From the NCBI RefSeq assembly GCF_028368995.1, contig NZ_JAQNDL010000001.1, forward strand, positions 96,001-160,000: 64,000 bases of DNA. The letters are read 5' to 3'. A program made the position numbers and the translations under genes. This DNA comes from Nannocystis bainbridge (GTDB taxonomy: Bacteria; Myxococcota_A; Polyangia; Nannocystales; Nannocystaceae). The notes below the pieces were generated by a model that ran no database searches, was not told the origin of the DNA, and was given only the letters and a program-made list of their open reading frames with translations. Numbering within the stretch: position 1 is the first letter of the stretch; every line of letters begins with the position of its first letter. Of the stretch, positions 1 through 64,000 are shown in pieces.

Positions 1-998
<998 letters not shown>

Positions 999-1005
999 GA
1001 TGGTG

Positions 1006-1740
1006 CTACTGGTTGTCTTTGGAGACAGGTACGTCGGGACATGTCGCATCGGACCTGTCCCCAGAGTCAGTGTAGTCGTCGGCGCCGAGGTAGCCGGCGC
1101 GGGCCAGCGCCTCGCGCGTGACCGCCGGCGCGGCCGCGCGGGCCGGCTCGCCGCCGGCGCCGAGCAGGCGGGCGACGTAGCGGGCCAGCAGGTCGACCTC
1201 GAGGTTGACCGCGTCGCCGACCTGCCGCTCGCCGAGGGTGGTCTCTTTGAGCGTGTGCGGGATCAGCCCGACGGCGAACCCGCGGGCGTCGACCGCGTTG
1301 ACGGTGAGGCTGACGCCGTCGACGCACGCGCTGCCCTTGACGGCGACGTAGCGCGCCAGTTCGTCCGGGACGTCGAACCAAACCTCGAGAGCGTCGCCGC
1401 GGACGGTCCGGCTGCGCACGCGCGCGAGGCCATCGACGTGGCCCGACACGAGGTGCCCGCCGAGCGCGTCGCCGAGGCGCAGCGCCGGCTCGATGTGCAC
1501 CCGGGTGCCCGGCCGCAGGTCGCCGAGGGTCGTCACCGCGAGGGTCTCGAACGCCGCCTCGACCGTGAAGTCGCGCGCGGTGGCGGCGGTGACGGTGAGG
1601 CAAACGCCGGAGATCGCGACGCTGGCGCCGAGGCTGCGATCGCTCTCGGACAGCGGATAGGCGATCACGAAGGTGCGTCGCTGCGCGCCGGGGATCACGC
1701 GCTCGACCGTGCCGACGCCGCGCACGAGGCCGGTGAACAT
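1006..1740 (-). CDS. ribE: riboflavin synthase alpha chain
   Basis: MFTGLV start, GVCLTV, GGHLVSGHVDG, KGSACVDGVSLTVN, VNLEVDLLARY. Confidence 0.96.
   Translation of the reverse strand: MFTGLVRGVGTVERVIPGAQRRTFVIAYPLSESDRSLGASVAISGVCLTVTAATARDFTVEAAFETLAVTTLGDLRPGTRVHIEPALRLGDALGGHLVSGHVDGLARVRSRTVRGDALEVWFDVPDELARYVAVKGSACVDGVSLTVNAVDARGFAVGLIPHTLKETTLGERQVGDAVNLEVDLLARYVARLLGAGGEPARAAAPAVTREALARAGYLGADDYTDSGDRSDATCPDVPVSKDNQ
1009..1070. repeat. 14-bp-period palindromic decamer array in the ribE 3' end
   Basis: Cores CAGG/CATG/CCTG at 1026, 1040, 1054 (weak at 1012): AGACAGGTAC, GGACATGTCG, GGACCTGTCC. Confidence 0.7.
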
Positions 1741-1835
1741 GCGGGGGTTATGGCACAGATCACCGGCCGGTGCGACGGCCCGCGGCGCCCGCCGCAGGCA
1801 TCAGCACGCGCGTCTCGTGAGGTCCGCCGCGGGCG

Positions 1836-3071
1836 TCAACTCTCGCGTGTCGCGGGCTCCGTGGCGGGCTCCACGGGCGGGCCGAGAATGGTGAGGCCAT
1901 CGACCCCGACCTCGGTGCGCAGCAGCGGCCGGAGCCGCGTGGCGTCGGCGACCGCGGCGACCTTGAGCCCGGCCGCCGCGGGCTTGCCGTCGCCGAGGAT
2001 CACCGGCGCATGGAACCAGTAGAACCGCTGCCACGCGCCCGCGGCGACGAAGCTGGCGATCATCCGCCCGCCGCCCTCGACGAGCAGCGAGCGCAGCGGC
2101 AGCTGGCCCAGCGCCTGCAACGCCCCCGCGACATCGACGCGACCCTCGGCGTCTCCCGTCAGCTCGATGCGCCGCAGGCCCAGGTCGTCGATCGATCGCT
2201 GCGCCGCCGTCGGCGCGCGGCTGGTGTGCAGCACCACCGTGCCCGGCCGCAGCAGCGTCGGTCGCTGCGCGGCCCCGGCCACCCGCAGGCCGCTGTCGAA
2301 GATCACCGGCAGCGGATCGACGCCGGTGACCATGCGCACCGACAGCGCGGGATCGTCGCGGAGCACCGTGTCGGCGCCGACGGCGATCGCGTGGTGACGG
2401 GCGCGCAACCAGTGCCCGAGCCGCCGCGCCGCCTCGCCGGTGATCCACTTGCTGTCCCCCGAGCCAGCCGCGATCTGGCCGTCGAGCGACGACGCGATCT
2501 TCAGGGTCACGAACGGCAGCCGCGTCGCTTCGTGGTGCAGGTAGTGCTCGTGCGCCGACGCGCACGCATGGGCGAGCACGCCGGCGCGCACGCGGACGCC
2601 GGCGGCGCGCAGCAGGTCGATGCCGCGGCCGCTGGCGTGGGCCGCCGGATCGAGCGCGCCCACCACGACCTCGCCGACGCCAGCGGCGATCAGCGCCCCG
2701 GTGCACGGCGGGGTGCGACCGAAGTGCGAGCAGGGCTCGAGCGTGACGTAGACGGTGGCGCCGCGCGCGGCCGCTCCGGCCTGCGCGAGCGCGGAGACCT
2801 CGGCGTGCGGGCCTCCGGTGGGCGCGCTGCGACCGGCGCCGACCACCCGATCGCCCTGCACGACGATCGCGCCGACGCACGGGTTGGGATAGGTCGCGCC
2901 GGTGCCCGAGCGGGCCAACGCCACGGCCACGCCCATCCACCGCACGTCACGCGCCTCGGCTGATTCGCCCGCGACCGGCGTGCTGGTCAGCGCCGCCGCG
3001 ATCGCGGCCGGCCCGGCGTCGGCGACCCCGTCGGCGCCGCCGAGCAGGTCGGCCGGCTCCGGCGAGATCAC
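1836..3071 (-). CDS. ribD: bifunctional diaminohydroxyphosphoribosylaminopyrimidine deaminase/reductase
   Basis: PNPCVG, HAEV, TLEPCSHFGRTPPC, SLDG, KWITG, LLVEGGG motifs. Confidence 0.96.
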   Translation of the reverse strand: MISPEPADLLGGADGVADAGPAAIAAALTSTPVAGESAEARDVRWMGVAVALARSGTGATYPNPCVGAIVVQGDRVVGAGRSAPTGGPHAEVSALAQAGAAARGATVYVTLEPCSHFGRTPPCTGALIAAGVGEVVVGALDPAAHASGRGIDLLRAAGVRVRAGVLAHACASAHEHYLHHEATRLPFVTLKIASSLDGQIAAGSGDSKWITGEAARRLGHWLRARHHAIAVGADTVLRDDPALSVRMVTGVDPLPVIFDSGLRVAGAAQRPTLLRPGTVVLHTSRAPTAAQRSIDDLGLRRIELTGDAEGRVDVAGALQALGQLPLRSLLVEGGGRMIASFVAAGAWQRFYWFHAPVILGDGKPAAAGLKVAAVADATRLRPLLRTEVGVDGLTILGPPVEPATEPATRES

Positions 3072-3670
3072 GGGACCTCGCTGTCCGGCGCAGGCGACCT
3101 GTCCCCAGAGTCAGGTTCGTCCTCGGCCTCGCCGAACAGCCGGCTCGGCGCGCTGAGCTGGATCTGCCCGCGCGCGTCGATCTCGAACAGCGTGCGCTGC
3201 CCCTCCGGGCTGGTGTGCGCGGCCTTCTCCATCTGGTTCAGCAGGTGCACGAACTCGTCGACGTTGTGATAGACGCCGTGGCTGGAGAGGTAGCGGACAT
3301 ACGCGACGAGGTCGAGCGGGCGCAGCAACCGCGTCACGCGATCGGCGATCTCTTCGGCACGGATCTCTCGCTCCCCGCGTGTCGCGGCCCACAGCTCGAC
3401 CGCCACGATCAGCCCCTCGATCTGCTCGTCGTCGACCGGCCGCTTGTGACAGACCCGCTGGAGGCCGGCGGCGATCTTGTTGCGATCGAAGGCCTGCTTG
3501 CCGCCGCCGCGCTTGAGCACGATCGGCGGGGTCGTCTCGATCCGCTCGTACGTGGTGAAGCGGTGGTTGCAGTCGAGGCAGGCTCGCCGCCGCCGGATCG
3601 CGCCGCCGTCCCGACTCTCCCTCGAGTCGAGGACCTTGATGCTCCCGCTGCGGCAGACCGGGCAGAGCAA
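3068..3670 (-). CDS. nrdR: transcriptional repressor NrdR
   Basis: CPVC...VLDSR...IRRRRACLDCNHRFTTYER zinc ribbon, ATP-cone, VAYVRY. Confidence 0.95.
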   Translation of the reverse strand: MLCPVCRSGSIKVLDSRESRDGGAIRRRRACLDCNHRFTTYERIETTPPIVLKRGGGKQAFDRNKIAAGLQRVCHKRPVDDEQIEGLIVAVELWAATRGEREIRAEEIADRVTRLLRPLDLVAYVRYLSSHGVYHNVDEFVHLLNQMEKAAHTSPEGQRTLFEIDARGQIQLSAPSRLFGEAEDEPDSGDRSPAPDSEVP

Positions 3671-3674
3671 ATCT

Positions 3675-4115
3675 CTACCCCCCGGGCTCCAGCTTCTCGA
3701 CCCGCCGGGCGTGACGCCCCCCGGCGAAGCGCGCGTCGAGGAAGGTCCGTAGCAGGACCTTCGCCAGCTCGACGCCGACCACCCGCGCGCCCAGACAGAG
3801 CACGTTGGCGTCGTTGTGTTCGCGGGCCATCGCCGCGCTGAACGGATCCATCACGACCGCGGCGCGGATGCCGATCTGCTTGTTGGCGGCCATGGCCATG
3901 CCCTGACCTGTCCCACAGACCAGGAGGCCGACCGAGCCCGGGTCGGCCTTGACGCAGGTGCTGACGGTCGCCGCGACGTCGGGGTAGTCGACCGACTCGC
4001 TCGCCGTCGCCGGCCCCGACTCGCTCCCGACCTCATGGCCGAACGCGACCACCGCGGCCGCGAGCTCGCGCCGGAGCTCGATCGCCGCGTGGTCGCTGCC
4101 GAGGTGTACGCGCAT
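3675..4115 (-). CDS. rpiB: ribose-5-phosphate isomerase B
   Basis: GSDHA, DYPD, CGTGQGM, AREHNDANVLCLGAR, GGRHARRV. Confidence 0.96.
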   Translation of the reverse strand: MRVHLGSDHAAIELRRELAAAVVAFGHEVGSESGPATASESVDYPDVAATVSTCVKADPGSVGLLVCGTGQGMAMAANKQIGIRAAVVMDPFSAAMAREHNDANVLCLGARVVGVELAKVLLRTFLDARFAGGRHARRVEKLEPGG

Positions 4116-4122
4116 GGCTCGT

Positions 4123-5361
4123 CTACCCGACGCGCTTCAACGCGAGGCACGCGTTGGTGCCGCCGAAGCCGAAGCTGTTGGAGAGGACCACGTCGACCGC
4201 GACCTTGCGCGCCTCGTGCGGCACGTAGTCGAGGTCGCACTCGGGGTCGGGATCGTCGAGGTTGATGGTCGGCGGCAGCACCTCGTGGTGCAGCGCCAGG
4301 GCGCAGATCGCCGCCTCGAGCCCGCCGGTGGCCCCGAGCAGGTGGCCGTGCATCGACTTCGTCGACGACACCGCCAGCTTGCGCGCGTGCGCGCCGAACA
4401 CCGCCTTGATCGCGCTGGTCTCGGTCGCGTCGGCGCTGGTCGAGGTGCCGTGCGCGTTGATGTAGCCGACCGACTCGGGGGGCAGCCCCGCGTCGCGCAG
4501 CGCCAGCCGCATGCACCGCTGCGCGCCCTCGCCGTCGGGCGACGGCGCGGTGATGTGATGCGCGTCGGAGGTCGCCGCGTAGCCGACGATCTCGGCGTAG
4601 ATGCGGGCCCCGCGGGCCTTGGCGCGCTCCCATGCTTCGAGCACCACGAGCCCGCAGCCCTCGCTGAGGACGAAGCCGTCGCGGCTCTTGGTGAACGGGC
4701 GCGACGCCTTCGTCGGCTCGTCGTTGCGGGTCGACAGCGCCCGCATCGAAGCGAACCCGCCGATGCACAGCGGCGAGACCGTCGCCTCGGTGCCGCCCGC
4801 GATCATCACGTCGGCGCCGCCGCGGGCGATCAGGTGGAACGCCTCGCCGATGCTGTGCGCGCCGGTCGAGCAGGCCGACACATGGCTCATGTTCGGCCCG
4901 CGATAATTGTGGCGGATCGAGATCTGCCCCGGCGCCAGGTTGACGATGATCGCCGGCACGAAGTACGGGCTGATGCCGTGGCGCGGGCCCTTCTCGCGCA
5001 GCGAGTCGTGGGTGGCCTCGAGGACAGGCAGGCCGCCGAGGCCGGCGCCGACGTAGACGCCGAAGCGCTCGGGGTCGTCGGGCGGCCCCAGCTTCGCGTC
5101 CTCGACCGCCATCGCCGCCGCCGCGACCGCATACTGGATGAAGAGGTCCATCTGTCGGACCTCCTTCTTCGGGACCCAGCGCGTCGCGTCGAAGTCACGC
5201 ACTTCGCCGGCGATGCGCGTCGTCATCGCGCTCGCGTCGAACCGCGTGATCGGCCCGATCCCCGACTTCCCTGCGCACAAGCTCCGCCAGTTGTCGTCGT
5301 TGCCGACGCCCAGCGGGCTGATGAGCCCCACTCCCGTGACCGCGACCCTGCGCCCCGTCAC
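4123..5361 (-). CDS. fabF: beta-ketoacyl-ACP synthase II
   Basis: [37 protein letters not shown]. Confidence 0.97.
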
Positions 5362-5370
5362 AGCGACCTC

Positions 5371-5616
5371 TCAGGCCTTGCGACGCGCGCGGATGTAGTT
5401 CACGGCGTCACCGACGGTCTTGATGTTCTCGACCTCTTCGTCGGGGATCTTGATCTCGAAGTGCTCCTCGAAGGCGAGCACGAGCTCGACGATCGCCAGC
5501 GAGTCGGCGCCGAGGTCGTCGGTGAAGATCTTGTCCAGCGTGCAGTCCTCGGGCTTCACGTCGAGCTGCTCACGGACGATTTCGATGACCTGCTTCTCGA
5601 TGTCGGATGTCGTCAT
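5371..5616 (-). CDS. acpP: acyl carrier protein
   Basis: [20 protein letters not shown]; ATG at 5616 preceded by GAGGGA. Confidence 0.96.
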
Positions 5617-5668
5617 GGTGGTTCCCTCTCCAGTCGGGGTCACAAACAAGCGAACGAACTCGTCGGGC

Positions 5669-6466
5669 TCACATACGCAGGCCGCCGTTGATCGCGAGGA
5701 CTTGCCCCGTGACGTAGGCGGCGGCCGGCGCGGCCAGGTAAGCCACGGCCTCGGCGACCTCTTCGGGGCGGCCGATCCGGGCGAGCGGGATCTGCTTGAG
5801 CAGCGCCTCGCGGGCGTCGCCGTGGACGCTCGCGGCGGTCATGTCGGTCTCGAAGAAGCCCGGCGTGACGGCGTTGACGGTCACGCCGCGGCCGGCGAAC
5901 TCGCGGGCGAGCGAGCGGGTCAGCCCGAGCAGGCCGGCCTTGGCGGCGGCGTACATCGCCTGCCCGGCGTTGCCCTGCTCGCCGATGACGCTGCTGATGT
6001 TGATGATGCGCCCGTCGGCCTTGGCCTTGAGCAGGTGGCGGGCGGCCGCCTTGGCGCAGTGGAACGCGCCCTTGAGGTTCACGTCGAGGACGCGCTGGAA
6101 GTCGGCCGGGGCGGCGCGCATCAGCAGGGCGTCGATCGAGATCCCGGCGTTGTTGACGAGGATGTGCAGGCCGCCGAGCTCCGCGACGATGCGCTGCACG
6201 CCCGCGTCGACCGCGGCGGCGTCGGCGACGTCGAAGCCGAACGGCCTGGCCGCGCCGCCCTCGGCGACGATCTCGTCGCACAGCTCGCGGGCCGCGTCCT
6301 CGCGGGCCGCGTAGTTGACCGCCACCGTCGCGCCACGCTGCGCCAGCACCCGGGCGATCGCCCGACCGATGCCACGCGAGGCGCCGGTGACCAGCGCGAC
6401 GCGCCCGGTGAGCGCGAGCGACGGCGGCAGCGCCCTGGCTTGAGGATTGGCTTCGAGGCCCGACAC
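5669..6466 (-). CDS. fabG: 3-oxoacyl-ACP reductase
   Basis: [20 protein letters not shown] fold; fab operon context. Confidence 0.95.
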
Positions 6467-7443
6467 TAGGTGCCGAGCTTTAGCACATCGAGGTCCGCCG
6501 GGGAACCGAGGCCGATGACCGAGAAGCCCTTGTCGATGCGTTTAATCAAGTTGCTCAGCACCTTGCCGTGGCCGAGCTCGAGCCCGCGAGAGATATCCAT
6601 GCGCATCATCGTTCGCACGCTCGCCTCCCACCGGACGCGGCCGGTGATCTGACGAACGAGTCGATCGCGGACGGCCTGCGGATCGCCCGTCGAAGGATAG
6701 GGCTCGGCGTCGACGTTCGCGATCACGGGCGCACGCGGCGCGGCGATGTCGATGTCGACCAGCGCCGCGGCCACGCGCTCGGCCGCGGGCCGCATCAGCG
6801 CGCAGTGGAAGGGCGCCGACACGTTGAGCTTCATCGCTCGCGCGCGGTTCTCCTTGGCGCGCGCGACCACCCGCTCGACGGCCGCCGCGTGACCGGCGAC
6901 GACGATCTGCCCGCCGCCGTTCTCGTTGGCGGGGCTGACGATCTCGCCGCCCTCGCTCGCTTCTTCGCACCACTGCTCGAGCGCGGCCGGGTCGGCGCCG
7001 ATCACCGCCGCCATCGCGCCGACGCCCGCGGGCACGGCCTCTTGCATCGCCAGGCCGCGCAGCCGCACCAGCTTGACCGCGTCGACGAACGCCAGCGCGC
7101 CCGCGGCGACCAGCGCCGAGAACTCGCCGAGGCTGTGCCCGAGCAGCGCCGCCGGCTGCAGCCCGAGCTCGCTCGTGACCACCGTCCAGGCGGCGATGCT
7201 GCAGGTGAGGATCGCCGGCTGGGTGTTGGCGGTCTGCGCCAGCGCCTCGGCCGGGCCCTCGAAGCACAGCCGCGACAGCGGCTCCCCGAGCGCGTCATCG
7301 GCCTCGGCGAACACGCGCCGCGCGGCCGGGAACGCCTCGGCCAGCGCCTTGCCCATGCCGGGCTCCTGGCTGCCCTGGCCGGGGAACATAAACGCCAGCG
7401 GCCGGGCGACCCCAGCGCTGTCCGAAGAGACATGTTCGTTCAT
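6466..7443 (-). CDS. fabD: malonyl-CoA:ACP transacylase
   Basis: FPGQGSQ, TQPAI, GHSLGE, VSAPFH. Confidence 0.96.
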
Positions 7444-7451
7444 GCAGGTGA
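7414..7451. repeat. 14-bp-period decamer array at the plsX/fabD junction
   Basis: Cores at 7417 (GCTG), 7431 (CATG), 7445 (CAGG). Confidence 0.45.
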
Positions 7452-8501
7452 CTCCTCGCGCTTGGCCGCGGCGAACAGCTCGCGGTGATCGCCGATCGCG
7501 GTCCGCAGCGCCGGCGTGAGGTCGCGCGCCGCGTAGTCGCCGGCGATCCGGATGCCGGTCGCCAGCGCCTTCGGGCCGGCGCCGCCGTGACAGATGATCG
7601 CCACCCCGTCGACGCCGAGCAGGGGCGCGCCGCCGTAGGAGTCGGGGTCGAGCTGCTCGCCGAGGGCGCGGAAGGCCGGGCGCAGGATCAGCCCGCCGAG
7701 CTTCGTGCGCGCGGTCTGCATCACCGCCGCGCGCAGGAACCCGACGATCCCGCCCGCGGTGCCCTCCATGACCTTGAGCGCGACGTTGCCCGTGAACCCG
7801 TCGGTGACGATCACGTCGACGGTGTCCTTAAAGAAGTCCTTGCCCTCGACGTAGCCGTGGAACGAAAACGCCGGGCTCGGGTGGGCCGCCAGCAGGCGAT
7901 GGGCCGCGCGCGTGAGGTCGGTGCCCTTGCCCTCCTCGCTGCCGTTCGACAGCACGCCGACGCGCGGCCGCTTGCCGTGCGCGGTGCTGGAGAAGATCGC
8001 CCCCATCACCGCGAACTGCACGAGGTTGATCGGCTTGCAGTCGACGTTCGCGCCCATGTCGATGAGCACGCACGGGCCGCCCTTCGGCCGCGGGAAGCTC
8101 GAGACGATCGCCGGGCGGTCGATGCCCTTGAGCCGGCCGAACCGGAACAGCCCGGAGGCGAGCATCGCCCCCGAGTTGCCGGCCGAGACGACCGCGGCCG
8201 CCTGACCGCGCCGGACCAGGTCGAAGCACACGACCATCGACGCGTCGGGCTTCGAGCGCACCGCCTTGGAGGGGGTGTCCTCCATGGTGATCGTCTCCGA
8301 CGCGTGGTGGACGGTGATCCCGTCCTCCCCGTCGTAGCGAGAGATCCCCAGGAGGGCGAGCTGCGGCACGAGGCGCGCCCGGTCGCCGACGAGGATCACC
8401 TCTTGCCCGGCGCGCGCGGCGAGGACTGCGGCCTCGACCTCGACGAAGGGACAGTGATCACCGCCGAAGGCGTCGAGCGCGATCTTCCTCGTCGCCGCCA
8501 C
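7440..8501 (-). CDS. plsX: phosphate acyltransferase PlsX
   Basis: IALDAFGGDHCP, SAGNSGA, GIDRPAI, DMGANVD, TDGFTGNVALK, GAPLLGVDG. Confidence 0.96.
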   Translation of the reverse strand: MAATRKIALDAFGGDHCPFVEVEAAVLAARAGQEVILVGDRARLVPQLALLGISRYDGEDGITVHHASETITMEDTPSKAVRSKPDASMVVCFDLVRRGQAAAVVSAGNSGAMLASGLFRFGRLKGIDRPAIVSSFPRPKGGPCVLIDMGANVDCKPINLVQFAVMGAIFSSTAHGKRPRVGVLSNGSEEGKGTDLTRAAHRLLAAHPSPAFSFHGYVEGKDFFKDTVDVIVTDGFTGNVALKVMEGTAGGIVGFLRAAVMQTARTKLGGLILRPAFRALGEQLDPDSYGGAPLLGVDGVAIICHGGAGPKALATGIRIAGDYAARDLTPALRTAIGDHRELFAAAKREESPA

Positions 8502-8508
8502 CTCTTAC

Positions 8509-8694
8509 TTACTCTTGCGCGATCGTGATCACCTCACGGCCCTTGTAGTGGCCGCAGGCCGGGCACACGTGGTGGCTTCGAACGCGCTCTTGGCAGTTCG
8601 GGCAGGCGACGAGAGTCGGCGCCGAGCGCTTGTCGTGGTGGGCGCGCCGCATGTCGCGGCGGGACTGGGACTTCTTCTTCTTGGGGACAGCCAT
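8509..8694 (-). CDS. rpmF: 50S ribosomal protein L32
   Basis: [17 protein letters not shown]...CPNC...[12 protein letters not shown]. Confidence 0.97.
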
Positions 8695-8816
8695 GGCACG
8701 AACCGCCTTGGAAGCGGGGGCGGGAGTCTATCGCTTTTCCCGGCGCCACAATCGGCGCAGGGGGCGGTAGAGCGCCCGGAGGACCTGAGATAACTCAAAC
8801 CTCCGGGCCGGGATCA

Positions 8817-9815
8817 CTACTTCTTCTTGCTCGGGGGTTTACCCGAGGACTTCGGCGCCGGGCGGGCAGACGCCTTGCTGGCCGGTTTGGCCGGCTTGGC
8901 CGCCTTGCCCGGCGACTTGGACGTCTTGCTCGGCGCACCGGCCGACTTGCTCGCGGGGCCCGACTTGCCCGCCGGAGCCGCGGACGATCTGCTCGCGGGC
9001 TTGGCGACCGGCGGACCGGATCGCTTGCCGGCCGAGGGGGACTTGTCGCCCGGCCGCGGCTCGGGCTCGCCGAACCCGGGATCGAAATCGTCGACCCCGG
9101 GAATAGGGCCGGCGAAGCCCAGGTTGTCGGCGTCCGTGTCGTCGTCCCCGTCCACGCCCGCGTCGGCGAGCTGCCGCAAGGCCGCCTGCCACGAGGTCGT
9201 GGGCTTGGCCGGCGCCTCGTCGTCATCCTCTTCCGCGAGGGTGACGATCGGCACCTGGGCGTCGGTCGCTCCGCACGCCGCGCACGGGCCCAGCGGCTGA
9301 CCGTTCAACTCGGCCCCGCAGCGCATGCACAGACCGCGGCACGCCTCGCCGTAGGCGCACAGCGCCCGGATCGGATACGACAGCAGCACCTGCTCGACGA
9401 GCAGCGGCCGCAGATCGATGTGCGTGCCGGAGAAGCTGCGCTCGTCCGGCGACTCGGTCTCGCTCTCCTCGTCGTCGGCGTCACTGACGCGATCGCGGAC
9501 GAAGTGCACGCAAATCTCCCCGCCGGCCGAGACCGGCGCTGGCGCCAAACAGCGGGCGCAGGGGACGCTGTAGCCGCCCTGGATGCGGCCGCGGACCAGA
9601 TAGCTGGTGCCCTCGCCGATGGCCGTGACTTCGAGCGACGTGGCGCCGCCGCTGGTGACCTCGGCGTCGGTGTGCGCCAGCACCGTCGCCATCCACGGCG
9701 CCGGGAGCTCCGCCTGGACCTCGTAGGGGCCCAGCCCGGAGCGAGCCAGGGCCACGAGATCGAGGTCAAGCTCCGGCGGGAGCTGCGTGCCGTCGTCGCG
9801 GGGCGTGGCCTTCAT
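8817..9815 (-). CDS. yceD: YceD/DUF177 family protein with acidic and Lys/Ala/Pro/Ser-rich C-terminal extension
   Basis: From MKATPRDD (ATG at 9815): CARCL, IDLRPLLVEQVLLSYP, CRGLCMRCG; canonical position upstream of rpmF. Confidence 0.85.
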   Translation of the reverse strand: MKATPRDDGTQLPPELDLDLVALARSGLGPYEVQAELPAPWMATVLAHTDAEVTSGGATSLEVTAIGEGTSYLVRGRIQGGYSVPCARCLAPAPVSAGGEICVHFVRDRVSDADDEESETESPDERSFSGTHIDLRPLLVEQVLLSYPIRALCAYGEACRGLCMRCGAELNGQPLGPCAACGATDAQVPIVTLAEEDDDEAPAKPTTSWQAALRQLADAGVDGDDDTDADNLGFAGPIPGVDDFDPGFGEPEPRPGDKSPSAGKRSGPPVAKPASRSSAAPAGKSGPASKSAGAPSKTSKSPGKAAKPAKPASKASARPAPKSSGKPPSKKK

Positions 9816-9822
9816 CCGGCCG

Positions 9823-9851
9823 CATGTAGCGCGTGGCGCCAGGGCTGTCAA
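9823..9851 (-). promoter_or_regulatory. candidate sigma70 promoter for the yceD-rpmF-fab-rib operon
   Basis: Minus strand TTGACA (9851-9846), 17 nt, TACATG. Confidence 0.5.
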
Positions 9852-9853
9852 AC

Positions 9854-9896
9854 CGCCGCCAGCCCGGATCCTTTCGCCGCCAGCCCCAGATCCTTT
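9854..9896. repeat. 21/22-bp direct repeat between back-to-back TTGACA elements
   Basis: CGCCGCCAGCCCGGATCCTTT followed by CGCCGCCAGCCCCAGATCCTTT. Confidence 0.75.
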
Positions 9897-9898
9897 GG

Positions 9899-9928
9899 TT
9901 GACACGGCAAACGCGGATTGGCTATTGC
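9899..9928 (+). promoter_or_regulatory. candidate sigma70 promoter for the large repeat-protein gene
   Basis: TTGACA at 9899-9904; weak -10 (TG-GCTATTG) about 17-18 nt downstream. Confidence 0.4.
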
Positions 9929-10061
9929 CTCCCGGCCCTTGGTCGCCTCTGAGCCCACTGCGCGCCTCGGAGGCGCCGACGCGAGCCCCCGCCTCGACGC
10001 GCCCGGCGACGTCTCGCCGCTCGCCGAGCCGCGGCTCGAGTTCTCCGCCGGTCGCTCGCGC

Positions 10062-13000
10062 GTGCTCGCGGTGTCGTGCCTGGTCGGCGCCTGTCTGATC
10101 GCACTTGTCCCTCGGGACAGCCAGGCCCGCACCCGCAGCGCCGCGCTCGGCGTCGTCGCCCCGCCCGCGCCGCCGCTGCTGCCGAGCCTGCGCGCCGCCC
10201 CGGGCCTGCGCGCCAGCGACCTGGTCGCCGGCCTCGGCGCGCCGCTGCTGCTCGCACCGCCGCCGCGGACCACCCCGCGCCGCCTGCCGAGCGAGTCGAC
10301 CTCCGAAGCGCCGACGAGCGAGCCGCCGACTGAACCTGCTCCGGAGGACATGTCCGGAACGACAGGGTCTTCGGGACCTGCCCCGACGGGCAGCCCGCTG
10401 ACGCGGCCGGCGCCCAACCTGGCGCCGCCACCCGAGAGCGAAGAGGGCGACGAGACCGAGGCCGCCGCGCCGGCCCCTGCCCCGGCCGCCGTCGCCGAGG
10501 GTCAGCTGTTCGCGCCGATCGCCACCACCGAGCCGCAGGCCGAGCCCGAGCCGCAGGAGGAGACGCCGCGCCTCCTCAAGGGCAAGAGCGTCCCGCCGTT
10601 CTGGATCGATCGCACCTTCACGACCCACCGGACGCGCGCGCTGACGCTGCCGCCGCTGTTCTTCCACCGCAACGGCACCGCCAACCACCCGGAGAAGCTG
10701 TTCCACTTCAACCTGTCCCTCACGACAGGTTGGTACAGCGAGCGCACGGCGAAGCGCAGGTGGTTGTCGCCGGCGATCCTGTTCTTCGGCTCGTTCAGCG
10801 AGCGCACCACCGGCTGGGGCTCGGTCGCGCTGCTGATGGGCTACAAGCGGGTCGGCGAGCAGTACAGCTTCGGCCAGTTCCCGTTCGTCTGGCGGTGGGG
10901 CAACAAGTCGGTCAAGAACCTGGTCGTCGTCCCGTTCCACTACCACCAGAAGACGCCCGACAGCTTGCGCGGCTTCTCGGCGGTGCTGTTCTGGTACGGT
11001 CACAAGAACACCACCGACAAGGACCCGCTCAACGACCTGCGCTACTTCGTCGGCTTCCCGCTGTTCTACCGCGTGACCCGCGGGCCGAGCACCGTCAACG
11101 TCGGCGTGCCGCTGTACCTCGGCGGTCAGAACAAGGCCCGCGGGGTCCAGTGGCACACGGTGCTGCCGTTCGTGCACTGGCAGTCGAGCGAGTACGGCAA
11201 CCGCAAGGATCTGTGGACGCTGCTGTACGTGCAGCGCAGCGACAAGGCCCGCAGCCAGCGCTCGTGGGCCGTGCCGCCGCTGCTCACGTTCTCGCGCCAG
11301 ACCCCGACGCACAAGCTGTTCTCGGCCACCCCGCTGGTGTGGCGCGCCGAGAACCGCGACCGCGGCAGCGTCGCCTGGTCGGTGTTCCCGTGGGTCAGCT
11401 ACCGCGACCCCGAGCAGCGCAACCGGGTGCTGTTCCCGCTGTTCTGGCAGTTCGGCGACGTCAAGTCCGGCGTCACCAGCAGCGTGTTCGTGCCCCTCGT
11501 GTACGCGCGCAAGAGCCCGCAGGACACGCGGGTCTACACGCTGCTCGGCGGCGGCCGCTCGGGCAAGGACGGCCGCTGGGGCTTCGGCATCACCCCGCTC
11601 CTGACCTTCGTCCGCAACGAGCCGGGCGGCAAGAGCTTCCAGGTCGTCACGCCGCTGTTCGGCCACTCGCACGACCCGAGCGCCTACGGCGGCAAGGGCT
11701 CGCGCACGGTCTCGGCCGCGGTGCTCGGCTACTACAGCCGCCGCGGCGAGCGCTGGGACGCCGGCTTCGCCCCGCTGGCGTTCGTCGGCCGCGACGGCAC
11801 CCGCTCGTACCAGACCATCACCCCGCTGTTCTGGCACCGCCGCGACACCGACCCGCAGAACCCGAGCGACCTGTGGGTGCTCGGCCCGGCCTACGCCAAG
11901 AAGGTCAAGTCGGGCGGCCACGGCGGCCTCGCCCCGCTGGTGTTCGCCGGCCGCGACGACAAGTTCCGCTACGGCATCGTCCCGCCGCTGCTGTTCGGCC
12001 ACGTCCACGACGTCGAGGCCCAGCGCTCGCGCACGGTGTCGCTGGTGTTCGCGCGCGACAAGGGCCCCGACCACCGCACGCTCGGCGTCCTCAACCTGTT
12101 CTGGGACGTGAAGCGCCCGGGCGGCGAGCGCCACACCGCCCTGTTCCCGCTGTTCTACCGCCGCCACAGCGAGGGCAAGACGCTGACCCTCACCCCGCTG
12201 GGCGGCGCCTACAGCACGCCCGAGCAGCGCACCTGGTCCGCCGCCGCGATCCTCTACGGCTTCCGCGGGATCAAGGATCCGGACCGCCGCGGCTTCGGCC
12301 TCATCCCGCTGGTCTTCTACGACCGCCGCAAGGTCGACGGCGGGGTCGCCAGCAACGTCGTCGTCGCGCCGCTGTTCGCCCGCCACCGCGCGCCCAGCGA
12401 AGACCTCGACATGTGGTCGCCGCTGGTCTGGCGCACGGTCACCCGCGGCGAGAAGCCGCGCAAGAACCTCGCGGTCATCCCGTTCTACTTCCGTCAGCGC
12501 CAGCCCGACGGCATCGACGTCGACGCCGGCCTGATCCTCCCGTTCTTCTACAGCCGCGACAAGGTCCGGCGCACGCACACGCTGATCGCCGGCCCGGCGT
12601 TCCACCGCCTCACCCGCACCTCGCTGAACGCCGGCGTGGTGCCCGTCTACTGGTGGCACGACTCGGCGGAGAAGCGGCGCCTGATCTCGCTGCCGCTCAT
12701 TTTCCACCAGGCGGACAAGAACAAGCTCGAGCACACGACCATCGCCGTGCCGCTGTGGTTCGACCGCCGCCGCGCCAACGGTCGCCGCTCGTGGGTCGCC
12801 TTCCCGTTCGTCGTCGGCGTCAAGGGTCAGTTCAACTTCACCCGCTTCAGCCTGACGCCGCCGATCTTCTACGACATCTTCCGCCTCCACAAGAACTACC
12901 GCTTCACCGGCGTGGTCCCGTTCGCGTTCCGCTACCAGAAGTGTGGCTTCCGCGAGGAGGACGACGATCGTTGCCGCTACACGCTGTGGGGCTCGTGGCC

Positions 13001-13976
13001 GCTGTTCCTCTACGGTAAGGACGGCAAGGGCCGCACCAGCCACGGCGCGCTGATGCTCTACTACTTCGACAAGGACCCGGGCGGCCGCCGGTTCCTCACC
13101 CTGCTGGGCGGCGCCAACGTGCGCCCCGGCGAGCGCCTCACCTGGTACGCGCTCAACTTCGGCCACACCACCACGCGGAAGTTCAAGACCACCGTCTTCT
13201 TCCCGCTGTTCTTCCGCAAGGCCTACCGGACGCAGGACCGCAGCACCACCGTCGTGCTGCCGCCGCTGTTCGTCGGCGCCCACCGCGAAGACTACCGGTG
13301 GTTCCAGGCCGGCCTGATGGTGTGGAACTTCCGCCGGCCGCACAAGGTCACGACCGTGGTCGCGCCGCCGATCTTCTTCACCGCGCACAGCTACGCCGAG
13401 CGGCGCATGACGTGGCTGCTCCCGCTGTTCCTGCGCGACAACAACTGGGCCAAGGACAGCTCGTTCACCAGCGTCTTCCCGGCCCTGGTGTTCCAGCGCC
13501 GCCGCGGCCAGGACAACGACTGGGTCCAGTTCCCGCTGATCTGGCACATCGAGCGCGGCGAGAGCTCCGGCACCTTCGGCGCCTTCATGTGGTGGGACAT
13601 CCGCCGCAAGGGCCGCGTCACCCAGGTCGTCCCGGCCCTGTGGGCCCGCCAGCGCGGCCGCGGCCGCGACGTCCAGGTGCTCGGCCCCGGCCTCGGCTGG
13701 TGGTGGCGCACCGAGCAGAAGCTCAGCGACGCCGAGGGCCAGGACATCGGCGTCAAGAAGGGCCTCCACTGGCGCGCCCTGTTCGGCCTGGTCGGCGGCG
13801 GCAACGACGGCGCCCAGCGCTACTTCTCGCTGTTCGGCGGCCGGATCCCGCTGCGCCCCAAGGCCGTGTGGGAGCCCCGTCGCAAGCGCCTCAAGGCCCA
13901 GCAGCAGGTCGCCCCCAAGGCCCTGCCCGCCGCCGCGCCCGCCCCGGCCGCGACTCCGGTCGAGAAGAAGCCCTGA
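10062..13976 (+). CDS. large exported aromatic/basic 'PLF' repeat protein of unknown function (ORF track start 9918; GTG 10062 preferred)
   Basis: Strong GC3 codon bias; signal-peptide-like VLAVSCLVGACLIALVPRDSQA; Pro/Glu/Thr linker; then dozens of P(L/F)(F/L)(F/Y/W) units. Confidence 0.8.
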   Translation: MLAVSCLVGACLIALVPRDSQARTRSAALGVVAPPAPPLLPSLRAAPGLRASDLVAGLGAPLLLAPPPRTTPRRLPSESTSEAPTSEPPTEPAPEDMSGTTGSSGPAPTGSPLTRPAPNLAPPPESEEGDETEAAAPAPAPAAVAEGQLFAPIATTEPQAEPEPQEETPRLLKGKSVPPFWIDRTFTTHRTRALTLPPLFFHRNGTANHPEKLFHFNLSLTTGWYSERTAKRRWLSPAILFFGSFSERTTGWGSVALLMGYKRVGEQYSFGQFPFVWRWGNKSVKNLVVVPFHYHQKTPDSLRGFSAVLFWYGHKNTTDKDPLNDLRYFVGFPLFYRVTRGPSTVNVGVPLYLGGQNKARGVQWHTVLPFVHWQSSEYGNRKDLWTLLYVQRSDKARSQRSWAVPPLLTFSRQTPTHKLFSATPLVWRAENRDRGSVAWSVFPWVSYRDPEQRNRVLFPLFWQFGDVKSGVTSSVFVPLVYARKSPQDTRVYTLLGGGRSGKDGRWGFGITPLLTFVRNEPGGKSFQVVTPLFGHSHDPSAYGGKGSRTVSAAVLGYYSRRGERWDAGFAPLAFVGRDGTRSYQTITPLFWHRRDTDPQNPSDLWVLGPAYAKKVKSGGHGGLAPLVFAGRDDKFRYGIVPPLLFGHVHDVEAQRSRTVSLVFARDKGPDHRTLGVLNLFWDVKRPGGERHTALFPLFYRRHSEGKTLTLTPLGGAYSTPEQRTWSAAAILYGFRGIKDPDRRGFGLIPLVFYDRRKVDGGVASNVVVAPLFARHRAPSEDLDMWSPLVWRTVTRGEKPRKNLAVIPFYFRQRQPDGIDVDAGLILPFFYSRDKVRRTHTLIAGPAFHRLTRTSLNAGVVPVYWWHDSAEKRRLISLPLIFHQADKNKLEHTTIAVPLWFDRRRANGRRSWVAFPFVVGVKGQFNFTRFSLTPPIFYDIFRLHKNYRFTGVVPFAFRYQKCGFREEDDDRCRYTLWGSWPLFLYGKDGKGRTSHGALMLYYFDKDPGGRRFLTLLGGANVRPGERLTWYALNFGHTTTRKFKTTVFFPLFFRKAYRTQDRSTTVVLPPLFVGAHREDYRWFQAGLMVWNFRRPHKVTTVVAPPIFFTAHSYAERRMTWLLPLFLRDNNWAKDSSFTSVFPALVFQRRRGQDNDWVQFPLIWHIERGESSGTFGAFMWWDIRRKGRVTQVVPALWARQRGRGRDVQVLGPGLGWWWRTEQKLSDAEGQDIGVKKGLHWRALFGLVGGGNDGAQRYFSLFGGRIPLRPKAVWEPRRKRLKAQQQVAPKALPAAAPAPAATPVEKKP
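10087..10124. repeat. 14-bp-period decamer array in a signal-peptide coding region
   Basis: Cores at 10090 (CCTG), 10104 (CTTG), 10118 (CAGC). Confidence 0.5.
10332..10397. repeat. 14-bp-period decamer array in a linker coding region
   Basis: Cores at 10335, 10349 (GGACATGTCC), 10363, 10377, 10391. Confidence 0.75.
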
Positions 13977-13993
13977 GCCCCGGCTGACCTCGC

Positions 13994-14059
13994 GGGCATG
14001 TCCGCTCGGACATGCCCGTTCGGGCCTGTCCTTCAGCGCATGTCCTCGGGGACATGCTT
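13994..14059. repeat. 14-bp-period palindromic decamer array (5 units), intergenic
   Basis: GGGCATGTCC, GGACATGCCC, GGGCCTGTCC, GCGCATGTCC, GGACATGCTT; cores at 13997, 14011, 14025, 14039, 14053. Confidence 0.9.
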
Positions 14060-14313
14060 GTCCGCGCGAACGAGCGGATGGGGCGCGGGCCGTCCGGGCT
14101 GACTCGCCGTGGCGCGCGCCCTGCGTGGCAGCCGGCACCAGGCGCGTCCTGTGTGGCAGCCGGCACCGGGCCCGCCACGAGCGCTCGCTGCGAGCGCCAC
14201 CATCTCCCCACGTGCCGCTCCGAGCGCTCGCCGCTCCGCATCGCGCCCTGCCCTGCCCGCCTCTCCCCCGCGGAGCGCTCGCTCCCCGGCGAGGTGACCG
14301 CGAGAGCGGCCGC

Positions 14314-14355
14314 TTAAAAGCCCGAGGGCCCCGGAGCGACGCTCCGGAGCCCTCG
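14314..14355 (-). terminator. intrinsic terminator after lipoprotein paralogue 1
   Basis: Hairpin CGAGGGC-CCGGAGC/GCTCCGG-GCCCTCG followed by TTTT on the minus strand. Confidence 0.65.
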
Positions 14356-14378
14356 ACGTGCGCGCCGCGAGGCGCGGC

Positions 14379-16139
<1,761 letters not shown>

Positions 16140-16274
16140 GTTCCTGGGGTTCTAAGGTCGTGGCCGTCCGCACGCGCGCCTGGCCGATCGAACGCCAGCG
16201 TTTCCCATCCGCTCCCGCCTTTCAAGGGCGTAAGCCCGCAAGCGGCGACGTCTCCCTGACGACACATCTCACGG

Positions 16275-16319
16275 TTAAACGGCGACGCGGGCCGCCCCCG
16301 ATGGTGCGGCCCGCGTCGC
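16275..16319 (-). terminator. intrinsic terminator after paralogue 2
   Basis: 14-bp stem GCGACGCGGGCCGC/GCGGCCCGCGTCGC, short T run on the minus strand. Confidence 0.6.
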
Positions 16320-16331
16320 ACGCCACATGGC

Positions 16332-18083
16332 TCACATCGGCTGGACGCCGCAGTCGTCGACCTCGCTCGGGATGCAGCCTTCGCAGTCCCAGCGGAAGTT
16401 GTCGATGAGCGTCGCGGTCGACAGGTACTGATCGGACATGTCGGCCAGGAAGAAGCCGACCGTGATCTCCGCGCCCGGCTGCACGCCGCCCTTGGCCGTG
16501 AACCAGTCGGAGCACGCGTGCGACTCGAAGCCGGTGCCCGCGAGCTGCGGCTCGTTGTACGTGTAGCCCGGGCCGTCGAAGTACGGGTCGAGCGCGGTGA
16601 TGCTGATCGGCAGGCCCTTGGTCGGGTCGTTCGGATCGGGGATGAAGGTGACGTTGCCGCTGTACGGATCGACCGGCGGGACCTGGTTCGGGTTGTCCGG
16701 CGTCGGGTCGACCTGGTAGGCGATCAGCAGGTCGTTGAACGAGCTGTTGACGTAGGTCGGCCACTCGGCCGAGCAGAACGCGAACTCGAAGGTGTAGCCG
16801 AAGGTCCCCGGCGGCACGACCGTCTTGAAGCTGAAGTAGATGCGGTCGTTGCCGTCGCCGCTGGTCATCTCCCACTGCGCCTGGATGGTGTCCGAGCAGT
16901 CGTTGTCGCCGGCGCCGTTGTCACAACCCATGAAGGGCGTGCCGCCGGCGCCGTTGTTGCTGCCGTCCTTGGCCTTGAAGGGCATCGGCAGCGGGCCGCC
17001 GTCAGGGTTGCCGTTGTTGGTGGTGCCCTGGTTGTTCGGCGCCTCGATGACGATGCCGTCGGCGTTCGGCGCGACGATGTCACCGTTGGAGATGATCAGG
17101 AACGCGTCGCCCTCGCGCGGGCTGTACAGCCGCTGGTTCGGCGTGGCCGGATCGTTGTCGTGGTCGAACATGTAGGTGCCGTAGCCCTTGGCCACCTGCC
17201 AGCTCTTGTTGACCGGGCTCGAGTGCTGGAAGTCGGTGGTGACGATCGAGTTGTTGGGCATCGCGTTGCAGATGCCGATCGCCTTGAGCATGTTCGTCTT
17301 GTCGTTCTTGTCGGTGACGACCGCGGGCGCGTTGTCGCAGACGACGTAGTCCGCGGGCGCCTGGCAGTTGGCCGGGAAGAACGGGGTGCAGTTGTTGAGG
17401 CAGAAGTCGCCGGGGCCGCCGTTGACCTCGTTGCCGTCGTCGCACTGCTCGCCCCGCTCCTTGATGCCGTTGCCGCACTCCGCCAGCGAGAACGTGCAGT
17501 CGGGCTCGCAGCCGTCGCCGGGCTCCTGGTTGCCGTCGTCGCACTGCTCCGGATCCTCGACGGTCCCGTTGCCGCACTCCTGCGTCGGCGTCGCCGTGAG
17601 GCAGTCCGCGCTGCACTCGTCCCCGTCCTCGGTGTTGCCGTCGTCGCACACCTCGCCGCCCTCGACGATGTTGTTGCCGCACACCGGCGTGTTGGTGCAG
17701 GTCGGCTCGCAGCCGTCACCGGCGACGTCGTTGCCGTCGTCGCACTCCTCGTTGCCCTCCTGCACGCCGTTGCCGCACTCCGGCGCGGCCTCGGTCACGC
17801 CCTCCGTCGTGGTCGACGTCGAGGTCGTCGAGGTCGCGTCGGTGGTGCCCTGGGTGTCGCTGTCGCTCACGCCGGTGGTCGGCGTGGTCGTCGTCGGCGT
17901 GCTGTCGCTCTCCGAGTTGCCGGTGGTCCCGGGCGTCGCGTTCGTGTCGTCCGTGGTCGCGTCGGTGCCCTGGGTCTGGCCCTCCGAGGCGCCCGTGACG
18001 TTGTTGCCGTCGTCGCCGCACGCAGCGAGCGCCGAAGCGATGAAACCAGTCGTAAGGAGTCGAATGATCGGTCGAGTCGTCAT
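16332..18083 (-). CDS. Cys-rich repeat lipoprotein with choice-of-anchor L-like domain, paralogue 2
   Basis: Same architecture; near-identical to paralogue 1 in the middle and C-terminus and to paralogue 3 at the N-terminus. Confidence 0.85.
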   Translation of the reverse strand: MTTRPIIRLLTTGFIASALAACGDDGNNVTGASEGQTQGTDATTDDTNATPGTTGNSESDSTPTTTTPTTGVSDSDTQGTTDATSTTSTSTTTEGVTEAAPECGNGVQEGNEECDDGNDVAGDGCEPTCTNTPVCGNNIVEGGEVCDDGNTEDGDECSADCLTATPTQECGNGTVEDPEQCDDGNQEPGDGCEPDCTFSLAECGNGIKERGEQCDDGNEVNGGPGDFCLNNCTPFFPANCQAPADYVVCDNAPAVVTDKNDKTNMLKAIGICNAMPNNSIVTTDFQHSSPVNKSWQVAKGYGTYMFDHDNDPATPNQRLYSPREGDAFLIISNGDIVAPNADGIVIEAPNNQGTTNNGNPDGGPLPMPFKAKDGSNNGAGGTPFMGCDNGAGDNDCSDTIQAQWEMTSGDGNDRIYFSFKTVVPPGTFGYTFEFAFCSAEWPTYVNSSFNDLLIAYQVDPTPDNPNQVPPVDPYSGNVTFIPDPNDPTKGLPISITALDPYFDGPGYTYNEPQLAGTGFESHACSDWFTAKGGVQPGAEITVGFFLADMSDQYLSTATLIDNFRWDCEGCIPSEVDDCGVQPM

Positions 18084-18171
18084 GGTCGTGTCCTACTCGC
18101 AAAGAGTACGGCCGTCCTCGAGTGCGGGACGGCGCCGCCACGATTTCCCATCTTTCGCGGCTTATCAAGCC
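18084..18171 (-). promoter_or_regulatory. conserved upstream region of paralogue 2 (TTGATA...GATGGGAAATCGTGGCG)
   Basis: Near-identical to 20164-20251; similarity ends just beyond TTGATA. Confidence 0.6.
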
Positions 18172-18328
18172 GTCCCCAGCGCCGACCCGCTCGAGGCCCG
18201 ATCCTGCGCCAAGCTGGCGAAGACGCGCCCTGACAGGGCGCACGCCCGCTCCAACCATGGGTGATGATTGGACGTCGCGATTGTTCGACTCGCCTCGACA
18301 TCACACGGACGAAGGTCCGCAGCGGACA

Positions 18329-18360
18329 CAACAAAGGCGCGCACGTCGCCGTGCGCGCCC
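18329..18360 (-). terminator. intrinsic terminator after paralogue 3
   Basis: Stem GGCGCGCACG/CGTGCGCGCC with TTTGTTGT tail on the minus strand. Confidence 0.7.
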
Positions 18361-18384
18361 TTCGAGCTCAAGCCTGCGAGGCGA

Positions 18385-20163
<1,779 letters not shown>

Positions 20164-20251
20164 GGTCGTGTCCTACTCGCAGAGAGTACGGCCGTCCTCG
20201 AATGCGTGACGGTGCCGCCACGATTTCCCATCTTTCACGGCTTATCAAGCC
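20164..20251 (-). promoter_or_regulatory. conserved upstream region of paralogue 3
   Basis: Near-identical to 18084-18171. Confidence 0.6.
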
Positions 20252-20413
20252 CGGGCACCTGCCGACTGGTCCGCATCGGCAGCGAGCGACCCGCGGCCGC
20301 AAAACCGGCATGGACCAGCGTTCCGGGGCTCAAATCCGGCGAAGACGCATCATGACGGAGACGCAAGCTCGGCGGCCGTCGGTCCGCTCCGCCCGCGAAT
20401 GTCACAGTCGCGC

Positions 20414-20448
20414 AAAACAAAGAGGCGCGCCCGTCGCCGGGCGCGCCT
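20414..20448 (-). terminator. intrinsic terminator after paralogue 4
   Basis: Stem AGGCGCGCCCG/CGGGCGCGCCT with CTTTGTTTT tail on the minus strand. Confidence 0.75.
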
Positions 20449-20472
20449 GTCGATCTCACGCCTGGACAGCGA

Positions 20473-22248
20473 TCACATCGGCTGGACGCCGCAGTCGTCG
20501 ACCTCGCTCGGGACGCACCCCTCGCAGTCCCAGCGGAAGTTGTCGAGCAGCGCGACGGTGGCGAGGATGTTGTCCTGCATGTCGGCCAGGTAGAAGCCGA
20601 TGGTGACCTGCGCCCCCGGCTGCACGCCGCCCTTGGCGGTGAACCAGTCGGAGCAGGCGTGCTGCTCGAAGCCGGTGCCCGCGAGCTGCGGCTCGTTGTA
20701 GGTGTAACCCGGGTTGTCGAAGTACGGGTCGAGCGCCGTGATCGTCAGCGGCAGGCCCTTGGTCGGGTCGTTCGGGTTGGGGATGAAGGTGATGTTGCCG
20801 CTGTACGGATCGACCGGCGGGACCGCGTTCGGGTTGTCCGGGGTCGGATCGACCTGGTACGCGATCAACATGTCGTTGAACGAGGTGCCGACGTAGGACG
20901 GCCACTCGGACGAGCAGAACACGAAGTCGAAGGAGTAACCGAAGGTCCCCTGCGGCACCGTGGTCTTGAAGGTGAAGTAGATGCGGTCGTTCGGGTTGCT
21001 CTGACCGAGGGTCCACTGCGCCTGCAGGGTGTCGGAGCAGTCCTTGTCGCCGTTCGGGACGCCGTTGTCGCAGGTCTTGAACGGCGTGCCGCCGGCGCCG
21101 TTGTTGCTGCCGAAACCGACCTTGAAGGGCGCCGGCAGGGCGTTGTCGTCGGAGTTGAAGTTGTCGCCGTTGCCGACCTGCGAGTTGACGCCGTGGGTGA
21201 CGACGCCGCTGCCGTTGGGCGCGTTGATGGTGCCGCTCGACAGCATGAGGAAGGTGCTGCCCTCGCGCGGGCTGTAGAGCAGCTTGTTGGGCGTGGCCGG
21301 ATCGTTGTCGTGGTCGTAGGTGTACGAGCCGAAGCCCTTGGCGACCTGCCAGGTGTTGTTCTGGGCCGCCGGGTCGAACACGAAGTCGGTGGTCTGGATC
21401 GAGTTGTTCGCCTGCGCGTTGCAGATGCCGATCGACTTGAGCGCGTTGGTCTTGTCGGCCTTGTCGGTCAGGTTGATGGCGTCGTCGCAGTTGACGTAGT
21501 CGGCCGGGGCCTGGCACTGCGGCGGCGAGTACGGGGTGCAGTCGTTCTTGCAGAAGTCGTTCGGGCCGCCGTCGACCTCGTTACCGTCGTCGCACTGCTC
21601 GCCGGTCTCCTTGACGCCGTTGCCGCACTCGGCGGGCGTGAAGGTGCAGTCCGGCTCGCAGCCGTCGGCCGGCGCCTGGTTGCCGTCGTCGCACTGCTCC
21701 GGGTCCTCGACGGCCCCGTTGCCGCACACCTGCTCCATGGTCGCGGTCTGGCAGTCGGCGCTGCACTCGTCGCCGTCCTCGAGGTTGCCGTCGTCGCAGG
21801 CCTCGCCCGCCTCGACGGTCCCGTTGCCGCACTCCGCCGACAAAACGCAGCCCGGCTCACAGCCGTCGCCCGGCTCCTGGTTGCCGTCGTCGCACTCCTC
21901 GGTGCCCTCCTGCACGCCGTTGCCGCACTCCGCCTGCGGCTCGGTCACGCCCTCGGTCGCGTCGGTCGCGGCGGTCGTGGTGCCGGTCTCACCCTCGGTG
22001 GTCTCACCGTCGGTCGTGGCCTGCGTGTCGCTCATCCCCATGCCGGTGGTCGGCGTGGTGGGCGACTGCGTCTCCGACTCCGACTGGCCGCCAGGACCGG
22101 CGGTGGTCTGGCCGTCGGTCTCGGAGGCCGAAGCCTCGGAGCCGTTGCCCGTGGCGCCGGTGACGTTGTTGCCGTCGTCGCCGCACGCGGCGAGCGTGGC
22201 AGCACAGAAGCCTGCAGTGAGGAGGCGAAGGATGGGACGAGTCTTCAT
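20473..22248 (-). CDS. Cys-rich repeat lipoprotein with choice-of-anchor L-like domain, paralogue 4 (most divergent)
   Basis: Start MKTRPILRLL (ATG 22248) by alignment with the other paralogues; LAAC lipobox; shared C-terminus DNFRWDCEGCVPSEVDDCGVQPM. Confidence 0.85.
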   Translation of the reverse strand: MKTRPILRLLTAGFCAATLAACGDDGNNVTGATGNGSEASASETDGQTTAGPGGQSESETQSPTTPTTGMGMSDTQATTDGETTEGETGTTTAATDATEGVTEPQAECGNGVQEGTEECDDGNQEPGDGCEPGCVLSAECGNGTVEAGEACDDGNLEDGDECSADCQTATMEQVCGNGAVEDPEQCDDGNQAPADGCEPDCTFTPAECGNGVKETGEQCDDGNEVDGGPNDFCKNDCTPYSPPQCQAPADYVNCDDAINLTDKADKTNALKSIGICNAQANNSIQTTDFVFDPAAQNNTWQVAKGFGSYTYDHDNDPATPNKLLYSPREGSTFLMLSSGTINAPNGSGVVTHGVNSQVGNGDNFNSDDNALPAPFKVGFGSNNGAGGTPFKTCDNGVPNGDKDCSDTLQAQWTLGQSNPNDRIYFTFKTTVPQGTFGYSFDFVFCSSEWPSYVGTSFNDMLIAYQVDPTPDNPNAVPPVDPYSGNITFIPNPNDPTKGLPLTITALDPYFDNPGYTYNEPQLAGTGFEQHACSDWFTAKGGVQPGAQVTIGFYLADMQDNILATVALLDNFRWDCEGCVPSEVDDCGVQPM

Positions 22249-22541
22249 GTCAGTAAATCCTGATGGGGTGCGCCCGTGAGCGCGGACTTGCGTGTCGCAG
22301 CGGCGTCCGCGCGACACGAGCTGAATCAACCGCGCCACGATTTCGGACTTCGCCGATCCGATCAAGCGTCGGCCGACGAGGTGTTCGCAGACTGAGCCGT
22401 AGACGACCTGCGGCTAATTCGCGGCTTTACGGGCGCCTCCGGCGCGGCGCCGTCCGTTTGCTCGACGACGACTGTGATTTACGGATCGCGGCTTCCTCAC
22501 GCGCCGCCACCGCCTGCGTGCATGCCCACGGCTGAACTTTG

Positions 22542-22579
22542 CGCCCTGTACTTCAAGACCTGTCCTAAGGGACCTGTCC
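22542..22579. repeat. 14-bp-period decamer array at the 3' end of the ComEA-like gene
   Basis: CCTG cores at 22545, 22559, 22573 (AGACCTGTCC, GGACCTGTCC). Confidence 0.7.
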
Positions 22580-23077
22580 TGAAGGCTCGACGCGAGCTCG
22601 CGGGCGCACGGCGGTCAGCCGCGCCGGCCCGATCCCACGCACGCGCTGCAGTTCGTCGACGGTCGCGTACGGTCTTCCTTCGACGATCCGGCGCGCGAGC
22701 TCGGGGCCGATACCAGGCAAACTCTCGAGCTCGCTGGCAGCGGCGCGATTGAGATCGACGGGGATCGACAGCGCCTCGAGATCGTCGCCTCGCATGCGGC
22801 CCCAGCCGTCGCCGCCGGACTGCGGCGAGGCGACGGCGCACAGCGACGCGGTGGTCACGGCGTCACCGTGGGCCAGCGCGGCGGCAGGCGAGCCCGCGCC
22901 GCACAGCGCCGCGAGGTCGCGCGGCGCCTCGTCGTCGCAGCGCAGCGCTCCGTCGACCTCGACCGCGAAATCGCAGGCCGTGACCACGAGCAGCTCCGGC
23001 GCGGCCGGCCGCAACCACGCCGCCAGCACCACGACGAGCGCGGCGAGCAACGCGACTGTCGCCCCGACGCGGACCAC
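22565..23077 (-). CDS. ComEA-like helix-hairpin-helix DNA-binding protein with N-terminal membrane anchor
   Basis: VDLNRAAASELESLPGIGPELARRIV...YATVDELQRVRGIG. Confidence 0.85.
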   Translation of the reverse strand: MVRVGATVALLAALVVVLAAWLRPAAPELLVVTACDFAVEVDGALRCDDEAPRDLAALCGAGSPAAALAHGDAVTTASLCAVASPQSGGDGWGRMRGDDLEALSIPVDLNRAAASELESLPGIGPELARRIVEGRPYATVDELQRVRGIGPARLTAVRPRARVEPSGQVP

Positions 23078-23087
23078 CCCGACGACC

Positions 23088-24392
23088 TCAGGCGGCGCTG
23101 CTGGTCGGCCCCTCGTGGAGGCCGAACCCGGCGTGCAGGGCCCGCAGGGCCAGCTCGCCGTAGCGCTCGTGGACGACCACGGACACCTTGATCTCGGACG
23201 TCGAGACCATCTGGATGTTGATGTTCTCGCGGGCGAGGATCTCGAACGCCTTGGAGGCGACGCCGGCGTGGGTCCGCATGCCGACGCCGACGATCGAGAT
23301 CTTGCAGATGTCGGGGTCGCTGAGGATCTCCATCGGCCCGGCGCCAGGGAGGAGGTCGAGGCTGCGCAGGCCGGCGACCGCCTTCTTGAGGTCGTTCTCG
23401 GGGACGGTGAAGGTGACGTCGGTCGAGCCGCCGCGGCTGGCGTTCTGGATGATCATGTCGACGACGATGTCGGCGCCGGCGAGCGCGCCGAAGATCGAGG
23501 CGATGGTGCCCGGGACGTCGGGCACGTTGGTGAGGGTGACCTTGGCCTCGTTGCGGTCGAGGGCGACGCCGGTCACGACCGCGGACTCCAGACTCTTCTG
23601 CTCAGACACGATCCACGTCCCTTCGCTGTCGTTCAGGCTCGATCGCACGTGCACCGGCACGCCGAACTTCATGGCGAACTCGACGCTGCGGATCTGCAGC
23701 ACCTTGGCGCCGAGGCTCGCCAGCTCGAGCATCTCCTCGTAGGTGATGCGGTGGATTTTGCGCGCGCGCGGCTCGACCCGCGGGTCGGTGGTGTAGACGC
23801 CGTCGACGTCGGTCAAGATCTCGCAAGCATCGGCCTTGAGCGCTGCCGCGAGCGCGACCGCCGAGGTGTCGGAGCCGCCGCGCCCGAGCGTGGTGATGTT
23901 GCCGGCGGCGTTCAGCCCCTGAAAGCCGGCGCACACCACGACCTTGCCGGCGGTGAGCTCCTGGCGGATGCGCCCGTGGGAAAACCCGAGGATCCGCGCG
24001 TTGGTGTAGGTGCCGTCGGTCTGCAGGCCGATCTGATGGCCGACCAGCGAGATGGCCCGGCCGCCCGCGTTCTGGATCGCCATCGCCAGCAGCGCGGCGC
24101 TGACGTTCTCGCCGGTGCTCACCAGCTGATCGAGCTCGCGCTCGTGGGCGCGGTCGCCGGCCCGCTCACTGGCGAGGTACGGCCCCTTGCTGGCCCGGTC
24201 GCCCTGGCCCTCGCCCTCGCTCGCCAGCGCGTTGGCGAGGCCGATCAAGCGGTTGGTCTCGCCCGCCATCGCCGAGACGACGACGACCACGTCCTGGCCG
24301 GCGCGCTGAGTGGCGAGGGCCCGCTCGGCGACGTTGCGGATCCGCTCGAGCGTGGCGACCGAAGAGCCGCCGAATTTCTGGACGATGAGCAT
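23088..24392 (-). CDS. lysC: aspartate kinase
   Basis: VQKFGGSSV, VVVSAM, TLGRGGSDTSA, TDVDGVYTTDPR, two ACT domains. Confidence 0.96.
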   Translation of the reverse strand: MLIVQKFGGSSVATLERIRNVAERALATQRAGQDVVVVVSAMAGETNRLIGLANALASEGEGQGDRASKGPYLASERAGDRAHERELDQLVSTGENVSAALLAMAIQNAGGRAISLVGHQIGLQTDGTYTNARILGFSHGRIRQELTAGKVVVCAGFQGLNAAGNITTLGRGGSDTSAVALAAALKADACEILTDVDGVYTTDPRVEPRARKIHRITYEEMLELASLGAKVLQIRSVEFAMKFGVPVHVRSSLNDSEGTWIVSEQKSLESAVVTGVALDRNEAKVTLTNVPDVPGTIASIFGALAGADIVVDMIIQNASRGGSTDVTFTVPENDLKKAVAGLRSLDLLPGAGPMEILSDPDICKISIVGVGMRTHAGVASKAFEILARENINIQMVSTSEIKVSVVVHERYGELALRALHAGFGLHEGPTSSAA

Positions 24393-24455
24393 GGCTTTCG
24401 ATCGGGACGCGCGTCCCTCGCGGCCTTGCTGTACCGCAATTGCGGTGCGGCGGCA

Positions 24456-24695
24456 CTATTCTTTTCGCGTCTTGAACAGCGGCAGCTGGAACAGCGCCTC
24501 GGGCGCCCCGCCGTCACGACCGCCGCGCCGCCGCGCCGCCTCTTCCTCGAGGATCGTCTTGATGGCCCCGCGACAGCTGCCGCAGCCGGTGCCCGCCTCG
24601 CAGTCGTCGCCGACCTCGTCGACGCTCCGCGCCCCCCGGCGCACGCAGGCGATCACCTCGTGCTCGAAGACCGAGCTGCACTGGCACAGCAGCAC
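24456..24695 (-). CDS. Bfd-like [2Fe-2S]-binding protein
   Basis: LCQC...AGTGCGSC; GTG at 24695 with GGAGG upstream. Confidence 0.8.
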   Translation of the reverse strand: MLLCQCSSVFEHEVIACVRRGARSVDEVGDDCEAGTGCGSCRGAIKTILEEEAARRRGGRDGGAPEALFQLPLFKTRKE

Positions 24696-24792
24696 CCGCA
24701 CCCCTCCGGGATACCGCAGCCGCAGCCGCCCGTCGACGCCCGTCGACGCCCGTCGGCGAGCGCGGGCGCACGCGCGCAGCCCCGCGCCGGAG

Positions 24793-24828
24793 CGGCCTGT
24801 CCGTTCGGACATGTCCCTCACGACATGT

Positions 24829-24844
<16 letters not shown>
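24793..24844. repeat. 14-bp-period decamer array at the pdxJ 3' end
   Basis: Cores at 24796, 24810 (GGACATGTCC), 24824 (CGACATGTCT), 24838. Confidence 0.85.
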
Positions 24845-25563
<719 letters not shown>

Positions 25564-25684
25564 GCCGCGCGATAGCACCGGCGCGCGCGCTTGTCACCTC
25601 CCCTGTCGCCGGCGCCCGCCGACCTCGGCGCCGGCCCGACGCGGGCCCGTTGAAGCCGCGCGGCCGGGGCACTAGTCTCGCGCT

Positions 25685-27034
25685 GTGCCGTCCGCGTCCG
25701 CGCCCGCAGTCGCCGTCGTCGGCGCGGGCTTCTGCGGCGCCGCCCTCGCCTGGCACCTGGCCCGCGCCGGCGGCCCGCGGGTGACCCTGATCGACGGCCG
25801 CGGCGAGTTCGGTCCCGGCCTGGCCTATCGGACAGGCGATCCGCGCCACCTCCTCAACACCCCGGCCGGGCGGATGAGCGCGCTGGCGGACGACCCCGAG
25901 CATTTCGTCCGCTGGGCCCGGACCGGCGACCATGCAGTCGGCGGCGGCAGCTTCTTGCCGCGCGGCGTCTACGGCGACTACCTGCGCCACCTGGTGGCCG
26001 AGGCGAACGTCACCTGTCTCAAGGGCCATGTCGTGGAAGCCCGCCCGCCCGCCCCGGGCAGGTCCGCCGTGCTGGCGCTGAGCGACGGCACCGAGCTGGC
26101 CGCCGACCACGTCGTGCTCGCCGTCGGCAACCTGCCGCCGCGCCTGCCCGCCGGGCTGGGGCCGCAAGTCCGCGCCGATCCGCGCTACGTCCACGACCCG
26201 TGGACGGCGCCCGGGCCCGCGATCGCGCCGGACGCCACCGTGCTGGTCTGCGGGACAGGTCTGTCGGCGCTCGACCTCGCGCTCGGGCTGGGCGGCGCCG
26301 GCCACCGCGGCCCGATCCACCTGCTGTCGCGCCACGGCCTGTTGCCGCAGGCCCATCGCGCCCCCTCGCGGCCGCCCGAGCCGCATCCGCCCGCGTTCAC
26401 CGACTGGCCAGCCACCGCGCGCGGGAGCCTGCACGCGCTGCGAGCAGCCGCCCGCCTCGAGGCGACCCGCGACGGCGACTGGCGCGACGTGCTGGCCGAC
26501 CTGCGACCGGTGACGCAGGCGATCTGGCGCCGCTGGCCCGCGGACGAGCGCGACCGGTTCGTGCGCCACCTGCGGGTGTTCTGGGAGGCCCACCGCCACC
26601 GCGCGGCCCCGGCGACCGCGGCCGCGATCGCCGAGCTGCGCGCGGCGGGCCGCCTACAGGTCCACGCCGGGCGCGTCGTGGACATGTCCCTCGGGACAGA
26701 CGCGATCACGCTGGCGATCCGCCCGCGCGGCCGGACCGACCGCGTCCACCTGCGCGTCGCGGCGCTGCTCAACGCCACCGGCCCGTCGCCCGACCCGCGC
26801 GACGGCGCCGACCCGTTGCTGCGCGACCTGATCGCCCGCGGCCTGCTGGTGCCCGAGCCGCTCGGCGCGGCGATCACCGACGACGGCGCGGTGATCGACG
26901 CCCACGGCCGCGCCTCGAGCTGGCTGCACGCGCTCGGCGGCCTGCGCCGGCCGCAGCTGTGGGAGACGACGGCCGTGCTCGAGCTGGCGCCCCAGTGTCA
27001 GGCGCTGGCCGAGCGGCTGCGGGGCCGGCAGTGA
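25685..27034 (+). CDS. FAD/NAD(P)-binding protein (YdhS-like)
   Basis: VVGAGFCG, GPGLAY...HLLNTPAGRMS, GTGLSALD, SRHGLLP, LWETTAV. Confidence 0.85.
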   Translation: MPSASAPAVAVVGAGFCGAALAWHLARAGGPRVTLIDGRGEFGPGLAYRTGDPRHLLNTPAGRMSALADDPEHFVRWARTGDHAVGGGSFLPRGVYGDYLRHLVAEANVTCLKGHVVEARPPAPGRSAVLALSDGTELAADHVVLAVGNLPPRLPAGLGPQVRADPRYVHDPWTAPGPAIAPDATVLVCGTGLSALDLALGLGGAGHRGPIHLLSRHGLLPQAHRAPSRPPEPHPPAFTDWPATARGSLHALRAAARLEATRDGDWRDVLADLRPVTQAIWRRWPADERDRFVRHLRVFWEAHRHRAAPATAAAIAELRAAGRLQVHAGRVVDMSLGTDAITLAIRPRGRTDRVHLRVAALLNATGPSPDPRDGADPLLRDLIARGLLVPEPLGAAITDDGAVIDAHGRASSWLHALGGLRRPQLWETTAVLELAPQCQALAERLRGRQ

Positions 27035-27083
27035 CGTGTCCCTCGGGGCATGTCCTCGACGACATGCCCCTTCAGACAGCCTC
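27032..27083. repeat. 14-bp-period decamer array filling a convergent intergenic gap
   Basis: Cores at 27035, 27049 (GGGCATGTCC), 27063 (CGACATGCCC), 27077. Confidence 0.85.
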
Positions 27084-28439
27084 TCACTCGTCTGACTCGG
27101 GCTCGCCCGTGCCTCCGCGCAGCTGCTGCAAGCGGGCCCACGCGGCCGCCTCCCACCCGCGCGGGCCCGGTTGGGCGTAGCGCTGGCCGCGGAGCGCCTC
27201 GGGCAGGTAGCTCTCGCCCCCCGGCACCACCCCGCCGTCGAAGTCGTGCGGGTACTTGTAGCCGACCCCGTACTGCGCCTCGCGCATCAACGCGGTCACG
27301 GCGTTGCGGACCGCCATCGGCACCTCGAGGCTGCCCGCGCGCATCACATCCTTGCGCGCGTTGGCGTAGGCCGTCAGGGCCGTGTTGCTCTTCGGCGCCA
27401 GCGCCAGGAACAGCGCCGCCTGCGTCAGCGGCAGCACCGCCTCGGGCATGCCGATCTGGTGGGCCGCCTGGGCCGCAGCGACCGCCAGCGGCAGCGCCTG
27501 CGGCTCGGCGTTGCCGACGTCTTCGGCGGCGAAGATCACGATCCGCCGCGCCACGAAATCGACGTCTTCGCCCGCCTCGAGCATGCGCGCCAGCCAGTAC
27601 ACCGCCGCGTCGGCGTCGCTGGCCCGCATGCTCTTGATGAAGGCCGAGACCACGTTGTAGTGCTCCTCGCCGGCCTTGTCGTAGCGCAGCGAGCGGCCTC
27701 CGACCGCCAGCTGCGCCACCTCGCGGCTCAGCTGCGTCTCGCCCTCGGGCACCAGGTCGACCGCCAGCTCGAGCGTCCCGAGCGCCCGCCGGGCGTCGCC
27801 CTGCGCCGTGTGAGCCAGCGCCGCCAGCAGCCCGTCCTCGGCCTCGAGCTTGCGCGCCCCGAGCCCGCGCTCCTCGTCGGTCAGCGCCCGCCGCAGCAGC
27901 GCCACCAGGTCGCGGACCTCGATCGGCCGCAGCTGCAGCACCCGCACCCGGCTCAGCAGCGCCGCGTTGACCTCGAAGCTCGGGTTCTCGGTCGTCGCCC
28001 CGACCAGCGCGCACACCCCGGCCTCGAGGTGCGGCAGCAGGATGTCCTGCTGCGCCTTGTTGAAGCGGTGGATCTCGTCGACGAACAGCAGCGTCCCGCG
28101 GCCCTCGTGGGCCCGGCGCCGGCGCGCGACCTCGACCACCTCGCGCAGCTCCTTGGCCCCGGCCGAGGTCGCTGACAGCACGCAGAACGCGCTCTGCGTG
28201 TGCTCGGCCAGCAGCCGCGCCAGCGTCGTCTTGCCGGTCCCGGGAGGCCCCCACAGGATCAGGCTCGGCACCCTCCCGGTGTCCGCGAGCCGTCGCAAGA
28301 TCTTCCCCGGCGCGAGCAAGTGCGTCTGCCCCACGACCTCGTCGAGGCGGCGCGGCCGCATGCGCTCGGCCAGCGGCACCAGCGTGGGGTCGCGTTGCCA
28401 GGCCCGCTCGAAGAGGTCGTCGCTCGCGTGGGACTGCAC
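27084..28439 (-). CDS. rarA: replication-associated recombination protein A (MgsA/RarA AAA+ ATPase)
   Basis: PLAERMRP, LWGPPGTGKTT, DEIHRFNKAQQD, GATTENPSF, SAFIKSMR, YKYPHD. Confidence 0.95.
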   Translation of the reverse strand: MQSHASDDLFERAWQRDPTLVPLAERMRPRRLDEVVGQTHLLAPGKILRRLADTGRVPSLILWGPPGTGKTTLARLLAEHTQSAFCVLSATSAGAKELREVVEVARRRRAHEGRGTLLFVDEIHRFNKAQQDILLPHLEAGVCALVGATTENPSFEVNAALLSRVRVLQLRPIEVRDLVALLRRALTDEERGLGARKLEAEDGLLAALAHTAQGDARRALGTLELAVDLVPEGETQLSREVAQLAVGGRSLRYDKAGEEHYNVVSAFIKSMRASDADAAVYWLARMLEAGEDVDFVARRIVIFAAEDVGNAEPQALPLAVAAAQAAHQIGMPEAVLPLTQAALFLALAPKSNTALTAYANARKDVMRAGSLEVPMAVRNAVTALMREAQYGVGYKYPHDFDGGVVPGGESYLPEALRGQRYAQPGPRGWEAAAWARLQQLRGGTGEPESDE

Positions 28440-28461
28440 GGTGCGTGGTAGCCTACCAGGC

Positions 28462-28995
28462 GTGACGCGCCGCGCCGCCCCTCCCGCGCCCGCGACCGCC
28501 CGCCGGTGGTCGACCTCGCCGCGTGCGCTGACCCTCGCGCTCGCCGTGGTCGCCGGCGTCGGGCCCGCCTGCGACGAGAAGTTCCAGTCCTTCCTCCGCA
28601 ACGCCTCCGACCGCCACGTCGAGCGCGAGAAGAAGAAGGAGACCGACGCCGATCGGGACGCCATCGAGGCGGCCGCGATCTCGCCGCCCGTGCGCGCCGC
28701 GATCGCCCTGGTCCGCACCAGCGACTACGACTTCGTCGCGGTCAAGTCCGACGGCAGCCGCAAGCGCTACAGCGGCTTCGACTTCGCCGCCATGCTCGAG
28801 ACCAAATCTCGCTGGCTCGGCCGCGGCCTCGACGAGCTGTCCGCCTGGCTCGACCAGATCGGCGGCCGCACCTTCTTCGGCGGCCGCTCCTACTTCGTCC
28901 GCTTGCCCGACGGCCGCGAGCTCAACTTCCGCAGCTGGCTCGAGGCCGAGATCGCGGCCCTGCCGACCGCCCTGCCCGCCACGGAGACCCCATGA
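28462..28995 (+). CDS. putative lipoprotein, DUF5329/YfeK-like
   Basis: Hydrophobic stretch ending GPAC; ...AAMLETK...WLDQIGGRT...YFVRLPDG...WLEAEI pattern resembles DUF5329. Confidence 0.6.
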   Translation: MTRRAAPPAPATARRWSTSPRALTLALAVVAGVGPACDEKFQSFLRNASDRHVEREKKKETDADRDAIEAAAISPPVRAAIALVRTSDYDFVAVKSDGSRKRYSGFDFAAMLETKSRWLGRGLDELSAWLDQIGGRTFFGGRSYFVRLPDGRELNFRSWLEAEIAALPTALPATETP

Positions 28996-29384
28996 CCGCA
29001 AAGATTGGCATCATCCTCGCCGGCCTCCTCGGCATGCTCGGCGTCGCCGCCGGAGCCTTCGGCGCCCACGGCCTGCGCGACCGCGTCGGCCCGCGCGAGC
29101 TCGAGATCTGGAACACCGGCGCGCACTACCAGCAGGTCCACGCCGTCGTCCTCCTGGCCGTCGCCCTGTGGGCCCTGTCCGCCTCGACCCGCGGCGAGCC
29201 GGTCGCCCTCCACGGCGTCGCCATGTCGCTGTTCGTCGCCGGCATCGCCATCTTCTCCGGCACCCTCTACGCCATCACCCTCGGCGGCCCGCGGATCCTC
29301 GGCGCCGTCACCCCGCTGGGCGGCCTGTGCCTGCTCGCCGGGTGGCTGACGATCGTCGTCCTCGGCCTGCGTCAGGTCGGGTAG
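28992..29384 (+). CDS. DUF423 (YgdD/TMEM256) membrane protein
   Basis: GAFGAHGL, YQQVHA, IFSGTLY, GAVTPLGG. Confidence 0.9.
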   Translation: MTAKIGIILAGLLGMLGVAAGAFGAHGLRDRVGPRELEIWNTGAHYQQVHAVVLLAVALWALSASTRGEPVALHGVAMSLFVAGIAIFSGTLYAITLGGPRILGAVTPLGGLCLLAGWLTIVVLGLRQVG

Positions 29385-29465
29385 CGGCCCGCTCGACCGG
29401 AGCCCGCCGCTTCGGCCCGCGTCTGGCAGCCGGTCGGCCTGTATCGACCTGCCGGCCGTACTTCG

Positions 29466-29545
29466 AGACATGTTCTATCGAACATGTCTCGAAGAGCATG
29501 CGCATGAAGACATGCTCTCATGCGCATGTCCCGGGGGCCATGCTC
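29466..29545. repeat. 14-bp-period palindromic decamer array (6 units), intergenic between convergent genes
   Basis: CATG at 29469, 29483, 29497, 29511, 29525, 29539; the first two units form the larger palindrome CTTCGAGACATGTTC...GAACATGTCTCGAAG. Confidence 0.9.
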
Positions 29546-29589
29546 CTGTCACGCGCGTCGCGCCTCCGGAGCGCGCGCCGGCCCGTCGC

Positions 29590-30606
29590 TCAGTCGACCC
29601 CGCAGTAGCGCAGCGCGCAGGTCGGCGGCGCAGGCAGCTTGTACATCACGAACGGCCCGCAATTCTGCACCGCGATCGGGACCTTGAAGTGGCAGCTCTC
29701 GCCCTCCCAGTGGAAGCAGACCTCGCGCGCCACCACCCCGTCGGCGGGGCCCGGATCGGTCCCGCTGAGCCACCCGGGCGCGTGCGTCCCGCACGAGAAC
29801 TGCGGCGGCGCCGTGGTCGGCATGCGCCGCCCGGCCGAGCCGACGAAGCGCGACCACTGGCCCTCGGCCGGCAGATCCAGGTCGCACTCGACCTCCTCGA
29901 TCTGCGACGCCACGTTGCGCCCCGGCTGCGCCAGCGCGACCGCCTGCCCGCACTCGCCTGGTAGGTCCTCGGTCACGCACCCGTTGCAGCCGTCGCCGGG
30001 CGTCGCATTGCCGTCGTCGCACAGCTCGCCCTCGGCCGCCTGTAGCACGTTGTCGCCGCAGCGGGGCGCGAGCGCCGAGCAGCCGGGCGCGCAGCCCTCG
30101 TAGCTGTTGTCGTTGATCTTGTCGTCACACGCCTCGGTCCCCGCGCGGACGAAGCCGTCGCCGCAGCGCGCTTCCTTGCAGGTCGTCGGGCAGTCGTCGG
30201 TGTCCGAAGCGTTGCCGTCGTCGCACTCCTCGCCGTCCTCGATGGTCCCGTTGCCGCAGTCGGCGGGCGGCTCGGTCGTCACCGTCACCGTGAACGACGT
30301 CGGCCCGATGGTGGGGTCGGTGAACACGGTCGTGAAGGTCGGATCGATCGTCGTCGGGTCGATCGTCGTCGGGTCGATCGTCGTCGGGTCGATCGTCGTC
30401 GGGTCGATCGTCGTCTCGGTCGTCGGCGGATCGATCGTCGTCGGCAGCGTATCGGTCAGCGTATCGGTCAGCGTATCGGTGGTGATGGAGGTCGAAATGG
30501 TGTCGGTCGTATCGATCTTGATCGCGAAGCAGCCGCTCACGAGGTGCGCAAAAACAAGCCCTCGTGCCACGAGCCCCCACCGTCTACAAGCGAGTAACAT
30601 ATGCAC
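29590..30606 (-). CDS. lipoprotein with Thr/Asp/Pro stalk, Cys-rich (DUF4215-like) repeats and C-terminal uromodulin/GP2/OIT3-like D8C domain
   Basis: VSGC lipobox; TTIDP repeats; CGNG/CGDG units; CDLDL...WSRFVGSAGRRMPT...CGTHAPGWLSG...VCFHW...C...VQNCG..VMYKL..PPTC.LRYC. Confidence 0.8.
   Translation of the reverse strand: MHMLLACRRWGLVARGLVFAHLVSGCFAIKIDTTDTISTSITTDTLTDTLTDTLPTTIDPPTTETTIDPTTIDPTTIDPTTIDPTTIDPTFTTVFTDPTIGPTSFTVTVTTEPPADCGNGTIEDGEECDDGNASDTDDCPTTCKEARCGDGFVRAGTEACDDKINDNSYEGCAPGCSALAPRCGDNVLQAAEGELCDDGNATPGDGCNGCVTEDLPGECGQAVALAQPGRNVASQIEEVECDLDLPAEGQWSRFVGSAGRRMPTTAPPQFSCGTHAPGWLSGTDPGPADGVVAREVCFHWEGESCHFKVPIAVQNCGPFVMYKLPAPPTCALRYCGVD
30341..30480. repeat. coding tandem repeats: 5x15 bp (TTIDP) and 3x12 bp (TDTL)
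   Basis: GG(G/A)TCGATCGTCGTC x5 at 30341-30415; CAGCGTATCGGT x3 at 30445-30480. Confidence 0.9.
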
Positions 30607-30765
30607 TTCAAGTTACTCGTGGGCCCCGCACCCGTGCAAGGCCGAGCCCTCGATCGGGCTGGCCCGGGCCTGCGCGGCGCGATCCCGCGTGTTCGTGTGT
30701 CGCTCGCGGGTGCGGGCAATCGGCGTCAGTTGACAGCCGGCGAGCATTGCCGCATCGAGGCTCTG

Positions 30766-32904
30766 ATGACGAGGCAAACCCACCGCCCCTGGTTCGGTGC
30801 CGCGCTCGGGATTGTGTGGCTCGCGGGCTGTCCGAGCAGCCCGAACGCCAACGACACCGACGACCCGACCGCGACTGGTAACACGTCGATGACTGCGCCG
30901 TCCGGCGGGCCCACCGAGGCCACCGCGGGCGAGACCGAAGATCCGACGGCCGGCGATCCGACCGAGGACGGCGACGCCGCGGACCCTGGCCGCGTCACCG
31001 TTCACCGGCTCAACCGCACCGAGTACAACAACACCGTCCGGGACCTTCTCGGCACCGCGCAGCGGCCGGCCGACAGCTTCCCCGCCGACGACTTCGGCCT
31101 CGGCTTCGACAACATCTCCGACGTCCTCAGCCTCTCGCCGCTGCAGGCCGAGCTCTATGAGCGGGCCGCCGAGGGTCTGATCCTCGAGGCGATGGAGATC
31201 CCGATCACCGACCCGGGCACCTGGCAGATCGAGGCCGAAGACGCGCTCGCCTCGGTCGGCGGCGCCAGCGGCGAGGCCTGGAACCTCTACAGCAACGGCG
31301 AGGTGTACCAGACCATCGAGCTGCCCTACGACGGCCAGTACAAATTCAGCGCCCGCGTGTGGGGCCAGCAGGCCGGGCCCGACCTGCCGCACATGAACCT
31401 CACCGTCGACCAGGCGCCGGTGGCGATGTTCGACGTCGAGGCGGTGCAGAACGGCGCCCAGGTCTACGAGATCGAGATCGACGCCACCGCCGGCGTGCAC
31501 AAGTTCGCGGTCGAGTTCACCAACGACTTCTACGACGAGCCGAACATGGCCGACCGCAACCTGCTGGTCGACTGGTTCAAGGTCGAGGGCCCGATCAACC
31601 TGCCCGACGGCGACAACCCGCAGCGCACGCGCATCATGGTGTGCGACCCGAACGTCGACGGCGAAGAGGTCTGTCTGCGCCAGATCTTGAGCAGGTTCAC
31701 CGAGCGCGCCTGGCGACGCGCGGTCACCGGCGCCGAGCTCGACGCGCTGATGAAGTTCGTCAGCGACGCCAAGGGCGCCGGCGACACCTGGGAGTCGGGC
31801 CTGCGCATCGCCCTCCAGGCCGTCCTCGTCTCGCCGTACTTCATCTTCCGCGTCGAGCTCGACCCGGCGCCGACCGATCTCACGCCGCACCCGCTCGACG
31901 ACTTCGAGCTCGCCTCGCGCCTCTCCTACTTCCTGTGGAGCAGCATGCCCGACGACGAGCTGTTCGCCGCCGCGGCGGCCGGCAACCTCGAGGACCCGGA
32001 GGTGCTCGAGACCCAGGCCCGGCGCATGCTCGCCGACGACCGCGCCCGCGCCCTCATCGACAACTTCGCCGGTCAGTGGTGGCTGATCCGCAACATCGCC
32101 GTCGCCTTCAAGGACGTGGCGATGTACCCGCAGTGGAACGACGCCATGCGCGCGTCGATGCGGACCGAGATGCGCCTGTTCGCCGAGGCGTTCTTCTCCG
32201 AGGACCGCGACATGCTCGAGATGCTCACGGCCACCGACACCTTCGTCGACGCCACGCTCGCCGGGCACTACGGCATCGAGGGCCAGTTCGGGGCCGAGTT
32301 CGCCCCGGTCGACTTCGGCGACCTGCCGTTCCAGGGCATCCTCAACAAGGCCGGCCTGATGACGGTGCTCTCGCACGCCGACCACACCTCGCCGGTCAAG
32401 CGCGGCAAGTGGGTGCTCGAGAGCCTGCTGTGTCAGGTCCCGCCGCCGCCGCCGCCGGGCGTCGACACCAAGCTGAACCCGATCGAGGGCAAGACCCAGC
32501 GCGAGATCCTCGAGGCGCACCGCGAGAAGCCCGAGTGCATCGGCTGCCACGTCACCATGGACCCACTCGGCTTCGGCCTCGAGCACTACGACCCGCTCGG
32601 CGCCTGGCGCGACCTCGACAACGGCCTGCCGATCGACCCCTCGGGCACGCTGCCCAACAGCACCCCGTTCGCCGACGGGCTCGAGATGCAGACGCTGATC
32701 GCCGACGAGCCCGACTTCTTGCGCTGCATCACCCGCAAGACCTTCATCTACGCGCTCGGTCGCGCCGTCGCGGTGAAGGACATCCCGTACCTCGACGAGG
32801 CCACCGAGACCTTCTCGGCCAACGACCGTCGCTTCTCCGACCTCGTCGTCTCGCTCGTCACCAGCGAGCCGTTCCGCATGCGCCGCGGCGACCCCGCGAT
32901 GTGA
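30766..32904 (+). CDS. DUF1587/1595/1592/1588/1585 lipoprotein with inserted carbohydrate-binding-like module and CxxCH motif
   Basis: LAGC lipobox; RLNRTEYNNTVRDL, FTERAWRR, ELASRLSYFLWSSMPD, TSPVKRGKWV, CIGCH; NDFYD..DRNLLVD insert. Confidence 0.9.
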   Translation: MTRQTHRPWFGAALGIVWLAGCPSSPNANDTDDPTATGNTSMTAPSGGPTEATAGETEDPTAGDPTEDGDAADPGRVTVHRLNRTEYNNTVRDLLGTAQRPADSFPADDFGLGFDNISDVLSLSPLQAELYERAAEGLILEAMEIPITDPGTWQIEAEDALASVGGASGEAWNLYSNGEVYQTIELPYDGQYKFSARVWGQQAGPDLPHMNLTVDQAPVAMFDVEAVQNGAQVYEIEIDATAGVHKFAVEFTNDFYDEPNMADRNLLVDWFKVEGPINLPDGDNPQRTRIMVCDPNVDGEEVCLRQILSRFTERAWRRAVTGAELDALMKFVSDAKGAGDTWESGLRIALQAVLVSPYFIFRVELDPAPTDLTPHPLDDFELASRLSYFLWSSMPDDELFAAAAAGNLEDPEVLETQARRMLADDRARALIDNFAGQWWLIRNIAVAFKDVAMYPQWNDAMRASMRTEMRLFAEAFFSEDRDMLEMLTATDTFVDATLAGHYGIEGQFGAEFAPVDFGDLPFQGILNKAGLMTVLSHADHTSPVKRGKWVLESLLCQVPPPPPPGVDTKLNPIEGKTQREILEAHREKPECIGCHVTMDPLGFGLEHYDPLGAWRDLDNGLPIDPSGTLPNSTPFADGLEMQTLIADEPDFLRCITRKTFIYALGRAVAVKDIPYLDEATETFSANDRRFSDLVVSLVTSEPFRMRRGDPAM

Positions 32905-32936
32905 AGCCCACTACCCCAAACTCCGGAGACATCACG

Positions 32937-34295
32937 ATGCCGCGTCGCATTTCTCTCTCGCGCCGTACCCTCCTGGGCGGGGCTGGTGCGCTCATCGCCC
33001 TGCCCTGGCTGGAGTCGCTCGCGCCCGTCGTTCGCCGGGCTCGCGGGGCCGACCCCGAACCCCCGCCGCTGCGCGCCCTCTTCTATTACCTCCCCAACGG
33101 GATCCACATGCAGTCGTGGACGCCCGCGACCGAAGGACCGGGCTTCGAGATCACGCCGATCCTCTCGCCGCTGGTCGACCCGCAGGCCATGGTCGACCTC
33201 AAGGGCGACGTGCTGGTCCTGAGCGGGCTGCAGAACCTGCCCGCCAAGCCCGAGGGCCCGGGCGACCACGCCGGCGGCACCTCGGCGTTCTTGACCTGCA
33301 CCCACGTCACCAAGTCCGAGACCGACATCAACAACGACATCTCGATCGACCAGGTGCTCGCCAACGCCATCGGCGAGGCCACGCCGCACCGCTCGCTGCA
33401 GTTCGGGACCGCCAACGGCGCGACCATGGGCAACTGCGACAGCGGCTACAGCTGCGCCTACACCAGCAACATCTCGTGGGCCGACGCCAAGACCCCGCTG
33501 CCGAAGCTCTACGACCCGCAGGTCATCTTCGACCTGCTGTTCTCCGGCTTCGACCCCGAGGCGACCGCCGAGGAGCAGGCCAAGCGGCGCAGCAACCGGA
33601 TCAGTGTCATCGACTACGCAACAGGCCAGGTCGAGTCGCTGCAGACCAAGCTCGGCAAGACCGACCGCGACAAGCTAGACCAGTACCTCACCGGCCTGCG
33701 CGACCTCGAGAAGCGCCTCACCGCCGAGAACACCGAGGCGGTGTGCGAGCTGCCGGCGATGTTCTCGGGCGCCTACCCGGACTTCACGACCCACGTCGAC
33801 CTCATGACCGAGCTGATGGTGCTGGCGTTCCAGTGCGACCAGACCCGCGTCGTCACCTTCATGCTCGAGAACGCGGGCAGCTACCGCGACTACTCGTTCA
33901 TCGGCGCCGCGGGCTCGCACCACGAGATCTCGCACCACATGGACAGCCCGGACAACTTCGCCAAGCTCGAGATCATCGATCGCTGGGAGATGGTCCAGTT
34001 CGCCAAGCTGCTGCAGAAGCTCAAGGCCTCGCCCGAGGGCGAGGGCACCCTGCTCGACAACTGCGTGGTGTTCCTGTCGTCGGAGATCAGCGACGGCAAC
34101 GCCCACAACCACAACAACCTGCCGGTGCTGCTGGCCGGCGGCGCCGGCGGCAAGATCACCCCCGGGCGCCACGTGAAGTACGGCGAGGCCCCGCCGCTGT
34201 CCAACCTGTTCATCTCGATCGGCGAGATGTTCGGCGTGCCGATGGCGGGCTTCGGCGACGACGGCGTCGGCCCGCTGCAGAACCTCAAGGTCTGA
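32937..34295 (+). CDS. DUF1552 family Tat-exported protein
   Basis: SRRTLLGGAG..IALPWLESL, YLPNG, SIDQVLA, HHEISHH, TLLDN, HNHNNLPVLLAGG. Confidence 0.9.
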   Translation: MPRRISLSRRTLLGGAGALIALPWLESLAPVVRRARGADPEPPPLRALFYYLPNGIHMQSWTPATEGPGFEITPILSPLVDPQAMVDLKGDVLVLSGLQNLPAKPEGPGDHAGGTSAFLTCTHVTKSETDINNDISIDQVLANAIGEATPHRSLQFGTANGATMGNCDSGYSCAYTSNISWADAKTPLPKLYDPQVIFDLLFSGFDPEATAEEQAKRRSNRISVIDYATGQVESLQTKLGKTDRDKLDQYLTGLRDLEKRLTAENTEAVCELPAMFSGAYPDFTTHVDLMTELMVLAFQCDQTRVVTFMLENAGSYRDYSFIGAAGSHHEISHHMDSPDNFAKLEIIDRWEMVQFAKLLQKLKASPEGEGTLLDNCVVFLSSEISDGNAHNHNNLPVLLAGGAGGKITPGRHVKYGEAPPLSNLFISIGEMFGVPMAGFGDDGVGPLQNLKV

Positions 34296-34408
34296 CGGCG
34301 AGGCGCGGGCGAGCCGCCCGTGAACCAGAACGACGCAGGCCCGCGTCCCCGGCCCTCCCGGCCAGGGCCGCGGGCCTTGCCGCGCTCGCTCCGGGCGCAG
34401 CCCCGCCA

Positions 34409-34488
34409 TCACCTGCTCTCACGGACATGCCCACATCGACATGTCACTTCGGACATGCTCGCCGGAGCATGTCCCCGAGGACAGATCC
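34409..34488. repeat. 14-bp-period decamer array (6 units), intergenic between convergent genes
   Basis: Cores at 34412, 34426, 34440, 34454, 34468, 34482 (GGACATGCCC, CGACATGTCA, GGACATGCTC, GAGCATGTCC, GGACAGATCC). Confidence 0.9.
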
Positions 34489-34490
34489 GA

Positions 34491-35846
<1,356 letters not shown>

Positions 35847-35856
35847 GCGCACCTGT

Positions 35857-36855
35857 TTAATGGCCGCGACTCGGCCCGTCCAGCGGCTTTTCGGCGGGCG
35901 GCGGCGGGAGGATGATCCGCTCGTGACCTGGCTCCAAGGTCAGGTTGGCACGGAGCGCCGGCGGGACCGCCTCGGACAGGCCGAGATCGACCAGCACGGC
36001 GCCGGCCGGCGCGTCGTCCTGCGGCTTTTGCAGCTGCACCGTCGAGACCACCGCGCTCGGGATCGCGTCGATCTGCCGCAGCGACGGCACCGGCCCGCGC
36101 ACCACCGCCGCGACCTTGAGCGGCGCGCCGAACGGCGGCTCCTGGTCGACCGGCCAGGTCAGCGGAATTTCGTAGCGCCGCTCGCTGAGCTTGGGACGGA
36201 TCGCCACCGACACCGTCACCTTCGGCACCTCGCCCGGCGTCACGCCCGTGTACTCGGCGCCCTCGCGCAGCTGCCCGAGCCCGACCACCATCTCGACGTC
36301 GGCGGTGGCCCCGCTGACGTCGATCGGGTCGGTGTTGAGGTTGGCCAGCTCGCCGACGATCTTGCTGCCGCCGTGGACCCGCCAGCGCGGCGGATCGACG
36401 CGCGTGCCGGTGTGCTCGTAGTCGGGGTGGACCAGGCCACGCACCGCGGCGCTGATGAGCACCGCGCGCTCGATCACCGGGTCGAAGCGGAGGTCGACCT
36501 TCTCGTAGTCCATGCCGCGGAAGATCACCCCCGGCGGCATCACGATCGTGGCCGGGTCGAGCTCGAGCGGCCCCGGGCGCGCGCCCGCGAGGTCGATCTG
36601 GGCGCTGCCGAGGTCGTGGCCCGAGAGCCGATTCATCCGCGCCCACGACCCATGCAGCTCCACGGTCACCGTCTCGGGCAGCTTGGTCTGCAGCACGCGC
36701 CGCGGATCGGCGTTGGCCTTGAGCGGGATCGTGAAGCGCCGCGTGACGTCGTCGCGCGTGAAGATGAAAAACCCGCTGGCGAGGATCAGCGCCGTCAGCT
36801 TGGTCAGCAGATGGTTGAAGAGGGCCCCGTAGAGCCACTTCAGCGCGCGCGTCAC
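35857..36855 (-). CDS. CdaR/YbbR-like diadenylate cyclase regulator
   Basis: N-terminal TM (KLTALILA), YbbR-like beta repeats ([10 protein letters not shown]), located between cdaA and glmM. Confidence 0.75.
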
Positions 36856-37853
36856 CCCTCACCTCCCTTGCGCGCCGACGAGAAGTCGGTGACCGACGGC
36901 GCGTGCAGGAAGTCGTTGTCGTTCCACTTCTCGTCGACCGGACCTTCCTTGCTGCCGCGGCGGCGCACGGAGGTCATGTCGCTGCCGCTGTCGCCCGACT
37001 TGCGCAGGTCCATGTAGCTGCGCGCCGCGCCCTTGGCGGCCGCGAGGGTCTCGGTCGGCGGAGCCGGGCGCGAGGCCTCGGCGCGCGGTTGATCGAGCCA
37101 GCGGGTGATCCGCTCCTCGAGCTGCTCGGGCGTGAGCGACTCGGAGATGGCGCCGCGGTGCACGGTGCGGAGCTCGCCGCGCTCCTCGCTGAGCACGACG
37201 ACCAGCGCGTCGCTCTCCTCGCTGACGCCGATGGCGCCGCGGTGGCGCGTGCCGAACGCCGGGTCGAGCCGGTCGCGCTGCGTCAACGGGCAGATCACGC
37301 CGGCGCGGGCGATCCGCAGGTTCTGAATCAACACGGCGCCGTCGTGCGTGAGGTTGATCGAGAACGGGATCAGCAGCGCCACCAGAGTGTCGGCGTGCAG
37401 TGACGCGTCGATCTCACGGCCGCGATCGCTGACGACGTCGAGGACGTCGATCTCGCCCTGGAGGATGAACAGCGCCCCGAGCCGCGCGCGCTGCAGCCGC
37501 TCGCACGCCACCACCAGCTCGCTGACGGCGCTGCGAGCCGCGTCGCGGTGGCCCTGCGGCAGCAGCCGCTGGCCCATGTGCAGCAAGATCCGCCGCAGCT
37601 CCTGATGGAACACCACGATCAGGATGATGATGACGTACTCGAGGAAGTAGCGGACCAGCGCCGCCACCGCGACCATGTCGAGCGCGCTCGCGGCCGCGGC
37701 GATGCCCCCGAACACGGCGACCGACAGCAGCACCGGGACCGCACGTGTCCCTTGGAGCAGGCGCAACGCCGCGTAGACCAGGATCAGCAAGATCCCGAAG
37801 TCGAGCCCGTCGCGCCACGTGAGCGCCTCGATGAAGTCCCGCGGCGTCACCAT
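36852..37853 (-). CDS. dacA: diadenylate cyclase CdaA/DacA
   Basis: 3 TM segments, FHQELRR, HDGAV, GTRHRGA, SEESDA, VLSEERG. Confidence 0.9.
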   Translation of the reverse strand: MVTPRDFIEALTWRDGLDFGILLILVYAALRLLQGTRAVPVLLSVAVFGGIAAAASALDMVAVAALVRYFLEYVIIILIVVFHQELRRILLHMGQRLLPQGHRDAARSAVSELVVACERLQRARLGALFILQGEIDVLDVVSDRGREIDASLHADTLVALLIPFSINLTHDGAVLIQNLRIARAGVICPLTQRDRLDPAFGTRHRGAIGVSEESDALVVVLSEERGELRTVHRGAISESLTPEQLEERITRWLDQPRAEASRPAPPTETLAAAKGAARSYMDLRKSGDSGSDMTSVRRRGSKEGPVDEKWNDNDFLHAPSVTDFSSARKGGEG

Positions 37854-38830
37854 CGCCCCCGTTCGACCCCTTCCGCCGCACGAACGGCCGCCGCCGACGC
37901 GTGACGGATCGCCCACGCCACCCGCAGCGCCTCGGCCGTGGCCGCGACATCGTGCACCCGCACGACGGCCGCGCCGCCGAGCGCCGCCATGACCGCCGCT
38001 ACCACGCTTCCGATCAGCCGCTCCTCGACCGGCCGAGGGCGCCCGCCGACGACCCCGAGGAACGCCTTGCGACTGGCGCCGACGAGCACCGGACAACCTG
38101 TCTCTCGCATCAGGTAGTCGGCGGCGCCGACCAGCGCCGCGCTGTGCTCGGCGGTCTTGCCGAAGCCGATGCCGGGGTCGACCGCGATGCGATCGGCGGC
38201 GACGCCGGCTCGCAGCGCCCGCTCGACCGCGCGTGCGAGCTCGGCCGCGACTTCGACCAGCACATGCTCAAAACGGATCTCGCGCATCATCGTCGCCGGT
38301 TCGCCGCGCAGGTGACCGATGACGAGGCCGGCGCCGCTGTCGGCAGCGACGCGCGCCATGTCCGGATCGGCGAGCCCGCTGACGTCGTTGAGGATCGCCG
38401 CCCCGGCCGCCATCGCCGCGGCGGCCACCGAAGCGTGCCGCGTGTCGACGCTGATGGGCATGCCGGCCAGCTCCGGATCGCCCACGAGCCCGCGGATCAC
38501 CGGCAGCACGCGCCGTAGCTCGACGTCGGGCGGCACCGGCGTCGCGCCCGGCCGCGTCGACTCGCCGCCGACGTCGAGGATGTCGGCGCCTTGCTGGCGA
38601 TACGCGCGACACAACCTCGCGGCCACGCTGACGCTCGGATCGTCGGTCGCGGGCGCGAGCAGGTTGCCGCCGTCGAAGAAGCTGTCGGGCGTGACGTTGA
38701 CGATCGCCATCACTCGCGGCGCGCTCAGGTCGAGCGCTCCGCGAGCGTGTACCCAAGGGGGCGCGAGCTCGGGCCGCGCGCCGTCGTCACGGACTGGGGC
38801 GCGCTCGGCGGCGGGGGACATCGCCGCCAT
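37847..38830 (-). CDS. folP: dihydropteroate synthase
   Basis: NVTPDSFFDGG, DVGGESTRPG, DPGIGFGK, GASRKAF, RVHDV. Confidence 0.96.
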   Translation of the reverse strand: MAAMSPAAERAPVRDDGARPELAPPWVHARGALDLSAPRVMAIVNVTPDSFFDGGNLLAPATDDPSVSVAARLCRAYRQQGADILDVGGESTRPGATPVPPDVELRRVLPVIRGLVGDPELAGMPISVDTRHASVAAAAMAAGAAILNDVSGLADPDMARVAADSGAGLVIGHLRGEPATMMREIRFEHVLVEVAAELARAVERALRAGVAADRIAVDPGIGFGKTAEHSAALVGAADYLMRETGCPVLVGASRKAFLGVVGGRPRPVEERLIGSVVAAVMAALGGAAVVRVHDVAATAEALRVAWAIRHASAAAVRAAEGVERGRW

Positions 38831-38842
38831 GGTAGCGCGCCA

Positions 38843-40231
<1,389 letters not shown>

Positions 40232-40389
40232 GTCCTCCACGCTACCAGGGGGCTCCCTCTGCGGGAAGCACACAACGCCGGTACGGAGCGCCTGGCGACG
40301 ATTCACAGGGCTGAGGTCGCTCGCCCGCAGCGAAAAAAAATCGGGGTGCCTCGGCCCCGAAGCACCCCGACCCTCGCTGGAAAAACTCC

Positions 40390-40569
40390 TCAGACGTAGA
40401 AGTCGACGATGGACACGCCGCGCTCGGGCGGCTCGCGCAGCGGCGGCCGCTCGTCGAGCTCGTCCGCGGGCATCCGCGGCAGTTCGAGCTCGATCTGCAG
40501 CGTCGGAGTCCGCTTGCCCGGGATCTTCATGGTCGGGACCTGCTTCTGCTTCTCGAGGGCTGGTCGCAT
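40390..40569 (-). CDS. small hypothetical protein (~59 aa)
   Basis: GC3-biased codons, AGGTG upstream of ATG 40569 (alternative start 40530), C-terminus ERGVSIVDFYV. Confidence 0.55.
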   Translation of the reverse strand: MRPALEKQKQVPTMKIPGKRTPTLQIELELPRMPADELDERPPLREPPERGVSIVDFYV

Positions 40570-40644
40570 GAACACCTGCCTTTTTCGCCAGAAATCCGAA
40601 TAAGCCACCGGGCTGTGTGTTTCAAACCTCACGAGATCGGCGCT

Positions 40645-40875
40645 TGCACCGCCTCGCTCCGGGGAGTACCACTCCTCCCCACGAACGAGGTGGCTCGCTC
40701 GTCCCGCAGCTTCGACCCTGATGTGCCCACCATCCGGTTCGGAGCGCCTGAATTCTTGGTTCGCCACCTTACGTTTGAGACTAACGCCGCCACGGTGGTT
40801 GGCAAGAATTGTCTTCGCGCCGTTTAGCGCTGTTCCAGTGTGCGGTAGGCGTACACTGACACCACGCCTACGACG
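40645..40875. other. structured intergenic region, candidate ncRNA or leader
   Basis: Hairpins at 40651-40691 and 40751-40810; H-type pseudoknot pairing at 40836-40871; no known family recognised. Confidence 0.35.
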
Positions 40876-40934
40876 CTCGAATTGAGCCTCGGCGGCGGCG
40901 ACGACCTGACCCGTCTGCGCTTGCGGCGACTGAC

Positions 40935-41573
40935 TCAGAAGTCGACCACGACCCAGCGGGAGCCTTCCCGCTCGAGTCGGGCGACCTCGGCGTTCCCCAG
41001 GTCGAGGACGGCCTCGTGTGCGTCGGCCACGATGGGATCGCCCAGGCGCGCGGCCAGGCGATCGCGGGCCGTCTGCAAGGCGTCGGCATGCTCGCCTTCG
41101 GTCCACGCCGTGCGGAGATCGTCCTCCGAGAGCCCGAGCCGGTAGCGCTCCGGAGCGAGCCCGAGGACCACGTCCCAGCGGCGCTGGAGGCTCGCCCGAA
41201 CCAGACTCCGCAGAGCGGCGCGAGGCGTCGACTGGTCGTACACGACGGTCGGATCCTCCGCGAACACCCAGCCCCGCGGCGTCCAGCGCACGTCGATCGG
41301 CGAATCGGGCGCGAGGAACACGACGGCGCGCGGGCGGATCTCCGCCGGCTTCTTCAACGTCTTCGCCCAGCGCTGCCGCGCCGCCTTGTCGCCGAGGACC
41401 GCCGCGTAGTCGACGTGGGCGCGCGCGCCGACGAGTACGTGTTCGGACAACTCCTTCGCCTCGCCGCGGCGCACCGCGCCGGCGGCGTCCTCGCTGGCGC
41501 GCGCGAGGCCGCGGACGTCACGCTGCGCGCAGGATGCGAGCGTCAGCGCGACGAGCACCGCGAAGATCTTCAC
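40935..41573 (-). CDS. hypothetical lipoprotein
   Basis: MKIFAVLVALTLASC lipobox; start overlaps the fabZ stop. Confidence 0.75.
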   Translation of the reverse strand: MKIFAVLVALTLASCAQRDVRGLARASEDAAGAVRRGEAKELSEHVLVGARAHVDYAAVLGDKAARQRWAKTLKKPAEIRPRAVVFLAPDSPIDVRWTPRGWVFAEDPTVVYDQSTPRAALRSLVRASLQRRWDVVLGLAPERYRLGLSEDDLRTAWTEGEHADALQTARDRLAARLGDPIVADAHEAVLDLGNAEVARLEREGSRWVVVDF

Positions 41574-42025
41574 GCAGCGCCCCCGGCATCGGCGCGCTTC
41601 TCGATGACCGCGGTGAAGACGCCCGAAGCCTTCACCTGCTCGCCCACGCGGGTCTCGCCGGAGAACTTGCCGATCCGCCCGAGCCGCTGGGCTTTGACCT
41701 CGATCGTCAGCACGTCGCCGGGCACCACCGGCGCGCGGAACTTGGCCTCCTGGATGCCCAGGAAGAGGCAGTTGTGCAGCGCCGGGTCGAACACGCCGGA
41801 CAGGTTGGCCAGCAGGACCGCGGCCTGCGCCATCGCCTCGACCTGGACCACCCCGGGCAGGATCGGGAAGCCGGGGAAGTGGCCCTGCAGGATCGGGTCG
41901 CCGATCGACACGAGCTTCTGGGCCACGATCGACTCGTTCGGCGTCGCCGACAGCACGCGGTCGATGAAGAGGAAGGGGTACCGGTGCGGCAGGATCTTCT
42001 GGATCTGGACGGCGTCGAGGAGCAT
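41570..42025 (-). CDS. fabZ: 3-hydroxyacyl-ACP dehydratase
   Basis: LPHRYPFLFIDRV, GHFP..PILPGV..EAMAQ, FRAPVVPGD. Confidence 0.96.
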   Translation of the reverse strand: MLLDAVQIQKILPHRYPFLFIDRVLSATPNESIVAQKLVSIGDPILQGHFPGFPILPGVVQVEAMAQAAVLLANLSGVFDPALHNCLFLGIQEAKFRAPVVPGDVLTIEVKAQRLGRIGKFSGETRVGEQVKASGVFTAVIEKRADAGGAA

Positions 42026-42097
42026 CGGTCGGCGCGTAGCTTATCAGGCCGCCGCCGTCGCGCCCACTGCACGACCCGGGGCGCGCGTCGGGCCGGC

Positions 42098-42143
42098 TTA
42101 AACGCGAAACCCGGGCCGCGCAGCGTCGTGCGCGAGCCCGGGC
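42098..42143 (-). terminator. possible terminator after skp
   Basis: CCCGGG-CGCGCA/TGCGCG-CCCGGG stem followed by TTTCGCGTTT on the minus strand. Confidence 0.5.
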
Positions 42144-42160
42144 CGTGCGGACGCGAACCG

Positions 42161-42724
42161 CTAGGAGGGGTACTTGGCGTTGAAGCGCTTGACCAGCTCG
42201 GCGGTGATGTCGAGGCCGGGCTCGACGTAGAGCACGGTCGAGTCGTCGCGGATCAGCACCAGGTCGACGTTCTTCTCGGCGGCCAGCTTGTCGATGATCG
42301 TCTGGCAGTTCTTGTAGATGTCCTCGAGGACCCGCGACTCCTGCTGCGAGAGCTCCTGCTGCATGGTCATGTAGATCTGCTGCATCTCCATGTACTCCTT
42401 CTGCAGCGCCTCCTCGGCGGCGGCGAGCTTGTCGCCCTGGAGGCTCTTGAGCTTGCCGGTGTCGGCCTCGAGCTTCTTGCGCTTCTGCTCGAGCTTCTCC
42501 TGCTTGGCCTTGGAGCTGTCCTCGAGCTTCTTGCGGGCGGCCTGGCCCTGCTTGGTGTCGGCGAGGACCTTTTGCATGTCGACGACGGCGACGCCGCGGA
42601 CCTGCGGGAGGGTCGCCTGAGCCGGCGTGACGGCACCCGGGACGAGGCCGGCGCCGCCAGCGAAGGCGAGCGTGACGGCGGCGGCGGACAAGAGACGAGC
42701 GAGACGACGCTGGGGGGTAATCAT
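42161..42724 (-). CDS. skp: OmpH/Skp periplasmic chaperone, copy 2
   Basis: Signal peptide, VAVVDMQKVL, coiled coil, VLYVEPGLDIT. Confidence 0.9.
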   Translation of the reverse strand: MITPQRRLARLLSAAAVTLAFAGGAGLVPGAVTPAQATLPQVRGVAVVDMQKVLADTKQGQAARKKLEDSSKAKQEKLEQKRKKLEADTGKLKSLQGDKLAAAEEALQKEYMEMQQIYMTMQQELSQQESRVLEDIYKNCQTIIDKLAAEKNVDLVLIRDDSTVLYVEPGLDITAELVKRFNAKYPS

Positions 42725-42747
42725 GGCGGGGCGATCCTTCAGGTGGG

Positions 42748-43299
42748 TCACTTGTGCTTCTTGTCGTAGGCGACGATCACGCGGTTGGTGACGTCGAACT
42801 TGGGGTTGGCGTACAGGACCGTCGCCGGCGAGCGGACCAACACGATCTGAAGACCTTCCTCGGCCGCGATGTCTTTCACGATGGCCGCGACGTTCTTGTA
42901 GATCTTCTCGGTGAGCTGCGCCTCTTTCGTCGCCACGTCCTCCTGGAGCTGGGCGTAGAGCTGCTGCAGCTCCTGGTCCTTGACCACGAGCTCTTGCTGC
43001 CGCTTGGCGATCTCTTCGTCCGAGAGCATCGCCCGCTTGGCCATCAGGTCCTCGTACTTCTTCTTGAGGTCCTCGGTCTTCTTGTCGAGCTGCGACTGAC
43101 CCTTCGCAAACACCGACTCGAGGTCCTTCTTGCCCTTGGTGCCTTGCGTGGTCTCCAGCAGGCAGCGCTGCAGGTCGACGAGGGCGACCTGTTTGAGGGC
43201 GTTGACGGTGGCAGCGGGCGCGGCGGCGACCGGGGAGGCGCCGAAAACGCTTGCTGTCAGTGCCGCTGCGAGGAGGAGGACGCGCGAGGTACAGGGCAT
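42748..43299 (-). CDS. skp: OmpH/Skp periplasmic chaperone, copy 1
   Basis: VALVDLQRCL, coiled coil, VLYANPKFDVT. Confidence 0.9.
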   Translation of the reverse strand: MPCTSRVLLLAAALTASVFGASPVAAAPAATVNALKQVALVDLQRCLLETTQGTKGKKDLESVFAKGQSQLDKKTEDLKKKYEDLMAKRAMLSDEEIAKRQQELVVKDQELQQLYAQLQEDVATKEAQLTEKIYKNVAAIVKDIAAEEGLQIVLVRSPATVLYANPKFDVTNRVIVAYDKKHK

Positions 43300-43471
43300 A
43301 ATGGGCGGGACCTTAGCCGGGGCCGCGCAGGGGGGCAACCGGGCTGGCCTCGGACGCGGGGACTTACAGTCGCATTCATGCGGTCTGTGGACCTGGAGCC
43401 GCTGTCACGGTGTGGCCTAGCTCACCCGATTTGCCGCTGCGCGCGCCGCAAACCGGGCTCTGGTGGGCTTC

Positions 43472-46128
43472 TCAGAAGCTGTTGCCGACGTTGAACTCGA
43501 AGACGACCGGTTCGTCGCCGTAATAGAACTCGGTGGGCGGCAGGCGATCGAGCGGGAAGCCCCACTCGAACCGCAGCGGGCCGATCGGCGACTGCCAGCG
43601 GAAGCCGAAGCCGACCGAGCGACGCAGCGACTTGAGGAAGCCCGGCGCGCCCGGACGCAGGAGCGTGCACGGATCGCTCTTCGGCTGCTCGACCGGGTTG
43701 GCTTCGACGCAGTACAGCGGCTCGGTGTTGTAGGCGTTGCCGATGTCCATGAAGACCACGCCCTTGATGTTGGCGGGCGGGACCATCATGAACTCGAGCT
43801 CGAGGTTCAAGGCCGTGAGCAGGTTGCCGCCGATGGTGTACGGGATGAGCGACGCCGTCGGGTCGGAGCTGCCGAGCACCTTGATCGCCGGGCCGAGGCT
43901 GCGCAGGCGATAGCCGCGGATGCCGCCGTCGCCGAAGATGCCGCCGGGGAAGTAGCGCTCGAACACCGGCACGCCCTTGTCCTGCGGGCTGTGGATGAAG
44001 CCGACCTGCAGGCGGGTCTTGAACACCAACCAGGCGCGGAACGCCTGCTTGCTGCGGATGATCGGGAAGTAGAAGCGGAAGTTCGCGTCGTAGCGGTTGA
44101 ACCGGTTCTGCGAGCCCCAGTACTTGTTGGCGAACTCTGCCCGGATCTCGTGGCGCATGCCCTCGGTCGGGAAGAGGTAGTTGTCGGTCGTGTCGTAGCG
44201 GAGGCTGGCCGTGATCGCCGACGTGATGCCGTTGTTGAAGAGGTTCGAGATCAGCGCCTGGCCGCTGTAGAGCGTCGAGTAGGCGCCGCCCGTGAACAGG
44301 CCGGCGCCGCCGCCGTAGTAGCCGCCGAGCGAGCCGAAGTTGCCGAAGCCGACCTTGATGTACTCGAACGAGTAACCCGCGAACAGGATGAGGTTCGGGA
44401 TCCGCGGGATCGGGTAACCCCACGACAGTCGCACGCCGGTGCTCTCACGCGAGAAGCCGGGGAACACGTTGCGCGAGTTGAAGATGTTGAACGAGAAGTT
44501 CCAGCGCGAGTCGAGGAAGTAGCGCGTGATGTAGGCGAGGTTGAACAGGCGCCGCAGGCTCGACATCTGGGCCACGAGGGTCACCGTGGTGCCGCGGCCG
44601 AGGAAGTTGTCGTACTGGATCTGCGCCTGCAGCACGAAGTTCTCGATCGTGCTGAAGCCGGCGCCGACCTGGAACGTGCCGGTCAGGCGCTCGGTCACCT
44701 CGACGTTGAGGACGATCTTGTCCTCGGCGCTGCCCTTGCTGGTCGAGATCGTGACCTGGTTGAAGTAGCCGAGCCGCATCGCGTTGAACTCGGACTGCTC
44801 CTTGCCGCTCTCGGCGTAGAGGTCGCCCTCGCGCAGCGCCATCTCGCGGCGGATGACCTTGTCGGCGGTCTTGTCGTTGCCGCTGATGTTGATGCGCTCG
44901 ACGTAGACCAGCGGGCCCTTGCCGACCTCGAGCGTCATGTAGAGCTTGAGGTTCTCGCGGTCCTGGCGGCCGTCGGGGATGACGTTGACGTAGGCGTGGC
45001 CCGCGTCCTTGTAGCGGCGCTCGATGTCCTGGATGATCGTCTGGATCTTCCCCATCGAGGCGACGTCGCCCTCCTTGATCACGGGGTTGATCGAGTCGGC
45101 CAGGACGTTCTCGTTGTAGAGCGCCTTCTCGCCGCGCCCGAGGACCTCCTTCGCGCGGATCTTGCCGACGCGGTACTGCGGGCCCTCGTCGACCGGGACG
45201 GTGACGTAGACGAACCGACGGTCGGGGCTGAGGCTCAGCTCCGGGTCCTTGACGTTGGCGTCGAGGTAGCCGTTGTCGGTGTAGAACTGCTTCAACATCT
45301 GGAAGTCGCCGGCGAACGCCTCCTTGTTGAAGACGCCGCCGGCTTTCTTCGTGACGACGCTGAGGTAGCCGCCGACGCGCGTGATCATGTGCTTGCGCAG
45401 CTCGTCGTCGGTGAAGGCTTGGTTGCCGATGAAGGTGATCTTGCGGACGATGGTCTCGGCCGCCTCGCTGATCACGATCTGGATGTCGACCTTGCCGATC
45501 TCGTCCTCGACCGGGCGCAGGCCGTAGGTCACCTCGGCCAGGAAGAAGCCCTTCTCGACGTAGAGCTGCTTGACCTTCTCGACGTTGGCCCGCACGGAGC
45601 CGACGTCGAGGATGGCGTTGAGCTTGAGGTCGAGCTGCTCGTTGATGTCGTCGAGCTTGATCTTGCTGTTGCCCTCGACCACGATCTTGCGGATCGTCGG
45701 CCGCTCCTTGACGACGTAGGTGAGCACCACGCCCGAGGGCGTCAGCTCGCCTTCGACGCGGATGTCGTCGAACTTGCCGAGGCCCCACAGGCGCTTGATG
45801 TCGGTCGCCAGGTTGCGCGGGTTGACCACCGCGTCGATGTGGCTCTCGAGCTCGAGCATCATCGCTTCGCTCTCGACCCGGCGGTTGCCCTCGAAGCGGA
45901 TGTCGACGATCGGTTGGCCGTAGAGCTCCTGCGGCACACCAGCCGCGGCGGCCTTGAAGAAGAACTCGCTGCCGATGTCGGCCATGCTGGGCATGGCGCT
46001 CGAGACCTGTCCGAACAGACAGATGAGCGCGGCCACCAGCAAAGCCAGCGCGCGCGAGCGCGGGCGGCGACGGACCAGGTGCACGCGGAGGGGCACTCCG
46101 CGGGCGGGGCTGTGAAGGGGACGCTCCG

Positions 46129-46132
<4 letters not shown>
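43472..46132 (-). CDS. bamA: outer membrane protein assembly factor BamA
   Basis: POTRA repeats ([17 protein letters not shown]), IRGY loop, C-terminal FEFNVGNSF. Confidence 0.96.
45989..46026. repeat. 14-bp-period decamer array in the bamA signal-peptide region
   Basis: Cores at 45992 (CATG), 46006 (AGACCTGTCC), 46020 (CAGA). Confidence 0.5.
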
Positions 46133-46932
<800 letters not shown>

Positions 46933-46952
46933 GGGGGCCGTTTGCCGGCGCA

Positions 46953-46981
46953 ACCCTAGACGCGCCCCATTCCCCTGTCAA
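46953..46981 (-). promoter_or_regulatory. sigma70-type promoter for lolD-bamA-skp
   Basis: TTGACA (46981-46976), 17 nt, TAGGGT (46958-46953). Confidence 0.65.
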
Positions 46982-46994
46982 TGCGGCTTGCGGG

Positions 46995-48848
46995 TCACTC
47001 GCCGCGCCGGAGGCCGTCGACGGGCCGCAGCGCCGCCGCGGCCCGCGCGGGGAGCACGCTGGCCAGCCCTACGAGCACGAGCGCGGCGGCAGCGACGAGC
47101 GCGACCTCCCACGGATCGACGCGCAGCGGCAACGCCTCGAGGGTGAAGGCGTCGCTGCGCAAGGGGATGCCGCGCTCGCTGAACCACGTGCACAGGGCCA
47201 GACCCGCGGCGATCCCACCGACACAACCGACGCCTCCGACGATTATTCCTTCGAAGGCGAAGATTCCGGCGATCAGACGATCGCGGGCCCCCATGGCCTT
47301 CAAGATGGCGATCTCGGCCGACCGCTCCATGACGCTCATCATGTTGGTGGCGAGGATCCCGAAGGCCGCGACGAGGATCACGAAGAGCAGCGCGACGAAC
47401 ATCGCGACCTTCTCGAGGAACATCGCCGAGAACAGGCCGCGGTGGATCTGGCGCCAGTCCTCGACCACGAGCTCGGGGCCGGCGACGGCGATCACGCCGG
47501 CCTTGGCCGCGGCGAGCGCGTCGGGATCGGCGAGGCGAACGGCGATCGAGGTCACCGCGCCCGGGGCCCGCAGGAACGCCTGCGCGTCGGTCAACGGGAC
47601 GTAGGCGTAGTCACGGTCGTCGTCATAGACGCCGGTGGCGTAGACGCCGGCGACGCGGGCCTGCAGGACGCCGGGCACCAGCCCGGCGGGGGTCATGCGG
47701 CCCTCGGGGGTGATGAGTTGCACCGGATCGCCGGGACCGACGCTGAGCTCGGCCGCCAGCTCGATGCCGAGGAGCACGGGCACGGTCCGCGGCTCGTCCG
47801 CCGCCCCGTCGCTCGTGGGCTCGGCGGCCGGAGGCGCCGGGAGCCCGTCGGCGAGCGACGGCTCCGCGTCGGTCGGCGAGGTGTCGACCGGGCGTGCGGG
47901 CGGGATCTTGCCCTCGGCGCGCAGCCGCGGGATCTCCTGCTCCGGGTCCTCCCAGCCGCCGCCGTCGTCCTCTTCGGCCGCGGGCCCCGGCGCGACCACC
48001 GGGTCGCGTGCCGGTGGGATCTTGCCCGCCGCGCGCAGCTGCGGGATCTCCTGCGCCGGATCCTCCCAGCCGCCCGAGTCCTCGACTTCGGCCTCGACCG
48101 CCTCCGGGTGCGCGAGCGCGTCGTCCGGCGCCGGCTCGACCGGTCCTTCGGGACCTGTCCCATCGCCCATGTCCGAAGGGTCATCCTCGGGCATGGCGTC
48201 GAGGACCGGGAACGGGCGCCATGGCAGCTGCGAAGGATCGAGGAAGGCGGCGTAGTCGCCCTCGATGACCTCGTCGGGCAGGCCCGAGGCCGTGGCGTGC
48301 AGGACCGGGTCGACGCCGACCAGGTTGACCCCGGCGCGACCGAAGCCGCTGCGGATCATGATCGGCCCGGCGAGCTCGGGGCTGACGCCGACGACGTCCG
48401 GAACCCCCTGCACGCGAGCCACCAGCGGACCGGGCGTGACGATCTCCGCGCCGGGCGGCGGCGCGATCCGGAGGTGCGCGCGGTGGCCGAGCAAGCGGGT
48501 CTGCAGATCGCCCTCGAGACCGCCCAGCAGACTGAGGACCAGCACCAGCGCGGCGCAGCCCTGGGCCACCGAGTAACCAGTGATCGCAACCAGCAGGGTG
48601 AAGCCGCGGACGGTGGCGGCGAAGCTGAACACGAGCAGGCCGATCGCCGCGGCGAAGCTGCCGACCACGTAGGCGAGATCGCCGTTCGACAGCTCGCCGG
48701 CCTCGCTGGGAGGTTGTCCGAAAGACCAGATGACTGCGCCTGCCCCGGCGGCCACCGGGACGAGCGCCAGGATGGCGATGGTTCGGGTCCAGCGTGGCGC
48801 CCGGCGCGTCCGCAGGTGCCGCCAGGCGACCCGCAGCGACAGGTTCAT
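46995..48848 (-). CDS. LolC/E-family lipoprotein-releasing permease with large periplasmic insertion
   Basis: Start MNLSLRVAWRHL (ATG 48848); LVLSLLGGLE, DWRQIHRGLFSAMFLEK, EIAILKAMGA, RPVDGLR. Confidence 0.9.
   Translation of the reverse strand: MNLSLRVAWRHLRTRRAPRWTRTIAILALVPVAAGAGAVIWSFGQPPSEAGELSNGDLAYVVGSFAAAIGLLVFSFAATVRGFTLLVAITGYSVAQGCAALVLVLSLLGGLEGDLQTRLLGHRAHLRIAPPPGAEIVTPGPLVARVQGVPDVVGVSPELAGPIMIRSGFGRAGVNLVGVDPVLHATASGLPDEVIEGDYAAFLDPSQLPWRPFPVLDAMPEDDPSDMGDGTGPEGPVEPAPDDALAHPEAVEAEVEDSGGWEDPAQEIPQLRAAGKIPPARDPVVAPGPAAEEDDGGGWEDPEQEIPRLRAEGKIPPARPVDTSPTDAEPSLADGLPAPPAAEPTSDGAADEPRTVPVLLGIELAAELSVGPGDPVQLITPEGRMTPAGLVPGVLQARVAGVYATGVYDDDRDYAYVPLTDAQAFLRAPGAVTSIAVRLADPDALAAAKAGVIAVAGPELVVEDWRQIHRGLFSAMFLEKVAMFVALLFVILVAAFGILATNMMSVMERSAEIAILKAMGARDRLIAGIFAFEGIIVGGVGCVGGIAAGLALCTWFSERGIPLRSDAFTLEALPLRVDPWEVALVAAAALVLVGLASVLPARAAAALRPVDGLRRGE
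48137..48188. repeat. 14-bp-period decamer array in the permease insertion
   Basis: Cores at 48140, 48154 (GGACCTGTCC), 48168, 48182. Confidence 0.7.
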
Positions 48849-50884
48849 CGCTCCGCCTGTCGCAGAGCGTCGACCGGGCGCATGCGCGAGGCGATCCGCG
48901 CCGGGTAGAGGCTCGACAGCCAGACGATGACGAGCGACGACACGCCGACCAGCGCGACCTCGAAGCCGTCGATGGCGACCGGCAACTGCTCGAAGCTCTG
49001 CAGCGAGCCGCTGAGCGGCAGGCCGAAGCGATCGAGCAGGCCGCACAAGCCGATGCCGGTGACGATGCCGAGGACACCGCCGAGGATGCCGAGGCACAGG
49101 CCCTCGGAGATGAAGATGCGCTGGATGAGGCTGTCGGTGCAGCCCATCGTCTTGAGGATCGCGATCTCCTTCGACTTCTCGATCACGCTCATCAAGTTGG
49201 AGCCGAGGATGCCGAACGAGGCGACCAGGATCACGCACAGCAGGGCCACGAACACCGCGATCTTCTCGAGCGCCATCGCCGAGAACAGGCTGCGGTTCAG
49301 CTCCTGCCAGTCCTGGACGACGAGGTCGTCGCGGCCGGCGGCGTCGACCGCGTCTTGCACGGCCTGGCGGCGGACGTCGAGCTGCTCGATGTCGTCGACC
49401 TTGACCTCGAGGCCGGTGACGCGGTCGCCGGCGCGCAGGAACGCCTGGGCCACCGGCAGCGAGGCGTACACCAGCCAGCGGTCGTAGTCGTAGTGGTCGG
49501 CGTCGAACACCCCGGCGATCCGCACGGCCATGACTCCGGGGATCCGGCCGGCCGGGGTCATGCGACCGATCGGGGTGATCAGCTGGACCTGATCGCCGGT
49601 GCGCGCCGCCAGCTCCTTGGCCTTCTCGCTGCCGATCAGGAGGCCGTCGACCAGCGCGTCGCGCGAGATCGGCGCCTCGACCTCGGGCTCGACCTCGGGC
49701 TCGGGCTGGCTCGCGCCAGGCGCGGCCGCGGGCGGCAGCTGGCCCTTCGCGCGCAGCTTGCCGATCTCGACCTCCGGATCTTCCCAGCCCTCGTCCGCCT
49801 CGCCGAGCGGGCCGAACGGGCTGCGCGGCATGGTCGGGATCGCCGCGGCCGCCGAGGTCGGCACGCCGATCTTCTTGCTCGTCGCTGGCGGGCTCGGCTC
49901 CGGCTTGGCCGGCGGCAGCGTGCCCGTCTTGCGCAGCGCGGGGATCTCGATCTCGGGGTCCTCCCAGCCGTCGTCGGGGTCGTCGTCGACGGTGCTCGGG
50001 ATGTCCTCGGGGACATGTCCTTCGGCACCTGTCGCATGGGGCAGGGCCGTGGCGCCCTGCCCTTCCTTCGCCTCGCCCTCGTCGGGCGGCACCGGCGCGG
50101 GCGGCTCGACCGGCGTGATCTCGAAGCCGAACTCCGACTCCGGGATCTTCTCCGGCTGCGAGAGGAACGCGTAGTCGCCCTCGCGCATGATGTCGGGCAG
50201 GTTCGACACGCTGCGGTGCAGCTCGGGGTCGATGCCGAGGAGGATGCCGCCCTGGCGCTGGAAGCCGCTGCGGACCATGACTTCGCCCTGCAGGTACGGG
50301 CTGGCGCCGAGGATCCCCGGCTTGTCGGCGATCGCCAGCGCGAGGTCTCGGTAGTCGGCGAACGGCCGCCCGTCGGCCCCGGCGACGCGGATGTGGGCGC
50401 GCTGGCCGAGGATCTTGTCGCGCAGCTCGAGCTCGAGCCCGGTCATCAGGCTGAGCACCACGACCAGGGCCATGCAGCCGAGCATGACGCTGACGGTGAT
50501 GACCGTGGCGAGCAGGGTGAAGATCAGCGACAGCACGGCGCCGAGCAGCAGGCCGGCGCCGAGCAACAGGCTGATCCCGCCGAGCACCCCGAAGTAGGCC
50601 TGCGCCGGCGGCGGGAGGTCGGCGGTCGGATCGAAGCCGAGGCCGACGAGGCTCGAGTCGAGGGCGACGCGCTCGGGCAGGCCGGACTCGAGCGGCGAGA
50701 AGCCGTAGAGGGCGTAGAGCACGAAGCCGCCGCCGACCACGAGCAGATAGAGCGCGAGGCCGACGGCCGGCCAGGCCCACGACGGCGGGCGATCGCCGGC
50801 TCGCAGGTGCCGCCACGCGATCTGCCAGTGGAGGCTCGGGGGAGCCTCCGGCCGGGATGACGCGGCGGGACGAGCGTGGCTCAC
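48845..50884 (-). CDS. LolC/E-family lipoprotein-releasing permease with large periplasmic insertion
   Basis: GTG 50884 overlaps the prfB stop; IAWRHLR, VVLSLMTGLE, DWQELNRSLFSAMALEK, EIAILKTMG. Confidence 0.9.
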   Translation of the reverse strand: MSHARPAASSRPEAPPSLHWQIAWRHLRAGDRPPSWAWPAVGLALYLLVVGGGFVLYALYGFSPLESGLPERVALDSSLVGLGFDPTADLPPPAQAYFGVLGGISLLLGAGLLLGAVLSLIFTLLATVITVSVMLGCMALVVVLSLMTGLELELRDKILGQRAHIRVAGADGRPFADYRDLALAIADKPGILGASPYLQGEVMVRSGFQRQGGILLGIDPELHRSVSNLPDIMREGDYAFLSQPEKIPESEFGFEITPVEPPAPVPPDEGEAKEGQGATALPHATGAEGHVPEDIPSTVDDDPDDGWEDPEIEIPALRKTGTLPPAKPEPSPPATSKKIGVPTSAAAAIPTMPRSPFGPLGEADEGWEDPEVEIGKLRAKGQLPPAAAPGASQPEPEVEPEVEAPISRDALVDGLLIGSEKAKELAARTGDQVQLITPIGRMTPAGRIPGVMAVRIAGVFDADHYDYDRWLVYASLPVAQAFLRAGDRVTGLEVKVDDIEQLDVRRQAVQDAVDAAGRDDLVVQDWQELNRSLFSAMALEKIAVFVALLCVILVASFGILGSNLMSVIEKSKEIAILKTMGCTDSLIQRIFISEGLCLGILGGVLGIVTGIGLCGLLDRFGLPLSGSLQSFEQLPVAIDGFEVALVGVSSLVIVWLSSLYPARIASRMRPVDALRQAER
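49997..50048. repeat. 14-bp-period decamer array in the permease insertion
   Basis: Cores at 50000, 50014 (GGACATGTCC), 50028, 50042. Confidence 0.75.
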
Positions 50885-52030
50885 GACGACGCTTCCGCGG
50901 ACGACTGCGACTGTTGCAGGAGGTAGGCCTCGATGAACTCGTCGAGGTCGCCGTCGAGGACCGCGTTGACCGCCGAGCTCTTGATCTCGGTGCGGTGATC
51001 GTTGACCTGCTGGTACGGCTGCAGCACGTACGAGCGGATCTGGCTGCCCCACTCGATCTTCTTGCGCTCGCCCTGGAGGGCGTCGCGCTCGGCATCGCGG
51101 CGCTGCTGCTCGAGGTCCCACAGCTTGGCCTTGAGCACGCGCATCGCCGTGGCCTTGTTCTTGTGCTGCGAGCGCTCGACCTGGCAGGCGACGACGATGC
51201 CGGACGGCAAGTGGCGCAGGCGCACCGCCGAGTCGGTCTTGTTGACGTGCTGACCGCCGGCGCCGCTCGAGCGGAAGGTGTCGACCTCGAGGTCGGCCTC
51301 GTTGACCTCGATGTCGATGTCGTCGTCGCCGAGGTCGGGCAGCGTCATCACGCTGGCGAAGCTGGTCTGCCGGCGCGCGTTGGCGTCGAACGGCGAGATC
51401 CGGACCAGCCGGTGCACGCCGATCTCCGAGCGCAGGTAGCCGTAGGCGAACTCGCCGGTGATCTCGATCTCGGCGCTGCGGATGCCCGCCTGCTCGGCGT
51501 CCTGGACGTCGAGCACCTCGACCTTGAAGCCGTGCCGCTCGCCCCAGCGCATGTACATGCGCATGAGCATCTGCGCCCAGTCCTGACTGTCGACCCCGCC
51601 GGCGCCGGCGTTGATGGTGACGAGCGCGCCCTTTTCGTCGTGCGCGCCCGACAACATGCGGCGAAACTCCATCTTGCCGACGCGCGCGTCGAGCGACTCG
51701 AGCGCCGACCAGGCGTCGCGGATGCTGGCGTCGTCGCCCTCTTCACGCCCGAGCTCGTACAGCGTCTGGGCGTCGTCGTAGCGGCTCTGGGCCTCGTCGA
51801 GGTCGGAGAGGATCTTCTTCAGCGTCGACTGCTCGCGCAGGACGTCCTGGGCGCGATCGTTGTTGCCCCAAAACGCCGGATCGACGGTCTGCGCGTCGAG
51901 CTCTTCCAACTTCTCGCGTTTGCCATCGTAGTCAAAGATGCCTCCGGAGCTCGTTCAGGCGGTGAGCGAGGCGGGCGAGCTGCTCGGTGACCTTATTGTG
52001 CTCGGGGAGGATGTGGGCGGCGTCGTTCAT
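50881..52030 (-). CDS. prfB: peptide chain release factor 2, programmed +1 frameshift at CTT TGA C (51937-51931)
   Basis: ATG 52030 in frame to CGG AGG CAT CTT TGA C with internal SD GGAGG; downstream SPF and GGQ motifs. Confidence 0.97.
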
Positions 52031-52043
52031 GGTGCACCAGTGC

Positions 52044-53432
<1,389 letters not shown>

Positions 53433-53518
53433 GCCGCGCGAAGCCTAGCAGTCGGCACGCAAGGGGGCCGGGCGCCGCCGCCGCCGAGACCGTGAGACGA
53501 CGCGCGGACAGGTGCTCG

Positions 53519-53884
53519 CTACCCGGCGACGGCCCGGGTGACCAACATCTGCAGCAAGGTCAAAGCGATCGCCGCCCACAGCGCCGTGCGCCAGCGGACG
53601 AACCGCACCCCGTCGACCAGGTTCTCGGTGATGACGAGCAGGATCGTGTTGACGAACGCCTGCACGAGGAAGGCGCCGATCGGACCGCTGATCAGGATCG
53701 GGAAGAAGAACACCAGCGACAGCAAGAAGAACAGCAGCTTGCCGAGCACGACGCTGAGGAGGCCGCAGATCACGGCCGCTTTGAAGGCGCTCCACAGGTC
53801 TCGCACCATCATGCCCGGCAGGAGCGCCGAGCAGACGATCAGGCCGAAGGTGAACGCGAGGCAGGAAGCGACGAGGGACGTCAT
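53519..53884 (-). CDS. 4-TM phage holin superfamily IV (YvlD-like) membrane protein
   Basis: Four hydrophobic helices with family-typical pattern (LPGM...SAFKAA...VNTILL...VDG..F..W.TALWAAI). Confidence 0.7.
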   Translation of the reverse strand: MTSLVASCLAFTFGLIVCSALLPGMMVRDLWSAFKAAVICGLLSVVLGKLLFFLLSLVFFFPILISGPIGAFLVQAFVNTILLVITENLVDGVRFVRWRTALWAAIALTLLQMLVTRAVAG

Positions 53885-54005
53885 CGCCGCCAGCGTGACC
53901 CGCCCGCCCGCGCTTTGCAAGCGAGTGCCGCGACCGGGCGAACTCAGCGGTCATGCCGGCCGCCCTCCCCTGCCCCGCAGCCGCGATGCGAGACGAGGAC
54001 CCGCG

Positions 54006-54998
54006 CTAGCGCGGCGGCAGGCCGAGGTTCCGCCGCAGCCGCGCGACCGGCGGCTCGAGATCCGGCTCGAAGCGGCGCCCGGTGATGAGCTCGTGGACCT
54101 CGATGTAGCGCCGCGCCGCCTCGGCGCGGACCTCGTCAGGCAGGACGGGCGGCGGCCCCTCGCCGCGAAAGCCCTGCGAGACCAGCCAGCGCCGCAGGTA
54201 CTCCTTGTCGAGGCTGCGCGGATCGTCGCCGCGCGCCATCGCCTCGGCGTAGCTGTCGGCGTACCAGTAACGCGAGCTGTCGGGCGTGTGGATCTCGTCG
54301 ATCAGCACGACCTCGCCGTCGGGCCGCACGCCGAGCTCGTACTTGGTGTCGACGAGGATGAGCCCGCGCTCGGCGGCGATCTTCTGCCCGGCCTCGAACA
54401 GGGTCAGGCAGCGCCGCTCGAGCTCGTCGTAACGCTCGCGCTCGATGAGGCCGCGCTCGACCAGCCAGTCGCGGCTGACGCTGATGTCGTGTTGACCCTT
54501 GGGCGCCTTGGTCGAGGGGGTCAGCAAGCTGCGCGGCAGCTTCTCGTGGCGCCGCAGTCCCTCGGGCAAGGCGTGCCCGCAGAAGGTCCGCTCGCCGCGC
54601 TCGTAAGCCCGGGCGATGCTGGTGTCGCTGACGCCGGTGAGGTAGCCGCGGACCACGAACTCGACGGGGATCGGCGCACACTCGATGGCCCGCATGGCCT
54701 GAGGGTCAGGTACGCCGAGCATGTGGTTGGGGAAGATCGCGGCGGTGGCGTCGAACCAGAAGCGCGCGAGTCCGTTGAGCACCTGACCCTTGAACGGGAT
54801 GGTGCCGAGCACGACGTCGAAGGCGCTGACGCGATCGGTGACGAGGATCAGCCGCTCGCCGCCGCGCGTGAAGTTCTCGCGGACCTTGCCGCTGTAGCGC
54901 GCGCCGAGGACTTCGAATTCGTCCGGCAACGCGTCGAGGGTGCCGCCCGCCGCCAGCGCGCGCCGCATCTCGGGGGACGTCGAATCGGTGACCGCCAT
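54006..54998 (-). CDS. purC: SAICAR synthase
   Basis: [57 protein letters not shown]. Confidence 0.96.
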
Positions 54999-55041
54999 GC
55001 GGCGCGGACCATACCCGGACCACGCCGCGCGGGGGGCGCGC

Positions 55042-56631
55042 TCAGGTGAACGCCCACGCCAGGGCGACGGCGACCAGCAGCGCGACGATCACCAGCCAGA
55101 AGCTCGTGTCGTTGCGCCGCGCGAGCATCTCCGGCGGGCGGGCGGTGAGCGAGGTGCCGGCCGTCGGCGCGTGGCTCTCGATGGCCTTCGGCGCCCTCGT
55201 CTCGAGGAGCGGCGCGGGTGACACCGGCGCCATCGGCGACAGCGTCGGCGCCGCGACCGGAGCCACGGGCGCCTCGACTTCACGCTCGCGCACGTCGGAG
55301 CGAGCCGCGGCCGGGTTGGTGTCGCCGCCGCTGGGCTCGACGAGGATGTCGGGCCGCGAGGGCGAGGGCGAACCGCGGCGGACGATGCTGTCCTCGGTGA
55401 GGACGTGGACGCGGCGCAGGCCGCTGTTCGAGCGCCCCGACGGATCTTGCGGGTTGGCGAAGCCACCGGCGCTGGCCGCCGCGAACGAGCCGGCGGGGAT
55501 CGAGCTCGAGCGCAGCGCCTGCACGGTGTTGGGCCGGATCGAGCCCTCGCCGAACAGCAGGTCTTCGAGGCCCATCACCGGCGGCTCGACCGGCGCCGAG
55601 GCGGTGACCTTGGGTGCCTCTCTGACCGGAAGGCCAGGTACCGAAGGACCTGTTGGAACGGACAGGGTCTCGAGGACAGGTGGCACCGCGGCCGAGGACG
55701 AGGCGGTCGGCGGGATCGCCAGCGACGGCGCCGACACCTCGCCGGCGGACTTGGCGACGCGCGGCGGCGGTGGCGGCGGCGAGGCCGGCGTGAGGTCGAG
55801 GATCGGCTCGGGCGCGGCCTCGACGGCGCCGGCGAGCGACTCGAGGCGACGCACCAGCTCGGCGCCGTCCCGCGGGCGCGCGGCGGGGTCGCTGTGCAGG
55901 CTGGCGCCGATCAGCGCCCACAGCCCGGCTTGCAGCCCCGGCGGTTCGGCGGCGCGCAGAGCCGCTGCGCCGCGCAGACCGGTGGCGAACTCGGCGAGCG
56001 CGACGCCCCACGCGTAGGTGTCGGAGGTCGGGGTGAAGCCGCCGCCGCCGAGCAGCTCGGGCGCGAGGATCGCTTGATCGACGCTGCTCCACCGCCGCTC
56101 GAGCTCGGCGCGGGCGCATAGCGGAGCGAAGCCGTGCTGGAACGCAGCCGGACCGCCCGGTCCGACGAACACGGCCTCGCCGGCGAGCATGCCGTGGACG
56201 CGGCCACGACCGTGCAAGGTCGCCAGGGCGCGCGCGAGCTGCCGCGCGAGCCGCTGCAGCTCGTTGGCGAGGTCGGACGAGCGCGGGCCGTCGTCCATGT
56301 CGCGCAACGCGAAGGCGCCCTGCAGCGGGTCGTAACAGACGACCACGCGCTCGCCGTCCTGACCCACGAACACCTGAGGCACGAGCGCCGAGTCCTGCAG
56401 CTCGCCGAGCTCGCCGAGCTCGCGCACGAACGCGGCCCGGGCCTCGGGCGTGGGCAACAGCGAGGCGTCGAGGACACAGGCGCGCGCAGGCTCGCCGGTG
56501 TGGGTGTCGAGGACCGCGAGCGTGGGGCCGAACAGCTGCACTCCCGTGTTGGCCGGCTCTTCGCGCATCAGCTCGAAGCGGCCGCACAGCGTGGTGTGCT
56601 CCTCGTGCGAAGTGCCGGCGCTCAACTCCAT
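55042..56631 (-). CDS. Ser/Thr kinase-like pseudokinase with Pro-rich linker and C-terminal TM helix
   Basis: C-lobe motifs LAPEL, SDTYAWG, DPAARP retained; HRD, DFG and VAIK replaced. Confidence 0.75.
   Translation of the reverse strand: MELSAGTSHEEHTTLCGRFELMREEPANTGVQLFGPTLAVLDTHTGEPARACVLDASLLPTPEARAAFVRELGELGELQDSALVPQVFVGQDGERVVVCYDPLQGAFALRDMDDGPRSSDLANELQRLARQLARALATLHGRGRVHGMLAGEAVFVGPGGPAAFQHGFAPLCARAELERRWSSVDQAILAPELLGGGGFTPTSDTYAWGVALAEFATGLRGAAALRAAEPPGLQAGLWALIGASLHSDPAARPRDGAELVRRLESLAGAVEAAPEPILDLTPASPPPPPPRVAKSAGEVSAPSLAIPPTASSSAAVPPVLETLSVPTGPSVPGLPVREAPKVTASAPVEPPVMGLEDLLFGEGSIRPNTVQALRSSSIPAGSFAAASAGGFANPQDPSGRSNSGLRRVHVLTEDSIVRRGSPSPSRPDILVEPSGGDTNPAAARSDVREREVEAPVAPVAAPTLSPMAPVSPAPLLETRAPKAIESHAPTAGTSLTARPPEMLARRNDTSFWLVIVALLVAVALAWAFT
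55632..55683. repeat. 14-bp-period decamer array in the pseudokinase linker
   Basis: Cores at 55635, 55649, 55663, 55677. Confidence 0.7.
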
Positions 56632-56646
56632 GAGACGCTCCCGCGG

Positions 56647-57099
56647 CTAAACGCCGGTGCTTCCGAAGCCACCATCACCACGTGCGGCAGCCGGGAGGTG
56701 CTGGACCTCGACGACCGCAGGGAAGACGACAGGGGCGACCACGAGCTGAGCGATCCGCTCGCCGTGCGCGACGACGAACGGCGCGGCCCCGAGATTGACG
56801 AGGATGACCTTGAGCTCCCCACGATAGTCGGCGTCGATTGTACCTGGTGCGTTCACGATCGAGAGCCCGTGCCGCAGGGCCAGGCCCGATCGCGGACGCA
56901 CCTGACCCTCGTGGCCGCCGGGAATAGCGACGGCGACGCCCGTGGGAATTAAACGACGTTCCCCGGGCGCCAATTCGACAGGCCCGTCGGGCAGACAGGC
57001 CGCCAGGTCCATCCCGGCCGCCTCGGCGCTCATGCGCCGCGGCAGCTCGGCCTGGGTGTGGACCTTGCGGACCAGCAGCGTCGGCTCGACGTGCGACAT
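56647..57099 (-). CDS. dut: dUTP diphosphatase
   Basis: [40 protein letters not shown]. Confidence 0.97.
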
Positions 57100-57103
57100 C
57101 ACC

Positions 57104-59209
57104 TCACCCTCGCAGGTTCTGGACCTCGGAGGGGTCGACCCCGAAGGCGGCGCGGCGGCTGAGGCGGATCTTGCCGGTGGGATCGACATTGATCACCTTC
57201 ACCACGACCTCGTCGCCCTCCTGGACCACGTCGGTCACGCGATCGACGCGCCGGTCCTCGAGCTCCGAGATGTGGACCAGACCGTCGGTGCCCGGGAGGA
57301 TCTCGACGAACGCGCCGAAGTCGACGATCCGCTTGACCACCCCGTGGTAGGTCGCGCCCACCTCGGGCTCGGCGATGAGACCCTCGATGAGCCGCTTGGC
57401 CCGCTCGATCTGGGCGATGTCGTTGCTGGCGATCGCGATCCGCCCCGAGTCCTCGATGTTGATGACGCAGCCGGTCTGCTCGATGATCGCGCGGATCGTC
57501 TTGCCGCCGGGCCCGATGACCTCGCGGATCTTGTCGACCTTGACCTGCATCGTGACGATGCGCGGCGCGTACTTGCTGATGTCGGCGCGCGGCTCGGCGA
57601 GCACCTCGAGCATCTTGCCGAGGATGTGCAGCCGGCTCTCGCGCGCCTGGTCGAGCGCGGCCTCGAGGATCTGGCGGGTCAGGCCCTCGATCTTGATGTC
57701 CATCTGCAGCGCGGTGATGCCGGTCTTGGTGCCGGTCACCTTGAAGTCCATGTCGCCGAGGTGATCCTCGTCGCCAAGGATGTCGGAGAGGATGGCGATC
57801 TCGCCGCCCTCCTGCATCAGGCCCATGGCGACGCCGGCGACCGGCGCCTTGATCGGCACGCCGGCGTCCATCATCGCCAGGCAGCCGCCGCACACCGCCG
57901 CCATCGACGACGAGCCGTTCGACTCGAGCGTCTCGCTGACGATGCGGATCGTGTACGGGAACTTCTCCTGCGCCGGCAGGATGTACTTCAACGCCCGCTC
58001 GGCCAGCGCGCCGTGGCCGACCTCGCGCCGCGACGTGCCGCGCACCGGCTTGGCCTCGCCCGTGCAGAACGGGAGGAAGTTGTAGTGCAGCATGAAGTTG
58101 CGGGTGACGTCGCCGCGGATGGTGTCGAGCCGCTGGGCGTCGCTCTCGGTGCCGAGAGTGACGGTGGCCAGCGCCTGCGTCTCACCGCGCTGGAACAGCG
58201 CCGAGCCGTGCGGCCGCGGGAACGGGTGGGTCTCGATGTAGATCGGACGCACGTCGCGGGTGCCGCGGCCGTCGAGCCGGCGGCCCTCCTTGATCACGCG
58301 GCTGCGCACGACCTTCTTCTCGAGCTTGCCGAGCGCAGCGTGCACCTCGCCGACCCGCTCCGGGTGGCTGGCGGCGAAGCGCTCGAGCACCGTCTTGCTG
58401 GCGGCCGCGAGCGCGTCGCGGCGCTCGTGCTTGCCGGTGATGGCGAACGCGGCCCGCACGTCGGCGTCGGCCGCGGCCATCACCTCGGCGCGGAAAGCCT
58501 CGTCGACAGCCGGATCGACGTGCACGCGCTTGGTCTTGCCGGCGCGCTCACGCAGGCGCTCCTGCGCGGCCAGCAGCGGCTGCGCCGACTCCTGGGCGAA
58601 CATGAGGGCGTCGATCATGTCCTTCTCGAGGATCTGATCGCCGCCGCCCTCGACCATCACGATCGCGTCGCGGCTGGCCGCGACCACGAGCACGATGTCG
58701 GCGACCTTCATCTGGTCCCACGAGGGGAACGCGACCATCTTGCCCTGCACCCGCGCGACGCGGATGCCGACGATCGGGCCGGCCCACGGCGCGTCGCTGA
58801 TGTGCAGCGCCGCCGAAGCGCCGGTGATCGCCAGGACGTCGGGCTCGTGCACCTTGTCGTGCGACAGCACGGTGGCGATGATCTGGGTGTCGCTGCGATA
58901 GCTCTTGGGGAACAGCGGCCGGATCGGACGATCGATGAAGCGGCAGGTCAGCGTCTCCCACTCGGTGGGACGCGCCTCGCGCTTGAAATAACCGCCCGGG
59001 ATCTTGCCGGCGGAGGCGGGGTACTCGCGGTACTCGCAGGTGAGCGGGAGGAAGGGCAGATCCTTCGGCTCCCTGCTGCTGACCGCCGTGACGAGCACGG
59101 CTGTCTCGCCGCAGCGCACGACGACGGCGCTGGACTGCTTGGCGAGCTTGCCGGTCTCGATGCTGATCTCGACCTCGCCGATGCGGCAGGTCTCTGTGAT
59201 GACGTTCAT
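57104..59209 (-). CDS. pnp: polyribonucleotide nucleotidyltransferase
   Basis: [52 protein letters not shown] and S1 domains. Confidence 0.98.
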
Positions 59210-59356
59210 GGGGGGAAACTTTCCGCCGCGGGGACAAAAATCTTCGTGGTCCTGCCCGATCGGGCGTCGGACCGCATGCGCCCGCGCCGGCGTGCCGGCA
59301 CGTTCCCACGGCCGATCAGCGCGGCTGACCTACGCGGGCGCCAGAGGCCACAAAAG

Positions 59357-59384
59357 CGAAAAGGGGGAACACGTCCCCCTTTCG
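59357..59384 (-). terminator. terminator/processing hairpin between rpsO and pnp
   Basis: GCGAAA(A)GGGGGA/TCCCCCTTTCGC stem followed by TTTT on the minus strand. Confidence 0.7.
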
Positions 59385-59392
59385 CCCCGGCC

Positions 59393-59662
59393 TTACTTGC
59401 GGATGTTGAGCGCCCCGATCAGGGACCGGTAGCGGTCGACGCTGCGGTTGCGCAGGTAGTCGAGCAGACGACGGCGCTGGCCGACGAGCTTCAGCAGACC
59501 CCGACGCGAGTGGAAGTCCTTGGCGTGGCCGCGGAAATGCTCGGTGAGGTAGTTGATCCGCGACGTGAGGAGGGCGATCTGCACCTCCGGGGACGCGGTG
59601 TCGTTCGAGTGGGTCTGGAACTTGCTAACGATCTCGGCCGTGCGATCAGGAGAGAGAGACAT
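59393..59662 (-). CDS. rpsO: 30S ribosomal protein S15
   Basis: [33 protein letters not shown]. Confidence 0.98.
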
Positions 59663-59727
59663 TTCGTATTCTCGGGTGCGGGCAGCCCGTGCCCCCGCAG
59701 AAGGTGTTGTGCTCTTTTGTGTAGGCG

Positions 59728-59757
59728 GAAAATCCAGGCAAAACCTTGGCGTGTCAA
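59728..59757 (-). promoter_or_regulatory. candidate rpsO promoter
   Basis: TTGACA on the minus strand at ~59757-59752, followed by an AT-richer stretch with weak -10. Confidence 0.45.
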
Positions 59758-59797
59758 GGCCACTCGCGCACGCGCCGACGCTTTTCCGTCGGCCCGG

Positions 59798-60820
59798 TCA
59801 CGGCTCCGTGTCGCGGGCGGGCGCCGCGGCGTGAAGGACCTTCTCCGGCCGCCACTCACCCCCGTCGAGGCGAACGACGACCAGCGCGTCGGGGAACCAC
59901 AGCGCCTGCCTCGCCGCCTCGGGGTGCCCCTCGGCCAGGGTCGGGGCGACCGCCGGCAAGGCGTCGGCCCCAACCACCCGGCCGTGTAGCAGCCCCGCCA
60001 GGGCGTCGGCGTCGGCCCCGACCACCCGGCGCACCGGGAACGGCAAGACCTCACCAGGCGCCCGCAGGGCCGCCTCGAGCCGCGCCCGCAGGGCCTCGCG
60101 GCCGTCGGCTCCGGCGAGGCCGAGGCGAAACTTGGGCGGGGCGCCGGCCAGATCCGGCAACCGCGCGGAAACGAGCACGGGCACGGCGTCGGCGAGATCG
60201 AGGCTGCCGCAGGCGAGTCGACGCAGACCGCCCAGGTGCGCCGGCAGGCCGACGCGGCGGCCGAGCTCTTCGGCGAGGCTGCGGACATAGGTGCCCTTGC
60301 TCACGGCACAGGTCGCGTCGATCGCGTCGTCGGTGACCCCGATCTCCTCGACGGACCGCAGCTCCATCGGCCGCGGCGCGAGCGCCAGGATCTCGCCCTT
60401 GCGAGCCCTTTCGTGGGCCGGACGACCCTCGAGCTTGACCGCCGAGTACGCGGGCGGCGGCAGCTGGAGCGCGCCGCACATGTCCTTCAGGACATCCGCG
60501 GCGGCGCGCACCTGCGACGGCTCGACCGCGCTCTCGGCGATCGTCTCGCCGGCGCGATCGCCCGTGGTGGTCGCGCGACCGAGGCCGAAGCGCGCGCGGT
60601 AGACCTTGGCGACGGCGCTGAGGTACGGCACGAGCCGCGTCGCCGCGCCGACGCACACGACCAGCAGGCCCGAGGCCAGCGGGTCGAGGGTGCCGCAGTG
60701 ACCGACGGCCTTCTCGTTCAAGACCCAACGGACGAAGCCGACCACGTCGTGCGAGGTCGGCCCCTCCGGCTTGTCGACCAGCAGGACGCCGCAGCGCTCA
60801 GTCGCCGTCGCCGTCGCCAC
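59798..60820 (-). CDS. truB: tRNA pseudouridine(55) synthase
   Basis: DKPEGPTSHDVV, GHCGTLDPLASG, PPAYSAVK, SKGTYVRSL. Confidence 0.96.
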   Translation of the reverse strand: MATATATERCGVLLVDKPEGPTSHDVVGFVRWVLNEKAVGHCGTLDPLASGLLVVCVGAATRLVPYLSAVAKVYRARFGLGRATTTGDRAGETIAESAVEPSQVRAAADVLKDMCGALQLPPPAYSAVKLEGRPAHERARKGEILALAPRPMELRSVEEIGVTDDAIDATCAVSKGTYVRSLAEELGRRVGLPAHLGGLRRLACGSLDLADAVPVLVSARLPDLAGAPPKFRLGLAGADGREALRARLEAALRAPGEVLPFPVRRVVGADADALAGLLHGRVVGADALPAVAPTLAEGHPEAARQALWFPDALVVVRLDGGEWRPEKVLHAAAPARDTEP

Positions 60821-61217
60821 CTTCGTCGTCCTCGCCGCCCGCGCTCCCCAGCTTCGGGGCGGCCGGGGGCGTCGCGATCTCCGACAGGATCGTCTCGATC
60901 CGCAGGCCGCGCTGAATGCTCTCGTCGAACTCGAACCGCAGATCGGGGATCCGGCGCAACTGCACCCGCCCCTGCAGCTCTCGCCGCACCGCGCTGGCCG
61001 CCGAACGCAGCCCCGCCAGCACCGTGGCGCGGTCGCGGTCGGGCGACAGCAGGTCGACGAACACGCGGGCCAGCGTCAGCTCGGTGTCGACCTTGACGCC
61101 GGTGACGCTGAAGTTGACGCCCTGCAGTCGCGGGTCGCTGATCGCTCCGAACAGGAGCGCGTCGGCGATCCCGCGGCGCAGGGTCTCTTCGACCCGTTGC
61201 ATCCGGTTACTCGCCAT
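60798..61217 (-). CDS. rbfA: ribosome-binding factor A
   Basis: DPRL, VKVDTELTLARVF, LRRIPDLRFEFDES. Confidence 0.93.
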   Translation of the reverse strand: MASNRMQRVEETLRRGIADALLFGAISDPRLQGVNFSVTGVKVDTELTLARVFVDLLSPDRDRATVLAGLRSAASAVRRELQGRVQLRRIPDLRFEFDESIQRGLRIETILSEIATPPAAPKLGSAGGEDDEGGDGDGD

Positions 61218-61245
61218 ACGCGCTCCCCCTCGCCTCTCCGCCGCC

Positions 61246-64000
61246 TCACAGCGTCGGCGCGATCGTCTCGATCTCGAACGCCTGCAGGATGTCGCCCGGC
61301 TCCACCTCGGGGAACGAGTCGATCACGATGCCGCATTCGAAGCCCTCGCGGACTTCCTTCACGTCGTCCTTGAGGACGCGAAGGCTCGAGATTCTCCCCT
61401 TGTGGATGATCGTGCCGCCACGGACCACGCGGACGTGGTGCGAGCGCTGGATGAGGCCCCGCGTGACGCGGCAACCGGCGACCACACCGATCTTCGGGAT
61501 CGGGAACAGCGCCCGAACCTCGGCCTCGCCCTGATCGCGCTCGCGGTACTCGGGCTCGAGCAGGCCGACCATCAGCTCACGCGTCTTGTCGAGCGCGTTG
61601 TAGATGACGTTGAAGGTGTAGACGGGCACCTTCTCGGCGTCGGCGATCTGACCGGCCTTGCCGACCGGCTTGGTGTTGAAGCCGATGATCACGGCCTCGC
61701 CGGCCGAAGCGGTCTTCACGTCGGTCTGGGTGATCGCACCGACGCCGGACGAGATGACCTCGACCTTGACCTTGTCGGTCGACAGCTCGAGCAACGCCTG
61801 CTTGAGCGCCTCGGCCGAGCCCTGCACGTCGGCCCGGAGGACGATCTTGAGGGTCGGCGTCTTCTTGCGCTGGATGAAGTCGGCGATGCTGGGCCCCGAG
61901 CGCGCGCTCTCCTTGCGGCGCCGGACCTCGCGGCGGTGGGTCACGAGCTGGCGGGCGGCCTTCTCGCTCTCGACCACGTTGAAGCGGTCGCCGGCCGACG
62001 GCACGCCGTCGAGACCGAGGACCTCGACCGGAGTCGAGGGACCTACGTCTTCGAGCGTACGGCCGCGGTCGTCGAGCATGCCGCGGACCTTGCCGCTGAA
62101 CTCGTTGGCGACCACGATGTCGCCCTTGCGCAGCGTGCCGGCCTCCACCAGGACGGTGGCGATCGGACCGCGGCCCTTGTCGACGCGCGCCTCGAGGACG
62201 ACGCCGATCGCCCGGCCCTCGGTGGTGGCCCGGAGATCGAGGATCTCCGACTGAATGGCCAACATCTCGAGCAGGTGGTCGATGCCCTTGCCGGTCTTCG
62301 CCGACACCTCGCAGATGATCGTCTCGCCGCCGTACTCTTCGCCGACGAGGCTGTACTCCATCAGCATCTGCTTGACGCGGCCGGGGTTGGCGTCGGGCTT
62401 GTCGATCTTGTTGAGCGCCACCACCAGCGGGACGTTGGCCTCCCGCGCGTGCTTGATGGCCTCGACCGTGGTCGGCATGATGCCGTCGTCGGCGGCGACG
62501 ACCAGGACCACCACGTCGGTGACCTGGGCCCCGCGGGCGCGCATCGCCGAGAACGCCTCGTGACCCGGCGTGTCGAGGAACACCACGTCGCCCTTGGCGG
62601 TGGAGACCTTGTAGGCGCCGATGTGCTGGGTGATCCCGCCGGCCTCGCCCTCGGCGACCGTGGCCTTGCGGATCCGGTCGAGGAGCGAGGTCTTGCCGTG
62701 GTCGACGTGGCCCATGATGGTGACCACGGGCGCACGCACGTCGCCGGCACCCTCCTCGGTGTCCTCGTCGAAGTACTGGTCCTCCTGGAAGGCCACGTTC
62801 TCGACGGTGTAGCCGTACTCGGCGGCCACCAGCTCGGCGGTCTCGGCGTCGACGGCGCTGTTGATGGTGACGCCGCGCAGGCCCATGCCCCACAGCGTCT
62901 TCAGCAGCATCGTCGCCTTCTTGCCCATCTGGTGCGCGAGGTCGGCGACCGGGATCGCCTCGTCGACGCGGATGCGCTTCTTCGACTCCGACATCTCCTG
63001 CGTGGAGGGTCGGGCGCCGGGCAGGCCGGGCCGGCCGCGGACGTTGCGGATCATCGTCTTCCGCTTGCGGCCCTGCTGCTGCGCCCGCTCCTCACGCTCC
63101 TTGCGGATCGTGGCGCGGCCGCGCTGCTGGCTGTCGCTGGCGTCGGTGATGATCACCTGCTGCGGCCGCGGGCGGTTGGCCAGCTGCACGAAGCCGAGGA
63201 TCTTCGGCTCGGCGCGCTGCGAGGCGGCGCCGACGATGACGCCCGCTTCGTCGCGGAGGACGCGACGGTTCACCTCAGGCTCGACCGGCGGCGGCTGGAC
63301 CTGTTGCGGGGGCTGCTGCGCCTGCGGGGTCGCGGGGACGACGTAGCGGGTCGTCGAACCGCCACGGTCGCCCGGACGGGTGGCGACCGGCGCCGGCTGC
63401 ACGACCTGGCCGCGCGGCCCGGTCTGACCGAGCTGCGGGCCGCTGCCGAGCGGCCGGGTGCCGGTCTGGGTCGGCGCGCCCGGCTTGCCGGGGCCCGGGC
63501 GAGTCTGGACGCCCGGACGCAGCGGCGTGCCGACCGGGCCGACCTGGCCCTGCGGCGGGGTGCCGCGCGGACCGTCCGGACCGCGACGATGCGGCTCGAT
63601 ACGCGGCTCACGCGGGCTGTCTTCCATCCGCGAGGCCACGCCTCCCGGCAGGCGCTTGGTGCCCGGCGGGAGCTGGATGCGCGAGCCGACCTCGGGCGCT
63701 GGCGCCCGCGGGGCCGCGGGCTGCGGCGGCTGCTGCTGCCGCTGCTCGGACCGGCGGATCTCCGGGCGCGACCCGGACGGCTGGGCCGGGCGCTGGATCG
63801 GCTGGCTGACGGGGCGCTGGATCGGCGGCTGGACCGGCTGCGACTGCACCGGTGCAGGCGGCGCGGGCGGCTGCGGCGCGACCACCGGCGGCGGGGCCAC
63901 GATCGGCTGGCTCGGCTGGCTCGGCTGGACCGGCTCGGCCGACTGGACCTGCTCGGCCGGGCGGGCCGGCTCGACCGGCTCGCTGCGGACCGGCTCGACC
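61246..64000 (-). CDS. infB: translation initiation factor IF-2 (5' end beyond the window; long Pro/Gln-rich N-terminal region)
   Basis: [48 protein letters not shown]. Confidence 0.97.

Follow-up and report, generated by a model that had tools for sequence, protein, structure and literature searches.

Nannocystis bainbridge carries a family of short palindromic repeats that are arranged in tandem arrays with an exact 14-bp period and reach 20 units in the longest arrays. We lean towards interpreting them as an undescribed REP/BIME-like family without a RAYT, specific to Nannocystis and acting at gene 3′ ends, where they would be recognized by a putative trans-acting reader. The analysis covered a 64-kb stretch of N. 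bainbridge DNA (the window) and the whole 11.05-Mb genome (G000; GC content, 71.5%), in which a total of 2,030 arrays with 7,046 units account for 0.89% of the sequence.

The phasing is already evident in the window, where CATG–CATG spacings occur 12 times at 14 bp, 8 times at 28 bp and 9 times at 42 bp, as compared with 0–1 at 13, 15, 29, 41 and 43 bp and 3 at 27 bp. Genome-wide, CATG pairs number 3,736 at 14 bp, 2,073 at 28 bp, 1,586 at 42 bp, 751 at 56 bp and 383 at 70 bp. By comparison, 72 pairs are found at 13 bp and 262 at 15 bp, on a background of ~250–420 for multiples of 3 and mostly ~60–210 for other spacings. Adjacent PWM units behave likewise (3,743 at 14 bp, 24 at 13 bp and 28 at 15 bp), and chaining of PWM units yields 2,565 arrays of at least two units in G000 versus 5 in the reversed genome, which served as control. 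The 14/28/42-bp peaks thus bear out the original prediction, made from the window, that the phased palindromes are real and form a candidate chromosome-wide system; its core coordinates are exact at all positions that it listed, and the excess of this spacing that it anticipated for a genome-wide PWM scan is clear. That the pattern arose by chance, from codon periodicity or through simple slippage in replication has next to no probability. Such an origin would suit part of the listed loci, namely weak ones within coding DNA, one of them being conserved coding sequence, but the 14-bp count is ~50 times the 13-bp count, 14 is not a multiple of 3, and adjoining units carry unlike spacers. The genome-wide spacing counts, together with the reversed-genome control, rule it out.

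The unit consensus is nnGGACATGTCCnn, that is, a palindromic decamer followed by a variable 4-nt spacer, exactly as had been described from the window. By comparison with the decamer, a 5-4-5 inverted repeat spanning the spacer is the commoner and more basic arrangement. TGTCC-N4-GGACA occurs in 1,987 copies in G000, and any other spacing from 0 to 17 gives 0–19 copies (16 for N3 and 5 for N5), indicating a strict spacer length. The abutted form GGACA-TGTCC occurs 956 times; modules join head to tail without a linker through a CA/TG junction, and this abutment accounts for the GGACATGTCC decamers as well as for their exact period of 14 bp. The unit profile is symmetric between strands, and no orientation can be defined for a unit because the consensus is symmetric. 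The spacer centre is enriched in A/T despite the high GC content of the genome. Within an array, each unit is almost an independent sample of the consensus, in agreement with the earlier argument against slippage, and direct similarity between units peaks at lag 3, or 42 bp (z 14.4), to which 3-unit block duplications contribute in part.

The loci in the window are as follows, the arrays being given without strand.

13992–14061: 5-unit array; cores at 13997, 14011, 14025, 14039 and 14053; scores 12.4, 15.7, 9.7, 11.7 and 12.3
29464–29547: 6-unit array in the convergent intergenic region 29385–29589; unit scores 9.5–15.1
34421–34490: array of 4 strong units and 1 weak unit, convergent; abuts the stop of the minus-strand gene 34491–35852
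24791–24832: 3-unit array, tandem intergenic; overlaps the stop of the minus-strand gene 24829–25578; scores 5.7, 18.0 and 13.8
27030–27071: 3-unit array (1 weak); occupies almost all of the 49-bp convergent intergenic region 27035–27083
22540–22581: degenerate CCTG-core array; cores at 22545, 22559 and 22573; scores 1.4, 9.8 and 9.7
1035–1062: 2-unit array; cores at 1040 and 1054; scores 12.9 and 8.8; overlaps the 3′ end of the minus-strand ORF 1006–1740
48140–48182: originally listed locus; two moderate units
10106–10119: single exact TGTCC-N4-GGACA module in the plus-strand gene 9939–13976; 10 of 10 arm bases conserved in all 5 sister genomes
26685–26698: single exact module (listed as the pair 26683/26697) in the plus-strand gene 25685–27034
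50002–50015: single exact module (from the listed 50000–50042) in the minus-strand gene 48845–50884; 10 of 10 arm bases conserved in all 5 sister genomes
60481–60494: single exact module (listed as the pair 60479/60493) in the minus-strand gene 59798–60820; 10 of 10 arm bases conserved in all 5 sister genomes

The original list of loci is of uneven strength. Its intergenic arrays, the first five above, are strong, whereas 26683/26697, 50000–50042 and 60479/60493 proved to be single exact modules in conserved coding sequence, and the weak scorers at 55635–55677, 3098/3112, 3907/3921, 26013/26027, 37744/37758 and 38097/38111 are probably chance. At 10335–10391, conserved coding DNA (E-D-M-S) contains a single strong unit, which likewise reads as chance.

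Orthologous arrays are present in sister Nannocystis genomes, where arrays are both gained and lost between species. The array at 13992–14061, which lies in a convergent intergenic region and begins 16 nt past the stop of the plus-strand gene 9939–13976, has 4, 4 and 5 units in G005, G007 and G001, respectively, and none in G003. The array at 29464–29547 has 5, 4, 4 and 2 units in G005, G010, G007 and G003, respectively, and none in G001, whose intergenic region measures 33 bp. At the sites equivalent to 34421–34490 and 24791–24832, 2–5 units with differing spacers and 2–3 units, respectively, are found in 5 of 5 sister genomes, and the degenerate array at 22540–22581 corresponds to CATG units in G005 and G007. 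The array at 27030–27071 is specific to G000; the sister intergenic regions span 154–432 bp, and those of G005, G010 and G007 contain a related repeat whose period is longer. For the coding module at 26685–26698, 10, 10, 10 and 9 of 10 arm bases are kept in the four anchorable sister genomes. Overall, orthologous arrays hold their position across six species.

The family is essentially confined to Nannocystis, a myxobacterial genus. Module counts range from 114 to 2,090 in all 11 Nannocystis genomes; two sister genera have 87 and 161, the remaining 28 genomes at most 8, and controls 0–10. Between G005 and G007, in the 40 of 178 array comparisons with the same length, divergence is 2.5–5% at arm and core positions 3, 6, 7, 9, 11 and 12, 8.5% at position 4 and 7.6% at position 8, as compared with 15–22% in the spacers, the fastest-changing positions; ascertainment on strong units may halve the apparent arm divergence but cannot explain the 4–6-fold gap. 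Third codon positions and ordinary non-coding DNA, taken as yardsticks, diverge by 6.1% and 6.8%, respectively. The consensus and this two-species profile agree with the earlier observation that period and dyad are kept while spacers vary.

The arrays lie mainly just 3′ of stop codons, foremost between convergent genes, and sometimes provide the TGA stop. With a rough custom gene caller (7,970 genes), on which all placement statistics rest, the median distance is 17 bp from the upstream stop codon to the array and 172 bp from the array to the next start. An array is present in 686 of 1,429 convergent (48%), 687 of 4,167 tandem (16.5%) and 142 of 1,442 divergent (9.8%) intergenic regions. By context, the 2,030 arrays comprise 744 convergent, 715 tandem and 129 divergent ones and 442 in called genes; the corresponding numbers for arrays of at least 3 units are 554, 436, 52 and 228. 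Among gene 3′ ends in convergent regions, 1,095 of 2,236 have an array within 120 nt. The first unit can overlap the stop, with distance peaks at +6 (113 arrays, mostly nCTGA-CC) and −8 (CATGA in 23 of 23). Placement thus follows gene 3′ ends and not chromosomal macrodomains. The analogy once drawn to matS and SlmA/Noc sites, for which confinement to or exclusion from macrodomains would be expected, is not supported because array density is even, at 27–87 per 250 kb in 43 of 43 full bins on both GC-skew arms, without restriction to the origin or terminus.

Part of the family is intragenic: genes harbour 705 of the 1,987 exact modules, whose reading phases are biased (409/234/62) so as to avoid the Cys-Pro reading, and 81 of 970 strong arrays are located deep within ORFs. 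Some of the intragenic copies are in frame and retained across species. In the two intragenic arrays checked, every indel in both six-species alignments is a multiple of 3, and the motif is kept in six species though the encoded peptide varies. One array forms an in-frame insert in a helicase loop, which has ~25 residues in G000 versus 1–3 in 9 of 13 orthologues outside Nannocystis, and a paralogue bears an array at the equivalent loop. Retention of the motif inside coding sequence makes a 3′-end function moot there, which argues against a purely RNA-level role.

The arrays are predicted to fold stably as RNA. For those in the window, z ranges from −3.3 to −8.1 over the two strands, with folding energies of −43.5 (plus) and −43.3 (minus) kcal/mol for 13992–14061 (z −5.0 and −5.6), −54.1 and −49.6 kcal/mol for 29464–29547 (z −8.1 and −6.4), and −29.8 and −36.9 kcal/mol for 34421–34490 (z −3.7 and −3.3). 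Genome-wide, 4-unit arrays have a mean folding energy of −25.2 kcal/mol, as compared with −13.2 for shuffles, but barely exceed chimeras of random units (−22.4). Base-pair covariation is weak and confined to the stem-loop register: Watson–Crick pairs between position 10 of one unit and position 5 of the next make up 50.1% versus 46.2% expected, and the control pairings give 45.2% versus 48.9% (within the unit) and 43.1% versus 43.8% (units i and i+2). In the flanks, covariation is weak or absent. RNA of the sense strand exceeds its antisense counterpart in stability by a mean of 1.1 kcal/mol (319 versus 274 arrays, p = 0.005; control, −0.15), and stable tetraloops show no significant preference for the sense strand (YNMG, 149 versus 134; GNRA, 38 versus 26).

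Like rho-independent terminators, the arrays place a stable GC-rich hairpin close behind the stop. Unlike them, they lack a U-tract, the T frequency being 0.07–0.21 over the following 60 nt, and their sequence is common to thousands of sites. Canonical hairpin-plus-T-tract terminators, one of which is present in the window at ~14335–14378, are not rarer where arrays occur (13.4% with arrays versus 8.5% without), a comparison that is confounded in that T-rich spacers can make array units themselves score as terminators. The missing U-tract, the small margin over chimeras, the weak or absent flank covariation, the lack of a sense-strand tetraloop preference and, with this confounding, the undiminished terminator frequency likewise speak against a role at the RNA level alone. 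A search of the 64-kb window against Rfam 15 gave no match at the gathering score.

For a REP/BIME-like family, these features could be accounted for as follows. A trans-acting reader of both sequence and geometry would keep the arms and the 4+0 spacing constant, as the conservation patterns suggest; it would not be a RAYT, and would have a role like that of the RAYT in classical REPs or of gyrase and IHF in BIMEs. Judging from their position and predicted folding, arrays at gene ends would be transcribed into the 3′ UTR, where very stable hairpins, predicted for either strand, may act as 3′-end barriers that shield mRNA from 3′ exonucleases or aid termination. REPs have been reported to serve as mRNA guards against 3′ exonucleases or as termination aids.

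The same arrays might instead be double-stranded DNA platforms for a cooperative, dimeric, sequence-specific protein, as was first proposed from the window, a possibility that we take seriously but consider rather unlikely. Each TGTCC-N4-GGACA module would then be one operator-like candidate site, RNA folding would be incidental, and arrays covered with the protein would serve as end markers of transcription units, acting for instance as an insulator, a roadblock or a site where a topoisomerase or nucleoid protein loads. Abutment at 14 bp would set successive dimers ~120° apart, so that three units span four helical turns, which accords with the lag-3 peak in unit similarity, though block duplications supply part of that signal. 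Conservation through sequence identity and not compensatory change, strict spacing despite fast-changing spacers (52 pairs at 13 or 15 bp versus 3,743 at 14 bp), the strand-symmetric profile without sense-specific loop choice, the A/T-enriched spacer centre and the coding motif kept in six species under a varying peptide all fit such a protein. However, DNA binding does not demand the 17-bp median distance from the stop or the overlap with it, nor does it predict the small but significant pairing signal and the sense-strand stability bias. Thousands of sites would also require a very abundant protein, and no candidate emerged, the longest array being flanked by a YbjQ-like gene and a PLP-enzyme gene.

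It is, in our view, improbable that a drive process maintains the module without any function at the locus, whether as a DUS-like motif favored in natural transformation or as a still-spreading selfish mini-element tolerated chiefly at 3′ ends and in protein loops. Drive would explain the strong, genus-specific over-representation, the even spread along the chromosome, the intragenic modules with their phase bias, the helicase-loop insert with its counterpart in the paralogue, and the gain and loss of arrays between species; Neisseria uptake sequences, moreover, often form inverted pairs at terminators, after genes. Against it, the positional stability of orthologous arrays over six species gives no hint of recent copy-and-paste spread, units have little in common apart from the consensus, and the PF01797 profile found no transposase candidate in the 11 Nannocystis genomes. 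To our knowledge, uptake sequences do not form phased tandem arrays, and we know of no sequence-specific DNA uptake in Nannocystis.

The decamer's likeness to the p53 half-site, called probably coincidental at the outset, is without support; a P53-domain profile has no match in G000, a result of little weight since none of the 14 control genomes gives a match either. Operators of ribbon-helix-helix proteins, palindromic in the met-boxes of MetJ and non-palindromic in the heptads of omega protein, are short boxes abutted 2–10 times at an exact period, as in Nannocystis, and are bound cooperatively by dimers at few promoters, as compared with the ~2,000 gene ends here. The DUS of Neisseria and the USS of Pasteurellaceae are short genus- or family-specific motifs with ~2,000 evenly spread copies, also in coding DNA, and the Nannocystis motif is similarly over-represented and distributed; however, DUS and USS are non-palindromic and depend on a known uptake receptor, whereas the Nannocystis motif is palindromic and lies in phased tandem arrays. 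Rickettsia palindromic elements are single elements of ~100–150 bp, much longer than the Nannocystis unit, and form no phased 14-bp arrays; Nannocystis, by comparison, has a large free-living genome. PMC3733652 describes these elements as in-frame insertions in ORFs whose protein products probably remain functional, and in both Nannocystis arrays checked the ORF likewise stays open.

The Nannocystis repeats resemble REPs and BIMEs yet lack their defining marks. The unit has 14 nt (5-4-5) versus 20–40, and modules abut without a linker at exact phase. Within 12 nt of 4,060 array ends, the GTAG tag occurs at 0.8% versus 2.6% at 60–74 nt, and CGTC is not enriched at these ends (5.6% versus 10.3% farther away), unlike in the CGTC-tagged REP superfamily, which according to PMC3733652 apparently lacks a dedicated transposase, a point of likeness to the Nannocystis repeats. 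A RAYT (IS200/IS605-type Y1 transposase, PF01797) was detected in 0 of 11 Nannocystis genomes and in 6 of 14 controls; its absence is short of proof because the genomes are 64–91% complete. Our literature search turned up no account of a Nannocystis 14-bp palindromic repeat, which supports the "unrecognised REP-like element" raised originally as an alternative. As described in PMC3733652 and PMC2817692, REPs lie 3′ of ORFs between unidirectional and convergent genes, their termini may provide stop codons, copies occur in ORFs, many of them repair or helicase genes, and BIMEs are REPs at regular spacing bound by gyrase and IHF. The Nannocystis arrays correspond to the REPs and BIMEs of enterobacteria, Pseudomonas, Xanthomonas and Stenotrophomonas in each of the following respects: they are short, high-copy, lineage-specific imperfect palindromes, mostly extragenic and 3′ of ORFs between convergent or unidirectional genes, regularly clustered (here at exactly 14 bp), with stop-supplying termini and with part of the copies in ORFs, including helicase and repair genes.

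The CATG-centred units are visible every 14 bp in the sequence of the three main loci of the window, and the core coordinates given in the original prediction are exact. In the window, CATG–CATG spacings of 14, 28 and 42 bp comprise 12, 8 and 9 pairs, as compared with 0–1 pairs at each of the off-phase spacings of 13, 15, 29, 41 and 43 bp and 3 pairs at 27 bp. Nannocystis, a myxobacterial genus mined for natural products, has very large genomes, and throughout that of N. bainbridge (G000; 11.05 Mb in five contigs, 71.5% GC, with the window at C1:96001–160000) the anticipated excess was recovered, with 3,736 CATG pairs at 14 bp, 2,073 at 28 bp, 1,586 at 42 bp, 751 at 56 bp and 383 at 70 bp, the neighboring spacings of 13 and 15 bp having 72 and 262. 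Chaining of PWM hits yields 2,565 arrays of at least two units, the longest of 20 units, versus 5 arrays in the reversed genome. Because the lenient ‘genic’ class of arrays takes in chance runs in which one strong unit is joined by two weak ones, strong units were counted for several of the figures, among them those for arrays deep in ORFs and for the genome total; under the stricter rule of at least two strong units, 2,030 arrays with 7,046 units span 98.6 kb, or 0.89% of the genome. The repeat family is real and abundant, and apparently undescribed. The loci originally listed for the window are unequal: five strong intergenic arrays, two shorter or degenerate arrays and three single modules in coding DNA stand, while about seven loci are weak and probably chance, among them 10335–10391, which is conserved coding sequence.

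The unit profile, nnGGACATGTCCnn, is symmetric, with an excess of A/T in its spacer. An inverted repeat across this spacer, TGTCC-N4-GGACA (n = 1,987), is the commonest arrangement, ahead of the decamer, and the same pair of arms at every other spacing from 0 to 17 has 0–19 copies; the abutted form GGACA-TGTCC has 956. The wider module consensus reads R-C-M-TGTCC-N4-GGACA-K-G-Y; where its flanks are CA and TG, modules can abut without a linker, thereby recreating CATG and the 14-bp period. The spacing is rigid, consecutive strong units lying 14 bp apart in 3,743 cases versus 24 at 13 bp and 28 at 15 bp. Units of one array are approximately independent draws from the consensus, with an identity above the null by ~0.2 of 10 positions, and block duplications of 3–5 units are present in some long arrays. 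Among arrays of at least three units genome-wide, direct unit–unit similarity peaks at lag 3 (42 bp, four helical turns; z = 14.4), as compared with z values of 9.1, 7.7, 6.4 and 1.5 at lags 1, 2, 4 and 5, a peak accounted for only in part by 3-unit block duplications. Mirror symmetry of whole arrays was rejected, being small and inconsistent (z from –3.8 to 5.9). The longest array is located as follows.

G000 C3:1237911–1238190 (positions 2412–2691 of the extracted locus L148): array of 20 units.

This array is richer in A/T, and only its GACATG half is well kept. The stop codon of a YbjQ-like gene is ~20 nt before its start, and it precedes a gene for a PLP-dependent enzyme; both neighbors were rejected as candidate binders, as neither has a DNA-binding domain.

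Taxonomic range of the two-unit pattern and of the module.
Exact two-unit pattern, genomes: 20 copies in G000; present in 8 of 10 further Nannocystis genomes and in none of 30 from other genera.
Exact two-unit pattern, collection of ~185,000 species: 78 stretches, 64 of them in records titled Nannocystis.
Exact two-unit pattern, remainder of the 78 stretches: 9 in a Nannocystaceae MAG, 2 in a Myxococcales MAG, 3 strays.
Basic module: 114–2,090 copies in 11 of 11 genomes of the genus; 87 and 161 in two sister genera.
Basic module elsewhere, 12 further sampled genera of the family among them: at most 8 copies; controls, 0–10.
Two abutting modules: only G000 and 9 of 10 sister genomes of the genus.

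Placement of the arrays at gene ends is seen with genes called by our own codon-usage caller, which is rough (7,970 genes, 84% coding) and underlies all context statistics. Of the arrays of at least three units, 554 lie between convergent, 436 between tandem and 52 between divergent genes, and 228 are inside called genes; 686 of 1,429 convergent intergenic regions carry an array, as do 687 of 4,167 tandem and 142 of 1,442 divergent ones. The median array lies 17 bp from the upstream stop codon and 172 bp from the next start codon. Array–stop distances peak sharply at +6 (113 arrays) and –8 (23 arrays); in these arrays the first module uses the TGA stop codon, as nCTGA-CC at +6 and as CATGA in 23 of 23 arrays at –8. 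A long array sometimes takes up the whole stretch between the two stop codons of a convergent gene pair. Of gene 3′ ends in convergent regions, 1,095 of 2,236 have an array and 244 a canonical-looking terminator, as which units with T-rich spacers can themselves score. Arrays are probably the commonest 3′-end structure of the genome.

Along the chromosome, array density is 27–87 per 250 kb in 43 of 43 full bins and is even on both GC-skew arms; mapping against origin and terminus, as originally proposed, therefore reveals no dependence on either. GC skew changes sign near 1.5 Mb of contig C3 and at the end of C1, both candidate positions of the origin or terminus, where array density is unremarkable. 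The window also holds the following features.

A terminator and other tandem repeats in the window.
~14335–14378 (minus strand): canonical terminator of a GC-rich hairpin with a T-tract after it, downstream of the minus-strand gene that ends at 14379; kept in sister genomes G005, G007, G001 and G003.
14379–22248 (minus strand): four tandem paralogous genes of ~590 aa each, with internal repeats of 96 and 201 bp (TRF rows 15473–15829 and 17430–17793).
30338–30444: 15-bp tandem repeat of 7.3 copies, inside ORF 29590–30540 (minus strand).
30441–30480: 12-bp repeat adjoining the 15-bp repeat, inside the same ORF.

The hairpin and T-tract indicate that intrinsic terminators coexist with arrays in one convergent intergenic region.

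Copies also occur within genes. Among arrays of at least three strong units, 81 of 970 sit at least 150 nt within ORFs with coding signal on both sides, and 705 of the 1,987 exact modules are intragenic, with biased reading phases (409, 234 and 62) of which the Cys-Pro reading is the rarest. The two intragenic arrays examined occupy the same site in 6 of 6 species, with conserved cores, variable spacers and indels only in multiples of 3; the four exact intragenic modules of the window are all kept in every anchorable sister genome. One of the two arrays sits in a loop of a helicase, which we take to be Lhr-like. In orthologues from other genera this loop has 1–3 residues in 9 of 13 cases and unrelated inserts of 8–26 residues in the remaining 4. 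A helicase paralogue (~50% identical) carries a 5-unit array (G000 C1:2590516–2590585) at the equivalent of the loop at C1:1406228–1406283, which could be an independent insertion at a tolerant loop or a conversion. The window gene 25685–27034, considered as a case for module origin, is without orthologues in other genera (E ≤ 1e-40). Arrays within ORFs could be mistaken for gene boundaries or assembly problems.

Our comparison between species reveals that array position is kept in four intergenic regions (window positions 13977, 24702, 29385 and 34296) of the syntenic 64 kb in five sister genomes, with variation in unit number and spacers. Arrays are also gained or lost: that at 27035 is found in G000 only, and the strong units at 22249 in G005 and G007 only. 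In the region orthologous to 27035–27083, three sister genomes, G005, G010 and G007 (loci L108, L112 and L116), carry a different tandem repeat on the same stem, a CCTGTCC-CTCC-GGACAGC hairpin plus a ~16-nt linker with a period of ~33–37 bp and 6–12 copies, a 17-mer of which has 2 exact copies in the whole G000 genome; this suggests species-specific sub-families. G005 and G007 were further compared over 471 kb (94.8% identical). Of 178 array comparisons, 40 of the same length (118 units) were used, 64 being unanchored and 74 differing in length, by a multiple of 14 in only 6 of the 74.

Divergence between G005 and G007.
Arm/core positions 3, 6, 7, 9, 11 and 12 of the unit: 2.5–5%.
Positions 4 and 8: 8.5% and 7.6%.
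Positions 5 and 10: 12–14%.
Spacers: 15–22%.
Third codon positions: 6.1%.
Ordinary aligned non-coding DNA: 6.8%.

Since picking units strong in one genome halves apparent arm divergence at most, the 4–6-fold gap between arms and spacers in these alignments indicates that the arms are under constraint or homogenized. Non-orthologous pairing of units was rejected as the source of spacer divergence, because position 3 differs in 3 of 118 units, with G at that position in only ~70% of units overall.

In favor of pairing, arrays on either strand fold far more stably than shuffled sequences; covariation occurs in the stem-loop register only and is small (50.1% Watson–Crick versus 46.2% expected); among arrays with known transcription direction, sense RNA is stabler by 1.1 kcal/mol (319 versus 274, p = 0.005); and positions 5 and 10 of the sense strand show a slight excess of G and T. 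Other results speak against an explanation at the RNA level alone: the arrays lack a trailing U-tract, stable tetraloops have no sense-strand preference, real arrays fold barely better than random-unit chimeras, loop and linker lengths are strict, and the motif is conserved in coding DNA. Long extended stems were rejected as the main constraint, as the flanks of the module covary only weakly at k = 1 and not at all, or negatively, at k = 2–4. Taken together, the pairing signals and the counter-evidence point towards a reader that recognizes both sequence and geometry and may act either on a folded strand or on duplex DNA. A P53 domain search gave no match, and the control genomes also gave none.

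We lean towards a composite reading, in which a REP-like element would be held by a putative specific reader and form a hairpin barrier where transcripts end. An array purely for cooperative protein binding to double-stranded DNA seems rather unlikely. A drive or selfish process without function at individual loci appears quite improbable. More doubtfully than the cooperative array, the arrays may be boundary elements that mark transcription-unit ends, coated by an abundant dimeric protein reading TGTCC-N4-GGACA. The putative dimer would polymerize along abutting sites with a rigid 14-bp step, three sites per four helical turns, and coat ~2,000 gene ends as well as some sites within genes; the coat would block read-through, insulate supercoiling domains or recruit a topoisomerase, and nucleotide-level selection on the motif would be strong enough for it to be written into coding sequence. 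If true, this would be a new nucleoid-organizing system without a described counterpart in myxobacteria. The repeat poses the question of what keeps arms and spacing constant amid freely changing spacers.

A repeat of ~0.9% of the genome behind about half of convergent gene ends, unreported in the literature searched, matters for genome annotation and engineering. The open-access literature searched holds nothing on this repeat, and the matches listed there for the decamer are all eukaryotic, mostly p53. The RAYT domain PF01797 has no match across the 11 genomes of the genus, no GTAG or CGTC tag is found at the arrays, and Rfam has no match within the 64-kb window.

In PMC2817692 and PMC3733652, REPs and BIMEs are described as downstream of ORFs, in the intergenic regions of convergent and of unidirectional genes, with regular spacing within clusters, termini that supply stop codons, and copies within ORFs including repair and helicase genes. 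One REP superfamily lacks a dedicated transposase, and gyrase and IHF binding and effects on termination and mRNA stability are reported (PMC2817692, PMC3733652). The main text of PMC3733652 does not mention myxobacteria, Sorangium, Haliangium or deltaproteobacteria. The genomic behavior of the Nannocystis arrays matches that described for REPs and BIMEs, whereas the marks that define REPs fail here: besides the lack of a PF01797 match and of a tag, the unit is 14 nt. The arrays are thus best filed as of the REP/BIME kind, yet not as members of that family, from which they are set apart by a 14-nt module in exact phase, without RAYT and untagged, and by conserved in-frame copies. Such a module broadens the picture of REP-like elements.

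Follow-up and report, generated by a model that had tools for sequence, protein, structure and literature searches.

A gene of the myxobacterium Nannocystis bainbridge ends in what profile searches and structure prediction confirm as a bona fide D8C/D10C domain, the module of animal uromodulin (UMOD) and GP2. The window analysed here is a 64,000-nucleotide stretch of the N. bainbridge genome, and the gene lies on its reverse strand at 29590..30606, where it comprises 338 codons and a stop codon (29590-29592, reverse strand). The listed start on this strand is a GTG at 30606, and the translations of orthologues begin to align at an ATG at 30600 (residue 3). An original prediction, made from the letters of the DNA, had placed a uromodulin/GP2 D8C (D10C)-like domain on a surface lipoprotein. 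The peptide it quoted is the exact C-terminus of the 338-aa product, and the span it assigned, 29593-29952, covers residues 219-338, from the first cysteine (C1) of the domain through the last codon.

The domain is recognized by profile, by sequence and by predicted fold alike. A profile check of the last ~120 aa, as suggested with the original prediction, returns a significant match: the Pfam family PF23283 (D8C_UMOD) aligns to residues 254-335 over positions 4-87 of its 88 (E 1.2e-17, 64.3 bits, cut-off 27), and it scores 68.3 bits for this gene in a six-frame search of the genome. Against the PDB sequences, phmmer finds human GP2 (2e-18) and uromodulin (8.3e-15) over residues 219-335, and at E<=1 it retrieves just four distinct sequences, all of them GP2 or uromodulin (E 2e-18 to 4e-12). 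The AlphaFold2 (AF2) model of the domain (pLDDT 93.1, pTM 0.86) leads to the same proteins, since the best 11 of 12 Foldseek matches, at E<=0.001, are all UMOD/GP2 D10C domains and the next match has an E of 1.7. Compared with the experimental structures 7p6r/7p6s/7p6t, 7pfp and 9nu1-3, the model gives TMq values of 0.85-0.88 and an rmsd of 1.5-1.7 A (around 1.6 A) over ~121 columns at 35-39% identity, and hence predicts the same fold for the Nannocystis domain and for the human D10C (formerly D8C; 7p6r/7p6s/7p6t, 7pfp, 9nu1). Both also share the motif order C-D...W-Y/S-R-F...C-x-T-x-A-P-x-W-L...V-C...Y-C. The D10C fold was described as new in 2022 and is listed, in the available text of PMC8930769 and PMC11415648, only for animal proteins, namely UMOD, GP2, OIT3/LZP, VWDE and fish omcins.

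The best-scoring database matches to the domain are animal proteins, as would be expected if the gene were a product of eukaryotic contamination, mis-assembly or a mis-called reading frame, but this explanation is refuted by several observations. Codon use in the gene is strongly biased at the third position (GC3 0.92 versus GC2 0.56), with a GC3 typical of the host, and the gene is present with the same neighbours in five other Nannocystis assemblies (N. punicea, N. exedens, N. pusilla, N. radixulma and Nannocystis sp. RBIL2), one of which is a complete chromosome. Identity within the domain among these orthologues is 88-94%, and dN/dS for the domain ranges from 0.14 to 0.34 in all 15 of the 15 pairs, so that the domain is under purifying selection. 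Taken together, GC3 bias, syntenic orthologues and low dN/dS indicate that the reading frame is a real gene. Furthermore, the six-frame search reveals a second copy on a different contig of the same genome, and the domain shares one continuous reading frame with a lipobox and DUF4215 repeats of myxobacterial type. A scan of 29300-30850 yielded no promoter-like site; the single terminator-like hairpin in the same interval falls within the coding region and was taken as a chance occurrence.

The original prediction had also outlined a lipoprotein with a Thr-rich stalk and Cys repeats, and this architecture holds, the lipoprotein status being a prediction from the N-terminal sequence. Inspection of residues 1-26 (30529..30606, reverse strand) suggests a signal peptide and lipobox, ending in FAHLVSG with the predicted cut before C26. 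Small residues and a hydrophobic stretch precede this cysteine, which is invariant in 18/18 aligned homologues and is the predicted lipidated residue of a putative membrane protein. It is followed by a conserved motif, FAIKIDTTDT (residues 27-36, 30499..30528, reverse strand), with invariant K30 and D32, that may act as a sorting signal. The motif opens a low-complexity stalk defined by composition and tandem repeats (residues 27-116, 30259..30528, reverse strand), made up of 39% Thr, 13% Pro, 14% Asp and 12% Ile. A 15-bp repeat present 7.3 times (30338-30444) encodes the pentapeptide TIDPT and a 12-bp repeat present 3.4 times (30441-30480) encodes LTDT; both length and sequence of the stalk differ among Nannocystis species. 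Three acidic four-Cys repeats of the DUF4215/TIGR02232 (myxo_disulf_rpt) type come next (residues 117-143, 148-176 and 183-210; 29977..30258, reverse strand), with three stretches matched both by PF13948 (DUF4215) in the Pfam scan (51.1 bits, cut-off 27) and by TIGR02232 in the NCBIfam scan (61.1 bits, cut-off 20.8). More distant homologues carry five repeats as opposed to the three found here. The D10C (D8C) domain itself, delimited by profile, phmmer and AF2/Foldseek, occupies residues 219-335 (29602..29952, reverse strand). No other part of the protein is as well conserved, in contrast to the drifting stalk. Beyond D8C_UMOD and DUF4215, a Pfam scan of the 338-aa protein at E<=1 returned nothing. 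The packing of stalk and domain is unreadable from the full-length AF2 model, because its mean pLDDT of 48.6 is too poor.

The cysteine framework places the Nannocystis domain in a natural subtype of the family. As had been counted from the sequence, eight of the ten canonical cysteines are present within residues 219-335, namely C1, C2, C4, C5, C7, C8, C9 and C10 at residues 219, 241, 272, 297, 305, 316, 330 and 335, and all eight are invariant in the bacterial alignment. Residue-by-residue alignment to GP2 shows that C3 is replaced by Ala and C6 by Ser. The disulfides of GP2 are given in the available text of PMC8930769 as C1-C8, C2-C9, C3-C6, C4-C10 and C5-C7, with C3-C6 corresponding to C107-C145, and this bears out the statement in the original prediction that the two missing cysteines form a pair. 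Four of the five disulfide positions of GP2/UMOD are therefore kept and C3-C6 is absent; by homology to GP2, the bonds expected here are 219-316 (C1-C8), 241-330 (C2-C9), 272-335 (C4-C10) and 297-305 (C5-C7). Both C3 and C6 are absent in 51/51 domain instances from bacterial loci. Across the 470 instances tabulated, partner cysteines have repeatedly been lost together (C3 with C6, C2 with C9), and the 8-Cys pattern also appears in Nematostella (6/6), Actinostola (1/1), Acropora (1/7 repeats) and Trichoplax, so that loss of C3-C6 is not peculiar to bacteria. The full 10-Cys form is found in Montipora (11/11) and Oculina (4/4), and is the commonest pattern in fish (7/17).

In mammals, the D10C module presents a high-mannose glycan that is bound by the FimH adhesin (available portions of PMC8930769 and bioRxiv 10.1101/2025.05.09.653020), and the original prediction had pointed to this decoy function. 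One might thus picture a UMOD/GP2-like decoy in Nannocystis as well, in which a glycan on the D10C distracts the lectins of competitors, predators or phages, and it may be speculated that O-glycosylation of the Thr-rich stalk is possible in principle. This is a very improbable reading of the gene. No N-x-S/T sequon occurs in residues 219-335, since all three found in the protein lie within the DUF4215 repeats, and the residues aligned with UMOD N275 and GP2 N65 are other than Asn. Hence, the FimH decoy role of the UMOD type is not transferable to this domain and that part of the original prediction does not carry over. Moreover, GP2 owes its glycan groove to a Cys-bridged beta-hairpin, and this hairpin is missing here: only 8 residues, with no spare Cys pair, separate the last cysteine of DUF4215 (C210) from C1 (C219). 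Since no such hairpin precedes it, the Nannocystis domain is not the bipartite 'decoy module' of GP2/UMOD as defined in the available text of PMC8930769. Nor does the Pfam scan detect a ZP polymerisation module. In overall layout, the protein lacks the domain sequon, EGF, ZP polymerisation module and GPI anchor of GP2/UMOD, and carries instead a lipobox at its N-terminus, followed by the Thr-rich stalk and the DUF4215 repeats, with the D10C at the C-terminus.

The reading that we regard as probable, while leaving ample room for doubt, is that of a stalked, membrane-tethered, disulfide-rich protein bearing a distal D10C of a natural 8-Cys subtype, with surface recognition or adhesion as its likely task and with a single old inter-domain transfer, favoured as animal to myxobacterium, at its origin. 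The signal peptide would be cut at the lipobox and Cys26 lipidated, anchoring the N-terminus, probably in the outer membrane. The 90-residue Thr/Pro/Asp repeat would then provide an extended spacer whose length varies, and the three DUF4215 repeats, with two disulfides each, could form a stiff rod. At the tip, a D10C held by four disulfides would be presented to a partner. It would bind that partner through the protein surface and not by way of a bound glycan, since an N-glycosylation sequon is lacking in the domain. The most likely role would be cell-surface recognition or adhesion directed at the cell's own matrix, kin, prey or substrate.

Such a design would resemble that of other stalked myxobacterial surface receptors. 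TraA, the outer-membrane-exchange receptor of Myxococcus xanthus, is described in the accessible part of PMC3325183 as having a PA14 head, a 'rigid stalk' of Cys-rich repeats and a MYXO-CTERM anchor. Both proteins would thus share, by analogy, a globular recognition domain set on a disulfide-rich repeat stalk with a lipid-type anchor, although the topology is mirrored, the Nannocystis anchor being N-terminal and its head C-terminal. Homology was considered and rejected, as the repeats of TraA are given in that same part of PMC3325183 as TIGR04201 and not TIGR02232, and Pfam and NCBIfam scans of the Nannocystis protein at E<=1 gave no match to PA14, TIGR04201 or TIGR03901; the likeness is one of analogy only.

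The same architecture might alternatively be that of an abundant, disulfide-rich structural or protective lipoprotein that helps to build or stabilize the envelope or extracellular matrix, or that buffers metal or redox stress, in which the D10C is merely a stable, protease-resistant cap and there is no receptor. Cys-rich repeat proteins are indeed very numerous in this genome, with 170 DUF4215 matches, and in other Myxococcota the D10C occurs alongside MopE-type 'putative metal-binding' motifs. The search for a partner gene, which covered 12 of 24 loci, also came back empty. We nevertheless deem a purely structural role rather unlikely: the D10C lies at the opposite end from the anchor, with a long spacer in between, as is typical of proteins that present a binding module, and it is this distal domain that is conserved while the stalk drifts.

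The genomic surroundings of the gene are shared within the genus. A divergently transcribed pair at 30766..34295 on the forward strand, reported here for context only, encodes a DUF1587/1595/1592/1588/1585 protein with a CBM60 insert (30766-32904, forward strand) and a DUF1552 (HXXSHH) protein (about 32901-34295, forward strand). The adjacency of the D10C gene to this pair is kept throughout Nannocystis and absent outside the genus; the matches to the DUF423 and DUF1552 queries are evidence of conserved DNA and of gene order rather than of protein identity. DUF1592 has 16 matches in this genome. Outside Nannocystis, Pfam annotation of 69 ORFs from 12 loci (L028-L039) revealed no recurring partner gene beside D8C genes, with the exception of neighbours shared by the near-identical pair L029/L030. 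The survey as a whole comprised 129 GC3-called ORFs in 21/24 loci, the 60 ORFs of L041-L051 falling outside the Pfam scan and three loci (L040, L048 and L049) having no ORF that passed the filter.

Bacterial D10C domains would appear to make up one family, concentrated in the Nannocystaceae and scattered elsewhere in the Myxococcota. D8C was detected in 11/11 genomes of Nannocystis (by Pfam match in 10/10 of the other genomes), in 35/73 genomes and 7/17 genera of the Nannocystaceae, in 13/401 genomes sampled across the phylum and in 0/14 control genomes. A search of species-representative genomes with CGTHAPGW, a conserved motif of an 8-row alignment, located at least 33 loci, 29 of which are titled myxobacterial or deltaproteobacterial; given that only this motif was searched, the count is a lower bound biased towards it. 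The domain is found with DUF4215, MopE, SRCR, PKD, PPC, proprotein-convertase P-domain, Stig1-like and DUF7151/collagen-like segments. The D8C proteins of other Myxococcota, such as the DUF4215+D8C lipoproteins of Enhygromyxa and Nannocystaceae, the giants combining MopE, D8C and SRCR, and the proteins with P-domain, DUF4215 and D8C, share the 8-Cys domain and the bacterial tree group, and many have a lipobox-type N-terminus. On the other hand, they differ in partner domains and in size (192 to 7,241 aa), and their neighbourhoods are unrelated. After the transfer, the module would have been inherited vertically within Nannocystis and reshuffled from one Cys-rich surface protein to another. The genome of N. 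bainbridge itself gave no match to SRCR, and neither did the controls, so that this negative carries little weight.

On the eukaryotic side, 2,822 representative clusters match the domain at E<=0.001, and the eukaryotic sample consists of the best 150 matches to the bacterial query, with 9 eukaryotic proteins named; it leans towards bacteria-like sequences for that reason. The named top matches come from Montipora, Acropora, Nematostella (two proteins), Oculina and Actinostola, plus Trichoplax and a loach, so that anthozoan cnidarians are the closest named eukaryotic relatives among the best 150 of the 2,822. The closest relatives in sequence, at 44-50% identity to the Nannocystis domain, are tandem-D10C proteins of cnidarians and placozoans (e.g. 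Nematostella XP_048579921, named as a 'notch homolog', those of Acropora, Montipora, Oculina and Actinostola, and Trichoplax TRIADDRAFT_53244) and teleost omcins. These are secreted proteins with 2-17 copies of D10C combined with EGF, WSC or ZP (for omcins, according to the available text of PMC11415648), as opposed to the single copy on a bacterial stalk in Nannocystis.

In a labelled tree of 39 rows, the 26 bacterial rows fall on one side of a branch with an SH-aLRT of 90, and 9 cnidarian rows adjoin them (joint support 87), with Trichoplax and fish outside. This unrooted tree was obtained with LG+G4 and a short search after excluding all unlabelled rows and the long-branch proteins or rows P0035, L012, P0062, P0057 and P0165, and an alignment of ~117 columns makes for a weak tree. 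The deep forks of a 115-row tree are open: the bacterial label needs 9 changes, and the trio L004, L015 and P0106 falls together with L009 and L012 in a mixed cnidarian/unlabelled group. In a 279-row FastTree, the main bacterial clade takes in all but 4 of the 44 bacterial rows. Since these two larger trees place some bacterial rows outside the main group, more than one transfer is possible. The grouping of bacterial rows beside cnidarian ones, together with the patchy bacterial distribution, nonetheless favours a single inter-domain transfer, for which we tentatively prefer the direction from animal to myxobacterium. The original prediction had left the choice at horizontal transfer or an ancient shared domain; the pair of options was well chosen, and patchiness and cnidarian grouping now lean towards the former. 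Viral contigs were considered as a vector, but none of 39 pattern matches was confirmed by tblastn.

The tree has no root; rooted on the bacterial branch, as is permissible, it reads (bacteria,(cnidaria,(placozoan, fish))), and an ancient or bacterium-to-animal origin fits the tree equally well. According to this alternative, the D10C originated in Myxococcota, or before them, and passed from a myxobacterium to the stem lineage of animals, the bacterial context being original and the 8-Cys form ancestral. The animal part of the tree so rooted, (cnidaria,(placozoan, fish)), is close to the species tree, and the 8-Cys form characterizes all 51 bacterial instances and occurs in Nematostella, Actinostola, Acropora and Trichoplax, the 10-Cys form dominating in corals. 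Gene composition is likewise fully adapted to the host, with an overall GC of 0.71 that equals that of the genome, so that any compositional trace of transfer is gone. The available text of PMC13012113, in addition, puts myxobacteria forward as the source of other genes of eukaryotes. Against this, the domain is rare and patchy in bacteria (the 13/401 and 7/17 noted above), and the animal representatives range over placozoans, cnidarians and vertebrates, making up most of the 2,822 clusters as judged by the best 150. Bacterial diversity in the trees is also no greater than animal diversity. We thus see a bacterial origin as a minority possibility, to be taken seriously, and retain transfer from an animal as the favoured direction.

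A bolder and distinctly speculative extension, to which we grant only a small chance, is that D10C possesses an intrinsic, glycan-free binding activity older than its use as a decoy in mammals. The module would have passed between anthozoan-like animals and Nannocystaceae that lived in contact with or close to them (e.g. in mucus or on surfaces), and been kept by the bacteria for 'animal-style' surface recognition beside the SRCR and other animal-type modules of related Myxococcota. Retention of the domain without any N-glycan argues that D10C does something by itself. If binding were indeed glycan-free, the bacterial protein would offer an unglycosylated model for finding the D10C ligand in OIT3, VWDE, omcins and cnidarian proteins. 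Mutations in the uromodulin D10C cause kidney disease, and the small, four-disulfide bacterial version is expected to lend itself more readily than uromodulin to expression and mutagenesis.

More generally, D10C proves to be a stable component, kept by selection, of the surface-type proteins of one bacterial family within the Myxococcota. It offers a clear and seemingly datable example of genetic exchange between animals and these bacteria, the nearest relatives being cnidarian-like. The novelty is lower than had been anticipated. The titles and abstract openings of the papers found on the D10C domain concern animal proteins only, and our literature search found no paper describing D8C/D10C (PF23283) in myxobacteria, nor any on D8C in cnidaria. 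The domain is, on the other hand, common in Nannocystaceae, and precomputed Pfam annotation already tags these proteins with PF23283; D10C in bacteria is therefore already flagged by automatic annotation, and neither the fold nor the system is new. The NCBI product name of these proteins reads only 'DUF4215 domain-containing protein'.

Three independent lines of evidence identify residues 219-335 of the protein under study as a D8C/D10C domain, the fold of uromodulin (UMOD) and GP2 that was reportedly first described, as D8C, in 2004. The Pfam profile D8C_UMOD (PF23283) aligns from position 4 to position 87 of its 88, with a score of 64.3 bits (E-value 1.2e-17) where the curated cut-off is 27. 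A phmmer search of all PDB sequences found no more than four different sequences at E<=1, every one of them GP2 (2e-18, 2e-17) or uromodulin (8.3e-15, 4.1e-12), in alignments spanning the first to the last of the ten domain cysteines (C1 to C10). Finally, AlphaFold2 modelling of residues 215-338 from 16 aligned rows of myxobacterial domains gave a mean pLDDT of 93.1 and a pTM of 0.86. The predicted fold has 12 Foldseek matches in the PDB at E<=0.001; the 11 displayed are all chains of uromodulin or GP2 D10C, at TMq 0.85-0.88, an rmsd of 1.5-1.7 A and 35-39% identity, and the next match stands at E=1.7. The original prediction of an animal-type D8C/D10C domain on a myxobacterial protein is confirmed as an observation and supported in its interpretation; the bacterial D10C is a new, bacterial form within a known domain family.

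The peptide on which that prediction was based is the exact end of a 338-codon open reading frame on the minus strand (window 29590-30606). This frame is a real gene, as attested by its GC3 bias (GC3 0.92, GC1 0.60, GC2 0.56), its orthologues, the conservation of gene order and its dN/dS. Orthologues with 88-94% identity across the last 124 residues occur in Nannocystis punicea, N. exedens, N. pusilla, N. radixulma and Nannocystis sp. RBIL2, and gene order is identical in all five, with divergent DUF1552 and DUF1592 genes on one side and DUF423, rarA/mgsA and a gene for an FAD-binding protein on the other (the DUF423 and DUF1552 comparisons reflect synteny at the DNA level only). Nei-Gojobori dN/dS lies between 0.14 and 0.34 for the last 124 codons in 15/15 pairs, and between 0.05 and 0.70 for the preceding DUF4215 region. 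The divergent neighbour (30766-32901, plus strand) codes for a 'PSD' protein (DUF1587/1595/1592/1588/1585) into which a carbohydrate-binding CBM60 domain is inserted (51.5 bits), and the next gene encodes a DUF1552 (HXXSHH) protein; this pair adjoins the D10C gene across Nannocystis, and the divergent arrangement is kept even in distant MAGs with whole-protein identity of only 47%. The window's genome contains 16 DUF1592 matches.

The protein starts with a signal peptide (residues 1-26, minus strand, as read from sequence) ending in the lipobox AHLVSG-C, and Cys26 is invariant in 18/18 aligned homologues, as are K30 and D32. The conserved motif C-x-x-x-K-x-D-T-T-D straight after the lipobox cysteine (residues 27-36; window 30499-30528, minus strand), which includes K30 and D32, may serve to sort the lipoprotein or to export it to the surface. 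Residues 27-116 form a low-complexity spacer (39% Thr, 13% Pro, 14% Asp, 12% Ile), encoded by a 15-bp repeat in 7.3 copies and a 12-bp repeat in 3.4 copies and variable in both length and sequence among Nannocystis species. There follow three four-Cys acidic repeats (residues 117-210; Pfam DUF4215, 51.1 bits, 3 stretches; NCBIfam TIGR02232 myxo_disulf_rpt, 61.1 bits, 3 stretches), of which more distant homologues have five, and then the D10C domain.

Residue-level alignment to GP2 bears out the predicted presence of eight of the ten cysteines (C1, C2, C4, C5, C7, C8, C9 and C10); the C3 position is occupied by Ala and the C6 position by Ser. The disulfides of GP2, according to PMC8930769, are C1-C8, C2-C9, C3-C6, C4-C10 and C5-C7; hence the two missing cysteines are partners, as had been anticipated, and exactly one disulfide pair is gone. 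Both are absent in 51/51 domain instances from bacterial loci, and the same 8-Cys pattern is found in Nematostella (6/6 repeats of one protein), Actinostola (1/1), Acropora (1/7) and Trichoplax; all ten cysteines are kept in Montipora (11/11) and Oculina (4/4) and make up the commonest pattern of the fish repeats (7/17). Loss of C3-C6 is peculiar neither to the window nor to bacteria, and partner cysteines tend to vanish jointly, C3 with C6 and C2 with C9, among 470 tabulated instances.

The bipartite UMOD/GP2 'decoy module' is ruled out by the missing hairpin, sequon, EGF and ZP elements. The UMOD/GP2 decoy has a Cys-bridged beta-hairpin, whereas the bacterial protein lacks one, since just 8 residues separate the last DUF4215 cysteine (210) from C1 (219). 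No N-x-S/T sequon occurs within residues 219-335, the three in the protein all falling inside DUF4215 repeats, and the Pfam scan detected neither an EGF nor a ZP module. The mammalian mechanism, in which D10C shows a high-mannose glycan to FimH (PMC8930769; bioRxiv 10.1101/2025.05.09.653020), cannot be carried over to the bacterial domain.

The D10C domain is conserved, under selection and devoid of a glycan site, and it sits at the end most distant from the lipobox, with disulfide-rich repeats between it and the variable-repeat spacer. The protein would most likely be lipid-anchored, probably in the outer membrane, with stalk and DUF4215 rod keeping D10C at a distance from the cell, where it would bind a partner through its protein surface. 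The closest working analogy in myxobacteria is TraA, with a PA14 head, a Cys-rich 'rigid stalk' and a lipid-type anchor (PMC3325183). It is an analogy only: TraA differs in repeat family, head and anchor, and Pfam and NCBIfam scans detected none of these in the D10C protein. The bacterial D10C is of moderate relevance to the evolution and function of the fold, its role being putative.

An exhaustive phmmer search of the 124-residue domain over 1.84 billion representatives returned 2,822 clusters with E<=0.001, of which 1,414 reach E<=1e-10 and 80 reach E<=1e-30. Judged by composition and N-terminal sequence, the majority of the best 150 of these 2,822 are eukaryotic-looking, carrying as many as 17 tandem copies, and about 20 are bacterial proteins marked by low lysine, a lipobox or DUF4215. 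Names were looked up for 30 proteins, and nine eukaryotic ones carry an organism name, human PDB entries being additional; six are anthozoan (Montipora, Acropora, two from Nematostella, Oculina, Actinostola), and Trichoplax and a loach are named outside that group. A 279-row FastTree phylogeny groups 40 of the 44 known bacterial rows into a single clade (local support 89) together with 24 unlabelled, mostly bacterial-looking rows, the other four lying elsewhere with weak support. A 115-row IQ-TREE phylogeny (mixture model, short search) leaves deep forks open and needs nine changes of the bacterial label; none of its starred branches makes multiple origins necessary. A labelled-only tree (26 bacterial and 13 named eukaryotic rows; LG+G4, short search), omitting unlabelled rows and five long-branch proteins or rows, separates all bacterial rows from the rest by a single branch (SH-aLRT 90) and puts them beside the nine cnidarian rows (joint support 87), Trichoplax and fish falling outside. 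This phylogeny supports a single exchange involving Myxococcota and a cnidarian-like lineage, consistent with horizontal transfer, one of the two origins originally envisaged alongside an ancient shared domain, and gives no direction because it is unrooted. Within transfer readings, passage from animal to bacterium is the favoured direction, for the bacterial spread is narrow and patchy whereas the animal one extends across placozoans, cnidarians and vertebrates.

Within bacteria, the Pfam profile is positive in 10/10 further Nannocystis genomes, in 35/73 genomes of the family (20/42 high-quality; 7/17 genera) and, phylum-wide, in 13/401 evenly drawn genomes (11/340 high-quality), and in none of 14 control genomes. 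Other Nannocystis have 1-4 matches per genome. Two D10C copies lie in the window's genome (11.05 Mb, 5 contigs): DUF4215 matches number 170 there, yet these are its only two proteins ending in D10C. The second gene (contig 3, 1028816-1029043; locus L002, 1486-2856; minus strand) encodes 456 aa with a lipobox-like N-terminus, the 8-Cys form of the domain and many more repeats of DUF4215. A scan for the single motif CGTHAPGW across 185,579 species, each represented by one genome, gave at least 33 confirmed loci, a lower bound biased to that motif. Their titles are myxobacterial or 'deltaproteobacterial' in 29 cases; the other four comprise one 'bacterium', one Planctomycetota MAG and two loci (L032, L047) from a MAG titled 'uncultured Enterobacteriaceae bacterium'. 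The last title is very probably wrong, judging from 67% GC and genes of myxobacterial type (DUF4215+D8C, P-domain, Dicty_CTDC and RCC1 repeat proteins). No D10C was found on viral contigs.

Precomputed Pfam annotation includes PF23283 in 20/20 close homologues, named 'DUF4215 domain-containing protein' by NCBI and 'cysteine-rich repeat protein' by JGI; automatic annotation therefore already detects the domain, a circumstance that bears on novelty only. No published mention of D10C/D8C in bacteria was found, and literature using the term 'D10C domain' appears, from titles and the opening of abstracts (including PMC8930769 and PMC11415648), to concern animal proteins only.

The D10C module is mobile within these bacteria. 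Its partners are DUF4215 alone, MopE motifs with PPC, MopE with two or three SRCR, PKD, a proprotein-convertase P-domain, a Stig1-like region and DUF7151/collagen-like segments, and it forms the end of a 7,241-residue protein (P0168). Gene neighbourhoods outside Nannocystis vary by locus (12 of 24 loci scanned). Giant Myxococcota/Bradymonadia proteins joining MopE, D8C and two or three SRCR (L029 2852-7714, L030 2740-7542, L031 2665-7692; P0118, P0153, P0208) unite two animal-type modules in one bacterial protein; SRCR has no match in the window's own genome, a result of low weight since control genomes likewise have none. In a Lake Baikal Myxococcales MAG (L028, 4588-6354, plus strand), a Stig1-like Cys-rich region, of a plant stigma protein family, precedes D8C, and the unnamed proteins of a 16-member cluster (P0051), 294 aa in length and carrying two D10C domains, are encoded on metagenome contigs as long as 97 kb. 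Elsewhere in the window, a run of four open frames with DUF4215 repeats (586-646 aa; about 15,543-21,930, minus strand; G000:C1:111543-117930 in genome coordinates) resembles a cluster of paralogous Cys-repeat proteins.
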